Below are positions 1-64,000 of a DNA stretch of 64,000 nt, piece after piece. Under the pieces are notes generated by a model. It saw nothing but the letters and a program-made list of their open reading frames with translations, made no database searches and had not been told where the DNA came from. The stretch is taken from positions 68,260 to 132,259 of the forward strand of contig JBAYIY010000003.1 in the NCBI GenBank assembly GCA_041665365.1, in the 5' to 3' direction. This DNA comes from Patescibacteria group bacterium (GTDB taxonomy: Bacteria > Patescibacteriota > Patescibacteriia > UBA9570). Within the stretch, counting starts at the first letter, position 1, and each line of letters opens with the position of its first letter. The position numbers and the translations under genes were made by a program.

Positions 1-1649
1 CCTTTGGTTTGCTGATACTGCGTTTATGGAGTCGTTGGTTACAGCACGATGTAGGATTGAATCATTTTGATCCGCCGACGATCGCCATCATTGGATTTAT
101 GGCGTTAACAGTACTATTACTTTATCTGTCCATTATTTTGCCCATTGCTGGTTCAGTGCGTATGATCATTTTAGGTATATGTGTGACTTATTGGTTATAT
201 GATAGCCACTTTATCTACTTGCACGGTAAACAAGTCGCCGAGTATTTATGCGCTAAACAATGGTGGCTACACCTTGTTGTAATAGCAATACTAATCATTG
301 CGGCTTTTCAGTCATCTATTGGTCCTGATCATCCAGATGCCGGCCTATATTACGGGCAGACTGTGCGTTGGGAGCAGATTTATCCAACTGTGCTTGGATT
401 AGGCAACTTGTCAGGGAGATTAGCATTTAATTCTAGTTGGTTATTACCCCCAGCGTTAGTTGAAATTGAATTAAATGGAAATGAAATTTTTCATAGTCTT
501 AATGGATTATTTTTGATTTTATTTATTATTTATTGTCTCTATGCTATTGATGATTTATTATACAAAAAAACATCGTATGCAGCATTGGCTGCTGGCTTGT
601 TTTTGGTGTTAACCCCTTGGTTTGGTTTTTTTCATCCATATGATATTTCTTCACCATCGCAAGATCTGCCCCAAGCTATTCTATTATTTTTAGTCATTAT
701 TGCTCTATTGAAACTACCGGAAGATAGTAGTGAGCAAAGATCATATCACTTACTATATTTGGCAATGCTAATAGCGTTTGCCATCACGGTGAAGCTAACT
801 AATGCATCGTTGATTTTTTTATTTATTTGGTTGATTATAACAGAGTGGCGTAATAACCGTTATCATACAATGCTTTTTATACTATTACACAGTGTAATTT
901 TACTACCTTGGTTGATTAGAAACATTATCTTGTCTGGTTATTTAATCTATCCATTTCCAACATTAGATCTCTTCAACGTTGATTGGAAAATACCTATTGC
1001 AGAAGTTCAAAATATGAAACTACTAATTAAAACTTGGGCACTTGCACCAAATCAGCCCATGACAGAATTAGTAGGTCTTACACGTTGGGAATGGTTTGTA
1101 GCTGTTATACAGAAAATTTATAATCATCCTTACCTAGTCTATTTACTGTATCCCAGTGTGGGGGTTGTTATATGGTCGTTCAAATCAACTAAAATTTTTT
1201 TTCGGCAGTATATTTCCATCATTATACTCTTAGTTATTACTACTGGTTTATGGTTATTCAGTGCACCAGATTTATCACGCTTTGGTTTTGGAATTGTCGC
1301 AAGTTGGGCAGTAATTTTATGTTTGTCCTTCATTCAACAATTATGGTTAAAAATAAAGTCATTATTTTGGCATACAGTTTTAATTAGCACAGTTTTAATA
1401 AGTTGGTTGGCTTGGATTATTTCTGGACATATTTCATACACGGAATTGAGTAATGCAACGTTATTATTCAATACACCATATCCACAAGAAGGTATGATTA
1501 TACAACAATATGATGGCTTTAGTGCTGGTGTCAGTCAGAGTTGTTGGTTAGCAACTTTTCCTTGTGTGGCTGGTGATCAAATGTTAACTATTGAGTTGCG
1601 CGGTAAAGATTTAAAAGATGGTTTTCGCATAAGAGATTATTCCCAATAA
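1..1649 (+). CDS. Polytopic membrane protein, probably 5'-truncated by the window edge; possible GT-C-like glycosyltransferase or polymerase
   Basis: The frame is open from base 1, and the track start at 9 is a TTG. The product has more than 10 hydrophobic helices. It sits immediately upstream of GT2/GT4 genes in one operon. Confidence 0.4.
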   Translation, partial: FGLLILRLWSRWLQHDVGLNHFDPPTIAIIGFMALTVLLLYLSIILPIAGSVRMIILGICVTYWLYDSHFIYLHGKQVAEYLCAKQWWLHLVVIAILIIAAFQSSIGPDHPDAGLYYGQTVRWEQIYPTVLGLGNLSGRLAFNSSWLLPPALVEIELNGNEIFHSLNGLFLILFIIYCLYAIDDLLYKKTSYAALAAGLFLVLTPWFGFFHPYDISSPSQDLPQAILLFLVIIALLKLPEDSSEQRSYHLLYLAMLIAFAITVKLTNASLIFLFIWLIITEWRNNRYHTMLFILLHSVILLPWLIRNIILSGYLIYPFPTLDLFNVDWKIPIAEVQNMKLLIKTWALAPNQPMTELVGLTRWEWFVAVIQKIYNHPYLVYLLYPSVGVVIWSFKSTKIFFRQYISIIILLVITTGLWLFSAPDLSRFGFGIVASWAVILCLSFIQQLWLKIKSLFWHTVLISTVLISWLAWIISGHISYTELSNATLLFNTPYPQEGMIIQQYDGFSAGVSQSCWLATFPCVAGDQMLTIELRGKDLKDGFRIRDYSQ

Positions 1650-1650
1650 T

Positions 1651-2433
1651 ATGAAAGTTTCCATCATCACTCCATCATTTAATCAAGTTCAGTTTATTGA
1701 ACGCACTATTCAAAGCGTCTTAAATCAAACCGGCGATTTTGAGCTTGAGTACATCATCATTGATGGCGGCTCAACCGATGGCTCAGTTGATATTATTAAA
1801 CGTTATGCAGAGCAAGATACGCGCATCCAATGGGTGTCGGAGAAAGATTCAGGACAATCTAATGCCATCAACAAGGGTCTAAAAAAAGCAACGGGTGATA
1901 TTGTTGCTTATTTAAATTCTGATGATACCTATTTGCCGGATGCGATCAATGTCGTAATGGCATATTTTAGACAATATCCAAACAAACAGTGGGTAACTGG
2001 TCAATGTAAAATTATCAATGAACATGACCGTGAAATTAGAAAATTTATTACCTGGTACAAAAAATTATTACTAAAGCATTATAGTTATAAAAAATTATTG
2101 AGTGAAAATTTCATTTCTCAACCAGCTACATTTTGGCGGAAAAAATTACATGATGAAGTGGGTTATTTTAGTGAGCAGGAAAATTTCTGCATGGATTATG
2201 AATTTTGGTTAAGACTTGGTCAAAAATATCAAGCTGGCGTAATAAATAAATACATCGCAAATTTTAGATATTATCAGGGCAGTAAAAGCGGTAGTGTTAA
2301 TAAAAAACAATTTCAGGATGAACTACGTTTAGCAAGACTTTATGGAAAAAATCATCCTATTATTCTACTTTTACACCAATTTAATTATTTCAAAATCATA
2401 TTGGCTTATAAACTGATGGTGTTAATAAGATAA
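1651..2433 (+). CDS. Family 2 glycosyltransferase
   Basis: The N-terminus reads MKVSIITPSFNQ...IIIDGGSTDGS, and there are DxD-like motifs (NSDD). This is the classic GT2 signature. The start lies 2 nt after the upstream stop. Confidence 0.8.
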   Translation: MKVSIITPSFNQVQFIERTIQSVLNQTGDFELEYIIIDGGSTDGSVDIIKRYAEQDTRIQWVSEKDSGQSNAINKGLKKATGDIVAYLNSDDTYLPDAINVVMAYFRQYPNKQWVTGQCKIINEHDREIRKFITWYKKLLLKHYSYKKLLSENFISQPATFWRKKLHDEVGYFSEQENFCMDYEFWLRLGQKYQAGVINKYIANFRYYQGSKSGSVNKKQFQDELRLARLYGKNHPIILLLHQFNYFKIILAYKLMVLIR

Positions 2434-2445
2434 TGATAAAGTAGT

Positions 2446-3585
2446 GTGAAAAAAATTCTTTTTCTATTTCCACATTTTTTTCTACCGGGTGGTGCCGCTA
2501 ACTCAACAGTTCGATTTGCTCGCTATCTACAACACCACGGATATATTGTGGAAATTTTATGTGCCGGAGCCACGAGCGATTTTCTACAACAAAATAACGA
2601 TCTCAAATTCAAACTTGTTAAAATACCACCCAGTAATACATTACAGTACTGGGCACTATTATTAATCTGGCAATTTAAAATCAATCTGGTATTATCTTGT
2701 TATAAAGACTATATTTTTTTCCCGCAAGTGTTACCGTCAAATTGGTGGGCTTGGTTATACAAACTAAACCATAAAAATCAAAAAATTATTTGGAATTGTA
2801 ATGAACCAAGTGCCTTTATTCATTCAGTAGATTGGATTAATGCTATTAAGAATCCACTGATGCGGTTGGGAGCAAAGCTATTTCGTCCCATTTTAAAATT
2901 AATTGATGTCTATTTAGAAAAACAAAATGATCTGGTATTTGGTAATAGCCAGTTTGCCGCAGCTAGTTATAAGACATGTTATGGTAAAACTACTCAAGGC
3001 GTAATATATCCACCATCATATATCAAAGATGTTGCGCCAGCCTTAACGAAAGACAATTATTTTTTTACTGTCAGTCGGTTAACAAAATTTAAAAATGTTG
3101 ATTTACTCATCAATTCATTTACTAAAATAGCTCAGAGATATCCAAATTATAATCTCATCATAGCTGGCCAGGGTGAATATTTAAACACTTTAAAAAAGTT
3201 AACGCAGAATAATAAAATCGAAGATCGAGTGACCTTTTTAGGGTCAGTATCAGACGATCAATTAGCTAATTTATATATTAAGGCTAGAGCAACAGTGTTT
3301 TGTTCAAAAAATGAACCATTTGGGCTTGTTCCAATCGAATCAATGATGTATGGTACACCAGTGGTTGCTTATAATAACGGTGGTCCAAAGGAAACGATTA
3401 TTAATGGTAAAACCGGTTTTTTATTTGAGGCTGATGATATGTTAACCGGCTTCCTAGAAAGAATTATTAAGCTTGATGATAAATCTTATCAGGTTATGCA
3501 ACACGCTGCTCAGTTACAGGCTAAAAAGTTTGATATCTCGATTTCTGGTGTTCAATTAGAAAAAATGATTATTGCAGTAGAATGA
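2446..3585 (+). CDS. Family 4 (GT1-fold) glycosyltransferase
   Basis: The C-terminal motif EPFGLVPIESMMYGTPVVAYNNGGPKETI is typical of GT4 retaining transferases. Confidence 0.8.
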   Translation: MKKILFLFPHFFLPGGAANSTVRFARYLQHHGYIVEILCAGATSDFLQQNNDLKFKLVKIPPSNTLQYWALLLIWQFKINLVLSCYKDYIFFPQVLPSNWWAWLYKLNHKNQKIIWNCNEPSAFIHSVDWINAIKNPLMRLGAKLFRPILKLIDVYLEKQNDLVFGNSQFAAASYKTCYGKTTQGVIYPPSYIKDVAPALTKDNYFFTVSRLTKFKNVDLLINSFTKIAQRYPNYNLIIAGQGEYLNTLKKLTQNNKIEDRVTFLGSVSDDQLANLYIKARATVFCSKNEPFGLVPIESMMYGTPVVAYNNGGPKETIINGKTGFLFEADDMLTGFLERIIKLDDKSYQVMQHAAQLQAKKFDISISGVQLEKMIIAVE

Positions 3586-3598
3586 ATATATACCTATT

Positions 3599-5563
3599 AT
3601 GGGAGTACTAATCATAGCCACATACATTTTTGCAGTAGCCTTTGCCGGGTTACTACCTATAACATTAATAATACATCAATTCAAGATAGCACTTCGATAT
3701 TGTGTTCCAACATCATTGGCCATACACATAATAATAGGTTATATATTCTACTGTTTTAATATTGTAGAGTTGTTTTCGCTGTGGTACGTCACTGTCATGA
3801 TATCGATTAACTTATATTGTTTAGTGCGTTTATGGAGTGAGCGTACCTCCGTTATTTCTTCATTACGAGTTCGATTATGTTGGAGTAAGATAATTATTGG
3901 TTTCATAATATTTTTGCCCGTTATTTATACTCGTTTTTATGATGCTATATCAACAGCAGCACCTGGAAACAATGATACGTATAATCATGTAGTTTTCTTG
4001 CAAGACTTGTTTCAGGTAGGCGTATTAAATAGTACATACTACGCTCCAGGGTTTCACCTATTATTTTTTCCGTTACAGTATTTTGTAAACATTGTAGATA
4101 TTTATAGATTTGTTGGACCAATAATAGGGGTATTGTTTATTATTGTTTGTTATTGGCTCATACGTACTTATATACAACAACCGCTTGTTCGAGTGTTATT
4201 TATTTTATTGTGTACTTTGCCTGTAATGAATCAATTGACGTTACAGACGATTAGTTTTTTTCCATCAGCTTTAAGTTTTTTCTTTTTTATAGTTTTATTG
4301 GAACTACTGACACGTCCAAAAGATCTGACAACCTGGCAACGTTATAGTTTATTTTTCGTAAATGGGGTTGGATTAGCTTTAACTGTGCCTTATCTATATA
4401 TACAATTACTACCAATTATTGGTTTGGCGTGGGTAATGATGATGGTTATCAGAACGAATTTTGAATATAAACAAAGACGTTATGTTTTAATATGTGGGTG
4501 CTTGGCATTGCTCGCTTTTAGTGTAGGCATAGGACATGTATTTTTGCAAACAAAAATATTGAAACGTGGGGGTGGTTTTCCTGAAATACCGATTGTTCAA
4601 CAGCAAAATAATTCTTTTCAAGTGGTATCAAATTATGGTACAGATAATATTATGGAGGAGTATAATTTTAATGATAACAATAATTCAAACACAGATATAG
4701 GTAAAACGGATGTAGGTATAAAAAAACCTTATTTATTTGATAATGTATTGTCAAATTTACAAAATAGTGCTTTTTATCAAAACAACTTAAAGCCCATGGT
4801 ATCGTCTGCGATCGATATTTTAAACGTAAAAAACATTAGACAAATAAATAATATGTTAGCTGTCGGTGCATACTTATGGATTTTTATATCAGCTTTTATA
4901 CTATGGCACAGTATAAAAGCCCACAATTTATTTGGATTATTTATTGGAGTTAGTTCTTTTGTATTTGGTTTAGCTACGCAAACAGGCATTTTAGAAATGA
5001 GCTATTATCGAGGTAGGTGTGGATGGTATTTATTATTATTAGCCATCTTAGGGACAGTTTATTTGGCACAACAATTTTACAAACAGAATTATGTTTCATG
5101 GTTAATTGTTGGTTTAGTCATTTTATATGTGGGTAGTTTTACGAATCCACCAATTTTTTATAGGTCATATTTTGCCAGTATATTTGATCATACATATGAA
5201 CTGGTACAGCGCTCAAATTCATCACCTATTAGGTTTATTACGCAAATGAATCAATTGAATATATTTATTCCAAATAGTCAATTATTACCACAAGAATTGA
5301 CCAATGTGGCTTCTGATCCGGGTACTAGTGAGCAATACTTAATATTGGAAAAGAAGTATTTAGTGGTTGATCCAGTTTTGTCGCAACAGGCTATTTCCAG
5401 TGATAAAAACTATCAGCAATTTTATAAACAACAAGCTGTATTGAAAACCAATTTTGAAACCCGGCGGCAAAAAATATTAACTGATTCATTTTTTCAAACG
5501 CATTATCGCTTAGACTGGTCAGATGATAATGTGGAATTTTATCGCTATTACACTCCCTCATGA
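3599..5563 (+). CDS. Large polytopic membrane protein with an Asn-rich loop; possible GT-C-like transferase or polymerase
   Basis: There are many transmembrane helices and an Asn-rich low-complexity insertion (NFNDNNNSNTD). It lies between GT genes in the same operon. Confidence 0.4.
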   Translation: MGVLIIATYIFAVAFAGLLPITLIIHQFKIALRYCVPTSLAIHIIIGYIFYCFNIVELFSLWYVTVMISINLYCLVRLWSERTSVISSLRVRLCWSKIIIGFIIFLPVIYTRFYDAISTAAPGNNDTYNHVVFLQDLFQVGVLNSTYYAPGFHLLFFPLQYFVNIVDIYRFVGPIIGVLFIIVCYWLIRTYIQQPLVRVLFILLCTLPVMNQLTLQTISFFPSALSFFFFIVLLELLTRPKDLTTWQRYSLFFVNGVGLALTVPYLYIQLLPIIGLAWVMMMVIRTNFEYKQRRYVLICGCLALLAFSVGIGHVFLQTKILKRGGGFPEIPIVQQQNNSFQVVSNYGTDNIMEEYNFNDNNNSNTDIGKTDVGIKKPYLFDNVLSNLQNSAFYQNNLKPMVSSAIDILNVKNIRQINNMLAVGAYLWIFISAFILWHSIKAHNLFGLFIGVSSFVFGLATQTGILEMSYYRGRCGWYLLLLAILGTVYLAQQFYKQNYVSWLIVGLVILYVGSFTNPPIFYRSYFASIFDHTYELVQRSNSSPIRFITQMNQLNIFIPNSQLLPQELTNVASDPGTSEQYLILEKKYLVVDPVLSQQAISSDKNYQQFYKQQAVLKTNFETRRQKILTDSFFQTHYRLDWSDDNVEFYRYYTPS

Positions 5564-6357
5564 AACTTTCAATTATTACGCCGTCATATAATCAGGGTCA
5601 ATTTATTGGGAAAACATTTTCTAGTATCTTACAACAAACTTGTGTCGATGAGCTTGAATATATTATTGTTGATGCTGTTTCTACTGATGAAACAGCTCAA
5701 GTTATTCAAGAGTATTTACCAAAATTTGAACAACACAAGATTACAGTTAAAGTTATTTGTGAGTCAGATAAAGGTCAATCTGACGCTATTAATAAGGGTT
5801 GGAATTTGGCGACAGGTGACATTATAACTTATCTAAATTCAGATGATTACTATGAATCAAATGTTTTACAAGCAGTTTTAGATTATTTTACAAATCATTC
5901 TACAACCCAATGGGCATATGGCGGTTGGAATTTAGTGAATCGCTCTGGTAAAGTATACACTATCGTTAAACCAACCAATTTTGTGCGCCAGAATTTGTTA
6001 GACTATGATAATATTGGTCAGCCCAGCTGTTTCTTTAGAAAAACTTTATTAGATCAATGTGGTAGGTTGCGACAGGATTATCATCTAGCCATGGATTATG
6101 ATTTATGGTTGCGATTTTTGCAAAAATATGAACCAGCTATTATTCCAAAAGTTATTGCAAACATGCGCTATTATGCTGATGCAAAAAGTGCGCAACGCAC
6201 CAAACAACAAGTTTTAGAAATGTACCATATTGCTAGTCACTATACAAAACCATTGAGTTATCAAAGATTTCGCCAGTATTTTTTTGTGTGTACTGGCTGG
6301 TTGGTAAGTATATTACATCTAGATATTTCTCGTCGTATTGACCGTATGACTCAGTAG
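5560..6357 (+). CDS. Family 2 glycosyltransferase, paralog of 1651-2433
   Basis: The N-terminus MKLSIITPSYNQGQFIGKTFSSILQQT...EYIIVDAVSTDET and the motif YLNSDDYY are collinear with the upstream GT2. The start overlaps the preceding gene as ATGA. Confidence 0.8.
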   Translation: MKLSIITPSYNQGQFIGKTFSSILQQTCVDELEYIIVDAVSTDETAQVIQEYLPKFEQHKITVKVICESDKGQSDAINKGWNLATGDIITYLNSDDYYESNVLQAVLDYFTNHSTTQWAYGGWNLVNRSGKVYTIVKPTNFVRQNLLDYDNIGQPSCFFRKTLLDQCGRLRQDYHLAMDYDLWLRFLQKYEPAIIPKVIANMRYYADAKSAQRTKQQVLEMYHIASHYTKPLSYQRFRQYFFVCTGWLVSILHLDISRRIDRMTQ

Positions 6358-7379
6358 GTACCACCCAAGAAACGACGTTTAACTAAGTACAAGGTATATA
6401 ATCCCTTCAAGAAATAATTTTTAAATAGCAAATTAATTTGATATGATCGTTTAGCCTGAGCTGGTTCAGACATAAACTGTAAAATGAGTTGAGTTTGTTT
6501 TTTCCAATCCGTATATCCTTGAGTGGTAATTTGATGAACTTGAGTACCTAATGTTGATAGGTTGTCAAAAGACAATAGTTCAAGTTTTTTCCATAGTAGT
6601 CCATTCTTACTATGTTGAATATATTCATTCATTGTAGGATGATCCAGTGCTATTGGTACAAGCCCCATCGCCATGGCTTCCAAAAAACTCATACCAATAC
6701 CCTCATAACGGCGCGGGCAAATAAATACATTACATGATTGCAGTAACTTTAGATAAGAAGTTTTATCTGTAAAACCGGATTCAACAATTTGAATATGATA
6801 TTTTTTAATATCTTCAGCGGTTGGTCGACTAGCGGCAAACTGAGGATCAGGATTTAGCTTCACGATACATTTTTCAACAGGAGTATTTCCAATAATTTTC
6901 TTGACATGTTGAAAAGTAATATCGGTACGTTGCCAAAAAAATATCCGAATCGTACTGTAATCCGTTACTTGTGGTAACGTTTCTGGGTTAAACCAATATT
7001 GGACAAACAAACTATCTAATTGGTTGTTAAGTAAATGTCTATGTAAAGTACTGCTGAAGGTCAACATTTTAATGGGGATCGTGGATAATTCAAACCAGTA
7101 AGCTCGATTATGAATTGGTACCGAATCGTACATGGGTGCCCAAATAATCTTCGGTTTTATTTTTCTCAATTCACTAAAAGTTGGCAGCGATTGGAAAAAA
7201 AATACTACGTCTGCTTGGGTTTCATTGACAGCTTGAGCCGTTATACTTTTACCCTTTTTCCAACCATCGTCCCACAAATCTTGAACAATATATTGTTCGC
7301 TGAAAAGCTCACGTAAGAAGTCGCCGGAATGAGTGTTGCGATGAAAGGAATGATCAACAAAAGCTAATCTAGTCTTCAT
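6351..7379 (-). CDS. GT1/GT4-family glycosyltransferase
   Basis: It carries the motif GIGMSFLEAMAMGLVPIALDHP. The track start at 7412 is a TTG, and the first ATG (MKTRLAFVDHSF) is at 7377-7379. Confidence 0.6.
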   Translation of the reverse strand: MKTRLAFVDHSFHRNTHSGDFLRELFSEQYIVQDLWDDGWKKGKSITAQAVNETQADVVFFFQSLPTFSELRKIKPKIIWAPMYDSVPIHNRAYWFELSTIPIKMLTFSSTLHRHLLNNQLDSLFVQYWFNPETLPQVTDYSTIRIFFWQRTDITFQHVKKIIGNTPVEKCIVKLNPDPQFAASRPTAEDIKKYHIQIVESGFTDKTSYLKLLQSCNVFICPRRYEGIGMSFLEAMAMGLVPIALDHPTMNEYIQHSKNGLLWKKLELLSFDNLSTLGTQVHQITTQGYTDWKKQTQLILQFMSEPAQAKRSYQINLLFKNYFLKGLYTLYLVKRRFLGGTY

Positions 7380-8592
7380 GAGGCACAAGTAATGAGTTAT
7401 AGAATTGCTCAAACTGTTGATCTAGTTTAGATTCATCATAAATTGTTACAACGCGTTGTCTTGCAGCCGTACCCATAGCGTTTAACTTAACCGGAGATAG
7501 TTCGGAAAGTTTTGCTATATTTTCAGCTAGCATAGCTGAATTATTTGCTTCAACTAATTGGCCAGTAATATTATGTTGAATAATTTCTGGAATGCCGCCG
7601 ACTTGAGCAGCAATGACTGGTTTACCAGTACTCATGGCTTCAATGGCCGCCAAACTACCGCAAGCCCTGGCTCCTTGAGTTGGTGCCACTACTATTGAAG
7701 CAGCGGCATAAAATAAAGGCAATTCATCGAAGGGGATACAAGTTGTAAAAAAAACCCGTTTAAGATATTTTTCCGACAATTGTTGGACTGCTTTAGTTGC
7801 ATCACCAGATTCACCGGCAATAATATATTTTATAGATGGTTTGTTTAAGACCAGTTGATTAATAGCTTCCAATAGAGTTGATAAACCCATATCATGGCAG
7901 AGTCGACCAACAAAAAGAACCACCAAGTCAGTTGGGGTTAAGTTAAAACGTTTACGAATAATGTCTCCATTATTATCAGGTTTGAACATTTTAATATCTA
8001 CTCCATAAGGGATAACCGTAACATTTGGTTTTAACCCAATTTCGGAATAACTGTCTGCACAGTGTTTGCTCATAGCTAACAATTTTGTACTGCGCTCACA
8101 AACGTATTGAGTCAGGTTAGGATTTTTTTGAAAAAATGTCTTATGACTATAAAATTCACCGAAATTTGTCACAATCAACGGAATGTTATAAGCCTCACTC
8201 AAGTAGGCTCCGATAGGTGCGTAACTATACATATTAAAAGCACTAATGAGCTGAATGTTATGCTGTTCAATAATGTGACGTCCCATCTCAATGTAAGTGA
8301 TATAACGCAACCAATCGGGGCGTGCTACTTTTTTTAATTGTTGAAATACTGGGTGATTTGGTTGATGAAATAATTGACGAGTAAAACTAAAATAACGTTG
8401 CCATTGGGTAGGTTTGTAGACAGTTAGATCAGCTTGTTTCTTAATACCACTATTGCCACCAGATAATACGTGAATAGACCAATTTTGTTTTATAAGATGT
8501 GGCATGAGATATTCAAAATGACGCGGTACTCCGCCATAAGGCGGAGGGTAATTACCAATAAACAAAATATTTTTTTTCGAACTATTAGCCAT
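7369..8592 (-). CDS. Family 4 glycosyltransferase
   Basis: The N-terminus KNILFIGNYPPPYGGVPRH and the motif GSLAAIEAMSTGKPVIAAQVGGIPEII are GT4 hallmarks. Confidence 0.8.
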   Translation of the reverse strand: MANSSKKNILFIGNYPPPYGGVPRHFEYLMPHLIKQNWSIHVLSGGNSGIKKQADLTVYKPTQWQRYFSFTRQLFHQPNHPVFQQLKKVARPDWLRYITYIEMGRHIIEQHNIQLISAFNMYSYAPIGAYLSEAYNIPLIVTNFGEFYSHKTFFQKNPNLTQYVCERSTKLLAMSKHCADSYSEIGLKPNVTVIPYGVDIKMFKPDNNGDIIRKRFNLTPTDLVVLFVGRLCHDMGLSTLLEAINQLVLNKPSIKYIIAGESGDATKAVQQLSEKYLKRVFFTTCIPFDELPLFYAAASIVVAPTQGARACGSLAAIEAMSTGKPVIAAQVGGIPEIIQHNITGQLVEANNSAMLAENIAKLSELSPVKLNAMGTAARQRVVTIYDESKLDQQFEQFYNSLLVPHED

Positions 8593-9325
8593 GTGGTTTA
8601 TTTTTATACAATATGGCCAGCAAATTTTGGCTCACAATATATGGCACTTTTCCAGTTTCGGTGAAAAGCAGTAATTTATAAATTTTTTGAACGCCCCACC
8701 ACATGATTTGTCGCATGGTTTCTTGGATACCTCGACCTCTAGAAAATATTTGATAAACATCGACTTGAGCAAAACCATATTGTTGGCCAATCTGCATTAT
8801 GGTATTACGGGTAAAAGCCAATTCATGAGTGTAGTCACCATAGCGAACGCGGCCAAAAAAGGGTGATTCTCCATTTGGGACATGCACAATCAATTTTCCA
8901 TTTACGGCCAGAGCTTGTTGACAATATTGAAGTATGCGCACAACATCTGGCTTAGAAAAATGTTCTAATACGTCCCGTGCTATGATTAATTCAAATTGAG
9001 CAGTATTCTTTTCTAAGAAAGAAAATAGATCACCACAAACAATATTTTTTACTCCTAACTCTTCACCAATTTTAATTTGTTCCGGGCTAATATCAATACC
9101 ACTGGCTTCCGTATAACCTTTTTGTTGTAACCACCACACAATGCTACCATTACCACATCCAAGATCTAAGATTTTAGCAGTTTGATTTACGGGTAAAAAT
9201 CGACCCATTTCATGATTAAATGGATAAATCCGGTTTTGAAAATCAACCAACGAACCAGCCCCTTTTCGATGTGCCGTGTGGGTTGTGACGTAATTATTGT
9301 ACAGCTCTTTTTTATAATCAGACAT
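8585..9325 (-). CDS. Class I SAM-dependent methyltransferase
   Basis: Motif I reads ILDLGCGNGSI, with a downstream acidic motif IIARDVLEHF. Confidence 0.7.
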   Translation of the reverse strand: MSDYKKELYNNYVTTHTAHRKGAGSLVDFQNRIYPFNHEMGRFLPVNQTAKILDLGCGNGSIVWWLQQKGYTEASGIDISPEQIKIGEELGVKNIVCGDLFSFLEKNTAQFELIIARDVLEHFSKPDVVRILQYCQQALAVNGKLIVHVPNGESPFFGRVRYGDYTHELAFTRNTIMQIGQQYGFAQVDVYQIFSRGRGIQETMRQIMWWGVQKIYKLLLFTETGKVPYIVSQNLLAILYKNKPHG

Positions 9326-9399
9326 ATGTTATTAACCCGGGCGGTAAATAGTATCCATTAATTGTTCGGCTCGCACTATAGCAGTGTCTAATGATAAAA

Positions 9400-10827
9400 T
9401 CAAGCAGCCTGGTTAGGATGTATGATTTTTTTTAGTTCTTGAATAATCAGTCGTATGCTATTACGGTCTAACCAATATAGTATAATTAAATAGATAGAAC
9501 CATCAACCAGTAAACCACAAATTAGTCGGAACCAAAATAAACTTGGTATAAAATGAATAATTAGTAAAAAACCAAGACCAGCTAACACACTGGATCCGAA
9601 AGATGGCCATAAAGCAAGCATAATATCTTGCCAACGAATCGGCAGAAGCTTATGAATTAAAAAATACATTATAGTTAAACTAACGAGGTAGACAATTGTG
9701 ATCATCCAAGCTGCTCCCGATAGAGCAAAAAAATGAATTGCAATAGGTAAACTTATCGCAGTCGCTAAAGTAATTCCAATTGACCAATAAAGCAACCAAT
9801 TAAGTTTGTCAAACGCTTTGAATATTGGTCCTGCGGGAGATACTATCACTTGGACATAGGTTAATATTGAAAGGATTTGTAAAATTGGAATAGTTTTAAT
9901 CCATATATTACCCCAAACAGCCGGAACAATAATTGGGGCCGTTATGATAATAGTCATAAGAATAGGTGTAACAATTGTGTGGGTTACGCGAGTGGTTAAT
10001 AAATATGAGTTTACTACAGCTTTAAGATCAGTTTGAAGATTGGAAAATTTTGGAAATAAATATATACCAATTGCTCCAACAAACATAGTAATTGGTGTTA
10101 CGGTAAATTTGAATGCAAATGAATAAATTCCAAGAGTCACTGTACCAAGCATCAGGGAAATAAAAATTTTTTCTGTATTTTGTGCAAAAAATTTAATAAT
10201 GTTGAACACTAATAGACGCGAACTATAAGGCCACAATTCTTTTACGGCTACCATTGAAAATTCTTTCAGATTTGGTCTCCAATCAGAGACACCCCATAAT
10301 ACCAACGTATTTATGACTGAGAGGCAAACTGTCTGAATGACTAAACTCCAGACACCAAAACCAAATAACGCTAGGGTGATGCCGATGCCACCACTGATAA
10401 CAGTTGAAATAGTATCTCGAATTGCTAAAACACGAAAATGTAATTTTTTTTGAGCTAAAGCAATTTGAGTGAGAGACAATGTATTAATTATAAAACTGAG
10501 TGACAATATTTGAATTACTGGTTTTAAGAGTGGAGTCGAAAAATAATTTGCGGCAAAACCAGCGCTAACAATACCGATAATAGTAAGTATCATTCCTACT
10601 AGAACATTAACAACAAAAATAGAACTAAAATGACGGTTGGTGACATTTTGTCGTTGAATTAAAGCCGAACTGAAGCCGTTTTCAGTGAAAGAATCCAGAA
10701 AAGAGATCATTATCATGGCTGTGGCCAATACACCAAAATCCTTAGGGCTAAGTAACCAACTTAAAATCGCAAAAATTATAAAAGAAAGACCTTGTTTACT
10801 GATCACTTGCAGAATAGACCAAATCAT
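9400..10827 (-). CDS. Wzx-like oligosaccharide or polysaccharide flippase (MOP superfamily)
   Basis: The product is 475 aa with about 12-14 transmembrane helices, an architecture typical of Wzx/PST proteins. It sits in the glycan locus. Confidence 0.65.
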   Translation of the reverse strand: MIWSILQVISKQGLSFIIFAILSWLLSPKDFGVLATAMIMISFLDSFTENGFSSALIQRQNVTNRHFSSIFVVNVLVGMILTIIGIVSAGFAANYFSTPLLKPVIQILSLSFIINTLSLTQIALAQKKLHFRVLAIRDTISTVISGGIGITLALFGFGVWSLVIQTVCLSVINTLVLWGVSDWRPNLKEFSMVAVKELWPYSSRLLVFNIIKFFAQNTEKIFISLMLGTVTLGIYSFAFKFTVTPITMFVGAIGIYLFPKFSNLQTDLKAVVNSYLLTTRVTHTIVTPILMTIIITAPIIVPAVWGNIWIKTIPILQILSILTYVQVIVSPAGPIFKAFDKLNWLLYWSIGITLATAISLPIAIHFFALSGAAWMITIVYLVSLTIMYFLIHKLLPIRWQDIMLALWPSFGSSVLAGLGFLLIIHFIPSLFWFRLICGLLVDGSIYLIILYWLDRNSIRLIIQELKKIIHPNQAA

Positions 10828-10980
10828 GTGGCTAATGATAGCATTAGAATTTGGACTTGTCTTGATCGAAACCGCAGAAGTGTTATTGGACTAAGCACAA
10901 TATTCAGGAGTTGAATATTTTGACTAGCTGTGATATACCACATCACGTATTTATAGTTAATCAATTAGTTTGTTGTTTAC

Positions 10981-11808
10981 ATGAATATTTTAAAAAAATT
11001 TTATCGAGCTCTCGTGATATTGCACATTTGGACAATAAAACAATATCAAAAAAAAATTGTCACACCTTGTAAGCGTTTAAGGGCGTATTATAAATTTAGA
11101 TTTGTATTTCCTAAGCTTGGAAGCAGTCCCATAAAAGATTTAAATTTATATGAGGCAAAAGTATATTCTCAAAATGGAGAAGATGGAATAATCAAAGCAA
11201 TTTTTCAAAAAATCGGCACAACTAATAAATATGCGGTAGAAATTGGTGTTGAAGATGGCACTGAATGTAACACTCGTTATTTAATTCAAAAAGCTGGTTG
11301 GAAATCATTACAATTAGATGGTTCAGACAATAATTCACCCCAAATCAAACAGGAGTTTATTACAGCGGAAAACATTAATATTTTGTTAAAAAAATATGCT
11401 GTACCAACTGAGTTTGATTTACTATCAGTGGATATCGATTACAATACCTATTGGGTATGGAAGGCGATTGAGCAGTACTCACCTCGCGTTGTGATTGTAG
11501 AATATAACGCAGCCTTTCCACCAACCGAGAGTAAAGCAGTCGAATATGATCCAAATGGAGTGTGGGATAGTACTAATTATTTTGGGGCTAGTTTGTTAGC
11601 TTTTGTGAACCTTGGAAAATTAAAAAATTACACTTTAATTGCTTGTGATAATAGAGGAGTAAATGCTTTTTTTGTGCGCAATGATTTAGCCAATAATTTT
11701 GTTAGCAAAGACATTATTGAGATTTATAAAGCCCCCCAATATGGGCAAAAGGTTAAAGGTAAATATATTGGTAAGCCAGTCAGTAAAAAAAAGATGATGA
11801 CGGTATAA
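10981..11808 (+). CDS. Hypothetical protein, possibly methyltransferase-like
   Basis: It is soluble and lacks a clear motif. The stretch QNGEDGIIKAIFQKIG...EIGVEDG is only weakly reminiscent of FkbM-type methyltransferases. It heads the NeuB operon. Confidence 0.3.
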   Translation: MNILKKFYRALVILHIWTIKQYQKKIVTPCKRLRAYYKFRFVFPKLGSSPIKDLNLYEAKVYSQNGEDGIIKAIFQKIGTTNKYAVEIGVEDGTECNTRYLIQKAGWKSLQLDGSDNNSPQIKQEFITAENINILLKKYAVPTEFDLLSVDIDYNTYWVWKAIEQYSPRVVIVEYNAAFPPTESKAVEYDPNGVWDSTNYFGASLLAFVNLGKLKNYTLIACDNRGVNAFFVRNDLANNFVSKDIIEIYKAPQYGQKVKGKYIGKPVSKKKMMTV

Positions 11809-11843
11809 GTTGTTTTAATACTGTTAGGTGCTATAATGCGATC

Positions 11844-12887
11844 ATGAGAGAGCTACAAATCGGTCAAACAATCATTAATGATAACAGTGATTGTTTTGTT
11901 ATTGCTGAAATTGGGCATAATCATCAAGGTAATCTAGAAACCTGTAAGTCTATGTTTAAGGCCGCCAAAGAAGCAGGAGCAAGTGCTGTTAAAATTCAAA
12001 AGCGAGATAATAAATTTTTATACACAAAAGATTTTTATAACTCACCATATAATTCAGAAAATGCCTATGCTCCAACCTACGGTGAGCATCGTGATTTTTT
12101 AGAGTTTGGAGAAGCTGAATATCAAGAGCTAAAACGTTACGCCGCAGAATTGGATATTATTTTTTTCGCTACACCTTTTGATGTGCACAGTGTCGAGTTT
12201 ATGGAGAAGTTAGATACTCCGATGTATAAAACAGCCTCAGCCGAGCTAACCAATATTCCATTCTTAGAATATGTTGCCAAAAAAGGTAAGCCGATGATTA
12301 TTAGTACTGGAGCAGCTACGATGGAGGATGTTGAGCGCGCCTATAATGCTGTGACCGCGATAAATAAAAATGTTGCTTTATTACAATGCACGGCTACCTA
12401 CCCAACACCACCAGAAGTAATCAATTTACGTGTGTTAGAGACGTATCGGAAAAAATTTCCGGATGCAGTAGTTGGTTTATCAACTCATTTTAGTGGCATT
12501 GTCATGGGTCCGGTAATGTATACCTTAGGCGGTCGTATTATTGAACAACATTTCACCATTAACCGCGCCATGAAGGGGACGGATCAAGCTTTTTCATTGG
12601 AACCAGTCGGATTAAGCAAAATGATTCGTGATATGAAACGAACGCGCTTAGCCTTGGGTGATGGTAAAAAAGTATTATTGGATGCGGAAATTCCTGCTAG
12701 TATTAAGATGGCCAAAAAAATTGTGGCCGCTAAAAATTTACCGGCTGGTCATGTTCTAACTGAAGCTGATTTAGCTTTCAAATCTCCCGGTGATGGCTTA
12801 AAACCATACCATGCTCAAGAATTATATGGCAAGACTTTGAAAGTACCTTTGCAGGAAGATGAAGAATTGTCTCTCGATCATGTCTAA
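11844..12887 (+). CDS. neuB: NeuB-family nonulosonic acid synthase (sialic acid, pseudaminic/legionaminic acid or KDN-9-P synthase family)
   Basis: The N-terminus CFVIAEIGHNHQGNLETCKSMFKAAKEAGASAVKIQKR matches the NeuB TIM-barrel signature. A C-terminal SAF-like domain (LPAGHVLTEADLAFKSPGDGL) is present. Confidence 0.85.
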   Translation: MRELQIGQTIINDNSDCFVIAEIGHNHQGNLETCKSMFKAAKEAGASAVKIQKRDNKFLYTKDFYNSPYNSENAYAPTYGEHRDFLEFGEAEYQELKRYAAELDIIFFATPFDVHSVEFMEKLDTPMYKTASAELTNIPFLEYVAKKGKPMIISTGAATMEDVERAYNAVTAINKNVALLQCTATYPTPPEVINLRVLETYRKKFPDAVVGLSTHFSGIVMGPVMYTLGGRIIEQHFTINRAMKGTDQAFSLEPVGLSKMIRDMKRTRLALGDGKKVLLDAEIPASIKMAKKIVAAKNLPAGHVLTEADLAFKSPGDGLKPYHAQELYGKTLKVPLQEDEELSLDHV

Positions 12888-13383
12888 GGCATTACCACAG
12901 CTTGCAACTACTACCAAGACTAAATTAGTCGTGTTTGATTTCGACGGTGTGTTTACAGATAATACAGTTTGGACAGATCAACATGGCAATGAATCGGTGC
13001 GGTGCTGGCGCAGTGATGGGCTTGGCTTAGTAAAACTTAAAAATCTTGGAATAAAAATTTATGTTCTGTCCACCGAAGAAAATCCAGTTGTAGCAGCACG
13101 GTGCAAAAAATTGAAAATACCGTGTATACCTGGTGTGAATGATAAAAAAGCGGCTTTGCTTAAATTGATGACAGATCAGGGGGTATCATCTGACAATACA
13201 ATTTATGTTGGTAATGACATTAATGATGTCGAGTGTTTAACCTTAGTTGATTGCTCCATTGTCGTAGCTGATGCTTATCCGGCAGCACTTAAAGTGGCGA
13301 AATATCGAACCACTAAGCCAGGTGGTTATGGTGCAGTGAGAGAGATTTGTGATTGGATAAATAATAATTATGGAAAAAAATAA
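12880..13383 (+). CDS. KdsC-type HAD phosphatase (KDO-8-P or nonulosonate-9-P phosphatase family)
   Basis: HAD motif I (VVFDFDGVFTDN) and motif IV (GNDINDVE) are present. The 174-aa size is typical of KdsC or KDN-9-P phosphatase. The ATG at 12880 overlaps the NeuB stop. Confidence 0.7.
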   Translation: MSKALPQLATTTKTKLVVFDFDGVFTDNTVWTDQHGNESVRCWRSDGLGLVKLKNLGIKIYVLSTEENPVVAARCKKLKIPCIPGVNDKKAALLKLMTDQGVSSDNTIYVGNDINDVECLTLVDCSIVVADAYPAALKVAKYRTTKPGGYGAVREICDWINNNYGKK

Positions 13384-14119
13384 TATATTTTCATTAGTAG
13401 GTAAAGTGGCCGTTGTTACCGGAGCCAAAGGAAAATTAGGTCGAGTTTGGGTTGAAACTCTTAAGCAAGCCGGTGCTAAAGTGGCTGAGCTTGATTTACC
13501 TGAAGCTGATGTTACTAACAAAGCCTCCCTCGAGGTGGCTCGCCAAATGATTGAAGCCGATCTTGGTGTGGTAGATATTTTGATCAACAACGCTGGTATC
13601 GATCAACCACCTAACCAACCAACGAAAACATTTTTATTAGAAGATTTTTCTGGAGATATTTTTAAACAGGTGTTAGATGTTAACGTAGTAGGAGCATTTT
13701 ATTGTATGCAAGTTTTTGGTAAGAGTATGGTACAACAACAACATGGTTCCATTATTAATATTGGTTCTTTGTATGCTTCAGTTTCACCTGATGCGCGGTT
13801 TTATGATCACTTAAAAAATGATCCACCTTTTTTAAAGCCACCTGTCTATGGAGCGTCGAAAGCCGCTTTAGTTCAATTAACTAAATATTTTGCTACTCAT
13901 TGGGGTGATTACAATGTTCGGGTTAATACTTTGTCACCAGGTGGAATTGAGGGAGGGCAAGACAGTGAGTTTAAACGTAAATTTAATGAGCGTGTGCCGC
14001 TGGGTCGAATGGGTAGCACAACTGATCTGGTTGGACCGCTCCTTTTTCTTGCTTCAGATGCTTCTGGTTATATGACCGGCCAAGAATTGATTATCGACGG
14101 TGGCTTTACGGCTTGGTAG
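13370..14119 (+). CDS. SDR-family oxidoreductase
   Basis: The Rossmann motif VAVVTGAKGKLG and the catalytic Y...K motif (YGASKAAL) are present. Confidence 0.75.
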   Translation: MEKNNIFSLVGKVAVVTGAKGKLGRVWVETLKQAGAKVAELDLPEADVTNKASLEVARQMIEADLGVVDILINNAGIDQPPNQPTKTFLLEDFSGDIFKQVLDVNVVGAFYCMQVFGKSMVQQQHGSIINIGSLYASVSPDARFYDHLKNDPPFLKPPVYGASKAALVQLTKYFATHWGDYNVRVNTLSPGGIEGGQDSEFKRKFNERVPLGRMGSTTDLVGPLLFLASDASGYMTGQELIIDGGFTAW

Positions 14120-14142
14120 AAAATTGATACAGTAGAGCCCTT

Positions 14143-15582
14143 ATGGCGTACCCCAAGATGGTGCAACACTGGATCAATAACCAGATAGCTACCAGTACCA
14201 CTGGTCAATTTTATGATAAGTTAAATCCGGCCACAGGAGCATCATTAGCTCAGGTAACACGGGGTGGAGCCGTAGACGTAGCATTGGCCGTGCAGGCTGC
14301 TTTGGCAGCAACCAAACAGTGGCAGGAAACTAGTATTATGCAGCGCGCTGAGTTATTACGGGCGGTGGCTCAACTCATTCAACAGCGCAGTGCCGAAATT
14401 GCCGAGATTGTTAATTTGGAGACAGGTAAGTCGATAGTTGATGCGACCGGAGAAGCAAAAGCAGCTATGGAAATGGGGTTTTTTGTGGCCGGTGAAGGAC
14501 GCCGCTATTATGGTAAAACTACTACCAGTAGTATGCCGCACCGTACGGCTATGATTGTGCGCCAGCCAATTGGAGTATGTGGTTTAATTATTGCCGCCAA
14601 CACTCCATTGCCGAATGTGGCTTGGAAAGCATTTCCAGCCTTGCTGTGTGGTAACACTGTAGTACTAAAACCATCTGAGGATATTCCATATACAGCTATT
14701 TGGTTCGCTGAATTACTCAAAGAGGTAGGTATACCGGCTGGCGTGTTTAATGTGGTTCAAGGCTTTGGTACGGAAGTTGGCGTACCGCTTGTGGCAGATG
14801 AGCGTGTGAAATTAATTAGTTTCACTGGTTCGGTACCAGTTGGAAAACAAATCAACAAAATTGCCGGTGAACGCTTGGCAAAAGTTTGTTTAGAATTAGG
14901 CGGTAAAAACCCCTTTGTGGTTTGTGATGATGCCGATTTGGAAGCGGCGGCAGATTTTGCGGTGCAGTCAGCTTTTTCTAATGCTGGTCAACGGTGTGCC
15001 GCCGGTAGTCGTATTATCGTGTTTGCATCTGTTTATGATAAATTTAAAACTCTATTTCTCGAACAAGCTAAACGGTATAGCACTGGCCCAGTGATAAATG
15101 AGAAGCAGTTAAATAACATGGCGGCAGCGGTTGAACGGGCAGTAGAGGCTGGTGCTACGTTATTGTTGGGTGGGAAAAGATTAACCGATAGCGAACATGT
15201 TTCTGGATTTTATTATGCACCAACTATTTTAGAAGGAGCTAAACCAACTGATGCTATTTCTTGCGCAGAATTATTCGGACCGATTACTGTTTTATATCAA
15301 GTAAATAATTTTCAGGAAGCACTAGATTTAGCTAATAGCACTGAGTTTGCCTTAACGGCTGCCGTTCATACCAGCTCAATTCATCGCAGCCAAGAATTTC
15401 AAGATAAATGTGTGGCGGGTGTTATTTCAGTGAATGGGCCATCACATGGCAGCGAACCACATTTACCCTTTGGTGGAGAAAAGAATTCTGGCACTGGTTG
15501 GCGAGAAGCCGGTACTGAGGCGTTAGATGTCTATTCCGATTGGAAAACAGTTTATATTAAACATAATCCCAGTCATGTTTAG
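14143..15582 (+). CDS. NAD(P)-dependent aldehyde dehydrogenase family protein
   Basis: The Glu motif LELGGKNP and the Cys motif FSNAGQRCAAGSR are present. The 479-aa length fits the family. Confidence 0.8.
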   Translation: MAYPKMVQHWINNQIATSTTGQFYDKLNPATGASLAQVTRGGAVDVALAVQAALAATKQWQETSIMQRAELLRAVAQLIQQRSAEIAEIVNLETGKSIVDATGEAKAAMEMGFFVAGEGRRYYGKTTTSSMPHRTAMIVRQPIGVCGLIIAANTPLPNVAWKAFPALLCGNTVVLKPSEDIPYTAIWFAELLKEVGIPAGVFNVVQGFGTEVGVPLVADERVKLISFTGSVPVGKQINKIAGERLAKVCLELGGKNPFVVCDDADLEAAADFAVQSAFSNAGQRCAAGSRIIVFASVYDKFKTLFLEQAKRYSTGPVINEKQLNNMAAAVERAVEAGATLLLGGKRLTDSEHVSGFYYAPTILEGAKPTDAISCAELFGPITVLYQVNNFQEALDLANSTEFALTAAVHTSSIHRSQEFQDKCVAGVISVNGPSHGSEPHLPFGGEKNSGTGWREAGTEALDVYSDWKTVYIKHNPSHV

Positions 15583-16297
15583 TTGTGTTGCTCTCATTCC
15601 CGCTCGAGCTGGTTCAAAGCGCGTAGCAAATAAAAATGTTAAGTTGCTCAATGGACATCCTTTGTTGGCTTATACTATTGTTGCAGCTAAACAAGCTGGC
15701 ATATTTACTGATGTTATAGTGTCTACTGATAGTAAAGATATTGCAAAAATAGCAGAACAGTATGGGGCAACTGTATTTGGGCTACGTCCTGCTGAATTAG
15801 CAACGGATAACTCGCCTGATATAAAATGGGTGCAATATGTTTTAAAACAGTTAATGAAACCGACCGATGCTTTTGCCATACTACGTCCTACTAGCCCATT
15901 TCGGCAGGTCAATACCATTCAACGCGCTTGGCAAGAGTTTTCTACTAAACACGTTGATTCTATTCGAGCAGTAGAATTATGCAAACAACATCCCGCTAAA
16001 ATGTGGCGCGTAGTTGATGATCAGATGGAACCAATTATGAGTAATCCAGATTTAACCGCGACACCCTGGCATAGTTCACCCTATCAAACTTTGCCAAAAG
16101 TGTATGCGCAAAATGCCAGTTTAGAAATAGCTTGGTGTCGTATACCACTAGAACAAGGTACTATTTCTGGTAAGTTTATTGCACCATTTTTTACTACTGG
16201 TTATGATGGTTTTGATATTAATTTGCCAGAGGATTGGGTCGTGGCCGAGTATTTAATTAAACAACACTTAGTTACTTTACCAAATATAGTGCTATGA
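15575..16297 (+). CDS. neuA: NeuA/KdsB-family CMP-nonulosonate (acylneuraminate) cytidylyltransferase
   Basis: The motif VALIPARAGSKRVANKNVKLLNGHPLLAYTI is the cytidylyltransferase P-loop-like signature. The ATG at 15575 overlaps the aldehyde dehydrogenase stop by 8 nt. Confidence 0.8.
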   Translation: MFSCVALIPARAGSKRVANKNVKLLNGHPLLAYTIVAAKQAGIFTDVIVSTDSKDIAKIAEQYGATVFGLRPAELATDNSPDIKWVQYVLKQLMKPTDAFAILRPTSPFRQVNTIQRAWQEFSTKHVDSIRAVELCKQHPAKMWRVVDDQMEPIMSNPDLTATPWHSSPYQTLPKVYAQNASLEIAWCRIPLEQGTISGKFIAPFFTTGYDGFDINLPEDWVVAEYLIKQHLVTLPNIVL

Positions 16298-18135
16298 AAT
16301 TATCATTCGTGCCATTATCCGAAATTCAGCGTTTACGGCGAACTATTACTGACCCTGTAAAACAAGTTAGGGTGCTCGCTACAGTGTTTCGCATCAATAC
16401 ACTGTATATGATCGCCCAAGCTGGTTCTGGGCATATTGGTTCCAGTTTTAGTGCCATGGATATAGTAACGTGGTTGCATCTCAATGTGCTGGGAAAAGAC
16501 GATGTCTATTTTTCATCGAAAGGTCATGATGCTCCGGGGTTGTACTCTATTTTATTAGGTTTAGAAAAAATACCCTTCGAAAAAATTCATACCCTAAGAC
16601 GGTTAGGTGGTTTGCCCGGTCATCCTGATATTGTGAATACACCTTGTATAGTAACTAACACTGGTTCATTAGGTATGGGAATTGCCAAAGCCAGAGGTAT
16701 GGCTTTAGCTAGACGCTTAAACAAACGGCCAGGCAGATTTTTTGTGCTCACAGGGGATGGTGAATTACAAGAAGGACAGAATTGGGAATCTTTACAACCG
16801 ACTGCTAATGGGCATTATGGAGAAATTACCGTGATCGTGGATCATAATAAAATGCAATCGGATACTTGGGTAAAAAAAGTGAGTGATCTTGGTAATTTGG
16901 AAAAAAAGTTTGCGGCTTTTGGTTGGGAAGTAGCCAGAATTGATGGCCATAATTTGTTACAATTTTCTGAAACTTTAGAGCGATTTAATAATATCACTGA
17001 CAAACCTAAAGTTATTATTGCTGACACTATCAAGGGTAAAGGAGTAAGCTTCATGGAAGGCAACTCATTAGGCGAAGATGAACTGTATAAGTTTCATAGT
17101 GGTGCACCCAGTGCCGATAACTACGCTAAGGCTTTAACTGAATTACTAAAACAAGTGGAAGTGACAGATTTAGTTTTAGAACAACGTGAGGCTTTAGCAA
17201 AATATACCACCAGCTCTCAACCGCAGAAATTGATATCAGCCTATGGTGCTGAACTTAAAACTATTGGTGATGAACACGCAGAAGTTGTAGTGTTAGATGC
17301 AGATCTAATGTTAGACACCGGTTTGATTCCGTTTAAAGAAGCACATCCTGACCGTTTTGTTGAATGTGGCATTGCTGAACAAGATATGGTGTCTTTGGCC
17401 GGGGGCTTAGCTTTATCTGGCAAATTACCTATCGTGCATTCTTTTGCCTGTTTTTTATCAACTCGACCCAATGAACAGATTTATAATAATGCCACAGAAG
17501 AAACTAAAATTATTTACGCTGGTTCATTGGCTGGAATATTGCCAGCCGGACCAGGCCACTCGCACCAATCAGTGCGCGACATTTCTATATTAGGCTCCAT
17601 TCCCGGCTTAACATTAATTGCACCGAGTTGCGAACAAGAAGTGCGTTTAACTTTACGCTGGGCTGTAGAAAAAAATCCACTCAGTACTTATATTCGTTTA
17701 GAAAGTTTACCAATTGATTTACCATTTTCATTGCCGAAAAGTTATTCATTGCAAGTTGGCTTGGGTCAAACCATTTATTCCGGCCATGATATTGCCCTAG
17801 TAGGGTATGGTCCAACTCTGTTGAAACAAGCTTATTTAGCGGCTCAACAATTAGCCAAAGAAAATATTAGTGTGGCGGTATATGACTTTCCATGGCTAAA
17901 TAATATTAGTGATAAATTTATTACAGAGTTGTGTAAATATCAGACGGTGTTAACCTTGGATAATCATTATCTACAATTTAGCCAAGGTATGATGATTCGA
18001 GCGCATGTACCTCAAGCTGTTAGTCTTGGTCTGACTGACGTGCCGGTCTGTGGCCAAAATGATGAGGTGTTAACAAATTCTGGTTTAGACATCAGTAGTA
18101 TAATAAATGTCGTTAAAACACATAGTAAAAAATAA
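16294..18135 (+). CDS. Fused transketolase-family enzyme (thiamine-diphosphate binding N-half plus pyrimidine-binding C-half)
   Basis: The N-half shows SGHIGSSFSAMDIV and GDGELQEGQNWE, the thiamine-diphosphate GDG box. The C-half shows ECGIAEQDMVSLAGGLALSGKLP. The start overlaps as ATGA. Confidence 0.8.
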   Translation: MKLSFVPLSEIQRLRRTITDPVKQVRVLATVFRINTLYMIAQAGSGHIGSSFSAMDIVTWLHLNVLGKDDVYFSSKGHDAPGLYSILLGLEKIPFEKIHTLRRLGGLPGHPDIVNTPCIVTNTGSLGMGIAKARGMALARRLNKRPGRFFVLTGDGELQEGQNWESLQPTANGHYGEITVIVDHNKMQSDTWVKKVSDLGNLEKKFAAFGWEVARIDGHNLLQFSETLERFNNITDKPKVIIADTIKGKGVSFMEGNSLGEDELYKFHSGAPSADNYAKALTELLKQVEVTDLVLEQREALAKYTTSSQPQKLISAYGAELKTIGDEHAEVVVLDADLMLDTGLIPFKEAHPDRFVECGIAEQDMVSLAGGLALSGKLPIVHSFACFLSTRPNEQIYNNATEETKIIYAGSLAGILPAGPGHSHQSVRDISILGSIPGLTLIAPSCEQEVRLTLRWAVEKNPLSTYIRLESLPIDLPFSLPKSYSLQVGLGQTIYSGHDIALVGYGPTLLKQAYLAAQQLAKENISVAVYDFPWLNNISDKFITELCKYQTVLTLDNHYLQFSQGMMIRAHVPQAVSLGLTDVPVCGQNDEVLTNSGLDISSIINVVKTHSKK

Positions 18136-18137
18136 AT

Positions 18138-19796
18138 ATGCCATTATGGCGCCACATTTTAAGAGGTGGGATATTAGATAACATTTATAATTGGCGTCAT
18201 TTGAGTGCCGCTTTACAACAGTCATCTGCACAGGCTCAGACCAATCACTCTCCGCGGATATTACTAGCACCCAACGTGTACTGGGAACAGTTTATCAACA
18301 TGTATACATTATTGGCTGCGGCTTTGCGCTTGCGTGGTGCCCAAGTTGATGTGTTTTACGATGATATTCTTCCCGCCTGTGAAAAATGTACATACCATAA
18401 CAATGTGCATCATTTGGGGAGACATAAATTTGACCCAATTCGAATGCGTTGGATATGGAAACCGCTGGGCGTTAAATTATTACCTATTAGTCAGTTTTTA
18501 GATCAGGCGCAAATTAAGCAAGCAAAAAAACTTTCTAACGAAATACCTTTTTCGGAAATCGCAACAGTACAATTAGATAAAGTTAAAATCGGTGAGCATG
18601 CTTATGCTGGAGCGTTGCGGTATTTTGCGACAGGAACCTTAGATGGTCAGCCCAAGGCTGAACATGTTTTACGTCAATACTTATTAAGTGCCCTGTTAAT
18701 GAAATTTGCCACAGAGCGGTTGTTTAGTGAAAAACAGTACGATGTTGCCTGTTTTCATCATGGTATTTATGTACCCCAAGGTATTCTTGGAGAAGTGGCG
18801 CGTGCCAAGAAAATACGCGTAGTTAATTGGAATGTAGCCTATCGAGAAAAATGCTTTATTTTTTCTCATAATGATACCTATCACCATACATTATTAGATG
18901 AACCCACTAGTTGTTGGGAAAATATTTCTTGGACTGAAACTTTAGACAATAAAATTACGCAATATTTGGACAGTCGTCATACTGGCAGTAAAGATTGGAT
19001 TAGTTTCAATCGCTCACCGATAGAAAATACTAAAATAATTATTGATCAATTAAAAATTGATCCAAATAAACCAATCATTGTTTTATTAACCAATGTCATT
19101 TGGGATGCCCAGTTGCATTATAAAACCAACATTTATCCTAATATGATTGCTTGGGTTAATGATACCATTACATATTTTTCGAAACGGCCTGATTTACAAT
19201 TAGTTATTAGAATTCATCCGGCTGAAAAAAAGGGAACAATTCCATCACGGCAACCAATGTTAGCTGAAATAAACAAGGTTTTTCCTGTTCTACCAAAAAA
19301 TGTTGTGGTCATACCGCCAGATAGTTCGATTAGTACTTATGTAATTAGTAATTTGTGTAATGCTGCTATTATTTATGGTACTAAAACTGGCGTAGAGTTG
19401 GTGAGTAGCGGTATTCCAACCATTGTGGCTGGTGAGGCTTGGATTAAGCAAAAAGGTTTAACCATGGATCCGACAAGTGTTGCCGAGTATCATACGTTAT
19501 TAGATACATTACCCCTGTCCGGTAAACTTGACGTTGCTACAATAAAACGTGCGAAACAATATGCTTATCATTTTTTCTACCGGCGCATGATTCCAATTAA
19601 GTGTATTCAGTCTGGTAAGTTGATATTCTTTAAATTACATATCAACAGTTTGGGTGATTTGTTACCCGGAGCCGACCCTGGTTTAGATGTTATTTGTCGG
19701 GGGATTCTTACAGGAGATCCATTTATATATCCTGATGAAGAGATTAATGCTACAGCATCAGAAGGTCAGTCCACAGCCTGGCTAGACATGCGTTAA
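18138..19796 (+). CDS. Hypothetical protein; possibly a KpsC/KpsS- or TagF-like capsule/glycan transferase
   Basis: A C-terminal R-I-H-P motif is followed by a GT-B-like stretch (AIIYGTKTGVELVSSGIPTIVAG), which recalls CDP-glycerol or beta-Kdo transferase families. The match is weak. It sits last in the NeuB-NeuA operon. Confidence 0.3.
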   Translation: MPLWRHILRGGILDNIYNWRHLSAALQQSSAQAQTNHSPRILLAPNVYWEQFINMYTLLAAALRLRGAQVDVFYDDILPACEKCTYHNNVHHLGRHKFDPIRMRWIWKPLGVKLLPISQFLDQAQIKQAKKLSNEIPFSEIATVQLDKVKIGEHAYAGALRYFATGTLDGQPKAEHVLRQYLLSALLMKFATERLFSEKQYDVACFHHGIYVPQGILGEVARAKKIRVVNWNVAYREKCFIFSHNDTYHHTLLDEPTSCWENISWTETLDNKITQYLDSRHTGSKDWISFNRSPIENTKIIIDQLKIDPNKPIIVLLTNVIWDAQLHYKTNIYPNMIAWVNDTITYFSKRPDLQLVIRIHPAEKKGTIPSRQPMLAEINKVFPVLPKNVVVIPPDSSISTYVISNLCNAAIIYGTKTGVELVSSGIPTIVAGEAWIKQKGLTMDPTSVAEYHTLLDTLPLSGKLDVATIKRAKQYAYHFFYRRMIPIKCIQSGKLIFFKLHINSLGDLLPGADPGLDVICRGILTGDPFIYPDEEINATASEGQSTAWLDMR

Positions 19797-19822
19797 ATAA
19801 ACCTGTAATGTACTAAATTATT

Positions 19823-20638
19823 ATGAATAAAATCTATAAATTACTTTACCTCTTACGCGGTCGAAAACCATGGACATTAGGCTATGTACCATATAAAGAG
19901 GAAAAAATTGCCACTGCCTTGGCCGATGTAACTTTACTGGACAGGTTTGTTAATAGACAACCTTTACCGCCTGAGTTTGCTCAAAGATTGGATGAGCGTT
20001 TAGTCGAGTTTCCTTGGTTGATGTCTAGTTTGCCAAAAGAATCAGGAAAATTATTGGATGCCGGATCAACTATTAATCATTCGTACATTATCAACCAAAC
20101 AGTTTTGCAGAACAAAGATATAACAATAATGACATTAGCACCTGAAGATAAGAGTTTCTGGCAGAAACGAATTTCATATATCTACGGTGATTTACGCAAT
20201 GCTCCATTACGTGACAATTGGTTTGATAGTGTTACTTGTATTTCAACACTAGAACATGTTGGTATGGATAATTCCATTTACACGGCTGATAAACAATATC
20301 ATCAATCCGACACCACTTCTCATTTGAAAGTGATTGCTGAATTACAGCGCATGCTTAAGCCAGGAGGTAGATTATATTTAACTGTACCGTATGGTCTGTT
20401 TAAAGTAATGGGTTTTCAGCAAGTGTTTAATGCCGAAATGGTACAGAACGTTATCAAACAATTTGGTGGCAAAGTTATTGAGGAGACTTATTTTAAATAT
20501 ACAGTTGATGGTTGGCAATTAGCTCAAGCTGCAGACTGTGCTTCAATGGATTATTTTGATATCCATGTTACTAAACAATATGATGCCGATTATGCCGCCG
20601 CCGCTCGCGCCGTGGCTTGTTTAATCTTGGAAAAATAA
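19823..20638 (+). CDS. Putative SAM-dependent methyltransferase-like protein
   Basis: LLDAGSTIN resembles motif I, and ISTLEHVGMD and LKPGGRLYLTVP also resemble methyltransferase motifs. The match is weak. Confidence 0.4.
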   Translation: MNKIYKLLYLLRGRKPWTLGYVPYKEEKIATALADVTLLDRFVNRQPLPPEFAQRLDERLVEFPWLMSSLPKESGKLLDAGSTINHSYIINQTVLQNKDITIMTLAPEDKSFWQKRISYIYGDLRNAPLRDNWFDSVTCISTLEHVGMDNSIYTADKQYHQSDTTSHLKVIAELQRMLKPGGRLYLTVPYGLFKVMGFQQVFNAEMVQNVIKQFGGKVIEETYFKYTVDGWQLAQAADCASMDYFDIHVTKQYDADYAAAARAVACLILEK

Positions 20639-20749
20639 TGAAATTTATACAAACCTACTTATTTGGTCATCATTAAAAACGATCACATAATCACTAATAC
20701 TTGGCAGTTTGGTTTAAATAATTCGATTATTACTAAGAAGTAAAATAAA

Positions 20750-22744
20750 TTATTTTTCTGACTGAGTGATAATAAGCAATGCAACAGAAGCAGAATATAA
20801 TGCTGGATATATTAGAAGACGCGACCATGATACACTAATCATAGTTGATATATTTGGTTCTGTGCTGAATAAATAAGTTAGACTCATTCCGAAAATATAT
20901 ATTATTATGGGTATAATAATATATGTATGAGCCAACATACCCTTAATCCCAAATGGTTTTTTGTACATCAGTACAATTGGCATACTTAGCATTAATAACC
21001 AACCAGCCCGATCTTCATAACTTATGAAAGAAATATTTCGTAGTACTATATTATAGTAGAGCTCGAAGTGAATAATGATTTGATACAGATTAATTGGAGC
21101 ATACACCACACTGTGAACTCCTAAATAGTTTTTTTGTATTAGCCAAATTGCATATGGGATAGCTGCCAATCCAATGCTTAGAAACAATTTTTTTAAGGGT
21201 AATAGTTTTTTTTCAGCAAAGGTTAAAAGTAGAAATGGTGCAAAAAATAATACAATTAACAACAAGCCTTCTTGTTTTGAAATCAATATAATGCTTACCA
21301 ACATACTGAATAAATACCAAAAAATATTATGTTGTGTTTTATACCACAATATGCCGAGAATCATCAGTAATCCAAATAACGGCCAAAGTATTGTATCTGC
21401 CGCACTGGGTGTACCATGAACCGAAGGAATTATACTATAGAGTAGCCATATGGCAATTAGCCACCACAAACGATTAGGTGTCAAGGCTTTAATGGCTAAA
21501 GCCACGCTACTAACAAATATGATCTGTAAAAAAACACTAAATATTGCATAACTAGTCAAAAGTTGAGTTGTGTCTATTCCAGGGAAATACATTTGATCCT
21601 TTGAAATATGAAATACCCATAACCACAAGCTCAAGAAAATTGAAGGTCCAGGTGGATAATGTGTCAGTAAAGCAGTTTGCCCAATTTGTTTTGCAACTAA
21701 ATCCACTGGCCAGTAACCATAATTATATACAAACATTGATCCATAGATATAGCGTAAATTATCACCCATTGTTAAAAGTGAATTCAGATATCGTGGTAAA
21801 AAGGTAAGGATAACAGTTCCTAGAATTAATCCAGTTGTAATTACGTGTGATATTAACTTTTGAAAGTTAATATAAGTAATGGTAAATCTTTTTACATGTC
21901 TAATGCTAAATAAATATAGACTGATTGATAATATCCATAGAAACACAGGCAACCAAGAAAATATATCTATAAGTATTACACTAAATAAAACAGTAATAGG
22001 TAAAATAATCAGAAATGAAAGATATCCAGAAATAATAGTCACACATAAGCGCCAGTATTTAGTTAGGTTTGAAGTAATGTGCCAGGCTAACAAACTGCCG
22101 TTAACGATTATTCCAAATAGTATAGCTAAACGTAACCAGATTATTATATCAGGAAATTTTCTAGGCTCAGTGGCAATGTAATAGGAAAAAAAATTTGCAA
22201 ATGTGATTGGATTTACACTTTGAGCAGAATTTCCAATTCGATATTTAATACTTTCCCATATTTCATCACTTTCCACGAGAACAGTGCTAGATTGTAATTG
22301 TTGCAATAATTTAGTTTTTGTTGCAGTATCAACTAGTTCCCATGGAATCGTATCATTATCAAGACATCTTGATAATGTATCATTAATTTGTCTGCATGAC
22401 GATATATAAAAAAAATTACCATCTTCATCAACAGCATAGAACCTGCCAACTCCACTATTACTATCAATAGATATTTTGGCATTTTCCTTTAATATAAACC
22501 AAATATTATTATCTTCAGGATAGCTTGATGGAATATAACTAGTGATGTCCCATGGAATACTATAACTATTTTCAGATGTAATAAAAGTATAATTTTGTCC
22601 CAAACTAGGGTGGGGGTTAATTATAGACGGCATTATATCTTTCCATGATGATGGCGATTGTAAAGTTACTAAAACACAAACAGCAAAGGCCAAAAAAAGT
22701 GGAGCAATTATTAACCAAAAAACTAGATGAACAATCTTTATCAT
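20750..22744 (-). CDS. Large polytopic membrane protein with an extracytoplasmic N-terminal domain (glycan polymerase- or transferase-like?)
   Basis: The 664-aa product has a signal or anchor, then a ~170-aa soluble domain, then more than 12 transmembrane helices. Confidence 0.4.
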   Translation of the reverse strand: MIKIVHLVFWLIIAPLFLAFAVCVLVTLQSPSSWKDIMPSIINPHPSLGQNYTFITSENSYSIPWDITSYIPSSYPEDNNIWFILKENAKISIDSNSGVGRFYAVDEDGNFFYISSCRQINDTLSRCLDNDTIPWELVDTATKTKLLQQLQSSTVLVESDEIWESIKYRIGNSAQSVNPITFANFFSYYIATEPRKFPDIIIWLRLAILFGIIVNGSLLAWHITSNLTKYWRLCVTIISGYLSFLIILPITVLFSVILIDIFSWLPVFLWILSISLYLFSIRHVKRFTITYINFQKLISHVITTGLILGTVILTFLPRYLNSLLTMGDNLRYIYGSMFVYNYGYWPVDLVAKQIGQTALLTHYPPGPSIFLSLWLWVFHISKDQMYFPGIDTTQLLTSYAIFSVFLQIIFVSSVALAIKALTPNRLWWLIAIWLLYSIIPSVHGTPSAADTILWPLFGLLMILGILWYKTQHNIFWYLFSMLVSIILISKQEGLLLIVLFFAPFLLLTFAEKKLLPLKKLFLSIGLAAIPYAIWLIQKNYLGVHSVVYAPINLYQIIIHFELYYNIVLRNISFISYEDRAGWLLMLSMPIVLMYKKPFGIKGMLAHTYIIIPIIIYIFGMSLTYLFSTEPNISTMISVSWSRLLIYPALYSASVALLIITQSEK

Positions 22745-22841
22745 AATTTAGGCGTAGCATAACCTAACATTAGTAACCTTGTAAATAGCTGAAAAATTTT
22801 ACTAATATTATAATATAGTATATATTCTAGTGGAATGAAGT

Positions 22842-23813
22842 ATGGTAAATAGAATTGCATTAATAACAGGAGTCCTCGGGCAAGATGGTAGTTATCTAGC
22901 ACAGTTGTTGTTGCATAAAGGCTATCAGTTGATTGGTACGAAACGAACTACGAGTGATTTATCTAATCACAACTATTTAGGTATTACTAAACAAGTTGAA
23001 TATGTTGATTGTGATTTACAGAACGAGACTGCTATTCAAGATGTAATCTCACATTACAAACCAGATGAGTTATATCACTTGGGTGGTTTATCAGCTCCCG
23101 GGCAATCCTGGTCGGATCCTAAAGCCTACACTGAAACTAATGCTCTCGGTATGTTATATTTATTAAATGCCATCAAGATGCATTCACCCAAAACAAAACT
23201 GGTCAATGCAGCCACTAGTGAAATGTTTGGTGCCCAACATCAAGGTGGTTTACAGACCGAAGAAACTCCCTTTCAACCAACTAACCCATATGCTGTGACA
23301 AAAATTTACGCGTATTGGATGGGTCAAATATACAAAAAAAGTTACAATTTATTCGTGGCTAATGCTATTTTATTTAGTCATGAATCACCGTTACGTGGCC
23401 CACAATTTGTGACACGTAAAATTTCTATGGGTGTGGCGAAGATAAAATTAGGTTTAACTGATCATATTGTCTTAGGAAATATTGAAAGTAAGCGTGATTG
23501 GGGGTTTGCCGGTGATTATGTAGAAGCCATGTGGCGCATTGCCCAACAAACCGAACCAGATGATTTTGTGCTATCAACAGGTGCGGTACATACAATTAGA
23601 GAATATTTAGACATTGCTTTTCAGTATATTGGTATTCAAGATTGGACATCATATGTTCAAACCGATCCAACATTGTATCGCCCAATTGATTTGCCTAACT
23701 TGTCTGGCGCTTCCGAAAAAGCGCAACGAGTTCTGGGTTGGAAGCCGCAAGTTGATTTTAAAGCGTTGGTTGAGTTGATGGTACAAGCTGATTTGGGCAG
23801 ACTATCTGGTTGA
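22842..23813 (+). CDS. gmd: GDP-mannose 4,6-dehydratase
   Basis: The N-terminus ALITGVLGQDGSYLAQLLLHKGYQLIGTKRTTS is nearly the canonical Gmd sequence. The catalytic YAVTKIYAYW motif is present. Confidence 0.85.
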   Translation: MVNRIALITGVLGQDGSYLAQLLLHKGYQLIGTKRTTSDLSNHNYLGITKQVEYVDCDLQNETAIQDVISHYKPDELYHLGGLSAPGQSWSDPKAYTETNALGMLYLLNAIKMHSPKTKLVNAATSEMFGAQHQGGLQTEETPFQPTNPYAVTKIYAYWMGQIYKKSYNLFVANAILFSHESPLRGPQFVTRKISMGVAKIKLGLTDHIVLGNIESKRDWGFAGDYVEAMWRIAQQTEPDDFVLSTGAVHTIREYLDIAFQYIGIQDWTSYVQTDPTLYRPIDLPNLSGASEKAQRVLGWKPQVDFKALVELMVQADLGRLSG

Positions 23814-23846
23814 CAACTAAAGATCATTAGGTGTACAAGCACTAGT

Positions 23847-24128
23847 ATGACTTCAAAACGTATAGTAACTATCATTTTAATCTGCTATGTACTCGTATCG
23901 GCTGGATACATTAGTTATCGTCTCTGGCAAGATTTTGTTGATCATTACTCAACTCAAGCCTTTGCTCAAGGTAAAGCTGCCACCATCCAAGCTGTTATTG
24001 AACAAGCCAGTCCCACAACCTGTAAATCATTTACGGTTTATGACGTTGATCAACAAGTGCAATTGATTAATACCGCCTGTTTAACTAATCAAGCAGCTGA
24101 TCCATCAGCTCCAACCACTGGCCAATAA
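23847..24128 (+). CDS. Small secreted or membrane-anchored hypothetical protein
   Basis: The 93-aa product has an N-terminal hydrophobic helix. It lies immediately upstream of the 744-aa fibre-like protein. Confidence 0.3.
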   Translation: MTSKRIVTIILICYVLVSAGYISYRLWQDFVDHYSTQAFAQGKAATIQAVIEQASPTTCKSFTVYDVDQQVQLINTACLTNQAADPSAPTTGQ

Positions 24129-24132
24129 CCTT

Positions 24133-26367
24133 ATGAAAACATTTTTATCAAGCGTCATGATACTTTCTCTGGTTATGTTGCCTAGTTTAACTTTAGCCAT
24201 AACGGCGAGTGATGTGGTGTGTGTGGGTTGTATTGGTCCAATTGATTTAGCCGATGGCGGTGTAACCAGTGCCAAGTTAACAAATAATGCTGTCACTGGT
24301 ATAAAAATTAGCGATGGTACGATTTTAAATATTGATATCAATTCAGCGGCCGCTATTGACCCTAAGAAAATTTTTGGCACCGCCTGGACAGCCGCTAACG
24401 ATGGTGTCAGTTCTGGTCTAGATGCAGATTATTTTGATGGATTAACGAGTAGTCAGTTTTTAAGGAGCGATATGTCTAGCCAAATTAATGGTACTTTTAA
24501 TATTGTCGGATCTCTCGGTATTGGCACAACCAGTGCTCCTGTAAAACCATTAACTATTGCTGCTGGCAGTAATGACGCAATGTATATTACCAGTGACGCC
24601 AGTGATGATTGGTATGTTGGTCCTAATGTAGTCACATCTGGTTTTGGAATTTATGATGTTACAAAATCAGCTTCGCGTTTTCATATTACTACCGATGGTA
24701 ATGTTGGTATTGGTACAGCCACACCATCAGAAAAATTAGATGTGCAGGGGAATATTCTTGCTTCTGGAATAATTTCAGGATCGGCAGCTGGATTATCTGG
24801 TAGTACTAGTGAAACAACTTTAGCTCTAAGTAATACTGGGACAGGTGGCAAAGATTGGTTAATTCGTTCTACCAATGACGCCTCTGGTCATGGTGGTGGT
24901 AAATTAGTCTTCGATATTGGCGGAGTCGGTAAAACCACCATCACAGCTGATGGCAACGTTGGTATTGGTACAACTTCACCATCAGAAAAATTAGATGTGC
25001 AGGGGAATATTCTTGCTTCTGGAACCATTTGCAATAGTACTGGTGCCTGTGTGGGGGATACTAGTAGTAGTTCCTCGGGTGTTAGTGGCTCAGGAACAGT
25101 AAATAGTCTATCAAAATGGACATCTTTAGGTGGTGGTGGCAGTAGTGGCAGCAGTAGTGCCAGTTTGGGTAATTCTTTATTTAACGATGACGGTTCTACC
25201 GCTGCGGTTAGTACAGCAGCGGAAGTGACTAGTCCAAGTGCTTCATCATTAACCCTTGGGTCAGTGGATACAACTAATGAAGGTGGAGAAATACGATTGG
25301 AAGGAGCGGCTTCGTATAAATATTCTTACATTGATAATTATCAGGGTCAAACTAGAATTATTTCAAAGGATACTTCTGGAGAACATACAGCTTTGACAAT
25401 TGATGGAAATGGCTATGTTGGAATTGGTGACACTACGCCAGAAGATTTATTGAAAGTGAGTTTAACTGACTCCGCAACTAATGCCATCAATGGATCAAAT
25501 TGGGCAACCACGGGAAATGCCGTAGGTATCTTTGGTTTAACCGATTCTACTAGTACTGGTAGCGGTAGTGCTGTTGGTGTTCAAGGTTTAGCAGATAACT
25601 CCGGTGAAGGAGGTGATGCGCTTGGTGTCTTTGGTCGTACCTTAACGCAAGGGGGTCACGATTCTAGTCATAGTGATGCAACAGTTGGTGTGTATGGTGA
25701 TGCTACTGCTACATCAGGTTCAAACTATGGTGTGTGGGGTGATACCTACACTACAGATCATAATTCTGCTGGCGTGCGCGGTGTTTCTCTTGGTAAGAGT
25801 GGTACAGCTGATGGTGTACAAGGTGAAACAAAATCTGGTGATGCTGGAGCCTATGGAGTTTATTCTGCTGGGTCGACGGCAGCAACGGGTACTAAGTCAG
25901 CTGTGGTTTATACAGATTCACAAGGGCCAACTGAATTATACGTTGAAGAATCAGCCGGCATATGGTTCTCCGATTATGGTGAAGGTCAGCTTATTAATGG
26001 GAAAGCGCACATCACGATAGATCCACTTTTTGCTCAAACTATTACAGTTGATGATCAACATACAATGGAAGTATTTCTCCAGCCGTACGATTATGTTGGT
26101 TCAAATCAGTTAACTATTCAGCGTGGTTCTAATTCATTTGATGTCATAGAATCAAACAACGGTCAAAGTAATGCCCAATTTGCTTACAAAATTCTAGCCA
26201 AAAGAAAATATTACGCTGATCGTCGTTTAATGGCTACACCAGTCACCATTGATCAGTTCATGCGACCTGATCTTACAGAACAACAGAGGGCAGATTTGAA
26301 TAACAAATGGAATATTGCTCAGCCTGTACAAAGTCATTCAAGAGAGACACCTATCATTGAGCCATAA
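24133..26367 (+). CDS. Secreted Gly/Ser-rich fibre-like repeat protein (tail-fibre-like DGNVGIGT...KLDVQGNI repeats)
   Basis: It has a signal peptide. The motif DGNVGIGT(A/T)(T/S)PSEKLDVQGNILASG is repeated about 85 aa apart, and Gly/Ser/Thr-rich tracts follow. Confidence 0.5.
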   Translation: MKTFLSSVMILSLVMLPSLTLAITASDVVCVGCIGPIDLADGGVTSAKLTNNAVTGIKISDGTILNIDINSAAAIDPKKIFGTAWTAANDGVSSGLDADYFDGLTSSQFLRSDMSSQINGTFNIVGSLGIGTTSAPVKPLTIAAGSNDAMYITSDASDDWYVGPNVVTSGFGIYDVTKSASRFHITTDGNVGIGTATPSEKLDVQGNILASGIISGSAAGLSGSTSETTLALSNTGTGGKDWLIRSTNDASGHGGGKLVFDIGGVGKTTITADGNVGIGTTSPSEKLDVQGNILASGTICNSTGACVGDTSSSSSGVSGSGTVNSLSKWTSLGGGGSSGSSSASLGNSLFNDDGSTAAVSTAAEVTSPSASSLTLGSVDTTNEGGEIRLEGAASYKYSYIDNYQGQTRIISKDTSGEHTALTIDGNGYVGIGDTTPEDLLKVSLTDSATNAINGSNWATTGNAVGIFGLTDSTSTGSGSAVGVQGLADNSGEGGDALGVFGRTLTQGGHDSSHSDATVGVYGDATATSGSNYGVWGDTYTTDHNSAGVRGVSLGKSGTADGVQGETKSGDAGAYGVYSAGSTAATGTKSAVVYTDSQGPTELYVEESAGIWFSDYGEGQLINGKAHITIDPLFAQTITVDDQHTMEVFLQPYDYVGSNQLTIQRGSNSFDVIESNNGQSNAQFAYKILAKRKYYADRRLMATPVTIDQFMRPDLTEQQRADLNNKWNIAQPVQSHSRETPIIEP

Positions 26368-26372
26368 CAGTA

Positions 26373-26401
26373 TTGACACCCACTAACCCCTTTGCTATTC
26401 T
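26373..26401 (+). promoter_or_regulatory. Candidate sigma-70 promoter for the rpsF-ssb-rpsR operon
   Basis: TTGACA at 26373-26378, a 17-nt spacer and TATTCT at 26396-26401 lie about 90 nt upstream of the rpsF ATG. Confidence 0.4.
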
Positions 26402-26491
26402 ACTCCCACTAATTAAGTGTCCCACTCTTTATCCATATTATGCTCCCGCACATAGGGTTTAGCATAATGAGTGAGACCTAACCAATATTTC

Positions 26492-27043
26492 ATGACCCAA
26501 CATTACGAAATAATGTATATCCTACCTGGTTCGATTGAATTAGGTCAGGTACCCGCCAGTAAGGTAAAAGTTACCGAGCTGGTACAAGCGGCTGGTGCTG
26601 CCATTACCAGTGAGTTTGATATGGAGCGTCGTCGCTTAGCTTATCCAATTAATAAGGAAGGCTACGGTTACTATCATGTCATGCAGTTTGATGCCGAACC
26701 CAGTGTGATTAAAGCACTCGATGCTAAGATTCGTTTAGAAAACTTAGTATTGCGTTTTATTATCACCAAGTGCAAACCAATGACAGCTGAACAAATTAAA
26801 ACCATGGTAGCGGGGGAACAGTATAAAAAGCAACGCCCACAACCGGAAGTGGTTGTAGCGGCTGTGAAATCTGAACAAACCAGTGCTACTGCCTTGAGTG
26901 AGGCCGAGATGGAATTTGCCAAATCCACTTCCAGTAAGCATGTTGAAGAAGTTGAGGCCATCGATCAAAAAGTTTCCATCGAAGAATTGGATAAAAAACT
27001 CGATGCCATTCTGGAAGATACTGACTTAGATAAAAAACTCTAA
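26492..27043 (+). CDS. rpsF: 30S ribosomal protein S6 with an acidic C-terminal extension
   Basis: [13 protein letters not shown] matches the S6 N-terminus (MRHYEI...). It shows the conserved rpsF-ssb-rpsR synteny. The ATG at 26492 is preferred over the upstream track start. Confidence 0.85.
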
Positions 27044-27054
27044 CCTATAACTTT

Positions 27055-27549
27055 ATGGATCTCAACAAAGTTATGTTAATCGGTCGCGTCACCAAAGACC
27101 CAGAGGTACGCACCATCCAATCTGGTCAAATGGTGGCCAGCTTTTCCATGGCCACAAATCGGCAATGGAAAGATGCTCAAGGTAACCGCCAGGAAAAGGG
27201 TGAATTTCACAACATCGTGGCTTGGAGAAAATTAGCCGAGATTATTCAAACCTATGTTAAAAAAGGTATGAAGATCTACATCGAAGGTCGTTTAGAAACG
27301 CGCTCCTGGGATGACCCACAAGGCGTTAAAAAATATCGTACCGAAATCGTGTTAGACAATATGATTATGCTTGACGGCAAGAACTCATCAACTCCAACAA
27401 CTCGAACAACTCCAACATCTCCCTCATCTCCCTCATCTCCCGCATCTCCCGCATCTCCCTCATCTCCCGCGCCTGTGGCAGGAGACGTTCCTGCGCCAAC
27501 CGTTAATAATTCAGACGAAGAAATTCGTATTGAGGATATTCCTTTTTAA
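27055..27549 (+). CDS. ssb: Single-stranded DNA-binding protein
   Basis: The OB-fold N-terminus reads [16 protein letters not shown]...[13 protein letters not shown] disordered PSSPAS-repeat linker follows. The C-terminal acidic tip ends in DIPF. Confidence 0.85.
27415..27470 (+). repeat. 9-nt tandem repeat (catctccc[t/g]) encoding the PSSPAS-repeat linker of SSB
   Basis: There are six consecutive near-identical 9-mers inside ssb. Confidence 0.8.
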
Positions 27550-27557
27550 TAATACTT

Positions 27558-27821
27558 ATGAAACCAACCAATAAATCACATTCCAGACAACCACAACCTC
27601 GTACCGGTAAACGCAATCGGTTCTATGTTAAAGCCTTAGAATCGCTAAACTACGATGAGATCGATTATAAAAATGTTGAGATGCTCCGTTTAGTGATGTC
27701 GAATTACTTCCGGATTTTGGCCGGTAATCGGACCGGAGCGCATGCTCGGATGCAACGTAAATTAGCCACAGCGATAAAACGATCGCGCACCATGGCCCTC
27801 TTACCATTTACCCGTCTCTAG
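27558..27821 (+). CDS. rpsR: 30S ribosomal protein S18
   Basis: RFYVKALESLNYDEIDYKNVEMLRLVMSNYFRILAGNRTGAHARMQRKLATAIKRSRTMALLPF is canonical S18. Confidence 0.85.
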   Translation: MKPTNKSHSRQPQPRTGKRNRFYVKALESLNYDEIDYKNVEMLRLVMSNYFRILAGNRTGAHARMQRKLATAIKRSRTMALLPFTRL

Positions 27822-27822
27822 T

Positions 27823-28386
27823 ATGTTGACGATGAATGATCTAAAAGTCGGTGTTATGATTAACCTTGATAATACGCCTTATCAAGTAGTCTGGTCAGAT
27901 TTCATGCGTACGGCGCAACGTAAGCCAGTGATGCGCACTAAATTACGTCATTTGATTACCGGTCAAGTATTAGAAAAAACTTTCAAGCCCGGTGATAAAA
28001 TTGCCGAGGCCGACATGCGGCGTGGTCGCGCTCAATTCATGTATCGTGAAGGTGATAATTTCAATTTCATGGATAATGATAATTACGAACAATTTGCTTT
28101 TACCAAAGAGCAAGTGGGTGATATCGGTAATTATGTTAAAGAAGGTGAAGATCTTGATGTGATGAATTTCAACGATAAACCAGTGACCATTTCTTTACCA
28201 CCGAAAGTAAATTTGCGTGTCGTCGAAGCTCCGCCTGGAGTGAAAGGTGATACCGCTGGTAATATCACAAAAAAAGTGAAATTAGAAACCGGCTATGAAG
28301 TGGCCGTACCAATGTTCATTAAAGAAGGTGAAGTGATTCGCATCAATACCGAAACCGGGGAATACATGGAACGGGTGAATGAGTAG
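27823..28386 (+). CDS. efp: Elongation factor P
   Basis: The 187-aa product begins MNDLKVGVMINLDNTPYQVV...KPGDKIAEADM and has the three-domain EF-P layout. Confidence 0.9.
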   Translation: MLTMNDLKVGVMINLDNTPYQVVWSDFMRTAQRKPVMRTKLRHLITGQVLEKTFKPGDKIAEADMRRGRAQFMYREGDNFNFMDNDNYEQFAFTKEQVGDIGNYVKEGEDLDVMNFNDKPVTISLPPKVNLRVVEAPPGVKGDTAGNITKKVKLETGYEVAVPMFIKEGEVIRINTETGEYMERVNE

Positions 28387-28410
28387 AAGAGGCTCCATAT
28401 CCCCCAATGT

Positions 28411-28453
28411 AAAAACAGTAGAGACATGCCATGGCATGTCTCTACTGTTTTTA
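28411..28453. terminator. Rho-independent (bidirectional) terminator after efp
   Basis: A perfect ~15-bp palindrome (cagtagagacatgccatggcatgtctctactg) is flanked by an A-run upstream and a T-run downstream. Confidence 0.6.
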
Positions 28454-28469
28454 TTGTTAATCGTATATA

Positions 28470-29906
28470 ATGATGTCTATGAAACGAACCAAAATTGTTT
28501 GCACCATTGGCCCGGCCTCGGAGAGCAAACCAGTCTTAATTAAAATGCTGCAAGCGGGCATGGATGTCGCGCGGCTGAATTTTTCGCATGGCACGTATGA
28601 TAGTCATAAAGTTTTAATTGCCAACATTCGTGCGGCAGCTAAACAAGTGGGTAAAACCATTGCTATCATGCAAGATCTGCAAGGTCCGCGTATTCGGGTA
28701 GGGGAAGTGCACCGTGATGGCATTGAATTAACGCGCGGTGAACCAGTGGTGTTTATTCCGCAATCATTTATCAATTACAAATTACTAATAACTGGTAAAG
28801 AAAAAATCATCCCATTAGGTTATGAACAATTATATAAATTTACTAAACCGGGTAAACATATATTAATCAACGATGGTTTAATTGATATTCAAGTTAAACA
28901 TATTAAAGACAAATTTATTTACGGGACAGTAGTGAAACCCGGTTTTATTTTTTCGCATAAAGGGATTAATTTGCCCGGTGTTAGCATTGAAGCTGATGTC
29001 ATTACCGATAAAGATCGGGAAGATCTGAAGTTTGGTTTATCACAAGACGTTGATTATGTCGCTCTGTCCTTTGTAAAAGACGCCAGTAATGTCCGGGCGC
29101 TACGAAAATTAATTGGTAAACATCCGGTGCGGATTATTTCTAAAATAGAACGCAAAGAAGCCTTAGATAATTTTAAGGAAATATTAAACGAATCTGATGG
29201 TATTATGGTAGCACGTGGTGATTTGGGTATTGAAATTCGTCCAGCCGACGTACCGTTAGCCCAAAAAAGTATCATTCAACAATGTATGTTGGTCGGCAAG
29301 CCAGTGATTGTCGCCACCCAAATGTTGGAATCAATGATTTTAAACCCACGCCCAACGCGTGCCGAAGTATCCGATGTCGCCAATGCGGTAATCGATCACA
29401 CTGATGCCGTGATGTTGTCCGGTGAATCGGCTTTTGGTAAATATCCAGTCGAAGCGGTGGCCATGATGTCAGATATTATTAGTGAAACCGAGCGGTCGAA
29501 ATATGACGATGTACCGTTACACTTTTTAGCGCTACATGACCAAACTGTAGAAGATGCTATTTCGGTTGTAGCCGATGATTTAGCTGAACAACCACGCGTG
29601 CGTGCTATTGTGGTGCATTCGTTATCTGGTCACGCCGCCCGCATGATCGCGCGCCATCGCCCTGCCAAACAAGTGATTACATTAACCAATAATGCTGCCA
29701 CCAAGCACCAGTTAGCCTTAAGTTGGGGAGTGGATACAATATTAATTCCAACCTGCCATAGTTTAGATCAATTGATTAAACTCACCACCACAGCGTTGAA
29801 AAAAGCCAAAGTAGTCAAAACCGGTGATTTTATCGTGTTGGTAACCGGTCAACCCGTGGCCAAATCCGGCGGTTTGAATTTGGTCAAATTGCACCAGGTG
29901 AAATAA
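28470..29906 (+). CDS. pyk: Pyruvate kinase
   Basis: KIVCTIGPAS...MDVARLNFSHG plus a full PK barrel and C-terminal domain. The true start may be the ATG at 28479 (MKRTKIV). Confidence 0.9.
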   Translation: MMSMKRTKIVCTIGPASESKPVLIKMLQAGMDVARLNFSHGTYDSHKVLIANIRAAAKQVGKTIAIMQDLQGPRIRVGEVHRDGIELTRGEPVVFIPQSFINYKLLITGKEKIIPLGYEQLYKFTKPGKHILINDGLIDIQVKHIKDKFIYGTVVKPGFIFSHKGINLPGVSIEADVITDKDREDLKFGLSQDVDYVALSFVKDASNVRALRKLIGKHPVRIISKIERKEALDNFKEILNESDGIMVARGDLGIEIRPADVPLAQKSIIQQCMLVGKPVIVATQMLESMILNPRPTRAEVSDVANAVIDHTDAVMLSGESAFGKYPVEAVAMMSDIISETERSKYDDVPLHFLALHDQTVEDAISVVADDLAEQPRVRAIVVHSLSGHAARMIARHRPAKQVITLTNNAATKHQLALSWGVDTILIPTCHSLDQLIKLTTTALKKAKVVKTGDFIVLVTGQPVAKSGGLNLVKLHQVK

Positions 29907-29909
29907 CTT

Positions 29910-29999
29910 TACCCCCTCTGTCCCCTTTGCAGGGGGATAAGATAAAAAGGTTAGAAAAAAATCTTTTCTTAGCCCCCTGCAAGGGGGTTAGGGGGGTAA
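29910..29999. repeat. GC-rich composite palindromic element (two inverted hairpins, cccctttgcaggggg and ccccctgcaaggggg) between pyk and ppsA
   Basis: The two hairpin cores are reverse complements of each other and flank an A/T-rich centre. It probably acts as a terminator, but its GC-rich stems are unusual in an AT-rich genome. Confidence 0.5.
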
Positions 30000-30057
30000 A
30001 CATCGATGATTAATATTCATGTTGCCCTTTTTACGGCAACCCTGTACAATACGCGCC

Positions 30058-32475
30058 ATGAAACTTATCCTTTGGTTCAAAGAACTAACTATCCAAGACG
30101 TTCCCGTGGTCGGAGGCAAGAATGCTTCGCTCGGTGAAATGTATCAAAAATTAGCCAGTCAAGGGGTGCGGGTGCCTAATGGGTATGCCATTACGGCCGA
30201 AGCCTACGAGTATTTTGTTGAAAAATCTGGCGTGAAGAAAAAAATTTATGATATTCTACAAACTCTCAATACTCATGATTTAAAAAATCTGCAAGATCAT
30301 GGTCACCGTGTGCGTGAAACAATCATGGCTGCCGAATTACCAGAAGATTTAAAAACTGAGATTGAAACTAGTTACATTGAATTGTGCCGCTTAGAAAATA
30401 ACGGTGCTGAGATGGATGTAGCGGTGCGCAGTTCAGCCACAGCGGAAGATCTGCCGGATGCCTCGTTTGCCGGACAGCAAGAAACTTTTTTGAATATTCG
30501 TGGCGCGCATGATGTCATCGATGCCACCAAACGGTGTATGGCCTCATTGTTTACCAATCGGGCTATTTCTTATCGGGCGGATAAAGGCTATGATCATTTT
30601 AATGTCTCGTTGTCAGTGGGTGTGCAAAAAATGGTGCGCTCGGATGAAGCTGGTTCTGGTGTGATGTTCTCGATCGATACTGAATCTGGTTTTAAAAATG
30701 CCGTTTTGATCAACGCCGCTTATGGTTTAGGTGAAATGGTCGTGCAAGGTAAAGTTGAACCGGATGAGTACTATGTGTTTAAACCCACCTTACTCGATGG
30801 TGTTAAAGTCTCCGGTGAACAAATCACTTTCAAATATCGTCCGATTGTTGGTAAATCACGTGGGCACAAGGAAGATAAGATGATTTATAGTGTGGAAGGC
30901 AATTCACCGGTGCGTGAAGTGCCAGTATCTGAAGAAGATCGCAAAAAGTTCGTGTTAACCGATGATGAAGTTTTACAGTTGGCTTATTGGGCATGTTTGA
31001 TTGAGCAACATTACCAAAAACCGATGGACATGGAATGGGCTAAAGACGGTATCAACGGCAAGTTGTATATCGTGCAAGCTCGCCCTGAAACTGTACACTC
31101 GCAAGGTGATGTAAAAATTCTCGAAGAATATTTGATGAAAGGTAAGGGTAAGACTTTAGTGGAAGGGGTGTCAGTCGGTTCCAAAATTGGTCAAGGGAGC
31201 GTACGGGTTTTGAAGGATACCAGTCACATTCACGATTTCAAAGCCGGCGAAGTATTAGTGACAGAAATCACCGATCCAGATTGGGAGCCGATTATGAAGA
31301 TTGCCTCGGCTATTGTGACCAACTCCGGTGGTCGCACGTCACATGCGGCGATTGTATCACGTGAATTAGGTATTCCTTGCGTCGTTGGTACCAAAAAAGC
31401 TACTACTACATTAACTACTGGGCAAGCCGTGACCGTGTCTTGTGCGGAAGGCGAACGTGGTTATGTCTATGAGGGCTTAGTACCATTTGAGGTTAAGCGC
31501 ACTGATCTTGGTGTGATTACTCCACCCAAAACTGACATTATGCAAATTGTGGGCGATCCATCACGCGCCTTTGATTTTTGTATGATCCCAAATCGAGGGG
31601 TTGGCTTAGCCCGGTTAGAAATGATTATTTTAAATGCCATTAAAGTTCATCCTTTAGCTTTATTACATTTTGATGAACTAAAAGATGAAACCGTTAAAAC
31701 TGAAATTGCCGAATTAACACGGTTATACAAAGTGAAATCAGATTTCTTTGTGGATCTTTTAGCTACCGGGGTTGGTCGCATTGCTGCAGCTTACTATCCA
31801 AATCAAGTGATTGTTCGTTTATCTGATTTTAAGTCGAACGAGTATGCCAACTTAGTAGGTGGTAAACAATTCGAACCGCACGAAGAAAATCCCATGATCG
31901 GTTGGCGCGGCGCATCACGTTATTACTCGGCTGAGTATAAAGATGCTTTTGCCTTAGAATGTCAAGCTATGAAACGCGTGCGCAATGAGATGGGTTTAAC
32001 CAATATGAAGTTAATGATCCCATTCTGCCGTACACCAGAAGAAGGTCGTAAAGTAATTAAAGTAATGGAAGAGAATGGACTAAAACAAGGGGAGAATGGT
32101 TTAGAAGTTTATATGATGTGTGAGATTCCATCTAATGTGATTTTAGCTGATGAATTCATTAAAATTTTTGATGGCTTCTCCATTGGCTCAAATGATCTTA
32201 CTCAACTCACATTAGGATTAGATCGAGATTCTGGCTATGTGTCTCATATTTATGATGAGCGTAATCCAGCTGTGAAAATACTGTTGGGTCAGGCGATTAA
32301 ATCTGTTCATGCCGCTGGTAAAAAAATTGGTATCTGTGGTCAAGCCCCATCAGATTTTCCTGAGATTGCAGAATTTTTAGTCGAACAAGGTATTGATACC
32401 ATTTCGGTTACACCGGATACTGGTCTAAAAACCTGGACAAACATTTCCGCCTTCGAAAAGAAAATTGGGAGATAG
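30058..32475 (+). CDS. ppsA: Phosphoenolpyruvate synthase (pyruvate, water dikinase)
   Basis: The N-terminus ILWFKELTIQDVPVVGGKNASLGEM matches PpsA. The phospho-His domain (GGRTSHAAIVSRELGIPCVVG) and the C-terminal PEP-utilising domain are present. The ATG at 30058 is preferred. Confidence 0.85.
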   Translation: MKLILWFKELTIQDVPVVGGKNASLGEMYQKLASQGVRVPNGYAITAEAYEYFVEKSGVKKKIYDILQTLNTHDLKNLQDHGHRVRETIMAAELPEDLKTEIETSYIELCRLENNGAEMDVAVRSSATAEDLPDASFAGQQETFLNIRGAHDVIDATKRCMASLFTNRAISYRADKGYDHFNVSLSVGVQKMVRSDEAGSGVMFSIDTESGFKNAVLINAAYGLGEMVVQGKVEPDEYYVFKPTLLDGVKVSGEQITFKYRPIVGKSRGHKEDKMIYSVEGNSPVREVPVSEEDRKKFVLTDDEVLQLAYWACLIEQHYQKPMDMEWAKDGINGKLYIVQARPETVHSQGDVKILEEYLMKGKGKTLVEGVSVGSKIGQGSVRVLKDTSHIHDFKAGEVLVTEITDPDWEPIMKIASAIVTNSGGRTSHAAIVSRELGIPCVVGTKKATTTLTTGQAVTVSCAEGERGYVYEGLVPFEVKRTDLGVITPPKTDIMQIVGDPSRAFDFCMIPNRGVGLARLEMIILNAIKVHPLALLHFDELKDETVKTEIAELTRLYKVKSDFFVDLLATGVGRIAAAYYPNQVIVRLSDFKSNEYANLVGGKQFEPHEENPMIGWRGASRYYSAEYKDAFALECQAMKRVRNEMGLTNMKLMIPFCRTPEEGRKVIKVMEENGLKQGENGLEVYMMCEIPSNVILADEFIKIFDGFSIGSNDLTQLTLGLDRDSGYVSHIYDERNPAVKILLGQAIKSVHAAGKKIGICGQAPSDFPEIAEFLVEQGIDTISVTPDTGLKTWTNISAFEKKIGR

Positions 32476-32535
32476 ATTCTCTGATATATTTTCATAATGA
32501 AGTTATGAGCATGATTATATGCTATACTGCTCATT

Positions 32536-33342
32536 ATGCAACAACGCAAAACAATTGGATTAGCCTTAGGCGGTGGCGGAGTTCGTGGTATGGCACACGT
32601 TGGAGTATTACAAGTTTTGTTAGAAAACAATATTCCCATAGATTATATTGCCGGTACCAGCGTTGGTTCATTTATGGCCTCTCATTTTGCTATCCATCAA
32701 GATGTGGCGGCACTGGAGAAATTATCTTTGGGTTATAGAAGAGATAAATTCTTTTCGCTGCTTGAACCAACCTGGCGAGGAGGTTTTGTGAAAGGGGTAA
32801 AAGTGGAACGATTTCTAAAAAAATGGTTGGGAGTAGAGGAGTTTGCTGATGCCAGTATACCATTAGCGGTGGTGGCCACAGATTTGTTAACGGGTGATCC
32901 GGTGATATTTAAGTCCGGGCTGTTAATTCCAGCCGTGCGCGCTAGTATTTCTATTCCATTATTTTTACAACCCTTTCACTTCGATGGCCGTTGGCTAGTC
33001 GATGGTTGGTTAAGTTATCCGATACCCGATCGGGTGGTCAGAGAGATGGGGGCTGATATTGTGATCAGTGTTGATCTAGAAGATTATAAAATGTCACCAC
33101 AGGTGGAACACTATAAGCCAACTTGGCGCGATACCGCTTGGCGCAGTATGATTATAATTAGAAAAAATTTATCTGTTTGTACTACTACTCATACGGATGT
33201 TTTGATCCAACCGCAAATTGCTGAGATTGGCCATGTGGCTTGGAAAAAATATTTCACTAATCATCCTGTGCGCGATATGATTGAGAGTGGTCGAGCCGCG
33301 GCTGAGAAAAAACTACCAGAGATTCGTAAGCTTCTTGCATAG
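32536..33342 (+). CDS. Patatin-like phospholipase
   Basis: The oxyanion motif GLALGGGGVRGMAHVGVL and the lipase motif GTSVGS (GxSxG) are present. Confidence 0.8.
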   Translation: MQQRKTIGLALGGGGVRGMAHVGVLQVLLENNIPIDYIAGTSVGSFMASHFAIHQDVAALEKLSLGYRRDKFFSLLEPTWRGGFVKGVKVERFLKKWLGVEEFADASIPLAVVATDLLTGDPVIFKSGLLIPAVRASISIPLFLQPFHFDGRWLVDGWLSYPIPDRVVREMGADIVISVDLEDYKMSPQVEHYKPTWRDTAWRSMIIIRKNLSVCTTTHTDVLIQPQIAEIGHVAWKKYFTNHPVRDMIESGRAAAEKKLPEIRKLLA

Positions 33343-33428
33343 ATACACATCAGCGATCCTCTATTTGACCTTTTCTCCCACTTCTATTACAGTACCACTA
33401 TTCTTAATTCTTAATTCTCGTTATTTTT

Positions 33429-33818
33429 ATGGATCAAACTCCAACCAACTTGCAACCAAACCCAACCACGAACACAGTAGAACAACCCGAGGTAAAACCA
33501 GAAGTTAAAACCGGTGCTGTCATTAATGAAGCGACTGCCACTACCACCGGCGAATTATCCGGCGGGAGTCAAGCGGCGATTGGTGTAGGAATTGGGGTTG
33601 GTAATATTTGTTGCGGGCAAGTTTGTTATGCCTGTCCAACTTTATTATCATCAGCCATTGGTATTATTTTATACGCTGTGTGGCATAAAGAGAAACCAAA
33701 AACTGCCAAGAATATCCTCATAGTGACACTCGTCACCGGTGCCATTGGTTTTGCTATTTTTGCCTTACTTTTGGCTTTTGGTATGATCGGTTCAATGATG
33801 AGCAATTTTAACTATTAG
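33429..33818 (+). CDS. Small membrane protein with a disordered N-terminus
   Basis: The 129-aa product has a Thr/Pro-rich N-terminus followed by two or three hydrophobic helices. Confidence 0.3.
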   Translation: MDQTPTNLQPNPTTNTVEQPEVKPEVKTGAVINEATATTTGELSGGSQAAIGVGIGVGNICCGQVCYACPTLLSSAIGIILYAVWHKEKPKTAKNILIVTLVTGAIGFAIFALLLAFGMIGSMMSNFNY

Positions 33819-33825
33819 TTTTGGA

Positions 33826-34170
33826 GTGTTACAGTATTTTTGGCATTGTCATCGGTTACAGAACAGATCATTTTTCTATAAAGGTAAACAATTTCCGGTC
33901 TGTGCGCGCTGCACCGGTGTCTGGCTTGGGTACCTATTTGGTCTTCTGGTAATTATTATTTTTACTTTACCGTGGTGGGTTGGGTTGATTTTATTAATCC
34001 CAGCACTGCTGGATGGTGGTACGCAATTACTTAATCTTAGAACCAGTACTAACGATTTACGGTTCACCACTGGTTTGATACTGGGTGTAGGAGAGATGAT
34101 TCTATTCGGTGTAGCGGCGCGTTGGACGATAACATTAGGCTACTGGCTCGGCCAAAATTTCTTTCAATAA
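33826..34170 (+). CDS. DUF2085-like membrane protein
   Basis: The motif CHRLQNRSFFYKGKQFPVCARCTGVWLGY is characteristic of the DUF2085 family. The start is a GTG. Confidence 0.45.
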   Translation: MLQYFWHCHRLQNRSFFYKGKQFPVCARCTGVWLGYLFGLLVIIIFTLPWWVGLILLIPALLDGGTQLLNLRTSTNDLRFTTGLILGVGEMILFGVAARWTITLGYWLGQNFFQ

Positions 34171-34722
34171 ATCATTCACTCCAGTTTTAGTTTTTGATGA
34201 GTAAGGAATAATTAAATGACCCGGTAACTGTGCGCGCAGGTTGGCCATTTGTTGGGCAAAATCAGGTTGTCTAATTTTATCAATTTTGTTCGCGATCACA
34301 ACCACATCTTTATCATGTTCGTCTAAGCGGGCCAGCATTTCCAAATCTAAATCAGTCGGCCCAAGGTAGGCGTCAATAATTAAGACCACTTTTTTTTGAA
34401 TGTATGGGCCTTTGAACAAATGCCAGTTAATTAATTTCTGTAACCAGACCTGATCTTTTTTTGACACTTTGGCATAGCCATAACCAGGTAAATCTAAAAA
34501 GTAAATCTTTTTATTGATCAAAAATAAATTAATTTCTTGAGTTCTGCCCGGTGTTCGGCTAACACGCGCTAATTTTTTATTATGGGTTAAAGAGTTAATA
34601 ATAGTAGATTTACCAGCATTAGATCGGCCAATGAAAGCCACTTGCGGCACAGCATCATCCAATATTTCAGTAGTGCCGACAATTCCTTGAATGAATTTAG
34701 CAGAGGTAATAGGCATAGGCAT
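34135..34722 (-). CDS. engB: Ribosome biogenesis GTPase YsxC/EngB
   Basis: G1 is AFIGRSNAGKSTIINSL, G3 is DLPGYG and G4 is NKIDK. Confidence 0.85.
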   Translation of the reverse strand: MPMPITSAKFIQGIVGTTEILDDAVPQVAFIGRSNAGKSTIINSLTHNKKLARVSRTPGRTQEINLFLINKKIYFLDLPGYGYAKVSKKDQVWLQKLINWHLFKGPYIQKKVVLIIDAYLGPTDLDLEMLARLDEHDKDVVVIANKIDKIRQPDFAQQMANLRAQLPGHLIIPYSSKTKTGVNDLLKEILAEPVA

Positions 34723-34762
34723 TGAGTATACACTTTAACGGTGAACGAGTATACTGGTCTGC

Positions 34763-35257
34763 ATGTATTTATTATTACTCATAATTGGTGAGGGCGTAGT
34801 CTACCTGGGGTTGGTTTATGGTTTTTCTATTTTTTTCGAAAAAGCCAAACGGCATAATATTAAAACCAAGCTGTCTTCTATACTGATAATAATGGCCAGC
34901 AGTAGTACTGCAATTATCATCAGCAATTTAATTCCAAATGAAGCACTGGGTAATCGTTTTCAACATTCCATTGGGGGTGGGTTTATCGGTCTGTTGATTT
35001 GTTTTTTGGCCGCGAAAGATTCCGCGGTGAAAATTAACCGTTTACAGTTTGCCGTGTTTAGTTTTTTAATCACCATCACATTAGGAACATTTAACGAAAA
35101 CGCTGAGTTTTATTTGCAAAATTATTGGTACGAAACTTTATATCTAGTTTTTTCCAGAACGGTGAATGATACGTGGTTAGATCTGGTTAGTAACGCCGTT
35201 GGTGCAATATTAGGAGTGATTTGTTTTGTACCATTTTTTCCTGAACGGAAAAAGTAA
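34763..35257 (+). CDS. Hypothetical membrane protein
   Basis: The 164-aa product has 4-5 hydrophobic helices. Confidence 0.3.
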   Translation: MYLLLLIIGEGVVYLGLVYGFSIFFEKAKRHNIKTKLSSILIIMASSSTAIIISNLIPNEALGNRFQHSIGGGFIGLLICFLAAKDSAVKINRLQFAVFSFLITITLGTFNENAEFYLQNYWYETLYLVFSRTVNDTWLDLVSNAVGAILGVICFVPFFPERKK

Positions 35258-35305
35258 TAGGTTTTACTCACATGCTTTACCATGTTATAATAATATTATA
35301 TTTAT

Positions 35306-35875
35306 ATGGTAAAGAAAAAAATAATAAAACAAGTTTTATTCACAAGTATTTTGTTGTTGACCATTGTACCGACAATTACACAAGCAAAGAATTTATTGCA
35401 TAATGGTAACTTTAAATCAATGAGATATTGGGTGATTTCTGGAAAATGTCAAAGAAATCCTGATACTTGTATTCGCGAAAGAATTCCGACAGACTTAAAT
35501 AAGTACAGAGCAGTTTCGCATTATTTCCGCTTTGGTCATGTTAATACAACCGATTCAATTTCTCAAATTGTTAAACTTAGTAAACACAAACTGAAATTAA
35601 AATTTAAATTAAAATTCTTCAATACGTCTGGGAAACACTATAAAAGTGATTTATTTAGCATTATTGTAACCGGTAAAGGGATTGATCGTAGTTGGCGGAA
35701 AGATATTGCATACAATCCCAAAAAACATGGTTGGCAGCAACTAGATTACAATTTGCATAAAATTGCTAAAATAAATCAAGGTGAAGATATTGTTGTTAGT
35801 TTTTTTGTGAAAAATAATAATAGGGGCTTAAGTAAAGCACAAATTACAAATGTTAGATTAATACAGAGTAATTAA
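35306..35875 (+). CDS. Secreted hypothetical protein
   Basis: It has a signal peptide (MVKKKIIKQVLFTSILLLTIVPTITQA) and is Lys-rich. Confidence 0.35.
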   Translation: MVKKKIIKQVLFTSILLLTIVPTITQAKNLLHNGNFKSMRYWVISGKCQRNPDTCIRERIPTDLNKYRAVSHYFRFGHVNTTDSISQIVKLSKHKLKLKFKLKFFNTSGKHYKSDLFSIIVTGKGIDRSWRKDIAYNPKKHGWQQLDYNLHKIAKINQGEDIVVSFFVKNNNRGLSKAQITNVRLIQSN

Positions 35876-35901
35876 TTGATGCAAAGCTTGTTAGAGGCCA
35901 T

Positions 35902-38900
35902 TTAGAAAGTACCAGTCATAATGTAGGTAATATCAGTGGTGTAGGTGCCGGGTTCGGTGGTGGAAGCAATGTTGGCTAGATAGTAAGCGCTGATGGTTTC
36001 TGTTGTGGTAGTACCAAGCTCACTAAAGAACGGAGTAGTTGCTCCAGCGACGAATTTATATTCAGGTGCACCACCCGTAGCATTATAATCGGCAACGATA
36101 GAACCATCACCATTCGTAGTGATACCAAAGGCAAACTGTTCACTGTTCGGTGAACCATCCGTATCATTTGTAACCGTGGCAGCACTAATGGTGTCTAAAT
36201 CGGTATTGGTGAGTGTAGTGCCAAGATATGTTATAACATACCCACTGGCGGCACTACTAAAGATGGTGAAAGTATGAGCAACGGTTGGGGTAGTGTCAAA
36301 ACCGACTAAATCTCCAGTGGCAAACCGGGCGTTGGACGTGGTCAGATCGCCAAAACCAACCGTAGTGTCGCTGATGGCGAATGTAAGAGATTCAAAATTC
36401 CAACAGGTGTTTCCTGTAGAATTAAGATTAGAAACAGCCGTACCATCTATGTTGGGTGCTTGTCCACAAGCATCAGAATCTTTGACATCAGTATTATATA
36501 TTGAACGAGTACCAACAACGTTTAGGTTCCAATCTGTCGCGGCGATAGAGCTACGTAAGGCTACGCGGGTAGTAATGGTCTGTCCGTTGAAAGAGACGTT
36601 TTGGAATGTGTATGTTCCCCCAGCTAGAAAACGAAGTTTAGTACTGGCCGTCGTTGCCGTGAAGTTACCGGCTGTAGTGGCCGAGGCAGAAAAAATGACA
36701 GATGGTGATACGTCTGGATCAGTGCCTGATGTATTGGTGATGGTTAGATTATTAAAATCAGAGCTACCAGTCATTGTACCATCGAGAGTTTGTTGTGAAC
36801 CTCCAGCTAGGGTGACTGTACTAGAGTTATCGGTGAAGGTTCCAGAATTTGTGTAATTTCCATTGATATTCAACTGGTTTGTACTGTTCGCGGATAGGGT
36901 GGTGCCAGCTCCTATGGTGAGCGCACCGGCAATGGTGGTAGTAGGATCACTAACGTTAAGTTCTAAAGTTTCCGTACCAGCTCCGGAGCGAGAGAGATCA
37001 AGGGTAGATGAAAAGTTCAGTGTCCCTGCAGCCGCGGTTACCGCCCGAGCGACTCCGCTACTGTTATAAATTTCTACTGCACCACCGTATGTTCGAGCAC
37101 CCATAGCTTGGCTATTATTGACTGAATCAAAACGTAACACAGCGGAGATGGTGCCAGTGGTAGGGAAGTTGGTTGGGCTTTGATACGTCAGTTTCCCAGC
37201 CCCAGAAATGGTACCATTCAAGATTAATGTTGCACCACTGTGCGTAAGTACAACACCTGAACTTAAGGCCAACGAATCACCTGTATCGACGTTCAGCGTG
37301 TTTGTCACAGAAGTACTATTTGATAGAGTTGTGGCAGCAGAACTAGCAGTACCAATGATTAAGTTATAAAAATTCAGAGTTGGTGTAGTCCCGCCGCCAA
37401 TCGAACCTGTTCCGGTCATGGTCACAGTAGGTGTACCGGCAGATTTTGTGACGATAGCCGACGTTCCAGCTGTTGTAATATCTCCACCGGTTACAGCAGT
37501 GTCTGCATCAATGTTAAGCGTGGCACCGCCATCCACCAAAAGATCTCCGGCAATGGTATTTGTTGCGGTATCTAGATAAGCCGTAGCATTATCATCCACA
37601 TGCATATTTGCACTAGTAGTAGTAACCGTGCCACCCGGATCATATGATTTACTATCTTTAATATGTAATTCCATGCCGGAATCAACAGCTATATTGCTTC
37701 CAGTCATCCCATAAAGAATACCAGCGTCACCATTATCGGCGGTGATTAAGTTCGCATTAGTGATGGGTCCAGCGCTTTCGTGTGTCAGCACAACTCGGTC
37801 GCGGTAAATATCCAAATTACTAATAGCAGATCCATCAGCTGCCAGTGTAATGGTTGTGCCATCGGGCGTTTCTCCGCTATCAATAAATACGACAACTGGT
37901 TGCCCGGCTGCTGGTGTAGTAGCTGTTACCGTATATGCACCAGTATCTGCAGAACAGCTGCCATCTGCATTAGCTCCGCCGTTTACTGATACATGAATAG
38001 TTAATGGATCGGCGTTACAATCGTAGACTGTGGATTCGTTTGTGCCGCGGATAAATCCTGTAATGGCAACTCCCGCGGTACAGGTCCAATTCGTGTTACC
38101 AGAATCGCAATAGTTTGTCCCATTAGTCGCGTCAATCACTGCTCCGGAAAGGGTTGCGTTAGAATCCTTGACATTGGTATTGGAAACAGACCGTGTGCCA
38201 GTGGCCGCAAGCAGCCAAGCTGATCCGGTGGAAGAAGAGCGTAGAAATACTCTGGATGAGATGTCCAACCCATCAAACATAATATTGGTCAGTGTATAGG
38301 TGGAGGTAGCATTGAAACGAATTTTTACATTCGCTTCGGTTGCGGTAAAGGTACCGGCCGTGGTGGCCGCAGTAGAAAAAATAACAGAAGGAGAAGCATC
38401 AGGGTCAATACCAGAATTATTCGTAATAGTCAAAGCATTAAAATCAGAGGTGCCAGTCATAGTCCCGGCCATAGTTTGTTGGCTACCACCAACCAGAGAT
38501 ACAGTTCCAGAATTGTCCGTGAAAGTTCCATTATTGGTGTAATTCCCGCTAAGATTCAATGTGGCCGGAGCGCTAAACACAGTTGTTGCACCTATCGTCA
38601 GGTCGCTAGCAACTGCCGTAGTTCCGGTCGCTGCACTTAAATCAGTCGTTACCTCTCCGGCTCCACCGGCGGCAGTTGTAAGCGTTGAGGAAAAGATATA
38701 ATTCCCAGCCGCGGCTGTGATGGATTTGGCTGCTCCATTATTAGCGTAGAGTTCAACTGCCCCGCCGTATGTTCGTGCATCAAAGGTAGTATTAGCTATG
38801 CTGGCGGTACTAGCATCGTATCTCACCACAGATGACAAGGTACCAACCGCTCCAGGACCACTTGAGGTATTAAGGATGCGCAATGTGCCGGTACCAGAAA

Positions 38901-41900
38901 TTGTCCCATTCAAAGTCAGTGTAACTCCGCTGTGTGTCAGCATGACCGTGGTGATGGTAAGAATGTCGCTGGTATCAACATTAATAGTACCGGCAGCTGT
39001 ACAATTATCTGTTTGCATAGTCCAGGTGCCACTACCATCGCTGCCAATAAAGGTCACACTACTAAATGAAGAGGTTCCGCACTCTATCGTGTTATCAGTA
39101 TCGGCCGCATCAAAAATGACAGTTCCACTGGAATGCGTAAACGTCGCATTGTTATCCCAGTTACCACCTACATTAAATGTTCCAGTACCAGATGCAATCA
39201 GAGTGGCAGCGGCTGAAATAGTGATATTACCATTCACATCAAAGGTTGGATCATTTGTGTCTAAATTAAAAATACCGGCCGTGGCACTATCACCGACCAC
39301 CAAATTACCCAATACTGAAAACGTTCCACCACCGTTGGCATGAAAAGTGACCGCGCCGCTCGGCCGTACGCTCAAATTCCAATAGGATTCAAGTTGAATA
39401 TCCGTGGCTGCGTTACCAATGAAATCCACAGTTGAGTTTGTTCCCTCGTTTAAGGTGCCGGAGACAATAAATGGACGAGAAGCACCTTGCCCAGAACCAG
39501 TCAGGGTAAGGGTATAGCCAGATGATCCTAGTGCTAATGTGTCACCCGTTGTGACATCAACCTTCGTTGCTCGAGCATTCCCTGTTAATGTCACTGTTGA
39601 TGGTGCACCATTGATGGAAACTAAGCCAATATCTTGCCCAGATGAAGCATCAGACCAATTAGCTGCTCCGCCGTCAAATGTCCAGGTAGCGGTTCCGTTA
39701 TCGGCTTTAGTGACCAAGCCACTGGCGCCGATAGTTACGTTACCGGTCGTAGTTACATTCGGGTCGAGCACGGCCAAATCCAAGTCACCGTCCGTGATGG
39801 TAAAAGTACCGTTCACATCCAGATTGCCATCAACGTTCAGATCATCTGTTGCACCAGCACTGCCGGTGTTATTAAGTGTAATATCTTGGTAGGTCTCAGC
39901 GCCCGTCGTAAATGTTTGAGCGGCCGACGTGCTGTTGAATGTAATAATACCGCCGGTGGTAGCAGTGTATGCCGCGGAACCCGCCACAATAAAATCTCCG
40001 GACACGGTGATGCTGTTGTTATTTGCAGTCCAATTGCCAACGCCAGTCGTCGCAGTATCGCCGATTTCGATGTGAGTGGAAGTCACATCACCGCCGCCAG
40101 CAGAAGCCGGTTGGAAGGTATCGCCATCATCAATGTATAATTCTTCCTGACTAGATTGTGCTTCCGCATCCACCGTTAGATCGTTATCGACACTGACATC
40201 CCAAAACACATCGTCATCGCCGATAGCAACTGAATTGTCATAGACACCAACATCGCCATTGGTGATAGTTTGACCATCGACACTACCAATAGTGAGGTGT
40301 TCCTTAAACAAAGGGATGTTCGTCATGTCACCACTGCCATCGTATTTCGCCACTGCCCCGGATCGATCGGACATACTAGCAGCCGCATCAACCCATACCG
40401 TTACGATTTGACCGGTGGTAACTGTGACACCAGTGACTTCCCATGTACCAGCAATCACAGTATCTTCTTGCGCTTGCACACTGCCATCCACTGCTACTTT
40501 AATTGTACCGATATCTGTACAGTCAGTAGATTGGTCGAACGCATCACATGTTCCTGAAACGGTGACGGTGGGTGCTACTAATGTAGTAGCTCCTGAAATT
40601 TCTCGATCGTAAGCTGGGCCGATGCCTCCAGTGGATACTGCTACATCCGTTGATGGGGTGGTAATTTCTAATTCAACGGTTTCACCAGCCGAGGCCCCAG
40701 ATGTGATATCTAGCACTACATAGACACACATGGTAGAGGTCGGTGTGATTGCGACAGAACCAGTGAAGGTTGATGTGCCATCAGCACTACTGAACCCATC
40801 GGTATCAGTAGAGCCGTATTGCGTTTCTGTACCGGCAAATGATTCACTCGAACAATTATAAGGAGCGCTGGTGTCCGGCTCGTAATAGAGTTTGATGTTA
40901 TCCAAATCAGCTTGAGCATCCACCGTGCCATACTCAGTAATCATGATACTGGTAATGTTGGCAGTGGCAAGTGACTCGTTGATGGAGAAGGCTCCACCCA
41001 TGGAATTACCCGTTGTGTTAATAGTGACAGAAGAGGTTTGTGTACCTAACACGTTGACATTGGCGGTGTTAGAAGCCCGAAAGGCAAAGTCATATGGCTT
41101 GGTCGGCAATGATGTGGTAAGCGTCGCACCGGTAGACAAATCTGCTTCCCAAGCTCCCATGGTGGCTGTTTGGGTTAACCAAGTGCCGGTGGAAGCACCA
41201 TTCCACAGTTGGGATTCAGGTACTAAATCCAGTGTAAGGTCTTCCGCATTGAGCATGATTTTGTCTGATGATGGATCTGGAGAAAGATCAATACCCGACG
41301 GAACGTCAGCCCAAACCCCCAAACCTGAACACGGCCCATTCGAATCTTCTGCCGCTGATAAGTTGGTGACTTGTTCAGTGGTACCGGCTCCGCCTTCAGT
41401 TAACAAACAGAGTGAAGCATCGTCTATGGTCTGGAATTGCCCGGCCGACACATCAAATACCATCCAACGTAGTGCTGTTTCAGATGTAGTCCCGTCACGC
41501 CAAGCAAACAAGGCTCGATCCCCACCACCTTGCTCCCATTCCACATCTATCCCCTGGGCAAAGCCATTACTGTTAATGTCAACGTCCATGGTGGTAGGCT
41601 GTGTAATGGTTGTCCAATCTGAACCGTTCCACATGTCCACATTCATGTCAGCCGTATTGGTAGAGGCAGTGTCCTGCACAATCACGGCAATATAGTCGTT
41701 ATTTGGGCTGTCCGCGATCCGTAACCACTGCACAGCAGCCCCAGGATCTGTCATGCCAGTAGTGTCCGACCAACCGCTGCCCACGGTGTAGGTTGAAGCG
41801 TCAATAAACGGCGCTGCAGTGACATCGCCATACACAATCATACCCTCACCAGAGGAACCTTCCCAAGCAACGTCAAAATCTTGGCGTGTGGAGAGGCCAT

Positions 41901-44178
41901 TTTCCGCATTGATCTGAGCGATGTCCTGCCAGGCTGACCCATCCCAGCGTGCGCCATACACACCAAGATTGGTCCCTTCCCGCCAGCCGCACAAAATATT
42001 ATCTGTCCCAGGATCTGATTCGCACTCCACCCAGCGCGCAACATCATTACCTTGGTCGACACCGGAATAGTCAATTGAAGATTCACCAGACCAACTAGCG
42101 CCATCCCAAGTTTGATATTTAAGTGCCCCGTCACCTGTGGAACTATTTTCGTAAACTACAATGGCATCACCCGTATCACTTTCATAAGCAATATCAAAGC
42201 CGCGGTAAACATCATTCGTGGTGCCAATACCAGTTTCAAAATCTCCGTTGGTCGGTGCGTTAGTGCCATTAATCCACGCCGAAGTCGGACCATTATAGAT
42301 CTGGACATCTAAATGACCAGAGGCATTCAGCCGCCCCATCGTATATTCATTTCGATTTGGTGCTGATTCAATAATAGTGTGATTCGTATCATCACTCGCG
42401 GTTTCGTCGTCTTGTAGTTGACTTTCAGCGCTTAAATCCGTTGTGCTCCAGGTGCGATAGTGAGGAGTGGTATTATTGGCACCATCTTCGTCATACACTA
42501 ATATGCCTGTACCATCAGGCGTATCCGATGCAATTTGCCATGCTCTATCCTCTTCCCACACAGTGTTGTCTGTGACTAACAATACTAATGGGCCAAGTAA
42601 ATAGAGTTCTGGACTGATGTCAGGGGCGTCAAAGGTATAGCTTAGCTCGTAGGTTTCACCTGCTGTCCAATTCACATCCCAGGTGATGGTTCCACGACTC
42701 ATGGCACCGTCACCTTGATTAGAGATGACAAAATCCTCTGGAAAAGATTCCTGGACGGTACCGACAAAATTCGCTCTGGGTGTTACGCTAAACTCCATAG
42801 TGTAGGGTGCCATTGGCCAAATTCTAGTTGGACCAACTCGTTCAACTTCAAACTCTGGAGCCTTTTCGACATCATAATAATCACTAATCTCGTATTCGCC
42901 ATTGGCGGTGGTGGCCGTTAATTGCAGTTCAAACCGCCCAGTTTCGGAACCGTTATCAAAATAGGTATAATAATCTGGCAGTTCTACCACCGTGTCGCCG
43001 GCACATTCACTGCTGTAGGTAATACTGCCATCATTGGTAGATAGAGTGGTAGCTGTTCCAAGCGGAGAAGTGATAATTAAGTCCAGTTCGGCATCACATA
43101 ATGTGTGACCAGTTTCGTCCAACACTCCCATTTGAATAAAGGCTTGATCATCGGGGGCGAAGGTTCCTTGATTAACGTTGATGGTTAATACTCCCCAACT
43201 AAAGTCACGGGTGATAGTGGTTGTTTTTCCATTTTCATCGACAGTGATTGAAAAAGTATATTTTCCTGGTTTAGTAAAGTTATTTGTTCTGAGTTTATAC
43301 TCGGCATTTGAGTAACCATCCTTGGTTGTATTCTGTAAGTCATATTCAGGAGTTATAGTCTGACCATCCGGATCAATCAGTTCAATTTGTTCAACTGTGC
43401 GTTGCTCAGTAGTAAAACCTAGTTTTCCCCAAAAATCCTCATCTTTAATACCCGCTACAGTAACACTAGGTGTTTGGCCTTGTTCAAAATCGGGAGCGGG
43501 TAGTGTGATTGCTTCGTCAAGTGATGGTTTTTCAGGACGTTGAAACTCTAACTGTACTGCCACACCATCCAGCAACGCTTGTGTGGATTGGTCTGTGGGC
43601 ACCGCATCATATGCAACTTTGATTTTTAGTTGAGACAACGTGGTTTGAATATTATTTGCATCTAGGGTTAAGGGATATGTCCAATACCCACCATGTTTCG
43701 CATTATCATTATCCTCAACGAAGGCGAAAGAATCCAATGGTAGCCAAGTGTTGTCAGTTGTTTGGACAAATAATGAGACAACGTCTTCATTGTCCGTATA
43801 TCCATCAAGCGCGAGAGAAAAAATAACCTCAACTTTATCCAGTGTTTGTCCATCAGGAATGTTACTAGGCCAAACAAAGTCAGAACACACAATACTTGGA
43901 TTGGCTGTAGTTATCTGTTCCGCTGGTTGATTATAAAAGACAGCCGAGTTTTGTTCAGAAAATTGTTTTTTTCCGTCACTGCCTAATAAATCAATCGTGG
44001 TAGCCTGAGCCGCATGTTCCCAACCGACGCAATTAGTCGGTTGAACAGTTAAGGTTAGGCTGTTATTTTTCTCGGCCTTAACTGAAGGTATTGTTTTCCA
44101 ACCAATCAACAAGATAATAAAAAAGATCACTAAACTAAAGGTGCTAGGTAAGTTACGTTGATGTCTAAGTGCAGCCAT
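35902..44178 (-). CDS. Giant (~2,760 aa) secreted Thr/Gly/Ser-rich surface protein (putative adhesin) with internal ~340-aa duplications and a conserved ~165-aa C-terminal domain
   Basis: It is a single uninterrupted ORF. The preferred start is the ATG (MAALRHQ...) just after the upstream stop, followed by a hydrophobic signal or anchor. Two ~340-aa segments are about 70% identical. The last ~165 aa are homologous to the C-terminus of ORF 45616-46677. Confidence 0.7.
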   Translation of the reverse strand: MAALRHQRNLPSTFSLVIFFIILLIGWKTIPSVKAEKNNSLTLTVQPTNCVGWEHAAQATTIDLLGSDGKKQFSEQNSAVFYNQPAEQITTANPSIVCSDFVWPSNIPDGQTLDKVEVIFSLALDGYTDNEDVVSLFVQTTDNTWLPLDSFAFVEDNDNAKHGGYWTYPLTLDANNIQTTLSQLKIKVAYDAVPTDQSTQALLDGVAVQLEFQRPEKPSLDEAITLPAPDFEQGQTPSVTVAGIKDEDFWGKLGFTTEQRTVEQIELIDPDGQTITPEYDLQNTTKDGYSNAEYKLRTNNFTKPGKYTFSITVDENGKTTTITRDFSWGVLTINVNQGTFAPDDQAFIQMGVLDETGHTLCDAELDLIITSPLGTATTLSTNDGSITYSSECAGDTVVELPDYYTYFDNGSETGRFELQLTATTANGEYEISDYYDVEKAPEFEVERVGPTRIWPMAPYTMEFSVTPRANFVGTVQESFPEDFVISNQGDGAMSRGTITWDVNWTAGETYELSYTFDAPDISPELYLLGPLVLLVTDNTVWEEDRAWQIASDTPDGTGILVYDEDGANNTTPHYRTWSTTDLSAESQLQDDETASDDTNHTIIESAPNRNEYTMGRLNASGHLDVQIYNGPTSAWINGTNAPTNGDFETGIGTTNDVYRGFDIAYESDTGDAIVVYENSSTGDGALKYQTWDGASWSGESSIDYSGVDQGNDVARWVECESDPGTDNILCGWREGTNLGVYGARWDGSAWQDIAQINAENGLSTRQDFDVAWEGSSGEGMIVYGDVTAAPFIDASTYTVGSGWSDTTGMTDPGAAVQWLRIADSPNNDYIAVIVQDTASTNTADMNVDMWNGSDWTTITQPTTMDVDINSNGFAQGIDVEWEQGGGDRALFAWRDGTTSETALRWMVFDVSAGQFQTIDDASLCLLTEGGAGTTEQVTNLSAAEDSNGPCSGLGVWADVPSGIDLSPDPSSDKIMLNAEDLTLDLVPESQLWNGASTGTWLTQTATMGAWEADLSTGATLTTSLPTKPYDFAFRASNTANVNVLGTQTSSVTINTTGNSMGGAFSINESLATANITSIMITEYGTVDAQADLDNIKLYYEPDTSAPYNCSSESFAGTETQYGSTDTDGFSSADGTSTFTGSVAITPTSTMCVYVVLDITSGASAGETVELEITTPSTDVAVSTGGIGPAYDREISGATTLVAPTVTVSGTCDAFDQSTDCTDIGTIKVAVDGSVQAQEDTVIAGTWEVTGVTVTTGQIVTVWVDAAASMSDRSGAVAKYDGSGDMTNIPLFKEHLTIGSVDGQTITNGDVGVYDNSVAIGDDDVFWDVSVDNDLTVDAEAQSSQEELYIDDGDTFQPASAGGGDVTSTHIEIGDTATTGVGNWTANNNSITVSGDFIVAGSAAYTATTGGIITFNSTSAAQTFTTGAETYQDITLNNTGSAGATDDLNVDGNLDVNGTFTITDGDLDLAVLDPNVTTTGNVTIGASGLVTKADNGTATWTFDGGAANWSDASSGQDIGLVSINGAPSTVTLTGNARATKVDVTTGDTLALGSSGYTLTLTGSGQGASRPFIVSGTLNEGTNSTVDFIGNAATDIQLESYWNLSVRPSGAVTFHANGGGTFSVLGNLVVGDSATAGIFNLDTNDPTFDVNGNITISAAATLIASGTGTFNVGGNWDNNATFTHSSGTVIFDAADTDNTIECGTSSFSSVTFIGSDGSGTWTMQTDNCTAAGTINVDTSDILTITTVMLTHSGVTLTLNGTISGTGTLRILNTSSGPGAVGTLSSVVRYDASTASIANTTFDARTYGGAVELYANNGAAKSITAAAGNYIFSSTLTTAAGGAGEVTTDLSAATGTTAVASDLTIGATTVFSAPATLNLSGNYTNNGTFTDNSGTVSLVGGSQQTMAGTMTGTSDFNALTITNNSGIDPDASPSVIFSTAATTAGTFTATEANVKIRFNATSTYTLTNIMFDGLDISSRVFLRSSSTGSAWLLAATGTRSVSNTNVKDSNATLSGAVIDATNGTNYCDSGNTNWTCTAGVAITGFIRGTNESTVYDCNADPLTIHVSVNGGANADGSCSADTGAYTVTATTPAAGQPVVVFIDSGETPDGTTITLAADGSAISNLDIYRDRVVLTHESAGPITNANLITADNGDAGILYGMTGSNIAVDSGMELHIKDSKSYDPGGTVTTTSANMHVDDNATAYLDTATNTIAGDLLVDGGATLNIDADTAVTGGDITTAGTSAIVTKSAGTPTVTMTGTGSIGGGTTPTLNFYNLIIGTASSAATTLSNSTSVTNTLNVDTGDSLALSSGVVLTHSGATLILNGTISGAGKLTYQSPTNFPTTGTISAVLRFDSVNNSQAMGARTYGGAVEIYNSSGVARAVTAAAGTLNFSSTLDLSRSGAGTETLELNVSDPTTTIAGALTIGAGTTLSANSTNQLNINGNYTNSGTFTDNSSTVTLAGGSQQTLDGTMTGSSDFNNLTITNTSGTDPDVSPSVIFSASATTAGNFTATTASTKLRFLAGGTYTFQNVSFNGQTITTRVALRSSIAATDWNLNVVGTRSIYNTDVKDSDACGQAPNIDGTAVSNLNSTGNTCWNFESLTFAISDTTVGFGDLTTSNARFATGDLVGFDTTPTVAHTFTIFSSAASGYVITYLGTTLTNTDLDTISAATVTNDTDGSPNSEQFAFGITTNGDGSIVADYNATGGAPEYKFVAGATTPFFSELGTTTTETISAYYLANIASTTEPGTYTTDITYIMTGTF

Positions 44179-44179
44179 C

Positions 44180-45523
44180 TTATTTAGTATGTGTTTTGGT
44201 ATTTTTATGATTGTGCAGATGTACCGACCGTCTTTTATGAATGAACCCAAAGATCCAGAGATACACCAACACAATGATGAGTAGTATGAACAAAACAATC
44301 GCTAACCAATAATATGTAATAAAAATTATTCCAAGATAAAAGCCAACCCCTGGCCATTGTTCAACAATTGTTATAGTTGTTTTGGCGTCAGTAACATTTC
44401 CAGCTTTGTCTAAAGCCAAAACAGTAATGGTATGCTCACCATACGATTGTTCATCTAAGGTTATATTAGTCAGTTTGGCTGGTGTAATCTTGGCAAATAT
44501 TACTTGGCTATCAACTAGCACTGTATAAAAATCTATACCTGAAGTCTCATCTGCTGTGTAAAAATTAAAAGTTGGTCGACGATTTTTTGTAATAGAATCC
44601 GCATTTAAATTAATTGTAAATACTTTTGGAGGAGTATTATCTATCATTATCGTATAGTGGCGAGTTTCGCCCCAACTGGTGTCATTGCCTGATTTCACAT
44701 GAAAATACCAAATGCCATCCTGGCTGTTTGGCAACTCGGCAACGTTGTTGGTTCCTTCCACAGTATCATCTGGAACAGTATCCAGTTTATCATCATAGCT
44801 CCAACTAAAACGGGTCGCCCCAACAATTGGATCGAAACTAATTGTACCGTCATCATTGTTATACCACTGCTTTTGCTCAGATTGTATGCCATTAATAGTA
44901 ATTGGCATGGGTGATGGCAAGGTCTTCTCAGCTGTCGTTTTTTCCTCTTCTGTTAGTGTTTCTTCTGGCTTAATATATTTGGCCTTGTTTTCAACTGATA
45001 CTGGCGGTGGTAATGTTTGTGCTGCGATATTGTAAGTGGCTCCAGCAGCCCCGCCATATATATTCGTTCCTAACCCATCATTGGCCAAAATTTTTCCACC
45101 AACAACACTGAGTACAGCTGATCCATTAGCCCTGGCTTTAAAGGTGATACTAATAATAGTGCCATGCCCGCTATAACCAGGTGAGGCAACTCCACCGGAA
45201 AAGGAAATGGTGCTACTGGAATAAGATGGTTCTGACGTCCAGAGGGTAAAAATACCACCCTTACTAACACTAACAACTTCTAATTTGTCACCCGGATAAG
45301 TAACGGTAGCTTGAGCTGCATTTATTGCCACACCACCTGTATTGATAGCCACGGCAACAGTTTTGGTCTCGCCAATTTTCATGGTTCCCGTGGCAGGTGA
45401 TAATCCCAATGTGGCCATTGCCCAGGCGGATGAAGGAATTAACCAAACTAGTAACCCAACGATCAAGGTGAAAGTGAAAACAGTACTGTTTTTACTAAAC
45501 GTCATATTAAGAGATACTAACAA
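44180..45523 (-). CDS. Cohesin-domain cell-surface protein with a C-terminal transmembrane anchor
   Basis: It has a signal peptide. The cohesin-like block reads AAQATVTYPGDKLEVVSVSKGG...GTIISITFKARANGSAVL. The C-terminal hydrophobic anchor is LAIVLFILLIIVLVYLWIF, followed by a basic tail. Confidence 0.7.
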   Translation of the reverse strand: MLVSLNMTFSKNSTVFTFTLIVGLLVWLIPSSAWAMATLGLSPATGTMKIGETKTVAVAINTGGVAINAAQATVTYPGDKLEVVSVSKGGIFTLWTSEPSYSSSTISFSGGVASPGYSGHGTIISITFKARANGSAVLSVVGGKILANDGLGTNIYGGAAGATYNIAAQTLPPPVSVENKAKYIKPEETLTEEEKTTAEKTLPSPMPITINGIQSEQKQWYNNDDGTISFDPIVGATRFSWSYDDKLDTVPDDTVEGTNNVAELPNSQDGIWYFHVKSGNDTSWGETRHYTIMIDNTPPKVFTINLNADSITKNRRPTFNFYTADETSGIDFYTVLVDSQVIFAKITPAKLTNITLDEQSYGEHTITVLALDKAGNVTDAKTTITIVEQWPGVGFYLGIIFITYYWLAIVLFILLIIVLVYLWIFGFIHKRRSVHLHNHKNTKTHTK

Positions 45524-45615
45524 AATTTTTTATGATTGGCTACAGGTTTATGTGAGGGGTTGATCTCGATTGTATTGTGTGCTATAATAATCCCATTATA
45601 ATAATAATAAAAATT

Positions 45616-46677
45616 ATGAAAAGAAGAATGCAAATATTTGGAAGTGTGATTGTTCTGGTGATGGTATTAGGCTTTTTATTGCCATTACGTCAGGTTCAAG
45701 CCGCTTCATTGACCAATACAAAAGACGTAATGAGTACTGAAACTGCTACAGCCAATGCAAACCACACCATCTCATTTATCTCACCGTCCGCCATTACAAA
45801 TGGATCAACCATTACATTGACATTCCCGGCCGGGTTCGATTTAACTGGTATTATTGAAGATGATATTGACATTGCTGGTTCAACGGAAGGGGAATTAACG
45901 ACCGCGGCTGACTGTACGGGTTCAGAAAAAGCCGGTATTGCTAGCCCTGGTGCCCAAGTTATTACTATTAATTTGTGTGCTGCTGACGGAGGAGATTTTA
46001 CTGGCTCAGAAACTGTTACAATTGAGATCGGTACGAACGCAGCCTCTTCTGGTACAGGAGCTAACCGAATTGATAACCCAGGAGTAGGTGCTTATAAGAT
46101 AGCCATTGGAGGCACTATGACAGACGCTGGGTCTTACGCTGTATCTATTATTGCCGATGATAGTGTTAATATCACGTCTACTGTTAATCCTACACTTACC
46201 TTTGCGATCAGTGATACCGCAATTGGTTTTGGCACATTGACCACGGCTAACGCCAGGTTTGCTACAGGGGATTTAGTTGGTGCTGATACTACTCCAACCA
46301 TTGCTCATACCTTTAGCATTGCTACTAATGCCACTACTGGTTACTCAATCACTTATAATGGAACCACACTGACCAATGCTGATGCTGACACAATTGATGT
46401 TGCCACTATTGCTAGTGATGATGACGGCACACCAAATTCGGAACAATTTGCTTTTGGTGTTACCACTAACGGAGATGGTACTATTGTCCCTGCTTATGAT
46501 GCCAATAGTTCAGCTGAATATAAGTTCATTGCTGGAGCAACTACTCCATTCTTTAGCGAGCTTGGTGCCACTGCTACTGAAACTATTAGTGCATACTACA
46601 TTGCCAATATTGCCGCCACCACTGAGGCCGGTACCTACACTACCGACATTACTTACATTGCAACAGGAACTTTTTAA
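45616..46677 (+). CDS. Secreted protein sharing the ~165-aa C-terminal domain of the giant protein (possible surface-structure subunit)
   Basis: It has a signal peptide after the ATG at 45616. The C-terminus TFAISDTAIGFGTLTTANARFATGDLVGADTTPT...TYTTDITYIATGTF is about 75% identical to the giant protein's C-terminus. Confidence 0.55.
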   Translation: MKRRMQIFGSVIVLVMVLGFLLPLRQVQAASLTNTKDVMSTETATANANHTISFISPSAITNGSTITLTFPAGFDLTGIIEDDIDIAGSTEGELTTAADCTGSEKAGIASPGAQVITINLCAADGGDFTGSETVTIEIGTNAASSGTGANRIDNPGVGAYKIAIGGTMTDAGSYAVSIIADDSVNITSTVNPTLTFAISDTAIGFGTLTTANARFATGDLVGADTTPTIAHTFSIATNATTGYSITYNGTTLTNADADTIDVATIASDDDGTPNSEQFAFGVTTNGDGTIVPAYDANSSAEYKFIAGATTPFFSELGATATETISAYYIANIAATTEAGTYTTDITYIATGTF

Positions 46678-46703
46678 AACTTTTTTCTTAGAAATTTGAA
46701 ACG

Positions 46704-47714
46704 ATGAAAAAATCATTGTTAAAGAGATACAATGTGATAATGATGGTCGTTTTAGTTGGGTTTGGCTTTTTATTCTGCACATCACCGGCTCAGGCACTCA
46801 CTATCATTCCACCCTCCATGGAAATCGATCTCACTCCAGGTGTACCTTATAATGATCAGATTAAACTGTTTAATGAAACAGACTATCCTGTTACACTTTA
46901 TACTGAAATAACGAACTTTACGGCATCCGATGACGGAACAAAACCACAGTATGAATTTGGATTGGAATTAACTGATGTCGCAACTTGGATCCAAGTTGAA
47001 CCAGGTCCCTTTGTGCTGCAACCAAAAGAACGAAGAAGTGTTCCGTTTATTATTAACCCACCAGCAGAGGCTGATCCAGGTGGGCATTATGCGATTATAT
47101 TTTTCTCTAATAACCCACCCCAAATCAAAGAACCAGGTAAGGTCAAAATTGGTTCTAAATTAGGTACACTCATCTTATCTAATGTAGCCGGAGACATTAC
47201 AGAGGCAGGCAGCATTGATAGTTTTTTAACCGTCGATAAGTCTGTTTATTTTAATTATTTGCCAGTGCAACTACAACTGACATTCAATAATACTGGTAAT
47301 GTACACATTCGGCCTTCTGGTACTATTACCATCCAAAATATTTTTGGAAAAACCGTTAAAACACTCGATATCAATACGGTTGGTTCAGCTACTTTGCCTA
47401 AGACTGCCAGAAGTTACCAAACGGTTTGGGAAAAAGCACCAGTTTTGCATACAACGAATAATTGGTTAGGACAATTTTGGGAGGAGTTAAAAAATGAAAA
47501 AGATAATTTTGCTTTTGGAAAATATACTGCCTCCGCTTCACTAGTGGCGGGACAAGATAATCAAATTACAAAACAAGCAGTGGTTAGTTTTTGGGTAATT
47601 CCCTGGAGGCTTCTGATAATATTTTGTGTTGGTGCTATAATTATTTTGTTAGGTTTAATTAGAATGATTAAAGGCTACAATCGTTGGATCATTCGACATG
47701 GACAGAGTAAATAA
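46704..47714 (+). CDS. Secreted protein with a C-terminal transmembrane anchor, function unknown
   Basis: It has an N-terminal signal peptide and a beta-rich ectodomain. The C-terminal helix is WRLLIIFCVGAIIILLGLIRMI, followed by basic residues. Confidence 0.45.
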   Translation: MKKSLLKRYNVIMMVVLVGFGFLFCTSPAQALTIIPPSMEIDLTPGVPYNDQIKLFNETDYPVTLYTEITNFTASDDGTKPQYEFGLELTDVATWIQVEPGPFVLQPKERRSVPFIINPPAEADPGGHYAIIFFSNNPPQIKEPGKVKIGSKLGTLILSNVAGDITEAGSIDSFLTVDKSVYFNYLPVQLQLTFNNTGNVHIRPSGTITIQNIFGKTVKTLDINTVGSATLPKTARSYQTVWEKAPVLHTTNNWLGQFWEELKNEKDNFAFGKYTASASLVAGQDNQITKQAVVSFWVIPWRLLIIFCVGAIIILLGLIRMIKGYNRWIIRHGQSK

Positions 47715-48603
47715 ATTTTCATTTGCAGTGAAGGAAGTGACTAAACAACAAATTCGTTTTCTTCTGACTGTATTATGTGTTAGTTCAAGTTTTTTTATTT
47801 CGCAGCCACTTTTAACTCAGGCCATTGGTGTTAGTTTGACTGCTACAGTGACTGGATCCTCACCAGAAGAGCCAATTACAACCGTCATTATTGAGGGGTT
47901 TGCTTATCCAACAACTAATGTTTCTATCCGAGAAAATGGAAAAATAATAGCGATTACTCCAGCTGACTCCCAAGGATGGTTCACTGTGACCATTAACAAC
48001 ATTAATCCAGGTATTTATACTTTCTCTGTCCACGGGGAAGACATAAAAGGACGAAAAGGCCCAGATATAAATGTTACTGTGGCTATAAGCAAAGGAGTGA
48101 CCATTACCATCTCTGGTATTTATTTAGGGCCAACCATTGCAATTACTCGTAATAATATTTTTTTAGATGAAATAACTACAATACTTGGCACTAGTGTTTC
48201 AGATAGTCGCGTCAACATATTTATTAAGGCAGAAAATAATCAGCAGACAATTTTTAATAAACAGGCTAATCATAACGGGTTTTACTCAAAATCCATCTTA
48301 GGTAGTACTGTAGGCGAGGGTAGATACACAACTTATAGTCGTGTCGTTGCGTCAGACGGAACAATTTCTGATCCTAGTAAAACACTTGTCTTTACTGTTT
48401 CGAATGAAGCAAACACCTCAACTTGCGCCAACTCTTTAGATAGTGATATTAATTGTGATGGGGAAGTAGATTTGATAGATTTTAGCGTCTTGTTGTATTG
48501 GTGGAATCAGGCTAATCCGAGTAATGCCCGGGCCGATATCAATGGCAATGGGTTAGTTGATGTGGTGGATTTTAGTATCATGTTATATTATTGGACCGGA
48601 TGA
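47698..48603 (+). CDS. Secreted Ig-like protein with a C-terminal type-I dockerin domain
   Basis: It has a signal peptide. The C-terminus DSDINCDGEVDLIDFSVLLYWW...DINGNGLVDVVDFSIMLYYW is the canonical duplicated calcium-binding dockerin repeat. Confidence 0.7.
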   Translation: MDRVNKFSFAVKEVTKQQIRFLLTVLCVSSSFFISQPLLTQAIGVSLTATVTGSSPEEPITTVIIEGFAYPTTNVSIRENGKIIAITPADSQGWFTVTINNINPGIYTFSVHGEDIKGRKGPDINVTVAISKGVTITISGIYLGPTIAITRNNIFLDEITTILGTSVSDSRVNIFIKAENNQQTIFNKQANHNGFYSKSILGSTVGEGRYTTYSRVVASDGTISDPSKTLVFTVSNEANTSTCANSLDSDINCDGEVDLIDFSVLLYWWNQANPSNARADINGNGLVDVVDFSIMLYYWTG

Positions 48604-48613
48604 ACTCATACCT

Positions 48614-49753
48614 ATGAAACGTTTTTTCGTGAATAGTTTTATTTATACTCTAAGTTGTAGCTTGTTACTTTTGTTAAATACTACGGCGGCCTCCGCAGCT
48701 AGCTTGTACTTTGAACCGAACACGGCTGTTTGGTCAGTAGGGTCAAACCAAATGATTAATCTTCATATTAGTAGTGATGGGGAGGTAGTGAACTTGGTGC
48801 AAGCGACTATTCAATATCCGCCAGATGTTGTGGAAGTTATTGCCGTGTATCACGGTGGATCATCGTTGACATTATGGCCAGAGGAACCAAGCATCAATGC
48901 TGCTGCTGGCAGCATCACTTTTGCAGCTGGTATACCGAATGGTAGTTTGATCGATACCGGGCAAGTATTAACTCTGGAAGTTCGTCCTAAACAGGCTGGT
49001 ACTGTGCAATTTAGCTTTAATCCAAATCAAACGGCTGTGTACTTGAATGATGGTCTGGCTACGCAGACTACTGTGTCATTCAAAGAGCCGGTTTACGATA
49101 TCATATCAGCCGCTCCTGTTAGTTTGATAGTGACTTCAGCAACGCATCCAGATGAAAATAAATGGTATCAACTTAATGAGTTTAGTGCACAGTGGGAGAA
49201 AAAACCCGATGCGTTATATAGCTTTCATGTCACATCTGATTTAGAACAACTACCTGATGACATTGCAGATGATACCCCACAAGTTGTGACCGGGGAATAT
49301 ACTATCTCCAATTTGTCTGATGGAGTGCATTATTTTATGATTAAAGAATGGTTATCCAATGAAGCTGGCTGGGCAGAACCAGTGATTCGAAAAATTATGG
49401 TGGACAGTACACCACCGACTTCATTTATCCCGCTCGTAAGTCAAACAGAACATGAATTTAACGGTCAGCCATTTCTTGTTTTCGATACCAGTGATTCCGT
49501 TTCTGGTATTGATCATTATGAAATAGTTAAAGGGGGAACAACCACTATTATAACGAAAGGACCTTACCAGTTGGAACAAAAAGATATTACGCAACCAATA
49601 CTGATTCGAGCAGTAGATGCAGCAAACAATAGTACGACCGTATATACTGGAGAGAACGCCACTAATATTAGGCGCAATTATTTTTGGCCAATAACGGCAT
49701 TGGTGGCATTTTTGGCGTTACTACTAGTATATTTGAAAACTCGATTATCCTAA
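48614..49753 (+). CDS. Cohesin-domain cell-surface protein with a C-terminal transmembrane anchor (paralog of 44180-45523)
   Basis: The cohesin-like block is VQATIQYPPDVVEVIAVYHGG...GQVLTLEVRPKQAGTVQF. The conserved middle domain contains SGIDHYEIV. The C-terminal anchor is WPITALVAFLALLLVYL. The ATG at 48614 is preferred. Confidence 0.7.
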   Translation: MKRFFVNSFIYTLSCSLLLLLNTTAASAASLYFEPNTAVWSVGSNQMINLHISSDGEVVNLVQATIQYPPDVVEVIAVYHGGSSLTLWPEEPSINAAAGSITFAAGIPNGSLIDTGQVLTLEVRPKQAGTVQFSFNPNQTAVYLNDGLATQTTVSFKEPVYDIISAAPVSLIVTSATHPDENKWYQLNEFSAQWEKKPDALYSFHVTSDLEQLPDDIADDTPQVVTGEYTISNLSDGVHYFMIKEWLSNEAGWAEPVIRKIMVDSTPPTSFIPLVSQTEHEFNGQPFLVFDTSDSVSGIDHYEIVKGGTTTIITKGPYQLEQKDITQPILIRAVDAANNSTTVYTGENATNIRRNYFWPITALVAFLALLLVYLKTRLS

Positions 49754-49904
49754 CTATTGTATTTGGGATTATTATAATTCACGGACAGTAACATCTTTTA
49801 GATAAGGTTTTGTACTAACTGTATAATTTCTCTAACTCTTCTTAAACAACTTTGATTTTTTCCAGTAGGTGACTTTATATCAATAAATCAGTATAATATG
49901 CCGT

Positions 49905-52900
49905 ATGGTTTGGCAACGTCATAACATGAATTTCAGCGTTTTTCCAGTATTTGTTAGTGTTGTTGTTTTTGGATTGTTATCAGCGCACTCCGCGTTAGCA
50001 GCCACCTACACCGTCAGTAAAACTGCGGATACCAATGATGGCACTTGTGATGCAGATTGTTCGTTACGTGAAGCGATTACAACAGCCAATGGTGCTTCCG
50101 GCAATAGCATTGAGTTTAATATCAATGGCGGCACGGATGCTGGCTGTACCGGTGCCGGTGGGGTTTGTACGATTACTCCTGCCAGTGCCTTACCAGATAT
50201 TACCGGCGCCTCAATGACAATCAATGGGTATACTCAAACTGGAGCAGTCGCTAATACTACAGCCAATGGCAGTGTTGTGACTGGTATCAATGGATTAAAT
50301 ACAACTTTACGAATCGTGCTGGATGGTACCTCAGCCGGTGGAGCAGCTAATGGACTAAAAATCAATGGGGTAGCTAATGTAGTAATTAAGGGCTTAGACA
50401 TAATGCGCTTTGGTAGCAATGGTGTGTTGGCTACGGGAGCAGGAGCGACTAACTTGAAAGTGCAGGGTTGTTTTATTGGAACAGATGTTACCGGAACACT
50501 GGATCAGGGAAATTCTGGCAATGGAGTAGCGGCTGTCACTGGCGCTACAGTTATCGTGGGTACCGATGGTGATGGTGTGACTGACGTAGCGGAACGTAAC
50601 TTGATCTCTGGCAATAGTACTTATGGCATTAACATTGCCGGTGGCACAGGTAGTAAAGTTTCAGCGAATATAATTGGCCTAGCTAGTGATGCCAGCACTG
50701 ATCTGGGTAACTTAGGTAACGGTGTTTATGCAACAGTCTCATCAACCATCATCGGCACCAATGGTGATGGCACCAGCGATACGATTGAAGGCAATATTGT
50801 GTCAGGGAATGATCAAAGTGGGATTAACATTAATGGTGGTGGTTCAGATACTATTACTGGTAATATTGTCGGTCTGAATGGTGTTGGCACCACTACTGTC
50901 CGCAATACTTTGAATGGTATCTTGTTGTTTGGCACCGGTTCGAATCGAGTGGGCACCAATGGCGATGGTGTCAGTGATACCTATGAAAGAAATGTTTCAT
51001 CCGGTCATTCTGGTAATTTTTATTATGGCTTAGAGGTGATTAGTCCAAGTAATACTGTGGCGGGAAATTATTTTGGCACGGATATTACCGGTACAGTCCT
51101 GCATGGAAATTTACGTAATGTACTTGTATCCGGCAATAATAATATTATTGGCACAAACGGCGATGGTAATGGAGATACCGTAGAAGGCAATGTCATAGCT
51201 GGTGGTACTGGCGCCGATGGTCTGTATATCAGTACCGTGGCAACTATCACAGTTGCGGGCAATAAGATTGGTACAGATTATTCAGGCACAGCCGCGCTGG
51301 GCAATACCCATGGTATTCGGATTGATGGAACAGATTCAGGCATTGTAATTGGTACCAATGCCGATGGTGTGTCCGATAGTGCCGAGCGCAACATTATTTC
51401 CGGTAATCAGGTGGGTATTTTCATGGAACAAGGGTCTTCCAATACTGTGATTGCCGGTAATTATATTGGTTTGAATACTGCTGGTACGGGCACAGTTGGT
51501 GGCTCATATGGTGGTAATCGCTATGGTATTAGTATTGGTCGAATATGGCCTGGGGCGGGTACATCCAGTGACAATCGTATCGGTACGAATGGCGATGGGG
51601 TGAATGATGCCGCTGAGGCTAATGTTATTTCTGGTAATTATACTTATGGAGTGGTCATGGCCACCGGCAATAGTAATACGATCGCTGGCAACTATATTGG
51701 CACCGGTCCAGATGGAGTGACAGAGTTTGCTAATGGTGAAGCAGGCATTGCGTGGTACGATGGTGCTCCTGACGTTTCCAATAGTTCAAGTAACACTATT
51801 GGTGGTGATACTATAGCTGAAGGCAATGTTATTGCGTCTAACGGTTCTTATGGTATTGAACTAAGCGGGGTATCCAGCGATGGCAATTTAATTAGCCATA
51901 ATAAGATGTTTTCTAATCTACTTGAAGGTATTTTTCTTCCCGGTGATGGCTCAAATAATGATATGAGTGCCCCAGTCATTACTAGTTGGGCACCAAGTGG
52001 ATCAGATTTAACTATTTCCGGAACCGCTCCGGCCAGTGCGGTAGTTGAATTATTTGATGCCTCCACCGATGAAGGAGAAACCTATCTTAATGCCGCCACT
52101 GCGAATGGGTCTGGTAATTGGTCAACTACGATCAGTGCCCCCTATACAGCGGCTAATAATACTTTGGTCGCAACCGCCCGAGATGGCAGCAATGATACAT
52201 CCATGTTTAGTGCTGTGTATACTATCACGGATATAGCGCCGACTACACCAACCGATCTGCAAACCTCCAGTCTGTTTGGGGGTTGTGGATCAGATAGTAC
52301 TCCAGAGTTTTCTTTTACGTTAACAGATAGTGATGTCGTAGATACGGTTGGTTATCACATTCAGATAGATAATGATGCAGATTTTTCATCACCCGTGGTT
52401 GATTACAACTCAGGGTTAGCTGCTCAAGGCACAGCCTCATTTGTAGTTGGCCAAGCCGTTGGCTCTGGTGTATATACCACTGGTTCTGCTGGACAAACGT
52501 TAACAGACGGAAGTTATTCTATGCGGGTGCAAACCATTGATTTTCTTAGTCAAACATCAGCTTATGTCACACAAACATTTGGAGTTGATAATGGTGTCAC
52601 AGTTAGTACACCCGCATCAGCCACCACATCCGAATTAGGTGATACAACTACTTTCACAGTGGTGTTAGCTTGTCTGCCACAAAATGACGTGACTATACCT
52701 GTAGTCAGTTCAGATACCACTGAAGGTAGTGTTTCCACGGCGGCACTCACTTTTACTACTGGAAACTGGAATGTGGCACAAACTATTACAGTGACAGGAG
52801 TAGATGATTCTAGTTCAGATGGTAACATTAATTATTCAATCCAATTAGGTCCAACCACTTCGAGTGATACGGCTTATAGTGGGGTCACCATAGCTGATGT

Positions 52901-55673
52901 GTCACTGACTAATATTGATGAAGATTTACCACCACAGTTTTCTGGTACCATTCCGGATCAAACTTGGGATGAAGATACTACTTTAACTAATGTCTTTAAT
53001 TTGGATGATTATTTTACTGATCCCACCACAGAGGGGCTTAGTTACAGTGTGGCCGGGGCTGACAATATTACAGTGACAATTGGGAGTGATGGACAGGTAA
53101 CGCTTGTTCCTGATGCGGATTGGCATGGTACGGATACAATGAAATTTGTGGCGCAAAATTCTATTGGGCAAACTAAGTCTAATCAGGTAACTCTGACAGT
53201 AGAAAGTATTAATGATGCACCAGAAGCGCCCACCATTTTTTCGCCGTGTTGTCAGGATGTGACAGCTTCATTGTCGCCGACTATTTCCTGGCAAGCAGCC
53301 TCTGATCCGGATCATACTACAAGTGAATTGTCGTATGAGATACGGTTCGGTTCGGATGCTGATCCGCAAAATAATTATCATTTTACAGCTAGTACTTCTG
53401 CCGGTAGTAAATCTGTAAAAATTTCTCCAGATTTAACTGATGAGAAGACCTATTACTATGTGGTACGAACCATTGATCCACTGGATGCTAAGTCAAATTG
53501 GTCTGAGATACAAAGCTTTTCCACCAATGTCAGTTATAGTCCTGACCTACAGTTAGCCAAAACGGTAGAATTACCGGCCGAACAGATTGCTTGGTTTGGC
53601 ATCAACTTTGCTGCCTTATTCTTGATCCAACCAGCTCAGGCCAGTGGGTTTGCGATTATTAGTCCAGACCAAATCGCTGACCAATCGTTCATGGTGTTAA
53701 TCGGATCACTGACGATATTACTCTCCGCCGCGCTGGTTATATTAGGATTGGCTCGTCATCCGAAAAATTTCGTGACAGCCTTACTACACGATGTGCCAGT
53801 GGCATTTAAGCGGATTCATAAATCGGGTCATGGCACTATCACCACTTCGTATACGAGTTTCAGACGTCGGTTAGTAACCGCTCGTAGTATTATCTATCTG
53901 GCAGCGCTTGTGTTTGTTCCTGCCCTCGTCATTAATGGATTACATGCCGAAGTGAGTAACTGGTTACAGCGGGTACAAACGGTCAGTACCACTATACAAC
54001 CAGGTGAAACTATGACTATATCACTCAGTTATAGCAATACAGGTGATGGTGACGCTACCAGTGTGGTGTTGTCTGATACGATCCCTGGCGAAACAACTTT
54101 GCTCAGCAGTTCGATACCGGCCACACAACAGGCCGACCAGATCAGTTTTGACCTGGGCACCATCCCGGTAGGTGGCACAGGCACAGTCAGCTATCAGTTG
54201 GGTGTAGCCGAACCTTATGATCATGATTCAATAGTACTTGATCCGGCAGAATTAATCGCTAACGAAATAACGGCCTCGGTGTTGTCGGATAGTGTGGTAG
54301 TCCCTGTAGTATCCGGCACTATCTCTGGCCAAGTAACTGATGGCGCTGGTGTTGGAATCACCAACGTGTTGATCACATTACAATGGGGCGATCAACAAAC
54401 CTTCTCAACACTCACCGATGCTAATGGGTATTATGTATTGAGTGGCTTAGCGAGTGGGGATTATGTAGTGACGGCCTACACACAACAAAAAACGACTAGC
54501 TTGACCCGTGGTGGTAGTGCCACTGTTAATTTCAGTTTTGTCAGTAGTAGCATCCGTCAAGACAACACGAATACAAACACTGACACCACTACTGACACCA
54601 CTACTGACACCACGACGGATGTCAAAACTCCAAAACCTATCAAGTTAACGCCAGAGCAGCAAGAGTTGGTGGATAATTTTGTGGTCACAGATTTAAATAA
54701 TGAAGTATTACCAGAGAATCAAGCGGTGATATATCTGACCGATGATCCAAGCTCAGTTCCAACGGGTGCATTAGCCTTGCCGACCGCAACCGAAACATTA
54801 ACCTTTCGTGGCACCACTGTACCGAATAGTACCATTACGATCCAAATTTGTTATACCATTTTAACGACTACTAGTGATGAAACCGGCGCCTGGATTATGG
54901 TAGTGCCGCGCGACTTATTACTCCAAGGTGATAATGTGATTACCGCCAGTGTCACACAAGGTAATGTGGAAGTAGACCAAATTGTGGTAGCACACGTCAA
55001 TGTAGATAATGCACCTACGGCTCAGTCGACCAATTATTGGATAAATTTTATTGCCATCGCTTTATTACTACAGTTGAATATAGCCGCCTGGATAGTGTTA
55101 CGCGTTCGGCACAGTAGTACGACGCTGTCTAGCAAATTGATTTTACTTCACCTGGTGACCGTGGTGGTAGTGGTCATCTTTTTGTTTGTGCCGGTGCCGC
55201 AAAGTCGGCAGGTGCAAGCGCGTGGGCATTTACGCCAAACCAATATCATGGCTAGATTGGTGAATAACCAACCATTGACTGATCAGTATATCACTTTTCA
55301 GGACACGCAAGCCTTAGAATTAGTGGGTTCAGCTTCAGCCGACCAACAGTATAGTGTCTCGATTTGTCCCAATCAACCATTCCGTTATGTGACCACCAAT
55401 CATGCTGGTCAGTGGAGTTTGATTCTACCGGTGAGTGTACTGCCCAACTTCGATGTGACAGTAGCGATGCGATCAGCGACCGATACGACTCAAACTGAAG
55501 AGCAGTTAGTGGATCTCAATGTGCAAGAAAAATATGATACGGTGACGCTATGGCGTTGGATAGTATTAGCCTTGATTGCCAGTGGGGCGTTTATTACAGT
55601 GGGGAATTGGTTCATCGTGTATCGGACAGTGCACAAACCAAAAAGTAAAGAAGTAAAGGAGAATATGGCTTAG
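49905..55673 (+). CDS. Giant (1,922 aa) parallel-beta-helix repeat surface protein with FN3/Ig-like, DUF11-like and CarboxypepD_reg-like domains and several predicted transmembrane segments
   Basis: The signal peptide is followed by more than 15 repeats of the N-x-I-S-G-N beta-helix type (IGTNGDG...NxISGN). Other domains present include DAPEAP (cadherin/FN3-like), GTISGQVTDGAGVGITN...YYVLSGL (CarboxypepD_reg) and a (TDTT)n repeat. Hydrophobic helices occur around aa 1235-1300 and 1700-1900. An alternative start is at 49926. Confidence 0.7.
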   Translation: MVWQRHNMNFSVFPVFVSVVVFGLLSAHSALAATYTVSKTADTNDGTCDADCSLREAITTANGASGNSIEFNINGGTDAGCTGAGGVCTITPASALPDITGASMTINGYTQTGAVANTTANGSVVTGINGLNTTLRIVLDGTSAGGAANGLKINGVANVVIKGLDIMRFGSNGVLATGAGATNLKVQGCFIGTDVTGTLDQGNSGNGVAAVTGATVIVGTDGDGVTDVAERNLISGNSTYGINIAGGTGSKVSANIIGLASDASTDLGNLGNGVYATVSSTIIGTNGDGTSDTIEGNIVSGNDQSGININGGGSDTITGNIVGLNGVGTTTVRNTLNGILLFGTGSNRVGTNGDGVSDTYERNVSSGHSGNFYYGLEVISPSNTVAGNYFGTDITGTVLHGNLRNVLVSGNNNIIGTNGDGNGDTVEGNVIAGGTGADGLYISTVATITVAGNKIGTDYSGTAALGNTHGIRIDGTDSGIVIGTNADGVSDSAERNIISGNQVGIFMEQGSSNTVIAGNYIGLNTAGTGTVGGSYGGNRYGISIGRIWPGAGTSSDNRIGTNGDGVNDAAEANVISGNYTYGVVMATGNSNTIAGNYIGTGPDGVTEFANGEAGIAWYDGAPDVSNSSSNTIGGDTIAEGNVIASNGSYGIELSGVSSDGNLISHNKMFSNLLEGIFLPGDGSNNDMSAPVITSWAPSGSDLTISGTAPASAVVELFDASTDEGETYLNAATANGSGNWSTTISAPYTAANNTLVATARDGSNDTSMFSAVYTITDIAPTTPTDLQTSSLFGGCGSDSTPEFSFTLTDSDVVDTVGYHIQIDNDADFSSPVVDYNSGLAAQGTASFVVGQAVGSGVYTTGSAGQTLTDGSYSMRVQTIDFLSQTSAYVTQTFGVDNGVTVSTPASATTSELGDTTTFTVVLACLPQNDVTIPVVSSDTTEGSVSTAALTFTTGNWNVAQTITVTGVDDSSSDGNINYSIQLGPTTSSDTAYSGVTIADVSLTNIDEDLPPQFSGTIPDQTWDEDTTLTNVFNLDDYFTDPTTEGLSYSVAGADNITVTIGSDGQVTLVPDADWHGTDTMKFVAQNSIGQTKSNQVTLTVESINDAPEAPTIFSPCCQDVTASLSPTISWQAASDPDHTTSELSYEIRFGSDADPQNNYHFTASTSAGSKSVKISPDLTDEKTYYYVVRTIDPLDAKSNWSEIQSFSTNVSYSPDLQLAKTVELPAEQIAWFGINFAALFLIQPAQASGFAIISPDQIADQSFMVLIGSLTILLSAALVILGLARHPKNFVTALLHDVPVAFKRIHKSGHGTITTSYTSFRRRLVTARSIIYLAALVFVPALVINGLHAEVSNWLQRVQTVSTTIQPGETMTISLSYSNTGDGDATSVVLSDTIPGETTLLSSSIPATQQADQISFDLGTIPVGGTGTVSYQLGVAEPYDHDSIVLDPAELIANEITASVLSDSVVVPVVSGTISGQVTDGAGVGITNVLITLQWGDQQTFSTLTDANGYYVLSGLASGDYVVTAYTQQKTTSLTRGGSATVNFSFVSSSIRQDNTNTNTDTTTDTTTDTTTDVKTPKPIKLTPEQQELVDNFVVTDLNNEVLPENQAVIYLTDDPSSVPTGALALPTATETLTFRGTTVPNSTITIQICYTILTTTSDETGAWIMVVPRDLLLQGDNVITASVTQGNVEVDQIVVAHVNVDNAPTAQSTNYWINFIAIALLLQLNIAAWIVLRVRHSSTTLSSKLILLHLVTVVVVVIFLFVPVPQSRQVQARGHLRQTNIMARLVNNQPLTDQYITFQDTQALELVGSASADQQYSVSICPNQPFRYVTTNHAGQWSLILPVSVLPNFDVTVAMRSATDTTQTEEQLVDLNVQEKYDTVTLWRWIVLALIASGAFITVGNWFIVYRTVHKPKSKEVKENMA

Positions 55674-55811
55674 TAGCCAACGATTCTCCAGTCTGATGTT
55701 CCTTTAATCTTCGATTGAGATCATTCGTTGAACCAACATAAACCCAATTCTTTTTTACTTGGCTTTTAAGAAAATAGACATACCACATAACGAATATTAT
55801 TTATTAAGCAC

Positions 55812-55913
55812 TTCTGGCCTGCCAGACTGCACTAAGTTTCGTCTGGCCTGCCAGACTGCACTAAGTTTCGTCTGGCCTGCCAGACTGCACTAAGTTTCGT
55901 CTGGCCTGCCAAA
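55812..55913. repeat. 29-bp tandem repeat (tctggcctgccagactgcactaagtttcg), about 3.5 copies
   Basis: Three perfect copies (55812-55840, 55841-55869, 55870-55898) are followed by a degenerate partial copy. It lies about 30 nt from the 3' end of tRNA-Ser. Confidence 0.85.
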
Positions 55914-55944
55914 CGAAGTCCTGAAGTTGCTGAAGGACGTAGTT

Positions 55945-56033
55945 TGGCGGAGAGAGAGGGATTCGAACCCTCGATACCTTGCGGTATACACGCTTTCCAA
56001 GCGTGCGCACTAGACCAACTATGCGATCTCTCC
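55945..56033 (-). tRNA. tRNA-Ser (anticodon GGA), class II with a long variable arm; 3' CCA is encoded
   Basis: On the minus strand the sequence reads GGAGAGA..TCTCTCC-G-CCA for the acceptor stem. The anticodon stem CACGC/GCGTG carries the loop TTGGAAA. The variable arm is long. The T-arm reads GAGGG-TTCGAAT-CCCTC. Confidence 0.8.
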
Positions 56034-56087
56034 TTACCTAAGGTTTTTAGCACTTTATTGGGATTTTGTACACTCTTTAGATTATTA

Positions 56088-56381
56088 TTAGAGTTGTTTT
56101 ATTTTTGGGTAGTTATGAATTTTTTCCAAAGTTGAAATAGTTAAAGCTACGGACGGATTGGTAGTATTTTTTAGAGATAATTTTTTGCCAAATTTTTTGT
56201 ATAACGGAGTAATGAACTCATCGCCCCAAGACGGTGAAAATGAAATGACCTCTGAAAAATCTAAGATCACTGCTTCTGTTTTATTAATTTCAGATAAAAT
56301 TGGCAAAAAAGCGGCATAAGCTTCTTTGCCAGCCTGGCGTGAGGCTAGCACAGTACCAAATTTTTTTAAAAATATATTCAT
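56088..56381 (-). CDS. DUF4325-like (STAS-like) small protein
   Basis: The ~97-aa product carries the S-W motif (FSPSWGDEF) characteristic of DUF4325. It lies immediately downstream of a GHKL ATPase gene. Confidence 0.5.
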   Translation of the reverse strand: MNIFLKKFGTVLASRQAGKEAYAAFLPILSEINKTEAVILDFSEVISFSPSWGDEFITPLYKKFGKKLSLKNTTNPSVALTISTLEKIHNYPKIKQL

Positions 56382-56392
56382 AGTTATTTTAA

Positions 56393-57127
56393 TTAAAATT
56401 TTAACAATGATAAACAACCATGTACAGTTGTGGCAGCAGACAAAATTTTAAAATCGGTTTTATCTGGAGAGATCGTCAAGATGGCATCACCAGTCTGAAA
56501 GCTTAAATTGGCTCGAGCCTTTTCAATGGCCGCTTTAACATATTTTAAACCATTGCCGCGATGTTCTGATTTTCTGCTACTCAGCACTTCAGTAAAGGCA
56601 ACATTTAGTGCTTCTGCATCGTTTTTTAAGTCGTGTTTAATACGGCGCAACGTTGTTAAAATACCAACACCACGGTCAGCTAATACTACCATACGTTTAC
56701 CGATATCGTAGGCAAAAAATGTTCCTGTAATATCTGGCCAGTTACCGATGTTGTGATCATATGAATTATTTCCAATTTCACCAGCCGCCGAAGAAATGAG
56801 TGAAGCAATATTTTGCACAGACTTTGTATTAGTTAATTCATAAGCCAAATGTTCGAGCCGAGCTTTAAATATATCACTAGTTGGACAATAAAACTCTTTA
56901 GCCAATGCTGGGGGAGTAATGGCACTAGCCCAATCTTGACCTAAACGAAAAATGCCTTTTGTCTTCTTACCCAAATCAGCCAGCGAATAATACCGATGTC
57001 CACCAGGTGAAATAAATGTTGAGCTAAAAGAACCATTTTTATCCCAGCGGCGCAAGGTTGTTTCAGTAATCCCTAAGTATTCTGCTGCTTGGCTAATAGT
57101 AAGGAATTGTTCAGTAAAATTGTACAT
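56393..57127 (-). CDS. Xis/MerR-type HTH protein fused to a GHKL-family (HATPase_c-like) ATPase domain
   Basis: The N-terminus LTISQAAEYLGITETTLRRWDKNG...GGHRYY is an excisionase-family HTH. The C-terminus has an N-box (EIGNNSYDH), G1 (LADRGVGI) and G2 (RGNGLKYV). Confidence 0.55.
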   Translation of the reverse strand: MYNFTEQFLTISQAAEYLGITETTLRRWDKNGSFSSTFISPGGHRYYSLADLGKKTKGIFRLGQDWASAITPPALAKEFYCPTSDIFKARLEHLAYELTNTKSVQNIASLISSAAGEIGNNSYDHNIGNWPDITGTFFAYDIGKRMVVLADRGVGILTTLRRIKHDLKNDAEALNVAFTEVLSSRKSEHRGNGLKYVKAAIEKARANLSFQTGDAILTISPDKTDFKILSAATTVHGCLSLLKF

Positions 57128-57247
57128 ATATTCATATATTATACAAAACTATACATTTTTGTCAAATCTATACAAATCTATACATTATTTAAAGTTGACT
57201 TATTGATCAATAACTGATATTAAGGTACCCCAAATACGGAGAGAGAC

Positions 57248-57940
57248 GTGTTCAATAAGTTCTTTCATGTGTTTTGTCCGGTTTTTTTCGTGATTTTTGG
57301 CCTGGTTGGGTGTGACAAGCACACCACCCCGGGCGGAGGGGGCACCGCTACTGCACTCTGGTACGAGTTTTGTGGAGGGGAGGTCGACGCGGACTGTGAC
57401 GGGTATCTCGAACCCGCCGACTGCGACGATGCTGACTCGGCCGTGAGCCCGTACGCTGTCGAGGTCTGCGACGAGATCGACAACGACTGCAACGGGGAGG
57501 TCGACGAAGACCTTCCAATGTTGGAGTGGTATCCCGACGACGATGGCGACAGCTACGGAGAAGATGGGTCAGAACCCATCCTCGACTGTCGCGAACCACG
57601 CGGGCGGTATACCTGGCGCGACGGCGACTGCGATGATAGTAACATCTCAGTCAATCCGGCCGTGCCCGAGCACTGCAACAGCATCGACGACAACTGCGAC
57701 GGCATCGTCGACATCGATGCCTGGGATACCCATGAGTGGTATCCCGACGTCGATGGTGACGGCTACGGCGACGAACTCGCCGAACCCGTCTCAGCCTGTT
57801 ACCAGCCGCCCGGCTACAGCGACTGGCCGGCCGACTGTGACGACACCAACGCGGAGATCTATCCGCGGGTGGCGGAGGTCTGCAATAACGTCGATGATGA
57901 CTGCGACGGGTGGGTCGACGATGGGTTGACCTGCGAGTAG
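57248..57940 (+). CDS. Lipoprotein with four MopE-like putative metal-binding repeats (DCDD...P.A.E.CD.IDNDCDG.VDE); GC-rich, probably foreign
   Basis: A signal peptide with lipobox LVGC is followed by repeats such as ADCDDADSAVSPYAVEVCDEIDNDCNGEVDED and GDCDDSNISVNPAVPEHCNSIDDNCDGIVDID. Codon usage is GC3-rich and local GC is about 60-65%. Confidence 0.65.
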   Translation: MFNKFFHVFCPVFFVIFGLVGCDKHTTPGGGGTATALWYEFCGGEVDADCDGYLEPADCDDADSAVSPYAVEVCDEIDNDCNGEVDEDLPMLEWYPDDDGDSYGEDGSEPILDCREPRGRYTWRDGDCDDSNISVNPAVPEHCNSIDDNCDGIVDIDAWDTHEWYPDVDGDGYGDELAEPVSACYQPPGYSDWPADCDDTNAEIYPRVAEVCNNVDDDCDGWVDDGLTCE

Positions 57941-57989
57941 TCGCAATAAGTTAGGGGGAACAAGCTCGAGGTTGATGGTCACACTGATC

Positions 57990-58601
57990 TCATCTCGGGC
58001 TTTTTCTGTTTTTTCCAGCCAAACGCCAATGGTTAACCACTAGGATGGTTGCCATAATGGCCGAGCCAACGGTGTTATACGTGATATCTAATAAAGTATT
58101 AGTGTAATCACCCACTTGTTTTCCGATATTAAAAATCAACACCGCAATAAACTCAATTAATTCATTCACAGCACCTAAACCCATGCCAACTAGTACTAAC
58201 AATAAAATAAAATAACCGCGTCTCCGTTCAAAGGTGATATTAAGCACGGGAAAAAGCAAGGCATGAGCCAGCATCACCATAATGGCACTACCTACCATAT
58301 GAACAAAATTATCATACCGAAACAAACCTGGTATTAAATAGAAATCATATAATCTAATATCACCTAAATAAGCATTGCTGCCGAGCAAATGCAGTAACCC
58401 AAGCAGAGATAATGAGGTGAGTAGAATCGGGTAAAAATGCAGTCGGCGATTAATATAAACAATCAATCCAATCGACAAAACAATTAGTGCCGTATCATAA
58501 ATAAATTCAACATTGCCTTTGAGCAGAGAGTGCAACGAAAAGATCGAGACATAAACGAAGGTGAAATAGACAATGAATTTTTCAAATTGGTTTTGTGTCA
58601 T
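57990..58601 (-). CDS. Hypothetical polytopic membrane protein
   Basis: The 203-aa product has about six transmembrane helices. It is translationally coupled (ATGA overlap) with the upstream gene. Confidence 0.35.
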   Translation of the reverse strand: MTQNQFEKFIVYFTFVYVSIFSLHSLLKGNVEFIYDTALIVLSIGLIVYINRRLHFYPILLTSLSLLGLLHLLGSNAYLGDIRLYDFYLIPGLFRYDNFVHMVGSAIMVMLAHALLFPVLNITFERRRGYFILLLVLVGMGLGAVNELIEFIAVLIFNIGKQVGDYTNTLLDITYNTVGSAIMATILVVNHWRLAGKNRKSPR

Positions 58602-59371
58602 ATAGGTTTAACAATAATAATGGCTTTTTGACCAGTGGGAACATTGCCATCATTCCAATCGTGAATGGCATCATAAAACTTATCATAGTCATAGGTATAG
58701 TCGGCACCCTTTCTGGTACCGGGGTCATTGGTAATAACATAATCAGGTGTGTAACCTTTAATTACTAACATGTGGTAAAGCGGTCCGGGGGCGGTAAAAT
58801 TTGGATTACCCAATTCACGTCCGGCGGCGGGCACCAGTACTGGGTAACCTTGGCTGATAGCTTGTTTAATATCATCCCACGTAAAATCATAGATCACCTC
58901 ACTTGTCAGATCATCATAAATGTAATTTAACACTTCAGAAGTTTGGGCAGCAGTCAGACTGGGGCCATAACCAAAATCCGTTTCTTCAGTATCGATAATA
59001 TCCAAGATGGCTTGTTCGGCATCGTTTTTATCTACAATACCTCGATTCTCTAAAAACCTAGCCGCCATTAACATAGACGCTTCTTCACAGGCTTCTTCAT
59101 GAGTGGCATCCCAGTTCGTGGATGGTGCTTGAGATGTAAAAGGGATCGATAAATTAAATTCATCGGGTGGTGTGATTGGAACAACCGGTTGTTCCGGTAG
59201 AGACGTTGCATGCAACGTCTCTACCGGAACCGGAATTTCTTCACGGGTTACCGCCACCGGCACAACCGGTTTTGGTATTAACCAATCTTTAATGGTGACG
59301 CGTTTCAGCCATACCACCATACCAAGACTAGCTAGTAATAAAACAATAATAATGATTATAATCTTTTTCAT
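58598..59371 (-). CDS. Membrane-anchored C39-like peptidase-domain protein
   Basis: An N-terminal anchor is followed by a Pro-rich linker, then the domain IPFTSQAPSTNWDATHEEACEEASMLMAARFL (Q...NW...CE.AS pattern of Peptidase_C39_2). The start overlaps murJ. Confidence 0.5.
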   Translation of the reverse strand: MKKIIIIIIVLLLASLGMVVWLKRVTIKDWLIPKPVVPVAVTREEIPVPVETLHATSLPEQPVVPITPPDEFNLSIPFTSQAPSTNWDATHEEACEEASMLMAARFLENRGIVDKNDAEQAILDIIDTEETDFGYGPSLTAAQTSEVLNYIYDDLTSEVIYDFTWDDIKQAISQGYPVLVPAAGRELGNPNFTAPGPLYHMLVIKGYTPDYVITNDPGTRKGADYTYDYDKFYDAIHDWNDGNVPTGQKAIIIVKPI

Positions 59372-60864
59372 GATGATTTTCTTAAATGAACTTGTTTTAA
59401 AATGATTGATAATTCTTGGTTTTTTAATAAATACATAACAATATTATATGTGATGATGCCAGTTCCGGCCATACCAATCAGTAGGGGTAATTCATGAATT
59501 ACCCCTACTGATTTAATTGCCCCTACCAAAATTGCCATTACCAAACAGCCGACCACATTTTGGGCACCATTTTTTATAATACTATAATCAATGATGTGGG
59601 GTAATTTCCAGACGAATAAAATATCTATGATTAATGTCATAATCACAAAACCCACCGCTAAACCTGTCACACCCCAGAAACTAGTTGCCACGACACATCC
59701 GATCACATTTACGACAGCACCGATAATTGTAATAACGGCGGGAGTTTTGGTATCGTGCTTAGCGTAAAAGGCGCGCGCTAAAATATGTTGGAGACTTTCT
59801 AAGGGGATTAGTAAAGAAAAAACGATTAAAGTGATCGCGGTTGTCTGAATCGCGGCGGCATCAAAGGCGCCGCCACCAAGAAAAACTGTAATGAGTGGTT
59901 GGCTAACAAACATCATACCCACCATCGCTGGTAACGTGAGAAAAAAAATCATGCGTAATGCTTTACGTGTGTTATTCATTAATTCTGACGAGTCACTAGC
60001 CAGTACAGGAAAAATAACTGTGGCCAAAGCAATGCCTATAAAGCTCACTGGTAAACTTTGAAAATTACGTGCGAAATTAAAAATCGCGACGCTGCCCGGT
60101 TGTAAAGTAGAACCAATCGCATTAAATGTCCATAAACTAGCTTGGATCGCCAGTAAACCAATGACGCGTGGACCCATTAATAACAAAGTTTGTTTAACCG
60201 CCGGATGTTTGAATGATTGTTGGATAAACTCGGGTGTATAACCGAGGCGGAGTGTAGCTACCAACCTAATAATAAGATGTAACATGGCGCCAAGCACTAC
60301 ACCAAACACCACGCCGCGAATACCAAATGGTTTGGCGAAAAATATTATCCCGATCACGATACCTAAATTATACAACATGGGTGACAGCGCGTAGGCCAAG
60401 AACCGGTGTTGGCCTTGCAGAATGGCGCCAAACAAAGTACTGATACCAAACAACAAAGGTGATAACAATAATATTCGTGTCAGTGTAGTAAGTTGAGCCA
60501 ATTCAGTTGCAGAAAAACCTGGTGCCACCAAAGGTGTGATCCAAGGCATAATCATAAAAGCCACCACATCTACCAGACATAAAGCTACAGCCACAACCGT
60601 GAGAATGGCGTTACTGGCTTGGTAAGCAGGTGCCTTACCCTGTTTTAGTAGTTGAGCAAATACAGGAATAAAGGCCGTGGTTAGAGCCGCCGCAAACAGG
60701 TTCATGATTAAATCAGGCAACAAGAAGGCGGAATTAAATAAATCCACATCGCGGCTGGCGCCAAAGGTTTGCGCCAAGAGACGATCACGCGCTAGACCTA
60801 ATATATAACTACCGGCCGAGGTACCGGCCAAAAGCATGGCATTGCGGCCGACGCTACGATTCAT
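59368..60864 (-). CDS. murJ: Lipid II flippase MurJ (MviN)
   Basis: The N-terminus SVGRNAMLLAGTSAGSYILGLARDRLLAQTFGASRDVDLFNSAF is the MurJ signature. The 498-aa product has 14 transmembrane helices. Confidence 0.85.
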   Translation of the reverse strand: MNRSVGRNAMLLAGTSAGSYILGLARDRLLAQTFGASRDVDLFNSAFLLPDLIMNLFAAALTTAFIPVFAQLLKQGKAPAYQASNAILTVVAVALCLVDVVAFMIMPWITPLVAPGFSATELAQLTTLTRILLLSPLLFGISTLFGAILQGQHRFLAYALSPMLYNLGIVIGIIFFAKPFGIRGVVFGVVLGAMLHLIIRLVATLRLGYTPEFIQQSFKHPAVKQTLLLMGPRVIGLLAIQASLWTFNAIGSTLQPGSVAIFNFARNFQSLPVSFIGIALATVIFPVLASDSSELMNNTRKALRMIFFLTLPAMVGMMFVSQPLITVFLGGGAFDAAAIQTTAITLIVFSLLIPLESLQHILARAFYAKHDTKTPAVITIIGAVVNVIGCVVATSFWGVTGLAVGFVIMTLIIDILFVWKLPHIIDYSIIKNGAQNVVGCLVMAILVGAIKSVGVIHELPLLIGMAGTGIITYNIVMYLLKNQELSIILKQVHLRKSS

Positions 60865-60909
60865 AGGGGTGATTGTATCAACCCTTGAAGTAAACGGGAA
60901 GATAGGCTA

Positions 60910-62631
60910 ATGTACACACCCATGGCTGATGTAATTATCGAACAAATTAAGCAGCGTCTTGATATAATTGAGTTGTTATCGGAGTATTTAAAATTGCAAA
61001 AAGCCGGCAGTAATTGGCGCGCCATTTGCCCCTTTCATCATGAAAACAGTCCCTCTTTCATGGTGAGTAGTGAGAAACAAATTTGGCACTGTTTTGGTTG
61101 TGCTAAGGGCGGCGATATTTTTACTTTTATTCAAGAGATAGAGGGGATAGATTTTGTTGAGGCTCTGAAATTATTAGCCGATAAAGCCCATGTCACATTG
61201 CCGCAGTATAATCCCACACAACAGGATCATAAACAAAAATTATTGCACATTATTAGTCTGGCGCAACAATTTTATAGTTCAGCTCTGCAAGAATCCAAAG
61301 AAGGTGAGATTGCCCGACAATATATTAAGCAACGTGGCTTGTCAGCTGACAGTGTGGCAGCGTTTGGTTTAGGCTATAGTTATTTAGAGTGGGGGAGGCT
61401 ACACGATTTTTTAAAACAACAGGGTATCAGTGAGGCCGATCAAACCGCCGCCGGCTTGTTAATAAACGGGCACGATCGGTTTCGTGGACGCTTGATGATT
61501 CCATTACATGATGGGCACGGTACCGTAGTTGGTTTTACGGCGCGAACATTACAGGCGGATGAAACTGGTGGTAAATATATCAACTCACCGCAGTCGGACA
61601 TTTATGATAAATCAAATGTCGTGTTCGGGTTGTTCCGAGCGAAGACTGCTATAAAAAAATTACACGCCACTTTAGTGGTTGAGGGCAATCTGGATGTGAT
61701 CACGGCGCAACAGCATGGTTTTACCAATACTGTGGCCACTTCCGGCACGGCTTTTACCGAGCAACAAATTCTGCAACTCAAACGGTATTCACCTAATTTG
61801 TTGTTAGCCTTTGATTTAGATTTAGCCGGGCAAGCTGCCGCTGAACGGGGGATTGATTTAGCCATGCGCCATGGTATGAACATTAAAATTGTGCGCTGGC
61901 CAGAACAATATAAAGATCCCGATGATTGTATTCGTGCTAATGCCAGTTTATTTAAAAAGGCTATTCATGATGCCATTGGATTGGTTGATTATTGGTTTAT
62001 CCATGCCGGTAGTGATTTGCAATTAACCCGGGTTGAACATAAAAAAGTGTTAGTGCAACGGCTCTTACCTAAATTGGCTAAACTAACCGACCCGGTTGAA
62101 CAAGCACATTACCTACAACAACTGGCTGATGTCGTACATGTGGATGTTAGGATCTTACAAGAGAAGATCGCTAAGGGTATGAAGTCGAACGGTAATGTGG
62201 TACGTGTGACACAAACTAATCAGCCCAAAACAAAACCAGTCCTCGATCGCTCGACCCGTTTAGCTGAGTATGTCTTTGGAATTACCTTATTGCTACCGGA
62301 GCAGTTTGGTTATGTGCGCGATTATCTTGATCCTGAGTTTGTAACCGATCCAGCCTTGCATGACCTTTACATAAGAATGCTAGATCAGTATAATAAGTCG
62401 GGTCAGTTTGAGTGTCCGGCTGATACAGATTGGCTGAATCGGCTGCGTTTACAGGTAAATGTTGAACCAACAGCAGACGCTCTAATTCAAGGAATTCGAG
62501 AATTGCATAAGCGTTACATTCAACAACGCTTGCGTGATATTGAAATCGAGTTAAAAGACACCACCACAGGGGACGCATTATTAGAAGAGGCTAATTTACT
62601 TACACAACAATTGACCGAACTATCCCGTTAA
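60910..62631 (+). CDS. dnaG: DNA primase
   Basis: The CHC2 zinc finger reads [41 protein letters not shown] domain ([14 protein letters not shown]) is present. It shows the dnaG-rpoD synteny. Confidence 0.9.
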
Positions 62632-62636
62632 TATCT

Positions 62637-63875
62637 ATGCCCAAACGATCGGCCAAACCAGTCAAGTCAAAACCAGCGGCCAAACCAAAAACCAAACCGA
62701 AACCTCGGTTGGTTAAGAAAGTAGCCCGTAAAATAAAAAAACCCACTGCTCCTCGTACGGCAGCCGTTATTTTAGCTGAGGCGGTACCGTTTCCGATTGA
62801 AGGCGCTGAGCTGTTATTAAAAAAAGGGCGCACCCGAAACTTTCTCACCGAGACAGAAATTTTATATACCTTCAACAATTTAGAAGATTACGTATCAGAC
62901 TTTGAACAGTGGTTGGGACAATTAGAAAAATCTAGTATTCAATTAATTGAAACCGACGGTAATGTGCTTGGATTAGATGCGAAGAAAGTTGGCCTGGTTG
63001 ATGCTAATCGTGAAAAAGCCGGTAAAGCGGCGATGGATTTATCCGACATTTCTGGCGATTCTATTCAGATGTATCTGCGAGAAATTGGTAAAGTGCCGTT
63101 GTTATCAACTGAAGAAGAAATTCGTCTGGCAAAATTAAAAGAAGCGGGCGATCTTGAGGCCAAACGAAAATTATTAGAAGCCAACTTACGGTTAGTGGTG
63201 AGTATTGCGAAAAAATTTACCGGGCGATCATTATCATTGTTAGATTTAATTCAAGAAGGTAACATCGGTTTACATCGGGCCGTTGAGAAATTTGATTATC
63301 GCAAAGGTTATAAATTTTCCACCTACGCCACCTGGTGGATTCGCCAGGCCATTACGCGGAGCCTGGCCGATCAATCACGCACTATTCGTATCCCTGTGCA
63401 CATGGTGGAGACAATCAATAAATTCCAACAGATTGAACGCGGTCTCATCCAGATTTTAGGGCGCGAACCATTGCCGGAAGAAATTGCTGCCGAAATGGGT
63501 GAGGTAATTGAGAAGGTTCATACGATTATTAAGATTTCTCAAGAAACCGTCTCGTTAGAAACTTCCGTCGGCGATGATGAATCCGAAGATTCTACGTTAG
63601 GTGATTTTATTGAGGATCAAAAAACCATGTCGCCCGATCGCTCCGCCTCGTTGCAGTTATTAAAAGACCACGTCTATGACATCATTAAAGATTTACCACC
63701 GCGCGAACAAAAGATATTAGAGATGCGTTTTGGTTTAGTGGATGGTGTGTCACACACTTTAGAAGAAGTCGGCCAAGAATTTGGTGTCACCCGCGAACGG
63801 ATTCGGCAAATTGAAGCCAAAGCCCTCGACAAGATTCAGCAGCACGTGGGTATGCGTAAATTAAGAGATTATTAA
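62637..63875 (+). CDS. rpoD: RNA polymerase primary sigma factor (sigma-70)
   Basis: Region 2 reads [57 protein letters not shown]. Region 4 reads [23 protein letters not shown]. Confidence 0.9.
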
Positions 63876-63886
63876 GACCTCTCCCC

Positions 63887-64000
63887 ATGCCACGTAATGT
63901 TTATGCCATTAGTGGGTTAGCCTTTCCGCCGGAAGCTAGTGCGTATGGTTTAGCGCGGTATAGTCGATCCGCTAAGCCGGCTAAAGAAACATTTACGGCC
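63887..64000 (+). CDS. 5' end of an unidentified gene, truncated by the window edge
   Basis: The ATG at 63887 opens a frame (MPRNVYAISGLAFPPEASAYGLARYSRSAKP...) that runs to the end of the window. No family was recognised. Confidence 0.25.
   Translation, partial: MPRNVYAISGLAFPPEASAYGLARYSRSAKPAKETFTA

Follow-up and report, generated by a model that had tools for sequence, protein, structure and literature searches.

The window analyzed here, a stretch of 64,000 nucleotides from a Patescibacteria group bacterium, raises the question of why genes for a sialic-acid-like sugar should be packed together with those for an SDR, an aldehyde dehydrogenase (ALDH) and a transketolase, and what sugar such a set would make. 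The original prediction had read the group as a nonulosonic-acid cassette, and all the genes that it named were found in place on the plus strand, each with the claimed domain. No paper describing the cassette was found in the literature. The block consists of the following genes:

10981-11808, plus strand: orf275, a soluble protein and first gene of the block, of uncertain membership in the pathway
11844-12887, plus strand: NeuB-family PEP-aldose condensing synthase (PF03102, 247.5 bits; SAF, 36 bits)
12859-13383, plus strand: KdsC-like HAD phosphatase, overlapping the synthase gene by 29 nt
13370-14119, plus strand: classical SDR oxidoreductase (adh_short_C2, 146 bits)
14143-15582, plus strand: NAD(P)-dependent ALDH (PF00171, 478 bits)
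15527-16297, plus strand: NeuA/PseF-like CMP-ulosonic acid synthetase (CTP_transf_3, PF02348, 77.3 bits)
16294-18135, plus strand: single-chain ThDP-dependent transketolase-like (TK-like) enzyme (Transketolase_N, Transket_pyr, Transketolase_C)
18138-19796, plus strand: GT-B glycosyltransferase related to the KpsC/KpsS/WbbB beta-Kdo transferases, with KpsC as the nearest solved folds
19823-20638, plus strand: SAM-dependent methyltransferase, final gene of the block (Methyltransf_11, 35 bits)

The cassette genes are a real, tightly packed and conserved operon. All genes from the synthase to the glycosyltransferase lie on the plus strand, and the eight co-directional genes (11844-19796) overlap or are separated by at most 26 nt. 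Junctions from the synthase onward to the methyltransferase are -29, -14, +23, -56, -4, +2 and +26 nt; the true start of the NeuA-like gene is likely the ATG at 15575, from which its overlap with the ALDH gene would be 8 rather than 56 nt. Promoter-like and terminator-like motifs occur in the block at chance level only. Because of the gene overlaps, and of the conserved synteny described below, the SDR, ALDH and TK-like genes are not a separate operon, a possibility that had been raised at the outset. The unusual enzyme set was also borne out, since no aminotransferase, acetyltransferase or 2-epimerase gene was found between 10981 and 20638.

Conservation was surveyed in loci anchored on the 80 best relatives of the TK-like enzyme in species-representative genomes. 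Most of these loci keep the synteny NeuB-(phosphatase)-SDR-ALDH-NeuA-TK, and gene order is mostly identical across all 80; the syntenic loci come from Patescibacteria, Melainabacteria, Gemmatimonadota, Chloroflexota, Proteobacteria, Myxococcota, Planctomycetota and Chlorobium. Within the best 80 loci, TK was counted in 78, NeuA in 58 (where it is the commonest gene immediately upstream of TK), ALDH and SDR in 51 each, NeuB in 48, the KdsC-like phosphatase in 21, the glycosyltransferase in 20 and an alternative HAD (HAD2) in 11. The same order in dozens of genomes of unrelated phyla is far beyond chance, and the cassette is a conserved, horizontally spread unit. The orf275 gene ends 35 nt before the synthase gene; its product has no TM-like segment and no Pfam or NCBIfam match even at E=5. 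Homologues neighbor the cassette in L035, where the gene comes directly behind TK, and in L044, L047 and L074. Orthologues of the methyltransferase, which may O-methylate the sugar or glycan, lie 3' to the glycosyltransferase gene in L016, L022, L043, L065 and L067.

The cassette occurs in several variants. ALDH is missing from L028, L031, L077 and L073; TK directly adjoins SDR, again with no ALDH, in L004, L007, L010 and L045; and in Moorena only NeuA, TK and a HAD are grouped. In the Giovannonibacteria loci L004, L010 and L017 the genes behind the SDR-TK pair are an extended SDR, a NeuB homologue and members of the NeuC cluster. Two NeuC genes in L017, the one such locus scanned, scored 393 and 362 bits against a cutoff of 235.9, and the hexose in L017 therefore comes from NeuC. 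A Streptomyces plasmid locus, L081, reads NeuB-SDR-TK-RmlD-like-HAD-class III aminotransferase; the signature residues are identical, and a class III (omega-type) aminotransferase stands in place of ALDH, which fits a common aldehyde intermediate that is either oxidized or transaminated. Rhizobium and Sinorhizobium plasmids yielded only split transketolases of at most 36% identity and not the TK-like enzyme, which counts against the reading proposed below.

The synthase belongs to the NeuB family but falls below the NCBIfam cutoffs of both TIGR03569 (280.6 bits; cutoff 399.65) and PseI (241.8 bits; cutoff 340.25). Its scores with SpsE, NmNeuB and CjPseI are all near 150 bits, so that it is no closer to one than to another, and in a neighbor-joining tree it forms a clade of its own apart from NeuB, PseI and SpsE. 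The clustering with ordinary synthases that would have counted against the original prediction was thus not seen among those compared. At the positions of NmNeuB R314 and F288 the synthase has S and K, respectively. The essential Arg314 is absent from the whole clade, most members have E134D, and R54, R83, K288 and K291 are new basic residues invariant in the cassette clade. For the neighboring phosphatase the best NCBIfam match is KdsC, at 102.6 bits, followed by KDN-9-P phosphatase at 94.5 bits; both stay below their cutoffs. The enzyme is presumed to dephosphorylate the ulosonate at its omega-phosphate; where it is replaced, the substitute is HAD2, c27 in CPR loci or another HAD in Streptomyces. 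A co-conserved phosphatase of one kind or another, beside a synthase with no Arg314 and mostly E134D, agrees with the phosphorylated route that had been predicted and makes that route likely for the cassette.

The set resembles the Kdn pathway of Bacteroides thetaiotaomicron (KDN-9-P synthase, KDN-9-P phosphatase and CMP-Kdn synthetase) and its animal counterpart, NANS/NANP, in having a NeuB-family synthase, a small KdsC-type HAD phosphatase, a CMP-transferase and no amino-sugar genes. The loss of Arg314 together with E134D is likewise reported for eukaryotic phospho-substrate synthases (NanS) (PMC8208679). However, the cassette phosphatase scores 94.5 bits against a KDN-9-P phosphatase cutoff of 180, and the known Kdn and NANS/NANP pathways have no SDR, ALDH or ThDP enzyme.

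The TK-like enzyme is below every NCBIfam cutoff for transketolase and DXS, and its closest structures are of human TKT (181 bits). We compared 78 full-length relatives with human TKT, using a reference sequence checked only against the HMMER alignment. Human TKT residues H37, H77, H110, D155, N185, H258 and E366 are kept in 78/78, but in all 78 the canonical phosphate-binding Arg, Ser, His and Arg have been replaced, as has the Asp that recognizes the acceptor C2-OH: S345 by D (77/78), H416 by L (77/78), D424 by P (78/78) and R474 by S, N or T, while R318 is absent. The pocket gains acidic residues (D79, D112, D190 and D341), and R428, H422 and K186 are new invariant basic or His residues. 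This comparison indicates that ThDP chemistry has been kept and the sugar-phosphate site lost. The protein is like transketolase (EC 2.2.1.1, in its human-type or split short form) in its three domains, ThDP, Mg and catalytic His and Glu; it is unlike it in the phosphate ligands and stereo-reading Asp, and in always lying within a ulosonic-acid cassette. Because the phosphate ligands are lost, and because of the NeuC context in CPR loci and the aminotransferase swap in Streptomyces, it looks like a tailoring enzyme that acts after the synthase, most likely remodeling the finished sugar rather than a precursor.

The SDR and ALDH have their nearest characterized relatives among sugar-acid enzymes. 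The best NCBIfam matches of the SDR are D-mannonate oxidoreductase (UxuB) and gluconate 5-dehydrogenase, with KduD lower, and its PDB neighbors include the gluconate 5-dehydrogenases 4z9x and 1vl8; those of the ALDH are alpha-ketoglutaric semialdehyde dehydrogenase (388 bits) and 2,5-dioxovalerate dehydrogenase (373 bits). Unlike those hexuronate and sugar-acid catabolic enzymes, both cassette proteins score far below the equivalog cutoffs and lie in a biosynthetic glycan operon. Dehydrogenation of a sugar acid at its penultimate carbon is proposed for the SDR, and oxidation of a terminal aldehyde to a carboxylate for the ALDH; omega-1 dehydrogenation of sugar acids and oxidation of 2-keto-3-deoxy acid omega-aldehydes, the chemistries of the respective nearest families, support these two steps. 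The NeuA-like protein scored 129.8 bits with PseF (cutoff 205.7) and weakly with the NCBIfam KdsB models.

Taken as a whole, we propose that the block from 10981 to 20638 is a single operon within a Wzx-dependent surface-glycan locus, and that it makes, activates and transfers an undescribed non-amino, sialic-acid-like (3-deoxy-2-ulosonic) sugar by way of truncation; this joint reading is tentative, with a probability of about 0.4. The synthase would join PEP to a hexose 6-phosphate in the manner of Kdn-9-P synthesis, and the KdsC-like phosphatase would remove the terminal phosphate. The SDR would then oxidize the penultimate carbon (C8-OH) to leave a HOCH2-C(=O)-CHOH ketol terminus, a reaction like that of the mannonate, gluconate-5 and KDG-5 dehydrogenases with their sugar acids. 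Cleavage between C7 and C8 by the TK-like enzyme would remove a two-carbon ketol unit and leave a C7 aldehyde, which the ALDH would convert to a carboxylate. The product would be a 3-deoxy-hept-2-ulosaric acid, a Dha-type 'truncated Kdn' to which no stereochemistry is assigned. The NeuA-like enzyme would form the CMP sugar, the KpsC-like glycosyltransferase would transfer it, and the methyltransferase might decorate it; the order of the steps from the SDR onward relative to CMP activation is left free.

The truncation step is drawn from family resemblances, all with scores below curated cutoffs, and some observations speak against it. A ping-pong transketolase requires a C2 acceptor, and none is evident; the acidic gains in the pocket are unexpected for a dicarboxylate-bound substrate; the ALDH-less variants and the reduced Moorena group lack part of the route; and, on stereochemical reasoning, common hexose phosphates would give a Dha stereoisomer and not Dha. 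Tailoring at the tail end of a finished 3-deoxy-ulosonic acid via an aldehyde has a parallel in Shewanella Kdo8N, where KdnB, a dehydrogenase, oxidizes the Kdo C8-OH directly to the omega-aldehyde and KdnA transaminates it; the aminotransferase at the place of ALDH in L081 adds to the likeness, but the cassette has an SDR for the iron alcohol dehydrogenase, an ALDH for the transaminase and an obligatory ThDP enzyme to which nothing in the Kdo8N pathway corresponds. A similar but acid-ended route would need no truncation: after dephosphorylation the SDR would act on the terminal CH2OH, and the ALDH would carry the resulting aldehyde on to a carboxylate, giving an 8- or 9-carbon ulosaric acid, with the TK-like enzyme adding a C2 branch, for example, or supplying or recycling a precursor. 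The Streptomyces swap fits an omega-aldehyde made directly by a dehydrogenase, and SDR adjoins ALDH in most loci. Nevertheless, the most conserved partner, in every locus, would be left with no function; it often sits directly beside SDR where ALDH is lacking, and secondary alcohols are the substrates of classical SDRs and of the nearest families of this one, so that we regard this route as unlikely.

The role first predicted for the transketolase, upstream of the synthase, was to supply an unusual aldose (phosphate) for condensation with PEP, so that the resulting ulosonic acid would be a new one of 8 or 9 carbons. Transketolases interconvert sugar phosphates, and the new R428, H422 and K186 might bind an anionic group elsewhere; R428 and K186 might conceivably provide a binding site for phosphate or carboxylate at a new position, which weighs against truncation. 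Set against this are the replacement of all four phosphate ligands and the Asp throughout the family, the CPR SDR-TK pair beside NeuC-cluster genes (above cutoff in L017, the locus scanned) that already give a hexose with no transketolase, the Streptomyces swap, which points to an aldehyde after SDR/TK, and the lack of any role for SDR and ALDH; such a precursor role is quite improbable. Slightly less probable again is a chain extension in which the SDR introduces an aldehyde or ketone group into the ulosonic acid and the TK-like enzyme adds a C2 ketol to it, from hydroxypyruvate or a ketose for instance, to give a C10-C11 or branched acid. The invariant His110, which we take to be a ligand of the donor C1-OH in human TKT, implies that ketol-transfer chemistry is retained, and a precedent comes from antibiotic pathways, where PDH-E1-like ThDP enzymes attach C2 branches onto keto-sugars. 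Extended-backbone CMP-ulosonic acids of unknown genetics, detected in Magnetospirillum, are another, but the difference there is a single carbon instead of two, and those sugars are nitrogen-containing (bioRxiv 10.64898/2026.04.20.719630). Chain extension would also leave the ALDH and the Streptomyces aminotransferase with no aldehyde substrate. Finally, an ordinary Kdn or sialic-acid cluster might simply lie beside a housekeeping pentose-phosphate transketolase and a generic SDR and ALDH. Relatives of the TK-like enzyme are named only 'transketolase' in databases, and Patescibacteria use short transketolases, but synteny across many phyla, the gene overlaps, the clade-wide TK signature and the distinct NeuB clade contradict this arrangement and make it barely credible.

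The glycosyltransferase is presumed to transfer the CMP-activated product. It is a 552-aa protein with extra elements, related by fold to the retaining beta-Kdo transferases KpsC/KpsS (GT107) and WbbB (GT99) at 11-13% sequence identity; its PF05159 score is below threshold, and the catalytic QxxxKD motif of KpsC was not identified in it. This relationship supports the KpsS-like last gene of the original prediction. A cassette for the synthesis, activation and transfer of a ulosonic acid, within a Wzx-type glycan locus, is thus upheld, but under the truncation pathway proposed here its product may have fewer than the 8 or 9 carbons first expected.

Nine co-directional open reading frames on the + strand fill positions 10981-20638 of the window and form the cassette considered here. 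The gene inventory originally predicted for it was recovered in full by ORF, Pfam and NCBIfam analysis.

Genes of the cassette (assignments from Pfam and NCBIfam)
10981-11808, +, unknown protein, no family assigned
11844-12887, +, NeuB-family synthase with a SAF domain
12859-13383, +, small HAD phosphatase, top models KdsC (102.6 bits) and KDN-9-P phosphatase (94.5 bits)
13370-14119, +, classical short-chain dehydrogenase (SDR)
14143-15582, +, aldehyde dehydrogenase (ALDH)
15527-16297, +, CTP_transf_3 cytidylyltransferase, closest to PseF (NeuA)
16294-18135, +, single-chain protein with all three transketolase domains (TK*)
18138-19796, +, 552-aa protein without a Pfam match
19823-20638, +, methyltransferase

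The gene junctions, 5' to 3', are +35, -29, -14, +23, -56, -4, +2 and +26 nt; the cytidylyltransferase more likely starts at the ATG at 15575, which would make its junction -8 instead of -56 nt. A scan of positions 9000-24500 for promoter- and terminator-like motifs gave counts at the level of shuffled sequences and was uninformative. With such tight junctions and motif counts at shuffle level, there is no sign of a transcription unit internal to the cassette. As predicted, genes for a NeuC-type 2-epimerase, an aminotransferase or an N-acetyltransferase were found neither within 10981-20638 nor in the enclosing glycan-assembly locus (1-24000). This locus includes GT2 and GT4 glycosyltransferases and a methyltransferase, together with the following genes.

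Further genes of the glycan locus
9-1649, +, Pfam-less protein with 11-12 TM-like segments
3599-5563, +, Pfam-less protein with 11-12 TM-like segments
9400-10827, -, Wzx-type flippase
20750-22744, -, Pfam-less protein with 11-12 TM-like segments
22842-23813, GDP-mannose-dehydratase-like gene

Possible roles for the three multi-TM proteins within the glycan locus are those of a Wzy-like polymerase, a ligase or a GT-C enzyme. For orf275, orf546, orf654, orf664 and orf744 there was no Pfam match even at E=5. Housekeeping genes (S6, SSB, EF-P, pyruvate kinase and PPDK) follow the glycan locus. Elsewhere in the window, surface proteins are predicted, two of them giant (2798 and 1922 aa) and the others smaller, at 35902-44298 (-), 44180-45523 (-), 47698-48603 (+) and 49905-55673 (+), with cohesin, dockerin, Big_13/Big_6/Big_9, DUF11, NosD-like and CarboxypepD_reg domains; the GC content of this region, 0.46-0.50, is above that of the glycan locus. 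The sole tRNA of the window is tRNA-Ser(GGA), at 55945-56033 (-).

Species-representative genomes were scanned with the window TK*, which yielded at least 587 relatives, and the best 80 loci (labeled with L numbers) were kept. The window proteins were searched against them by tblastn, and their ORFs were clustered all against all. Within these best 80 of at least 587, TK* loci occur in Patescibacteria (Giovannoni-, Yanofsky-, Sungii- and Saccharibacteria), Melainabacteria/Vampirovibrionia, Gemmatimonadales, Chloroflexaceae, Alpha-, Beta- and Gammaproteobacteria, Myxococcota, Planctomycetota, Acidobacteriota and Thermoleophilia, as well as in Chlorobium sp. KB01, Desulfosediminicola flagellatus, Ciceribacter sichuanensis and Moorena. 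Among the 80 loci, many of which are truncated contigs, TK* has NeuA beside it in 58, ALDH in 51, SDR in 51, NeuB in 48, KdsC in 21 and the 552-aa protein in 20; in 11 of the 80 a second HAD type (HAD2) lies immediately after TK* where KdsC is absent. In loci with at least 6 kb on either side of TK*, the combination NeuB + SDR + ALDH + NeuA, with or without a phosphatase, dominates, and the commonest gene order is NeuB-(KdsC)-SDR-ALDH-NeuA-TK-(GT). The conserved core of the 80 loci has no aminotransferase, acetyltransferase or epimerase; DegT-type aminotransferases are found in only 12 of them, outside the core. This conserved synteny rules out that the transketolase, SDR and ALDH genes make up a separate, unrelated operon, an outcome that the original prediction had named as contrary to it.

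Several neighbors of the core vary among loci. The first operon gene of the window encodes a 275-aa soluble protein without a family match (10981-11808, +), and its homologs adjoin the cassette in L035, L044, L047 and L074. Two unassigned families, c8 (about 460 aa, 14 of 80 loci) and c19 (about 445-470 aa, 5 loci), recur beside the cassette, with proteins of these types directly after TK* in, for example, L007 and L075; possibly they serve as alternative CMP-sugar transferases. In Thermoleophilia/Solirubrobacterales (L056, L044, L074) the order is NeuB*-TK*-c24, where NeuB* is the cassette-linked synthase clade and c24 is a protein of about 306-326 aa that follows TK*; a classical SDR was not detected in L056, a 9-kb contig. 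In Moorena (L040, L051, L053) only NeuA, TK* and HAD2 are clustered, among unrelated genes (polyphosphate-kinase-like, repeat proteins); no NeuB, SDR or ALDH lies within 10 kb, and the triad gave no functional clue. An NCBI protein from a 'Patescibacteria' MAG matches the window TK* at 100% identity, and the next-closest relative (79%) is in L001, a 13-kb contig binned as Gammaproteobacteria. GC content is 0.39-0.44 in the cassette region 12001-18000 and 0.32-0.36 in the flanking glycan genes; together with the L001 relative, this suggests horizontal transfer of the cassette or mis-binning.

The window synthase exceeds the gathering scores of PF03102 (247.5 bits) and the SAF domain PF08666 (36 bits), but falls below the cutoffs of the N-acetylneuraminate synthase equivalog TIGR03569 (280.6 vs 399.65) and of PseI TIGR03586 (241.8 vs 340.25). 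It scores about 150 bits against each of B. subtilis SpsE, N. meningitidis NeuB and C. jejuni PseI. In a neighbor-joining tree without bootstrap, cassette-linked synthases form their own clade with three sub-types, apart from these three references and from the non-cassette NeuB paralogs of the same loci, so that with respect to these references the predicted separation from ordinary synthases held. PMC8208679 describes Arg314 of N. meningitidis NeuB as the sole catalytic residue conserved in the SAF domain, and as essential (citing Joseph 2013). It is kept in the reference synthases and the non-cassette paralogs, but is Ser in the window protein and in 27 of 30 members of the main cassette clade ('KSP' vs 'KRP'). 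Phe288 is replaced by Lys in all cassette synthase types, and R54, R83 and K291 are further invariant basic residues. E134D and the loss of R314 are both reported for eukaryotic NanS, an enzyme that acts on 6-phosphorylated substrates (PMC8208679). The cassette clade has the same loss of R314 and mostly E134D (29 of 30 in the main clade), whereas the window protein itself keeps Glu134 and has only the R314 loss.

The phosphatase gene overlaps that of the synthase. The protein falls under the cutoffs of the KdsC equivalog (102.6 vs 208), KDN-9-P phosphatase (94.5 vs 180) and TIGR01670 (86.6 vs 106.95); by these scores it is related to both KdsC and KDN-9-P phosphatase and assignable to neither. 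A phosphatase is co-conserved near the synthase, whether KdsC, HAD2, a PGP-like HAD (CPR loci) or a HAD (Streptomyces). The nearby phosphatase, the loss of R314, E134D in the clade and the new basic residues make the phosphorylated route that had been proposed a likely one.

Among solved structures, TK* is nearest to human transketolase (about 181 bits) and to a split-chain transketolase, and it is below every NCBIfam transketolase and DXS cutoff (best transketolase model 345.5 vs 488; DXS TIGR00204 164.3 vs 465.95). We aligned the 78 full-length cassette-linked sequences to human transketolase, whose reference sequence was checked only against the HMMER alignment. His37, His77, His110, Asp155, Asn185, His258 and Glu366, which comprise ThDP/Mg residues and the catalytic His and Glu, are invariant in 78 of 78 sequences. 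The positions that, according to established structural work on transketolases, are ligands of the substrate phosphate are all replaced: Ser345 is Asp in 77 of 78, His416 is Leu in 77 of 78, Arg474 is Ser, Asn or Thr, and Arg318 is a gap or Ile. Asp424, which in transketolases binds a substrate hydroxyl, is Pro in 78 of 78. Polar residues invariant and specific to TK* (D79, D112, K186, D190, H422 and R428) lie near the replaced positions. Since the catalytic and ThDP residues are kept and the phosphate ligands replaced, TK* does not appear to be a sugar-phosphate transketolase; as judged from these residues it would retain ketol-transfer chemistry on a different, probably phosphate-free substrate. 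Relatives are named 'transketolase', but synteny and active-site residues led us to reject a housekeeping transketolase, and the related reading, that housekeeping genes lie together here by coincidence, is very improbable given the conserved synteny and the clade-specific residues. A DXS-like pyruvate decarboxylase was judged less likely, in view of the low DXS score and the invariant His110, which in transketolases is the ligand of the donor C1-OH.

The place of TK* in the pathway is indicated by loci of two kinds. In Giovannonibacteria L004, L010 and L017, SDR-TK* is followed by an extended SDR, a NeuB homolog with Arg314 and NeuC-cluster genes. L017, the only locus scanned against NCBIfam, has two NeuC genes (393 and 362 bits, cutoff 235.9), with NeuA and ALDH following. 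Because NeuC provides the hexose in loci of this type, TK* is not needed to supply it, and SDR-TK*(-ALDH) behaves as a portable tailoring module. NeuC-cluster genes are present in L004, L010, L017 and L045 (NCBIfam-confirmed in L017 only); in the CPR loci L004, L010, L017, L007 and L045, SDR-TK* adjoins NeuB paralogs, PGP-like HADs and an NAD-binding oxidoreductase (cluster c53). In some CPR loci NeuB is present two or three times and NeuA twice, a sign that two nonulosonic acid pathways may run in parallel.

A protein search of PLSDB gave one true TK* relative only, on the linear plasmid NZ_CP108509 of Streptomyces sp. NBC_01237 (L081, 4562-18990), in the order NeuB*-SDR-TK*-RmlD-like-HAD-class III aminotransferase. 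Its TK* and NeuB* have the same signature residues as the cassette, and there is no ALDH and no NeuA. The locus looks like a natural-product cluster with the same core chemistry and without CMP activation, and replacement of ALDH by an omega-type transaminase fits an aldehyde intermediate from SDR/TK*. Further neighbors are HmaS/HppD-like, FMN-dehydrogenase (Hmo-like) and class I/II aminotransferase genes and a LuxR/AAA regulator. The original prediction had TK* building a sugar-phosphate acceptor upstream of the synthase. This was not borne out and is now improbable: the phosphate site is lost while the pathway has a phosphatase, NeuC supplies the hexose in L017, and an aminotransferase takes the place of ALDH in L081. 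These same points place TK* after the synthase.

The nearest characterized families of the SDR are D-mannonate oxidoreductase and gluconate 5-dehydrogenase, with KduD lower in the list. These enzymes oxidize the carbon beside the terminal CH2OH of a sugar acid, and an oxidized penultimate carbon gives the HOCH2-CO-CHOH ketol that transketolases cleave. The ALDH is nearest to 2,5-dioxovalerate / alpha-ketoglutaric semialdehyde dehydrogenases, which oxidize the terminal aldehyde of a 2-keto-3-deoxy acid; it scores 388.1 against the NF042993 cutoff of 770, and its membership holds solely at superfamily level (PF00171, 478 bits). The NeuA-like protein is above threshold for PF02348 (CTP_transf_3, 77.3 bits), below that for PseF (129.8 against 205.7), and far under the cutoffs of KdsB models; it is a member of the family with no specificity assigned.

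The 552-aa protein belongs to a family of more than 4,000 members, a few with faint PF05159 matches and some named 'capsule biosynthesis protein' at NCBI. The window protein itself is below the PF05159 (GT107 KpsC/KpsS) threshold (15.1 bits vs 20). An AF2 model built from 28 homologs (pLDDT 87.7, pTM 0.88) has a GT-B fold, with the best Foldseek TM-scores to KpsC, and the homologs share an invariant His360-Pro361 that resembles the HP motif of CMP-sugar GT-B enzymes. The QxxxKD motif of GT107 enzymes, with its catalytic Asp nucleophile, was not located in the protein. A GT-B fold nearest KpsC/WbbB and an HP motif, as in GT107/GT99 beta-Kdo transferases, agree with the predicted Kps-like transferase, and the modeled fold and motif are consistent with a CMP-ulosonic acid donor.

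We estimate at about 0.8 the probability that the cassette is a conserved one whose product is a new CMP-activated ulosonic acid, with SDR, TK* and ALDH as tailoring enzymes. A seven-step scheme can be drawn that uses each cassette enzyme exactly once. NeuB* would make a Kdn-like nonulosonate 9-phosphate, the phosphatase would strip the phosphate, the SDR would oxidize C8, TK* would split C7-C8, ALDH would turn the C7 aldehyde into a carboxylate, NeuA would form the CMP derivative, and the KpsC-like glycosyltransferase would transfer the activated sugar. This would yield a 3-deoxy-hept-2-ulosaric acid, and Dha is a sugar of that class. We give the truncation mechanism itself, proposed from sequence, somewhat less than an even chance; that the cassette is the first known route to a CMP-activated sugar of the Dha class, by way of a truncated Kdn-like side chain, is a tentative and rather doubtful proposal. 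The weak points of the scheme are that all supporting family matches are under curated cutoffs, that the TK* pocket is acid-rich and that ALDH is absent from some loci; by our reasoning, common hexose phosphates would also lead to a stereochemistry unlike that of D-lyxo Dha. Other uses of the same enzymes are terminal oxidation without truncation, with TK* in a separate role, which we consider unlikely, and C2 extension or branching, to which we assign only a slim chance.

Plant cell-wall reviews still list as unknown how the Dha of rhamnogalacturonan-II is made and in which activated form it is used (PMC3355719; PMC12168206). Dha is also reported in Rhizobiaceae LPS cores (Russa 1991, as cited in PMC5713287). 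The PLSDB matches in Rhizobium and Sinorhizobium are split transketolases of at most 36% identity, and thus give no link to the Rhizobiaceae reported with Dha. Higher-carbon CMP-ulosonic acids are described in Magnetospirillum in the SugarBase preprint; we did not connect them to the cassette, since they contain nitrogen, differ by one carbon and have no genes assigned. As a type of system, nucleotide-sugar biosynthesis plus transfer is familiar; what is uncharacterized is the ThDP-dependent tailoring module, the glycosyltransferase family and the NeuB* clade. We know of no ThDP enzyme in the routes to Neu5Ac, Leg, Pse, Kdn, Kdo or Kdo8N.

The cassette defines a module of six to eight genes that hundreds of species-level genomes from many phyla carry, and for which we found no published description in full-text literature that covered a minority of subscription journals. 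A large clade labeled 'transketolase' is very unlikely to be a pentose-phosphate enzyme, which matters for metabolic reconstructions of CPR and uncultured bacteria. The analysis also provides a mass-spectrometry-testable hypothesis for the making of seven-carbon ulosaric acids such as Dha, and this is directly testable because there are cultured carriers (Desulfosediminicola flagellatus IMCC35005, Ciceribacter sichuanensis S101, Chlorobium sp. KB01 and Streptomyces sp. NBC_01237). Surface glycans of bacteria carry nonulosonic and other ulosonic acids as caps, and these sugars govern host, phage and immune recognition. If the scheme is true, Dha-type sugars would be widespread in environmental bacteria, CPR included.

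Follow-up and report, generated by a model that had tools for sequence, protein, structure and literature searches.

Background

A 20-kb block (positions 35306-55673) of the 64,000-nucleotide stretch of DNA analyzed here, hereafter the window, carries eight open reading frames (ORFs), A to H, which an earlier note took together as one surface attachment apparatus of assembling parts. The question is whether this block encodes a single machine and, if so, of what kind. The host belongs to the CPR, near Kerfeldbacteria (Parcubacteria group); that it is CPR-like had been recognized correctly, and a protein identical to E is held at NCBI under a 'Patescibacteria group bacterium' MAG. About 14 kb of the block (B to G, 35902-49753) apparently constitutes a conserved six-gene kit for a Pam-type pilus.

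Pam pili were recently discovered in Candidatus Mycosynbacter amalyticus (Troman et al., bioRxiv 10.64898/2026.03.03.709456). The Pam pilin consists of an N-terminal sandwich, a donated linker and a truncated Ig acceptor domain, and the chaperones are PapD-like with a C-terminal membrane helix and operate with no usher. The tip subunit is without a linker, and the terminator, PamR, combines an N-terminal strand with a membrane helix. Cohesin, dockerin, adhesins, giant proteins, WxL and DUF916 are unmentioned in that preprint (bioRxiv 10.64898/2026.03.03.709456). A second point of reference is provided by the WxL/Csc clusters of Firmicutes, in which WxLIP comprises DUF916, DUF3324 and a membrane helix (PMC10599100; PDB 9i1y, 9i25); their description is without cohesin or dockerin partners (PMC10599100).

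Layout of the locus

The features, taken from the ORF map unless another basis is given, are as follows.

35306-35875, plus strand: A
35902-44298, minus strand: B (ORF); 35902-44178 from the chosen ATG start
35905-36390, minus strand: C-terminal (acceptor) domain of B, residues 2637-2798, by identity to that of D and by NF058581
44180-45523, minus strand: C (ORF; feature 44180-45505)
45506-45615, no strand: short intergenic gap separating the divergent C-B and D-E-F-G operons
45577-46677, plus strand: D (ORF; feature 45616-46677)
46704-47714, plus strand: E
47698-48603, plus strand: F
48557-49753, plus strand: G (ORF; feature 48614-49753)
49905-55673, plus strand: H

By a Kyte-Doolittle scan, every one of the eight ORFs has a hydrophobic segment at its N-terminus (signal-like at residues 6-25 in A; residues 48-75 in B). 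C-terminal membrane segments were found at residues 392-431 of C, 291-325 of E and 374-398 of G, and H contains about five membrane segments. The claim that every product is exported or anchored thus holds, with C, E, G and H carrying membrane anchors as well as signal-like N-termini. No sortase motif was found in any of the eight proteins, and profile searches of Pfam and NCBIfam found no usher-like domain among the locus proteins. The intergenic region at 45506-45615 has the best promoter-like sites on both strands (plus strand, 45560-45588, TTGATC-17-TATAAT with TG; minus strand, 45622-45595), which are weak evidence because the overall count of such sites was not enriched relative to shuffles. 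Housekeeping genes flank the block (Pfam: pyruvate kinase, PPDK, MurJ, DnaG and RpoD). At 34135-34722, an EngB-like GTPase was assigned by reading the sequence only.

The pilin and the giant protein

D is a Pam-type shaft pilin. Its signal peptide is followed by an N-terminal beta-sandwich (approximately 45706-46155), a conserved linker, DDSVNITSTVNP (46156-46191), which is the proposed donor strand, and a C-terminal acceptor domain (46192-46674). D passes the NCBIfam model NF058581 (CPR_Pam_pilin_C, 'Pam pilus system pilin subunit') with 57.5-57.8 bits against a cut-off of 55, and all 78 members of the D family match the same model. The AF2 model of D (pLDDT 93.4) has two beta domains, with the linker (residues 181-193) unstructured. 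A Foldseek search with the whole model gave no useful lead, returning integrins and MSCRAMMs at a TM-score of about 0.2 from a PDB set without a Pam pilin structure. D had been described as a secreted protein with a shared C-terminal domain (CTD), which is accurate as far as it goes and misses its identity as a pilin.

The start of B is most likely the ATG at 44178, one base past the stop codon of C, to which it is translationally coupled; this gives a protein of 2,758 aa, as opposed to the 2,798-aa ORF from TTG. After a signal peptide, B has a variable head, with W-[DN]-G-x-x-W repeats at residues 731-900, that leads into a long repetitive region rich in Thr, Gly, Ala and Ser, and the protein ends in a Pam pilin CTD. 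The middle of B matches giants from 30 related loci. Its last 162 residues are 75% identical to D, and its CTD hits NF058581 with an E-value of 3.7e-13 and 49.8 bits, about 5 bits under the cut-off of 55. Upstream of this domain, a Cys-containing segment (ACGQAPNID...NTCWNF) occupies the place where a donor linker would stand, and no donor-linker motif precedes the CTD in any of 24 giants. In every locus with a giant upstream of the pilin (24/24), the last 150-170 residues of the giant match the CTD of the neighboring pilin at 34-87% identity. Among 106 ORFs with this CTD, it lies at the extreme C-terminus in all 106, and no protein of at least 600 aa combines it with the N-terminal domain of the pilin. 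The CTDs of giant and pilin evolve in concert, their identity having a median of 66% within a genome and 38% across genomes. Because it has the pilin CTD and is without the donor linker, B is probably the tip adhesin of the pilus. The earlier note's proposal that the shared CTD marks parts that join one structure was well founded, in that this domain is the acceptor domain of Pam-type pilins.

A probable membrane-anchored chaperone

E has a signal peptide, two Ig-like beta-sandwiches and a C-terminal membrane helix (approximately 47604-47708), and its AF2 model (pLDDT 91.7) likewise shows two beta-sandwiches and a terminal helix. The top Foldseek matches in the PDB were WxLIP of E. faecium (9i1y/9i25; E-value 3e-10), including the entry 'bound to long WxL'. 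The chaperones Caf1M, CfaA, CsuC and DraB of chaperone-usher systems also ranked in the top 25, mixed with further two-Ig proteins such as the SPD-2 domains of CEP192; the fold matches had moderate TM-scores of 0.43-0.55. The Pfam model PF06030 (WxLIP_PGBD) matches 48 of 78 E-family members; E itself has no match in Pfam or NCBIfam, so its link to WxLIP comes from PF06030 in relatives and from moderate fold matches, not from a profile match of its own. These comparisons lead us to predict that E acts as a pilus chaperone like PamC/PamD and WxLIP, with two Ig domains and a membrane anchor, and that it binds its clients. The previous description of E as an anchored beta-rich protein was right on both counts and overlooked the chaperone role.

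Taken together, it is fairly probable that B to G encode an usher-less Pam-type pilus that assembles by donor-strand exchange and has a giant tip adhesin and a cohesin-dockerin anchor. The resemblance of E and its relatives to WxLIP would suit another reading, in which B to G form a non-polymerizing display complex like that of WxL clusters, with E holding a single D and B by strand complementation and no fiber being made. A small and a large protein with a common CTD beside a membrane-anchored two-Ig protein also follow the gene logic of WxL clusters (PMC10599100). However, D and B carry the CTD of Pam pilins, whose prototypes are filaments solved by cryo-EM, and the highly conserved inter-domain linker of D would be needless in a monomeric display protein. 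Moreover, the CTDs of B and D contain neither a WxL motif nor tryptophan, and no D-family member matches the WxL-domain Pfam models. We regard a display complex as unlikely.

Dockerin protein and cohesin anchors

The cohesin and dockerin domains reported earlier are genuine, as is the shared CTD. F scores 26.7 bits for Dockerin_1 (cut-off 22.9) and also matches Big_6 and Big_13 in Pfam; all 16 sampled F-like proteins match Dockerin_1. The signal peptide of F is followed by a mature N-terminal strand, IGVSLTATVTGS (47824-47859). A Pro/Glu spacer then leads to two Ig-like domains, and the protein ends in a type I dockerin (approximately 48445-48600) with two canonical Ca loops, DINCDGEVDLID and DINGNGLVDVVD. 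C scores 30.9 bits for Cohesin (cut-off 24.1), matches Big_13 (Pfam) and has an OmpL47-type barrel domain; it is laid out as signal peptide, cohesin (approximately 45116-45379), Ig-like Big_13/OmpL47-type domain and C-terminal membrane helix (approximately 44231-44350). G has no Pfam match of its own and is a paralogue of C (E-value 2e-27 over 363 aa); its signal peptide is followed by a cohesin-like domain (approximately 48695-49126), an Ig-like domain and, at the C-terminus, a membrane helix. The Pfam Cohesin model matches 21 of 45 relatives of C and G.

The motif of the F strand is kept in 43 homologues and is common to the pilin linker. Written as V.[VIL][STG][AG].V, it occurs in 18 of 24 pilin linkers, in 23 of 24 mature N-termini of F and in none of 24 giants, against a background of 0.33 per 1000 aa, counts that overstate the independent support since conservation inside each family reflects common descent. 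The pattern is that of a generic beta-strand.

Of the 63 loci in which the sequence reaches far enough downstream, 39 carry F. Each of these 39 also encodes a cohesin anchor, and 38 of them encode two or more. A CTD protein is present in 43 of 44 F loci. Where cohesin and dockerin are missing, the slot after E usually holds other proteins, and in some such loci the gene directly after E encodes an F-type N-terminal strand and an acidic/Pro spacer. In at least three (L031, L032 and L069), this strand protein has its own C-terminal membrane helix, as in PamR. Judged from its sequence, F may be a fiber cap that docks onto the cohesin anchors C and G. The trio is probably the membrane anchor of the fiber and not general assembly glue, a distinction that the earlier note was in no position to draw.

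Cohesin-dockerin pairs are common beyond cellulosomes, where their roles are varied, and the case for tying F to the fiber depends on a short shared strand motif and on gene position. Both points would suit a correct pilus beside which F, G and C form a separate surface module, with F seated on cohesin anchors and co-regulated with the pilus, unjoined to it. Against this, among the loci examined, F and the cohesin anchors were found nowhere but next to a pilin-chaperone pair, and L031, L032 and L069 place a strand protein with its own membrane helix in the F slot. A separate module would also leave the cassette without a terminator or an anchor, as there is no sortase signal and no PamR-like protein within the window. 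We consider it improbable, and retain the anchored pilus.

Extent of the conserved cassette

The six-gene cassette (35902-49753) is syntenic in approximately 40 CPR genomes, usually with the giant first, then the pilin, in some cases a second chaperone, the chaperone, the dockerin protein and two cohesin anchors. The window departs from this common order in that C and B are inverted.

A and H are adjacent surface proteins outside the pilus machine. A, a small secreted protein, has no match in Pfam, NCBIfam or the PDB, and its only homologue is in the closest relative, L001. H is a 1,922-aa mosaic with a CSLREA N-terminus and NosD-like beta-helix, Ig/cadherin-like, CarboxypepD_reg, DUF11 and Big_9 domains. 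It has no counterpart in 78 related loci and no full-length homologue; its partial matches, at no more than 57% coverage, are giants of many unrelated phyla. It also has promoter-like sites of its own (49799-49897), and may be dispensable, strain-specific cargo.

That all eight proteins, A and H included, make up one attachment or episymbiosis apparatus would agree with their adjacent genes, with their export or anchoring, and with A adjoining a C-like gene in L001 too. The distribution of A and H, their lack of any domain or motif common to B-G, and the separate promoter-like sites of H make this very improbable. The single 20-kb unit of the earlier note is thus abandoned, H also having a tRNA neighbor (tRNA-Ser, 55945-56033), while its attachment apparatus of assembling parts survives as the best reading for B-G. 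Likewise, the conservation among relatives that it proposed to examine was found for B-G and not for A and H.

We give almost no credence to the whole block being dispensable strain-specific cargo, in which surface genes came together by chance and share no function. GC is raised in B and H (0.44-0.50 vs 0.32-0.44 across much of the window) and a tRNA gene lies beside H, but the GC shift fits the Thr/Gly/Ala-rich make-up of B, housekeeping genes border the block, and the CTDs of giant and pilin show concerted evolution. The collinearity of B-G, seen in dozens of genomes that span several CPR lineages, refutes this reading for these six genes.

Proposed assembly of the pilus

All parts would be exported by Sec, as their signal-like N-termini suggest. 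E, whose C-terminal helix anchors it in the cytoplasmic membrane, would use its two Ig-like domains to hold the incomplete CTDs of newly exported B and D, by analogy to WxLIP and to the chaperones of chaperone-usher pili; its fold and anchor are observed. An acceptor domain without a donor linker would allow B to be only the first, distal subunit, so that the tip would present approximately 2,600 adhesin residues. D subunits would then join at the base, with the linker DDSVNITSTVNP of each entering the acceptor domain of the preceding subunit, as expected from its conservation and from the Pam cryo-EM structures. The free N-terminal strand of F, IGVSLTATVTGS, whose motif is common to the pilin linker, would mimic that linker; having no acceptor domain, F would cap the last D and end growth. 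Finally, binding of the F dockerin to the cohesins of membrane-anchored C and/or G, suggested by these domains and their strict co-occurrence, would tether the fiber.

Comparison with known systems

Like cellulosomes, this locus has a Pfam-level cohesin and a type I dockerin with two Ca loops, with the cohesin on a cell-bound protein and the dockerin on a secreted one. Unlike cellulosomes, it has no glycoside hydrolases, carbohydrate-binding modules or multi-cohesin scaffoldin, the anchor is a C-terminal membrane helix as opposed to SLH domains or sortase, and the cargo would be the base of a pilus.

Chaperone-usher pili (Pap/Fim, Caf1, CFA/I, Csu) share the two-domain Ig-like fold of E (Caf1M, CfaA, CsuC, DraB) and the proposed donor-strand complementation and exchange, tip adhesin and non-accepting terminator (cf. 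PapH). The present system differs from them in lacking both an usher and an outer membrane, in a chaperone that is tied to the membrane and not soluble, in a two-domain pilin, and in a donor that, F excepted, is an internal linker in place of an N-terminal extension.

In common with WxL/Csc clusters are the closest structural match of E (WxLIP), the match of its family to PF06030, and a small protein and a large multidomain one with a common CTD, next to a two-Ig partner that is anchored in the membrane and is proposed to contribute a strand to this domain. The CTD here is without W-x-L motifs, tryptophan or a WxL-domain Pfam match. WxL proteins are thought to be monomeric on peptidoglycan and not to polymerize. 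To our knowledge, cohesin or dockerin partners have not been described for WxL clusters.

The locus agrees with Pam pili in the domain order of D, with an acceptor domain above the NCBIfam Pam cut-off, in the two-Ig PapD-like fold and C-terminal membrane helix of E, in the linkerless acceptor domain of B (cf. PamT), in the lack of an usher or sortase signal, and in its CPR host. It departs from them in having one pilin gene and one chaperone in place of three pilins and two chaperones, a 2,758-aa adhesin as tip candidate in place of single-domain PamT, and, instead of PamR, a dockerin-ended strand protein and two cohesin-bearing membrane anchors. Its lineage is near Kerfeldbacteria, whereas Pam pili were imaged in a species of Saccharimonadota, another candidate phylum. 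Relative to the published description of Pam pili, the giant tip adhesin, the single chaperone and the cohesin-dockerin membrane anchor are new.

A probable Pam-type pilus cassette

ORFs B to G (35902-49753) very probably constitute a pilus cassette of the Pam type. The eight ORFs found between 35306 and 55673 are:

35306-35875, + strand: A, short ORF preceding the proposed cassette
35902-44298, - strand: B, giant protein, proposed tip adhesin
44180-45523, - strand: C, cohesin anchor
45577-46677, + strand: D, proposed pilin
46704-47714, + strand: E, proposed chaperone
47698-48603, + strand: F, dockerin protein
48557-49753, + strand: G, cohesin anchor
49905-55673, + strand: H, ORF following the proposed cassette

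Translation of B most likely begins at the ATG at 44178, one base past the stop codon of C, which gives a protein of 2,758 aa. A hydropathy scan detected an N-terminal hydrophobic segment in all eight ORFs, in agreement with the claim of an earlier note that every one of them encodes a secreted or surface protein. C-terminal membrane segments were found in C, E and G, and approximately five membrane segments in H. Pfam searches identified a Cohesin domain in C (PF00963; 30.9 bits against a cut-off of 24.1) and a Dockerin_1 domain in F (PF00404; 26.7 bits against 22.9), both above curated cut-offs, and F has two canonical dockerin calcium loops. G, itself without a Pfam match, is clearly paralogous to C (E 2e-27). 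The last 162 residues of B and D are 75% identical. The cohesin and dockerin modules and the shared C-terminal domain (CTD) that had been read from the sequence are confirmed. H contains beta-helix and Ig-type domains (Pfam) and a CSLREA N-terminus (NCBIfam).

The locus is flanked by housekeeping genes, including pyruvate kinase, PPDK, MurJ, DnaG and RpoD (Pfam), together with an EngB-like GTPase recognized by sequence reading only. Promoter and terminator signals were not enriched over shuffled sequences, so that scan serves as a weak hint on operon boundaries only. Directly upstream of A lies a 164-aa multi-pass membrane protein (34763-35257, + strand) with no family match and no counterpart in related cassettes. 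Downstream of H are a MerR-type HTH protein whose C-terminal part has no assignment (56393-57127, - strand), a protein with three MopE-type metal-binding motifs (57248-57940, + strand) and a C39-like peptidase adjoining MurJ (58598-59371, - strand). Four long ORFs elsewhere in the window (552-744 aa; 3599-5563, 18138-19796, 20750-22744 on the - strand, and 24133-26367) had no Pfam match at E <= 0.001. GC content is 0.46-0.50 in B and 0.44-0.46 in H (36000-42000 and 50000-56000), compared to 0.32-0.44 across much of the window; in B the raised value agrees with a composition rich in Thr, Gly, Ala and Ser (~45% of residues).

Probable pilin and proposed tip subunit

Pam pili are described in a 2026 preprint that reports cryo-EM structures of two filaments from Candidatus Mycosynbacter amalyticus, a CPR parasite (bioRxiv 10.64898/2026.03.03.709456). 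In these, the C-terminal domain of each pilin takes the linker of the adjacent subunit. The operon also encodes PapD/FimC-like chaperones bearing a membrane helix at the C-terminus (PamC/PamD), a tip subunit that lacks the linker (PamT) and PamR, a terminator/anchor that combines an N-terminal strand with a membrane helix; it has no usher.

From GTDB species genomes, 78 loci around homologues of E were gathered and their ORFs were searched with pieces of A to H. D matched the NCBIfam model NF058581 (CPR_Pam_pilin_C, "Pam pilus system pilin subunit") at 57.5-57.8 bits (cut-off 55), and it weakly matched the PamT model as well. All 78 sampled D relatives also matched NF058581. The C-terminal 238 aa of B alone scored 49.8 bits (E 3.7e-13), slightly under the cut-off of 55. 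The AlphaFold2 model of D (pLDDT 93.4; like that of E, a single chain) consists of two beta domains, between which a linker (residues 181-193) shows no secondary structure, and the linker sequence, DDSVNITSTVNP, is among the best-conserved parts of the D family. D therefore has the two-domain layout of Pam pilins, namely an N-terminal beta-sandwich, one conserved strand as linker, and a domain at the C-terminus. Foldseek, run with the whole D model against a PDB copy without a Pam pilin structure, returned generic two-Ig matches only (integrins, MSCRAMMs; TM ~0.2). At the sequence level, the PDB yielded nothing useful for A, C, D, G or the profile of the D family, and weak dockerin matches only for F.

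The CTD is carried in the window by B and D alone, and by 358 proteins (E <= 0.001) in a library of 1.84 billion representatives. Among the 150 matches listed of these 358, it ends within a few residues of the C-terminus in every case; 73 of the 150 are pilin-sized and 21 are at least 1,000 aa long. A CTD profile likewise placed the domain at the extreme C-terminus in 106/106 ORFs, and no CTD protein of at least 600 aa has the pilin N-terminal domain.

A giant is encoded upstream of the pilin at 24 loci, and at every one of them its last 150-170 aa match the CTD of the nearby pilin (34-87% identity). Median identity between giant and pilin CTDs is 66% within a genome compared to 38% across genomes, and the pilin of the same genome is the best match of the giant's CTD in 14/25 cases. 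The CTD of B (35905-36390) is 76% identical to that of D (46192-46674) and at most 52% identical to that of any other giant. Giant and pilin CTDs thus evolve in concert, which suggests gene conversion or tight co-evolution and would be expected if both must fit one donor strand and one chaperone. Where pilins have the linker, the giants have a Cys-containing segment (ACGQxPDIDA...NxCWxF), and the linker strand motif was found in 0/24 of them. A subunit that can accept a strand and cannot donate one would occupy the distal end only; by analogy with the Pam and chaperone-usher mechanisms, B would sit at the tip of the fiber. B has the CTD and no linker motif, as a PamT-like subunit would, but carries ~2,600 extra residues and matches the PamT NCBIfam model only weakly (32 bits; cut-off 240).

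Proposed chaperone and its affinity to WxLIP proteins

E is the anchored beta-rich protein of the earlier note. Its model (pLDDT 91.7) shows a pair of beta-sandwich domains and, after them, a long terminal helix (301-335). The top Foldseek matches of this model in the PDB are WxLIP structures of Enterococcus faecium (9i1y, 9i25), including an entry bound to a long WxL protein. The chaperones Caf1M, CfaA, CsuC and DraB are within the top 25, mixed with other two-Ig proteins such as the SPD-2 domains of CEP192. On the basis of this fold, the terminal helix and these matches, E fits the published description of a Pam chaperone (PapD/FimC-like with a C-terminal membrane helix), and it is by description that we set it beside PamC/PamD. 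None of the NCBIfam Pam chaperone models was matched by E or its 78 relatives. The WxLIP domain PF06030 (formerly DUF916) was matched by 48 of the 78 relatives; E itself fell below the Pfam threshold and had no Pfam match. The E-family profile found EfmWxLIP1 among PDB sequences, weakly (E 0.04). One chaperone is encoded in the window and two in many related loci. The best-conserved motif of the family, [PA]GGHYAx[IVL]F[FLW] (E aa 120-135), is a strand with alternating hydrophobic residues and a candidate for the chaperone strand lent to the acceptor domain of the pilin.

In WxL/Csc clusters of Firmicutes, small and large proteins share a C-terminal domain and are encoded alongside a membrane-anchored two-Ig partner (PMC10599100). 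E ties the Pam-type system to these clusters, a link that is unmentioned in the Pam preprint. It also raises the alternative that B to G encode a WxL-like display complex whose components do not polymerize. The WxLIP affinities of E favor such a complex; the membership of the CTD in the Pam pilin family and the conserved linker, which would have no counterpart role in simple display, argue against it, and we prefer the pilus. The CTD was also considered as a WxL domain and rejected: it has no W-x-L motif (the final 165 aa of both B and D are free of tryptophan), and WxL-domain Pfam models had no match among the 78 D-family members, even at E <= 1. Its strand patterns may resemble those of the WxL domain, which we take as a lead only.

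Proposed anchoring of the fiber

In 43/43 F homologues the mature N-terminus is a short strand (e.g., QVTVTATVPE) followed by a Pro/Glu-rich spacer and a first Ig domain. The strand shares with the pilin linker the pattern V-x-[VIL]-[STG]-[AG]-x-V, whose background frequency is 0.33 per 1,000 aa; it occurs in 18/24 pilin linkers, in 23/24 F N-termini and in 0/24 giants. In several loci without cohesin or dockerin, the gene just after the chaperone encodes the same N-terminal strand and an acidic/Pro spacer. Such post-signal-peptide strands (e.g., ADEVNVSALVP) were seen at L031 (11017-12378), L032 (11022-12392), L069 (11155-13380), L074 (10942-11406) and L071 (10921-14001), all related loci from genomes without the dockerin and cohesin genes, and their proteins are regarded as PamR-like terminators. 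Four of them (L031, L032, L069 and L074) carry a membrane helix of their own at the C-terminus, and that of L031 contains FnIII-like sequence. Judged by these sequence features, those of L031, L032 and L069 match the published description of PamR.

The window encodes no PamR-like protein (N-terminal strand, FnIII-like domains and own membrane helix). F shares the N-terminal strand and the Ig domains, yet its C-terminus is a dockerin. Given the common strand and the same gene position as the PamR-like proteins, F looks like a PamR equivalent with a dockerin in place of the membrane helix, and C and G would supply the helix via their cohesins. No sortase signal was found in the proteins of the locus, nor any usher-like protein (Pfam, NCBIfam).

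Of the 63 loci whose sequence extends 3.5 kb or more downstream of E, 39 have a dockerin protein. All 39 encode at least one cohesin anchor and 38 encode at least two; a CTD protein is also present in 43/44 F loci. Dockerin_1 was matched by 16/16 F-like relatives and Cohesin by 21/45 relatives of C and G. Calcium-dependent binding of the F dockerin to the cohesins of C and G would be in keeping with the strict co-occurrence (39/39 F loci). The dockerin protein and two cohesin anchors could instead form a module independent of the pilus. Their strict co-occurrence, the positional equivalence of F to PamR-like proteins and the lack of any other terminator at the locus speak against this.

We hypothesize that E would cap the CTDs of B and D, and that the linker of D would displace E on B, such that the fiber starts at its tip. 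Further D subunits would be added at the base, the last D would be capped by the strand of F, and the dockerin of F would bind C and/or G. That the cohesin-dockerin pair is the membrane-anchoring joint of a donor-strand-exchange pilus, with F capping the fiber and inserting its dockerin into cohesin membrane proteins in place of PamR, is a tentative proposal that we hold at slightly under an even chance. The complete anchoring model we regard as evenly balanced, and the Pam-type cassette and anchoring model taken overall as moderately probable.

Extent of the cassette

A collinear order recurs among the related loci: giant (~2,500-2,950 aa), pilin (~360 aa), often a second chaperone, chaperone, dockerin protein (~300 aa) and two cohesin anchors (~390 and 430-840 aa). 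The window departs from this order in that its C-B pair is inverted; E and F are single and C/G a pair. Locus titles include Kerfeldbacteria, Uhrbacteria, Falkowbacteria, Peregrinibacteria, Microgenomatus and Parcubacteria. At L010, L039, L053 and many loci titled "uncultured Gammaproteobacteria" or "Saccharibacteria", the cassette sits on contigs of MAGs classified as Pirellulales, FCPU426 and Methylomirabilis and on TPA assemblies whose titles are implausible. Mis-binning or placeholder names more probably account for these than real occurrences outside the CPR. A variant at L051, L055, L057, L066 and L075 (~8700-14200 in each) comprises one or more pilins, a chaperone, a second pilin type ending ...VTYITTAQF, two further membrane-anchored chaperones and a ~2,000-aa giant. 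This variant lacks cohesin and dockerin and may be nearer to the Pam operon as published.

The earlier note had taken 35306-55673 as one 20-kb attachment or episymbiosis apparatus and had proposed conservation of the whole block in related genomes as a check. B to G recur as a collinear unit, whereas A has a counterpart only in the closest relative (L001) and H in none of the 78 loci; within the window, A and H have nothing in common with the B-G proteins. A single machine that includes A and H is therefore disfavored, and the functional unit is B to G (35902-49753) rather than the whole 20 kb. The conservation of B to G also refutes the view of them as dispensable cargo, a view that may hold for H, which adjoins a tRNA-Ser gene.

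H was rejected as a cassette component, having no orthologues and, in a full database search, partial matches only (<= 57% coverage) to CSLREA/beta-helix giants of many phyla. It is a mosaic of CSLREA, beta-helix, cadherin-like, DUF11 and CarboxypepD_reg segments, and its approximately five membrane segments would leave three stretches outside the cell. The tRNA-Ser(GGA) gene lies ~270 nt downstream (55945-56033, - strand). H may be an independently acquired surface protein.

Discussion

The prevailing view is that CPR bacteria live attached to other microbes, and, to our knowledge, little is understood of how they do so apart from type IV pili. The locus shows that a cassette related to that of the Pam pilus is shared by CPR genomes of Kerfeldbacteria-like, Microgenomates, Peregrinibacteria and other lineages, and nominates giant, fast-varying proteins as tip adhesins, making them candidate determinants of host specificity. 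The cohesin-dockerin pair offers a concrete, testable anchoring mechanism. If the model is correct, a widespread CPR cassette would use adhesins of 2,000-3,000 aa as tip subunits and tether wall-spanning fibers in a new way, without sortase, usher or covalent linkage. A WxLIP-type chaperone would then unite the Pam pili of CPR bacteria and the WxL clusters of Firmicutes as one ancient, usher-less strand-complementation family, and the link to the WxL/WxLIP surface clusters found in Listeria, enterococci and lactobacilli would provide a common mechanistic frame for both fields. The strand motifs and domain boundaries suffice for the design of complex predictions, peptide complementation assays and pull-downs.

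The Pam pilus is known from one cultivated species of Saccharimonadota, another candidate phylum, with no adhesin and no clear anchoring solution beyond that lineage (bioRxiv 10.64898/2026.03.03.709456). Neither that preprint nor the other literature searched describes giant adhesins with a pilin acceptor domain, anchoring by a cohesin-dockerin module or a WxLIP affinity on the part of the chaperone, and a literature search for cohesin and dockerin in CPR bacteria returned nothing relevant.

Among known systems, the classical chaperone-usher pilus differs in its outer-membrane usher and soluble periplasmic chaperone, since E is membrane-anchored and the locus has no usher domain. Cellulosome-type systems share cohesin and dockerin modules above curated thresholds, but the locus has no CAZyme or CBM domains, one cohesin per anchor and no multi-cohesin scaffoldin. 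The WxL/Csc clusters contain at least two proteins with a dual Trp-x-Leu WxL domain, which the locus lacks, whereas their WxLIP-type protein (PF06030 domain, second Ig domain and membrane helix) has its likeness in E. The Pam system is distinguished by PamR, which is absent from the window, but shares with it the NF058581 pilin domain, the two-domain pilin layout and the membrane-helix chaperone.

Follow-up and report, generated by a model that had tools for sequence, protein, structure and literature searches.

The locus raises the question of why two secreted proteins of very different size, a giant of 2,758 amino acids and a protein of 353 amino acids, end in the same domain. Both are encoded in a 64,000 nucleotide stretch of a Patescibacteria contig (JBAYIY010000003.1, assembly GCA_041665365.1), here called the window (Table 1).

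A C-terminal domain common to two secreted proteins

The earlier note on this DNA had put the identity of the two C-termini at about 75% over about 165 residues, and the BLASTP alignment confirmed this reading. Residues 193-353 of the small protein align with the C-terminus of the giant up to the giant's final residue, with 122 identities in 162 positions (75%), 86% positives and one gap (E 3e-80). Exactly two copies of the domain were found by tblastn in the whole window (46171-46674 on the forward strand and 35905-36390 on the reverse strand). Both proteins start with a signal-peptide-like hydrophobic segment and end in TGTF followed by the stop codon. The C-terminal letters of the small protein, ...TYIATGTF, include no hydrophobic tail, and a hydrophobic-segment scan detected no C-terminal hydrophobic segment in either protein, in agreement with the earlier statement that a transmembrane anchor is missing. 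The length of 2,760 amino acids given there for the giant has to be corrected slightly, since the gene call of the contig starts at the ATG at 44178.

The domain had not been recognised as a known family. This holds for Pfam, where searches with the small protein and its homologues retrieved no model for it, but NCBIfam contains the model NF058581 (CPR_Pam_pilin_C), which was built after a 2026 cryo-EM preprint on the Pam pili of Ca. Mycosynbacter amalyticus (PamA/B/E/T/C/D/R; Troman et al., bioRxiv 10.64898/2026.03.03.709456). The small protein matches positions 12-148 of the 148 model positions with 57.8 bits (E 1.3e-15; curated cut-off 55 bits). All of its homologues match the model too (61 of 61, best E 7.7e-25). 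The C-terminal domain of the giant scores 52.4 bits on its own (E 5.9e-14), just below the cut-off. The full-length giant gave no match to this model, which we provisionally attribute to the composition correction of HMMER. The giant's domain also matches the PamT model NF058579 (E 1.6e-8), but the score is far under the equivalog cut-off of 240 bits and the giant is thus not a PamT orthologue. Homology of these proteins to the Pam system is detectable at the profile level only. In 158 of the 162 family members in the related loci the match ends exactly at the C-terminus, and essentially all of the 150 best library matches, in proteins of 115 to 2,735 amino acids, carry the domain at the extreme C-terminus.

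Judged by these profile matches, the shared domain is the C-terminal, putatively strand-accepting domain of the Pam pilins of CPR bacteria (Patescibacteria). Because the domain belongs to this family, the small protein is most likely a fibre subunit and the giant the tip adhesin of the fibre. We propose that the locus encodes a Pam-type pilus with a shaft of pilins, a giant tip, donor-strand exchange, a chaperone and a base held by cohesin and dockerin domains, and we give this explanation as a whole a probability of about two thirds. Among the options raised earlier, that of a polymerisation domain which a pilus-like subunit has in common with its tip adhesin is backed by the NF058581 match, the pilin architecture, the giant's domain without a linker and the adjoining chaperone. 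Polymerisation as such is extrapolated to this lineage from the Saccharimonadia species.

Table 1. Features of the pilus-like locus. Positions refer to the window.
Feature	Position	Strand	Description or evidence
Giant secreted protein	35902..44178	-	2,758 aa; translation and source-contig gene call
C-terminal domain of the giant	35905..36390	-	162 aa, SLTFAISDT...TYIMTGTF; 75% identity to the pilin domain
Membrane-anchored cohesin-domain protein 1	44180..45505	-	Pfam Cohesin, Big_13
Transmembrane helix of cohesin protein 1	~44231-44350	-	C-terminal
Cohesin domain of protein 1	45116-45379	-	Pfam Cohesin
Pilin, probable shaft subunit	45616..46677	+	353 aa; NF058581 57.8 bits; AF2 model
Signal peptide of the pilin	45616-45702	+
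N-terminal beta-sandwich domain of the pilin	45703-46152	+
Linker between the two pilin domains	46153..46194	+	ADDSVNITSTVNPT; putative donor strand
C-terminal domain of the pilin	46195..46674	+	160 aa; proposed donor-strand acceptor
Membrane-anchored chaperone-like protein	46704..47714	+	336 aa; AF2, Foldseek
Dockerin protein, putatively donor-only	47698..48603	+	301 aa; Dockerin_1, Big_6, Big_13 matches
Strand behind the signal peptide of the dockerin protein	47827-47856	+	GVSLTATVTG
Dockerin domain	48445-48582	+	Pfam Dockerin_1
Membrane-anchored cohesin-like protein 2	48560..49753	+	397 aa; paralogue of 44180-45505 (phmmer)

The pilin linker as putative donor strand

The AF2 model of the pilin has a pLDDT of 92.7 and consists of strands only, arranged in two domains. 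The linker between them covers residues 176-189 of the 349 amino acid form that results from an alternative start at 45628. It is among the best-conserved stretches of the family, with D177 and V186 invariant and D178 and V180 conserved in at least 90%. Homologous pilins form 378 clusters, and all clusters that bear names are from Patescibacteria (Kerfeldbacteria, Nomurabacteria, Paceibacterota, Doudnabacteria and similar groups).

In the cryo-EM structures of PamA and PamB, an N-terminal domain is followed by a linker strand, which the next subunit receives, and by a C-terminal domain of truncated Ig-like fold; the tip subunit PamT has only the C-terminal domain (Troman et al.). We propose that the C-terminal domain modelled here is likewise an open, truncated Ig-like acceptor. 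The shared domain would be an incomplete Ig-like fold and the next subunit would supply the missing strand, so that each pilin would donate its linker ADDSVNITSTVNPT and accept a strand in its C-terminal domain.

All 40 pilins listed carry the linker motif DDSVxVTATVDP, whereas none of the 30 large proteins listed has it, the giant of the window included. In these large proteins the homology begins exactly at (S/T)(I/L)(T/S)FxISD, and the sequence in front of the giant's domain is ...NSTGNTCWNFE, which holds no donor linker. The large proteins would then be strand acceptors only, which would place them at the tip: the giant would bind the linker of one pilin and could not insert into another subunit itself, and would thereby end up at the distal end of the fibre. 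There it may display its passenger as an adhesin in the manner of FimH or PapG, at roughly ten times their size.

A membrane-anchored chaperone-like protein

The gene next to the pilin gene codes for a protein in which a signal peptide precedes two beta-sandwich domains and a transmembrane helix forms the C-terminal part (residues 301-335; pLDDT of the AF2 model 91.5). Its best Foldseek matches in the PDB are the WxLIP proteins of E. faecium (9i25_C and 9i1y, E about 1e-10), followed by the chaperones CsuC, Caf1M, CfaA and DraB of chaperone-usher systems (TM-score up to 0.58 relative to the target); both groups together span E-values from 1e-8 to 1e-10. A profile of the family found EfmWxLIP1 as its best match among PDB sequences (E 0.05). 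The Pfam model PF06030 (WxLIP_PGBD) is matched by 44 of the 62 homologues; the protein of the window has no match to it. DUF3324, the model for the HBD of WxLIP, does not appear in the list of the 25 families that these homologues match most often, and their second domain matches generic Ig and Fn3 models. We propose that this protein is the counterpart of PamC/PamD and of the Firmicutes WxLIP (DUF916). PamC and PamD, chaperones of the PapD type, likewise have a transmembrane helix at the C-terminus, and the preprint predicts that a strand of the chaperone inserts into the subunit (Troman et al.). After export by Sec, the protein encoded here would cap every subunit at its open groove before passing the subunit on for strand exchange at the membrane, a route that would not involve an usher.

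The same matches also suit a static arrangement, in which the WxLIP-like protein would hold the domain permanently, so that giant and small protein would each stand singly on the cell surface, with no fibre being formed. PDB 9i25 is a crystal structure of a stable complex between a Firmicutes WxLIP and a long WxL protein, and together with the PF06030 matches it argues for this arrangement, as does the gene logic of WxL clusters, which likewise combine a small and a large protein with a WxLIP (PMC10599100). However, the profile family of the domain has been seen by cryo-EM to form donor-strand filaments, and the strict linker of the pilins, the large proteins that lack it and a protein that appears to be a donor only are difficult to explain without polymerisation. 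In addition, the domain has no detectable similarity to the WxL domain. None of the 61 pilin homologues matches Pfam PF13731 (WxL) at E-values up to 1 and Trp-x-Leu motifs are lacking. With hhalign, the domain profile reached a probability of 1.1% against 52 WxL sequences, over 17 columns that cover the last strand only, and the reversed-sequence control scored the same; homology of the two domains is thus unsupported. We therefore consider static display unlikely.

The giant protein and the conservation of the locus

The giant consists of a signal peptide, a passenger of about 2,590 amino acids rich in Thr, Gly, Ser and Asn, and the Pam-type domain. The passenger contains an internal duplication of about 400 amino acids (42% identity) and has no match in Pfam, NCBIfam or PDB sequences, and none to a known adhesin domain. 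The gene of cohesin protein 1 lies directly upstream on the same strand, with its stop abutting the start codon of the giant, so the two genes are probably co-transcribed. The earlier note had described the genes of the giant and the small protein as divergent around the cohesin gene; the giant-cohesin pair is indeed divergent from the pilin operon, but the cohesin gene itself belongs to the strand of the giant.

A search of related genomes for proteins ending in the domain, which had been suggested before, found 78 related CPR loci with a conserved operon. It includes one to three pilins with N-terminal domain, linker and C-terminal domain, and a large protein that has the domain at its end and reaches more than 3,280 amino acids. 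The chaperone family is present in 76 of 79 loci, the dockerin protein in 64 and the cohesin transmembrane family in 59. Among the related loci with enough upstream sequence to be informative (57), a protein of at least 500 amino acids ending in the domain adjoins the pilin gene in 37, which argues that the pairing of giant and pilin is not due to chance. These giant homologues are 593 to more than 3,282 amino acids long. The giants are highly variable. Six further loci have PamT-like proteins of 235-377 amino acids that carry the domain and lack the N-terminal domain of the pilin, and 11 have no large protein nearby; the passenger is therefore dispensable for the system. No usher was found among the conserved operon families, and beyond a signal segment at the N-terminus the operon proteins have no more than a single C-terminal helix. 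Housekeeping functions are encoded by the flanking ORFs that were scanned (PEP synthase, YsxC GTPase, transketolase, aldehyde dehydrogenase, MurJ, DnaG, RpoD).

Large secreted fibre and adhesin proteins are long, repetitive and rich in Thr, Gly and Asn, as is the passenger. The giant could accordingly be a self-standing fibre or an S-layer-like coat unrelated to pili, with the domain serving for homo- or hetero-oligomerisation or to bind the wall and the small protein serving as base or adaptor, and the missing match to known adhesin domains would agree with this. Such a coat leaves the NF058581 match, the chaperone and the putative donor-only dockerin protein unexplained, and the dispensability of the passenger also speaks against it, making it an improbable reading. 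Least probable is that the domain is a sorting or secretion signal which a dedicated machine removes or recognises (T9SS-type, PEP-CTERM/exosortase or LPXTG/sortase): its position at the extreme C-terminus of proteins very unequal in size would fit, but it is a folded beta domain of 160 amino acids predicted by AF2 with high confidence, it is followed by neither a transmembrane helix nor a basic tail, and no sortase, exosortase or T9SS gene occurs among the conserved neighbours. The earlier note had also listed an S-layer subunit and a new secretion-system C-terminal domain, and had named the T9SS C-terminal domain and PEP-CTERM as examples of known families to which the domain might map; these options found no backing, since the domain has no such match in Pfam or NCBIfam and no sorting motif behind it.

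The dockerin and cohesin proteins

In the Pam-type pilus that we favour, the remaining genes would provide the base. In the dockerin protein, a signal peptide and a strand directly behind it are followed by a spacer rich in Pro and Glu, then by Ig-like domains and, at the C-terminus, by the dockerin; the match to Pfam Dockerin_1 reaches 26.7 bits (cut-off 22.9) and is found in 53 of 60 homologues. The motif [VIL]x[VIL][ST][AG]x[VI] occurs within the first 110 residues in 54 of 58 homologues, compared with 27 of 647 background ORFs (4%), and it is in these seven residues that the likeness of the strand to the pilin linker consists. By eye, the motif sits shortly after a signal-peptide-like hydrophobic segment in the homologues. 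From this order of elements we propose that the protein is a base or terminator subunit with a putative donor role.

Cohesin protein 1 combines a signal peptide, a cohesin domain (30.9 bits, Pfam cut-off 24.1), a Big_13 Ig-like domain and the transmembrane helix, and we propose that it serves as membrane anchor. Pfam Cohesin is matched by 24 of the 57 members of this family. [quoted passage not shown] The donor-like strand of the dockerin protein would plug the last pilin, and its dockerin would hold the fibre by binding the cohesin domains of these two membrane-anchored proteins.

Implications

It was not until 2026 that Pam pili were described, from a single cultured parasite of the Saccharimonadia (Troman et al.). 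The locus family reported here is kept in dozens of genomes, and its named members come from other CPR groups. Giants built on the acceptor domain are concrete candidates for the host-binding element of Pam pili and could set the host or surface specificity of an episymbiont. Such putative tip proteins are now annotated as "hypothetical" because the full-length giants escape the curated HMM, probably through their composition bias. The locus also suggests another mode of anchoring a fibre, by donor strand, dockerin and membrane cohesin.

Comparison with known systems

The locus shares with Pam pili the C-terminal domain family as defined by the curated HMM, a pilin in which a single linker joins an N-terminal beta-sandwich to a proposed acceptor domain, an apparently acceptor-only subunit without linker (PamT there, the giant here), and a PapD-like chaperone with C-terminal transmembrane helix in the absence of an usher; its named homologues are also all Patescibacteria. 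It differs in the acceptor-only subunit, which is a single domain in PamT but 2,758 amino acids long here (more than 3,280 in relatives), and in the taxonomic range, because Pam pilins occur mainly in Saccharimonadia and Microgenomatia (Troman et al.) and the named homologues belong to other CPR groups. ATP synthase genes lie near the pam operons (Troman et al.). PamR, a terminator that combines an RbmA-like FnIII pair with an N-terminal strand and a C-terminal transmembrane helix of its own, has no similar protein in the operon; here strand, Ig domains and dockerin are located on the 301 amino acid protein, whereas the transmembrane helix is on the separate cohesin proteins. The preprint does not mention cohesin, dockerin, WxL or DUF916 (Troman et al.). 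The locus is a variant of the Pam operon that is apparently undescribed, and the published system has neither the giant, putative tip protein nor the proposed base of cohesin and dockerin.

The chaperone-usher pili of Gram-negative bacteria (Fim, Pap, Csu, Caf1, CFA/I) are similar in the PapD-like two-domain fold of the chaperone, in the incomplete Ig-like subunit that is completed by a donated strand, as the Pam preprint suggests for this family, and in a tip adhesin with acceptor domain and no donor strand (FimH and PapG there, the giant as proposed here), as well as in an implied growth at the base. In contrast to these pili, the system described here has neither outer membrane nor usher, the chaperone is anchored in the membrane and sequence similarity is absent; the donor strand would be an internal linker between two domains instead of an N-terminal extension. 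The proposed base resembles the anchoring of cellulosomes, with Cohesin and Dockerin_1 above the curated cut-offs on two separate operon proteins and the pair recurring across loci, although no enzymes are involved. A tether of this type between a pilus base and a membrane protein, as we propose it, seems to be undescribed in the literature.

The WxL/Csc clusters of Firmicutes encode a small WxL, a large WxL and a WxLIP of the type DUF916-DUF3324-TM (PMC10599100, PMC9772566), and AF2 models show a strand of WxLIP inserted into WxL (PMC10599100), which parallels what is predicted for the Pam chaperones. The locus corresponds to them in having a small and a large secreted protein with a common C-terminal domain of about 160-180 amino acids and an adjoining protein of two Ig domains with a C-terminal transmembrane helix, which is structurally closest to WxLIP. 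Unlike the fibre proposed here, WxL proteins are described as bound to peptidoglycan and not as filaments, and the WxL clusters examined contain LPXTG proteins and no dockerin or cohesin genes. Through the clear kinship of its chaperone with WxLIP/DUF916, the CPR system is linked to the WxL clusters known from lactic acid bacteria, enterococci and Listeria, which offers both fields a candidate for a common mechanism. As a possible but rather doubtful extension, the Pam pili of CPR might form one branch, and the WxL-WxLIP clusters found in Firmicutes and Actinobacteria another, of an ancient usher-less fibre system of bacteria that lack an outer membrane. A membrane-anchored PapD-like chaperone (WxLIP/DUF916 corresponding to PamC/D) would assemble its subunits by strand complementation, the large WxL proteins and the giants would be tip adhesins with the acceptor domain, and many CPR lineages would have a cohesin-dockerin base. 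If this were true, WxL proteins would have to be read anew as pilus-like instead of as simple peptidoglycan binders.

The shared C-terminal domain belongs to the Pam pilin family

We translated the two ORFs (35902-44298 on the minus strand, 45577-46677 on the plus strand) and compared the products by BLASTP. The last 182 residues of the giant protein gave a single strong alignment with the small protein, in which 122 of 162 residues are identical (75%) and 86% similar, with one gap (E 3e-80). The alignment reaches the final residue of both proteins, and the identity of about 75% given in the earlier note is thereby confirmed. According to a tblastn search of the whole window, only these two copies of the domain are present. 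Each protein starts with a signal-peptide-like hydrophobic segment. A hydrophobic-segment scan detected none at either C-terminus, which agrees with the shared module without transmembrane anchor that the note had described. The length of 2,760 aa given for the giant had to be corrected, since the gene call on an identical 180-kb ENA metagenome contig is 2,758 aa. The small protein is called there with 349 aa, beginning four residues later than the 353-aa form.

No Pfam model covers the shared domain; both proteins and 61 homologues of the small protein yielded only scattered chance matches to Ig-like families. NCBIfam (release 20) contains the model NF058581, "CPR_Pam_pilin_C, Pam pilus system pilin subunit", with a cut-off of 55 bits. 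The small protein matches it with 57.8 bits (E 1.3e-15, model positions 12-148 of 148), as do all 61 aligned homologues (best E 7.7e-25), and the C-terminus of the giant scores 52.4 bits. The model for PamT (NF058579) matches both domains weakly. NF058581 was built after a 2026 preprint on Pam pili, in which the two pilins PamA and PamB were seen by cryo-EM of filaments from Ca. Mycosynbacter amalyticus, a CPR parasite (10.64898/2026.03.03.709456). Thus, the domain, which the earlier note did not recognise as a known family, has already been described and is not new in itself. Searched against PDB sequences, neither the pilin (alone or as a profile) nor the giant had a meaningful match, and the PamA and PamB entries (25PZ, 25QA) were not retrieved in either local PDB search. 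Foldseek with the whole pilin model against the PDB was uninformative, as all matches were generic adhesins and integrins with two Ig domains and TM-scores of about 0.2-0.26.

Features of the pilus locus, its surroundings and two actinobacterial plasmids. Positions are those of the window unless another sequence is named.
Feature	Position	Strand	Remarks
Patatin-like phospholipase (RssA-like)	32536-33342	+	E 4e-41; few genes from the 3' end of the giant gene
Two small proteins without family match	34763-35257, 35306-35875	+	One membrane, one secreted; between phospholipase and giant
Giant protein	35902-44178	-	C-terminal domain at 35905-36390
Cohesin protein 1	44180-45505	-	Cohesin-like and Ig-like domain, C-terminal transmembrane helix; Cohesin 30.9 bits (cut-off 24.1)
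Small protein (pilin)	45616-46677	+	C-terminal domain at 46195-46674
Linker ADDSVNITSTVNPT	46153-46194	+	Between the two pilin domains
Chaperone	46704-47714	+	Directly after the pilin gene; signal peptide, two beta-sandwich domains, C-terminal transmembrane helix; pLDDT 91.5
Dockerin protein	47698-48603	+	Signal peptide, Ig-like domains, C-terminal dockerin; Dockerin_1 26.7 bits (cut-off 22.9)
Cohesin protein 2	48560-49753	+	Cohesin-like and Ig-like domain, C-terminal transmembrane helix
1,922-aa secreted protein	49905-55673	+	Directly downstream of the operon
Arthrobacter plasmid NZ_CP099467.1	L081 7227-8804		Small secreted protein and DUF916 protein; small protein weakly matches Pfam WxL (E 5.5e-4)
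Clavibacter plasmid NZ_CP040796.1	L082 7101-8915		Small secreted protein and DUF916 protein

Homologues of the small protein form 378 clusters (E up to 1e-3), nearly all of 350-375 aa, and the named ones all come from Patescibacteria (Kerfeldbacteria, Nomurabacteria, "Patescibacteria group"). An AF2 model built from 61 sequences (pLDDT 92.7) is all-beta, with two domains split by residues 176-189 of the 349-aa form. Some of the best-conserved family positions lie in this linker, in agreement with the Pam pilins, where conservation is reported to be highest in the donated linker and in the site that binds it (10.64898/2026.03.03.709456). The pattern [IV][IV]xDD[SQT]Vx[IV][ST]AxV[DN]P directly precedes the shared domain in all 40 pilins listed. 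The small protein is a Pam-type pilin.

The giant is one of many large acceptor-only proteins

For comparison, 78 related CPR loci (L-numbers) were taken from species-representative genomes, ORFs were called, and the loci were searched with HMMs for the C-terminal domain, the N-terminal pilin domain, the chaperone and the neighbouring proteins. Among the 57 loci with enough upstream sequence, 37 encode a protein of 593 to >3,282 aa ending in the shared domain, 17 of these being cut by the locus edge. In six more, a 235-377-aa domain protein without the pilin N-terminal domain occupies the position of the large protein; 11 loci are arranged differently and encode a second, divergent domain protein of about 365 aa. 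None of the 30 large proteins listed carries the linker motif, and their similarity starts exactly at (S/T)(I/L)(T/S)FxISD. Of 162 domain matches, 158 end precisely with the last residue of the protein. When the full library was searched by phmmer with the C-terminal domain of the giant, 311 representative clusters were recovered; essentially every protein among the best 150 (115 to 2,735 aa) ends in the domain. Therefore, the acceptor-only subunit spans sizes from that of PamT to giants. PamT itself, proposed from AlphaFold models to sit at the tip, has only the C-terminal domain (10.64898/2026.03.03.709456), and the giant of the window is a PamT-position subunit with a passenger of about 2,590 aa. 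Giant acceptor-only proteins, the proposed tip subunits, are conserved in many CPR genomes and go beyond the published description.

Family-model and PDB sequence searches revealed no recognisable domains in the passenger, which is rich in Thr, Gly, Ser and Asn. It contains a duplication of about 400 aa with 42% identity (residues ~1630-2160 and ~2195-2595, window ~36400-40900), the second copy of which adjoins the C-terminal domain. The duplication was seen only upon direct comparison of the two modules; blastp self-comparison gave no off-diagonal matches, and no tandem repeats are present at the DNA level. The G+C content of the giant gene is 44-50%, compared to 32-40% in much of the window.

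Full-length hmmsearch missed the domain in six giants (L007, L008, L011, L019, L022, L044), but a scan confined to their final 260 residues detected it with E-values of 1e-35 to 1e-60. This is likely due to the composition correction of HMMER acting on long low-complexity proteins, and composition bias probably also explains why the full-length giant of the window has no NCBIfam match. Putative tip proteins of this kind are thus probably left unannotated in databases.

The giant's domain is 75% identical to that of its own pilin and 69% to that of the closest foreign large protein (from locus L003). The own pilin is likewise closer in 7 of 28 loci. Within a genome, the giant and pilin domains have a median identity of 57% (range 36 to 84%). 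These values suggest occasional gene conversion, or co-evolution with a common donor strand and chaperone.

The chaperone is related to WxLIP proteins

The chaperone takes the role of PamC and PamD, which are proposed from AlphaFold models to be PapD/FimC-like chaperones with a C-terminal transmembrane helix (10.64898/2026.03.03.709456). Its family is present in 76 of the 79 loci; NCBIfam gave no Pam chaperone model and no consistent match for it. The best Foldseek match in the PDB is 9i25_C, "WxLIP from Enterococcus faecium locus A bound to long WxL" (E 7e-11). Apo WxLIP (9i1y) is also among the top matches, followed by the chaperone-usher chaperones CsuC, Caf1M, CfaA and DraB. Pfam PF06030, WxLIP_PGBD (DUF916), is matched by 44 of 62 chaperone homologues, the copy in the window not being among them, and the top PDB sequence match of the family profile is EfmWxLIP1 (E 0.05). 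The kinship with WxLIP/DUF916 is demonstrable and goes beyond the published description. Neither WxL nor DUF916 is mentioned in the Pam preprint (10.64898/2026.03.03.709456), and a literature search found no paper tying WxL to donor-strand or chaperone-usher assembly.

Through this chaperone, the system is linked to the WxL clusters of Firmicutes, which encode a small and a large protein with a common C-terminal WxL domain and a WxLIP with a transmembrane helix, whose strand is placed inside WxL in AF2 models (PMC10599100). The shared domain itself could not be equated with WxL. Our comparison set contained clusters from Enterococcus, Lactococcus and Lactiplantibacillus plasmids and 44 further WxL proteins. 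With hhalign, 293 domain sequences aligned to 52 WxL sequences over only 17 columns (probability 1.1%). The last strand alone was aligned (AGTYTTDITY and AGTYSGTIDY), with about 1% against first 8 and then 52 sequences. Global mode was empty and a reversed-template control scored equally; therefore, the likeness of the terminal strand is not evidence of relationship. PF13731 matched no pilin homologue, and the domain HMM did not match actinobacterial WxL-like proteins.

On actinobacterial plasmids, a gene for a small secreted protein lies immediately upstream of a DUF916 gene. With the CPR chaperone homologue P0150 as query, tblastn recovers these DUF916 genes at E 7e-6; this search matched no Firmicutes plasmid.

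A dockerin protein and cohesin membrane proteins at the proposed base

The dockerin protein family occurs in 64 of the 79 loci, and 53 of 60 homologues match Dockerin_1. The motif [VIL]x[VIL][ST][AG]x[VI] is found within the first 110 residues in 54 of 58 homologues (VTVTATV or VSISATV, for example; VSLTATV in the window) and as a near variant in the remaining four, compared to 27 of 647 background ORFs. It resembles the pilin linker (V-x-V-T-A-T-V) and, judged by eye, closely trails the signal-peptide-like segment. In many dockerin proteins a Gly- or Pro-rich spacer follows. Poly-Gly runs of about 8-15 residues come right after the motif in L013, L015, L020, L021, L029, L033, L035 and others, and other dockerin proteins have a Pro/Glu-rich spacer instead; both look like flexible tethers between the strand and the Ig domains. 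In six loci the usual protein is replaced by one in which a dockerin follows a pilin N-terminal domain; the acceptor domain is lacking here too, and a linker-like strand between the two parts was found in only two of the six.

There are one to three cohesin-type genes per locus, and 24 of 57 family members match the Cohesin model. Cohesin gene 1 abuts the start codon of the giant and therefore forms one minus-strand unit with it, divergent from the pilin operon. Giant and pilin are thus divergent as the earlier note had stated, with the cohesin gene being part of the giant's unit.

In the published system, the terminator proposed from AlphaFold models is a single chain, PamR, which is RbmA-like and carries a strand at its N-terminus as well as a transmembrane helix (10.64898/2026.03.03.709456). 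The operon contains no PamR-like protein combining strand, FnIII domains and transmembrane helix. The dockerin protein may serve as a donor-only terminator, plugging the proximal pilin while cohesin-dockerin binding keeps it at the membrane. A donor-strand/dockerin and cohesin-membrane module would then replace PamR, which goes beyond the published description; a literature search found no paper connecting CPR pili to cohesin-dockerin.

Flanking genes and a second operon layout

The scanned flanks contain chromosomal housekeeping genes (PEP synthase, YsxC, transketolase, MurJ, DnaG, RpoD), so the locus does not resemble a mobile element. The protein downstream of the operon has a CSLREA N-terminal domain, a NosD-like beta-helix, Big_9/cadherin-like, DUF11 and CarboxypepD_reg domains and hydrophobic segments close to the C-terminus. 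It lacks the Pam domain and is conserved in the three closest loci only. No link of the phospholipase and the two small proteins to the pilus operon was seen.

A second layout (L016, L026, L032, L039, L048, L049, L052, L057, L060, L071, L079) has the order pilin, chaperone, divergent domain protein of about 365 aa, and one to three further chaperones. The divergent protein matches the domain at E 1e-5 to 1e-9 without an N-terminal-domain match. Several of these loci have a fusion of pilin N-terminal domain and dockerin as well as a cohesin-like protein upstream. With its several pilins and chaperones this layout resembles the published M. amalyticus operon.

Proposed assembly

We have shown homology, architecture, fold and synteny, and infer polymerisation, subunit order and anchoring as follows. 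Sec would export all parts, and a membrane-anchored chaperone would cap each open C-terminal domain. The giant, itself without donor strand, would receive the linker of the first pilin, and further pilins would join at the base through strand exchange. The donor-only dockerin protein would finally stop growth and tether the fibre to the cohesin membrane proteins. Of the roles proposed in the earlier note, that of a pilus subunit with its tip adhesin is supported best.

The main alternative, above all for the giant, is a static WxL-style display in which the WxLIP-like protein would keep the domain bound; we regard this as unlikely. Polymerisation is favoured by the conserved linker, by its absence from the large proteins and by the proposed donor-only protein. 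A free-standing fibre or coat, for which the domain would serve as oligomerisation module, is clearly less probable still. That the domain is a sorting signal is very improbable.

Chaperone-usher pili depend on an usher and an outer membrane, neither of which is part of the proposed CPR assembly, but the proposed logic is alike: the tip adhesin comes first and the fibre grows at its base.
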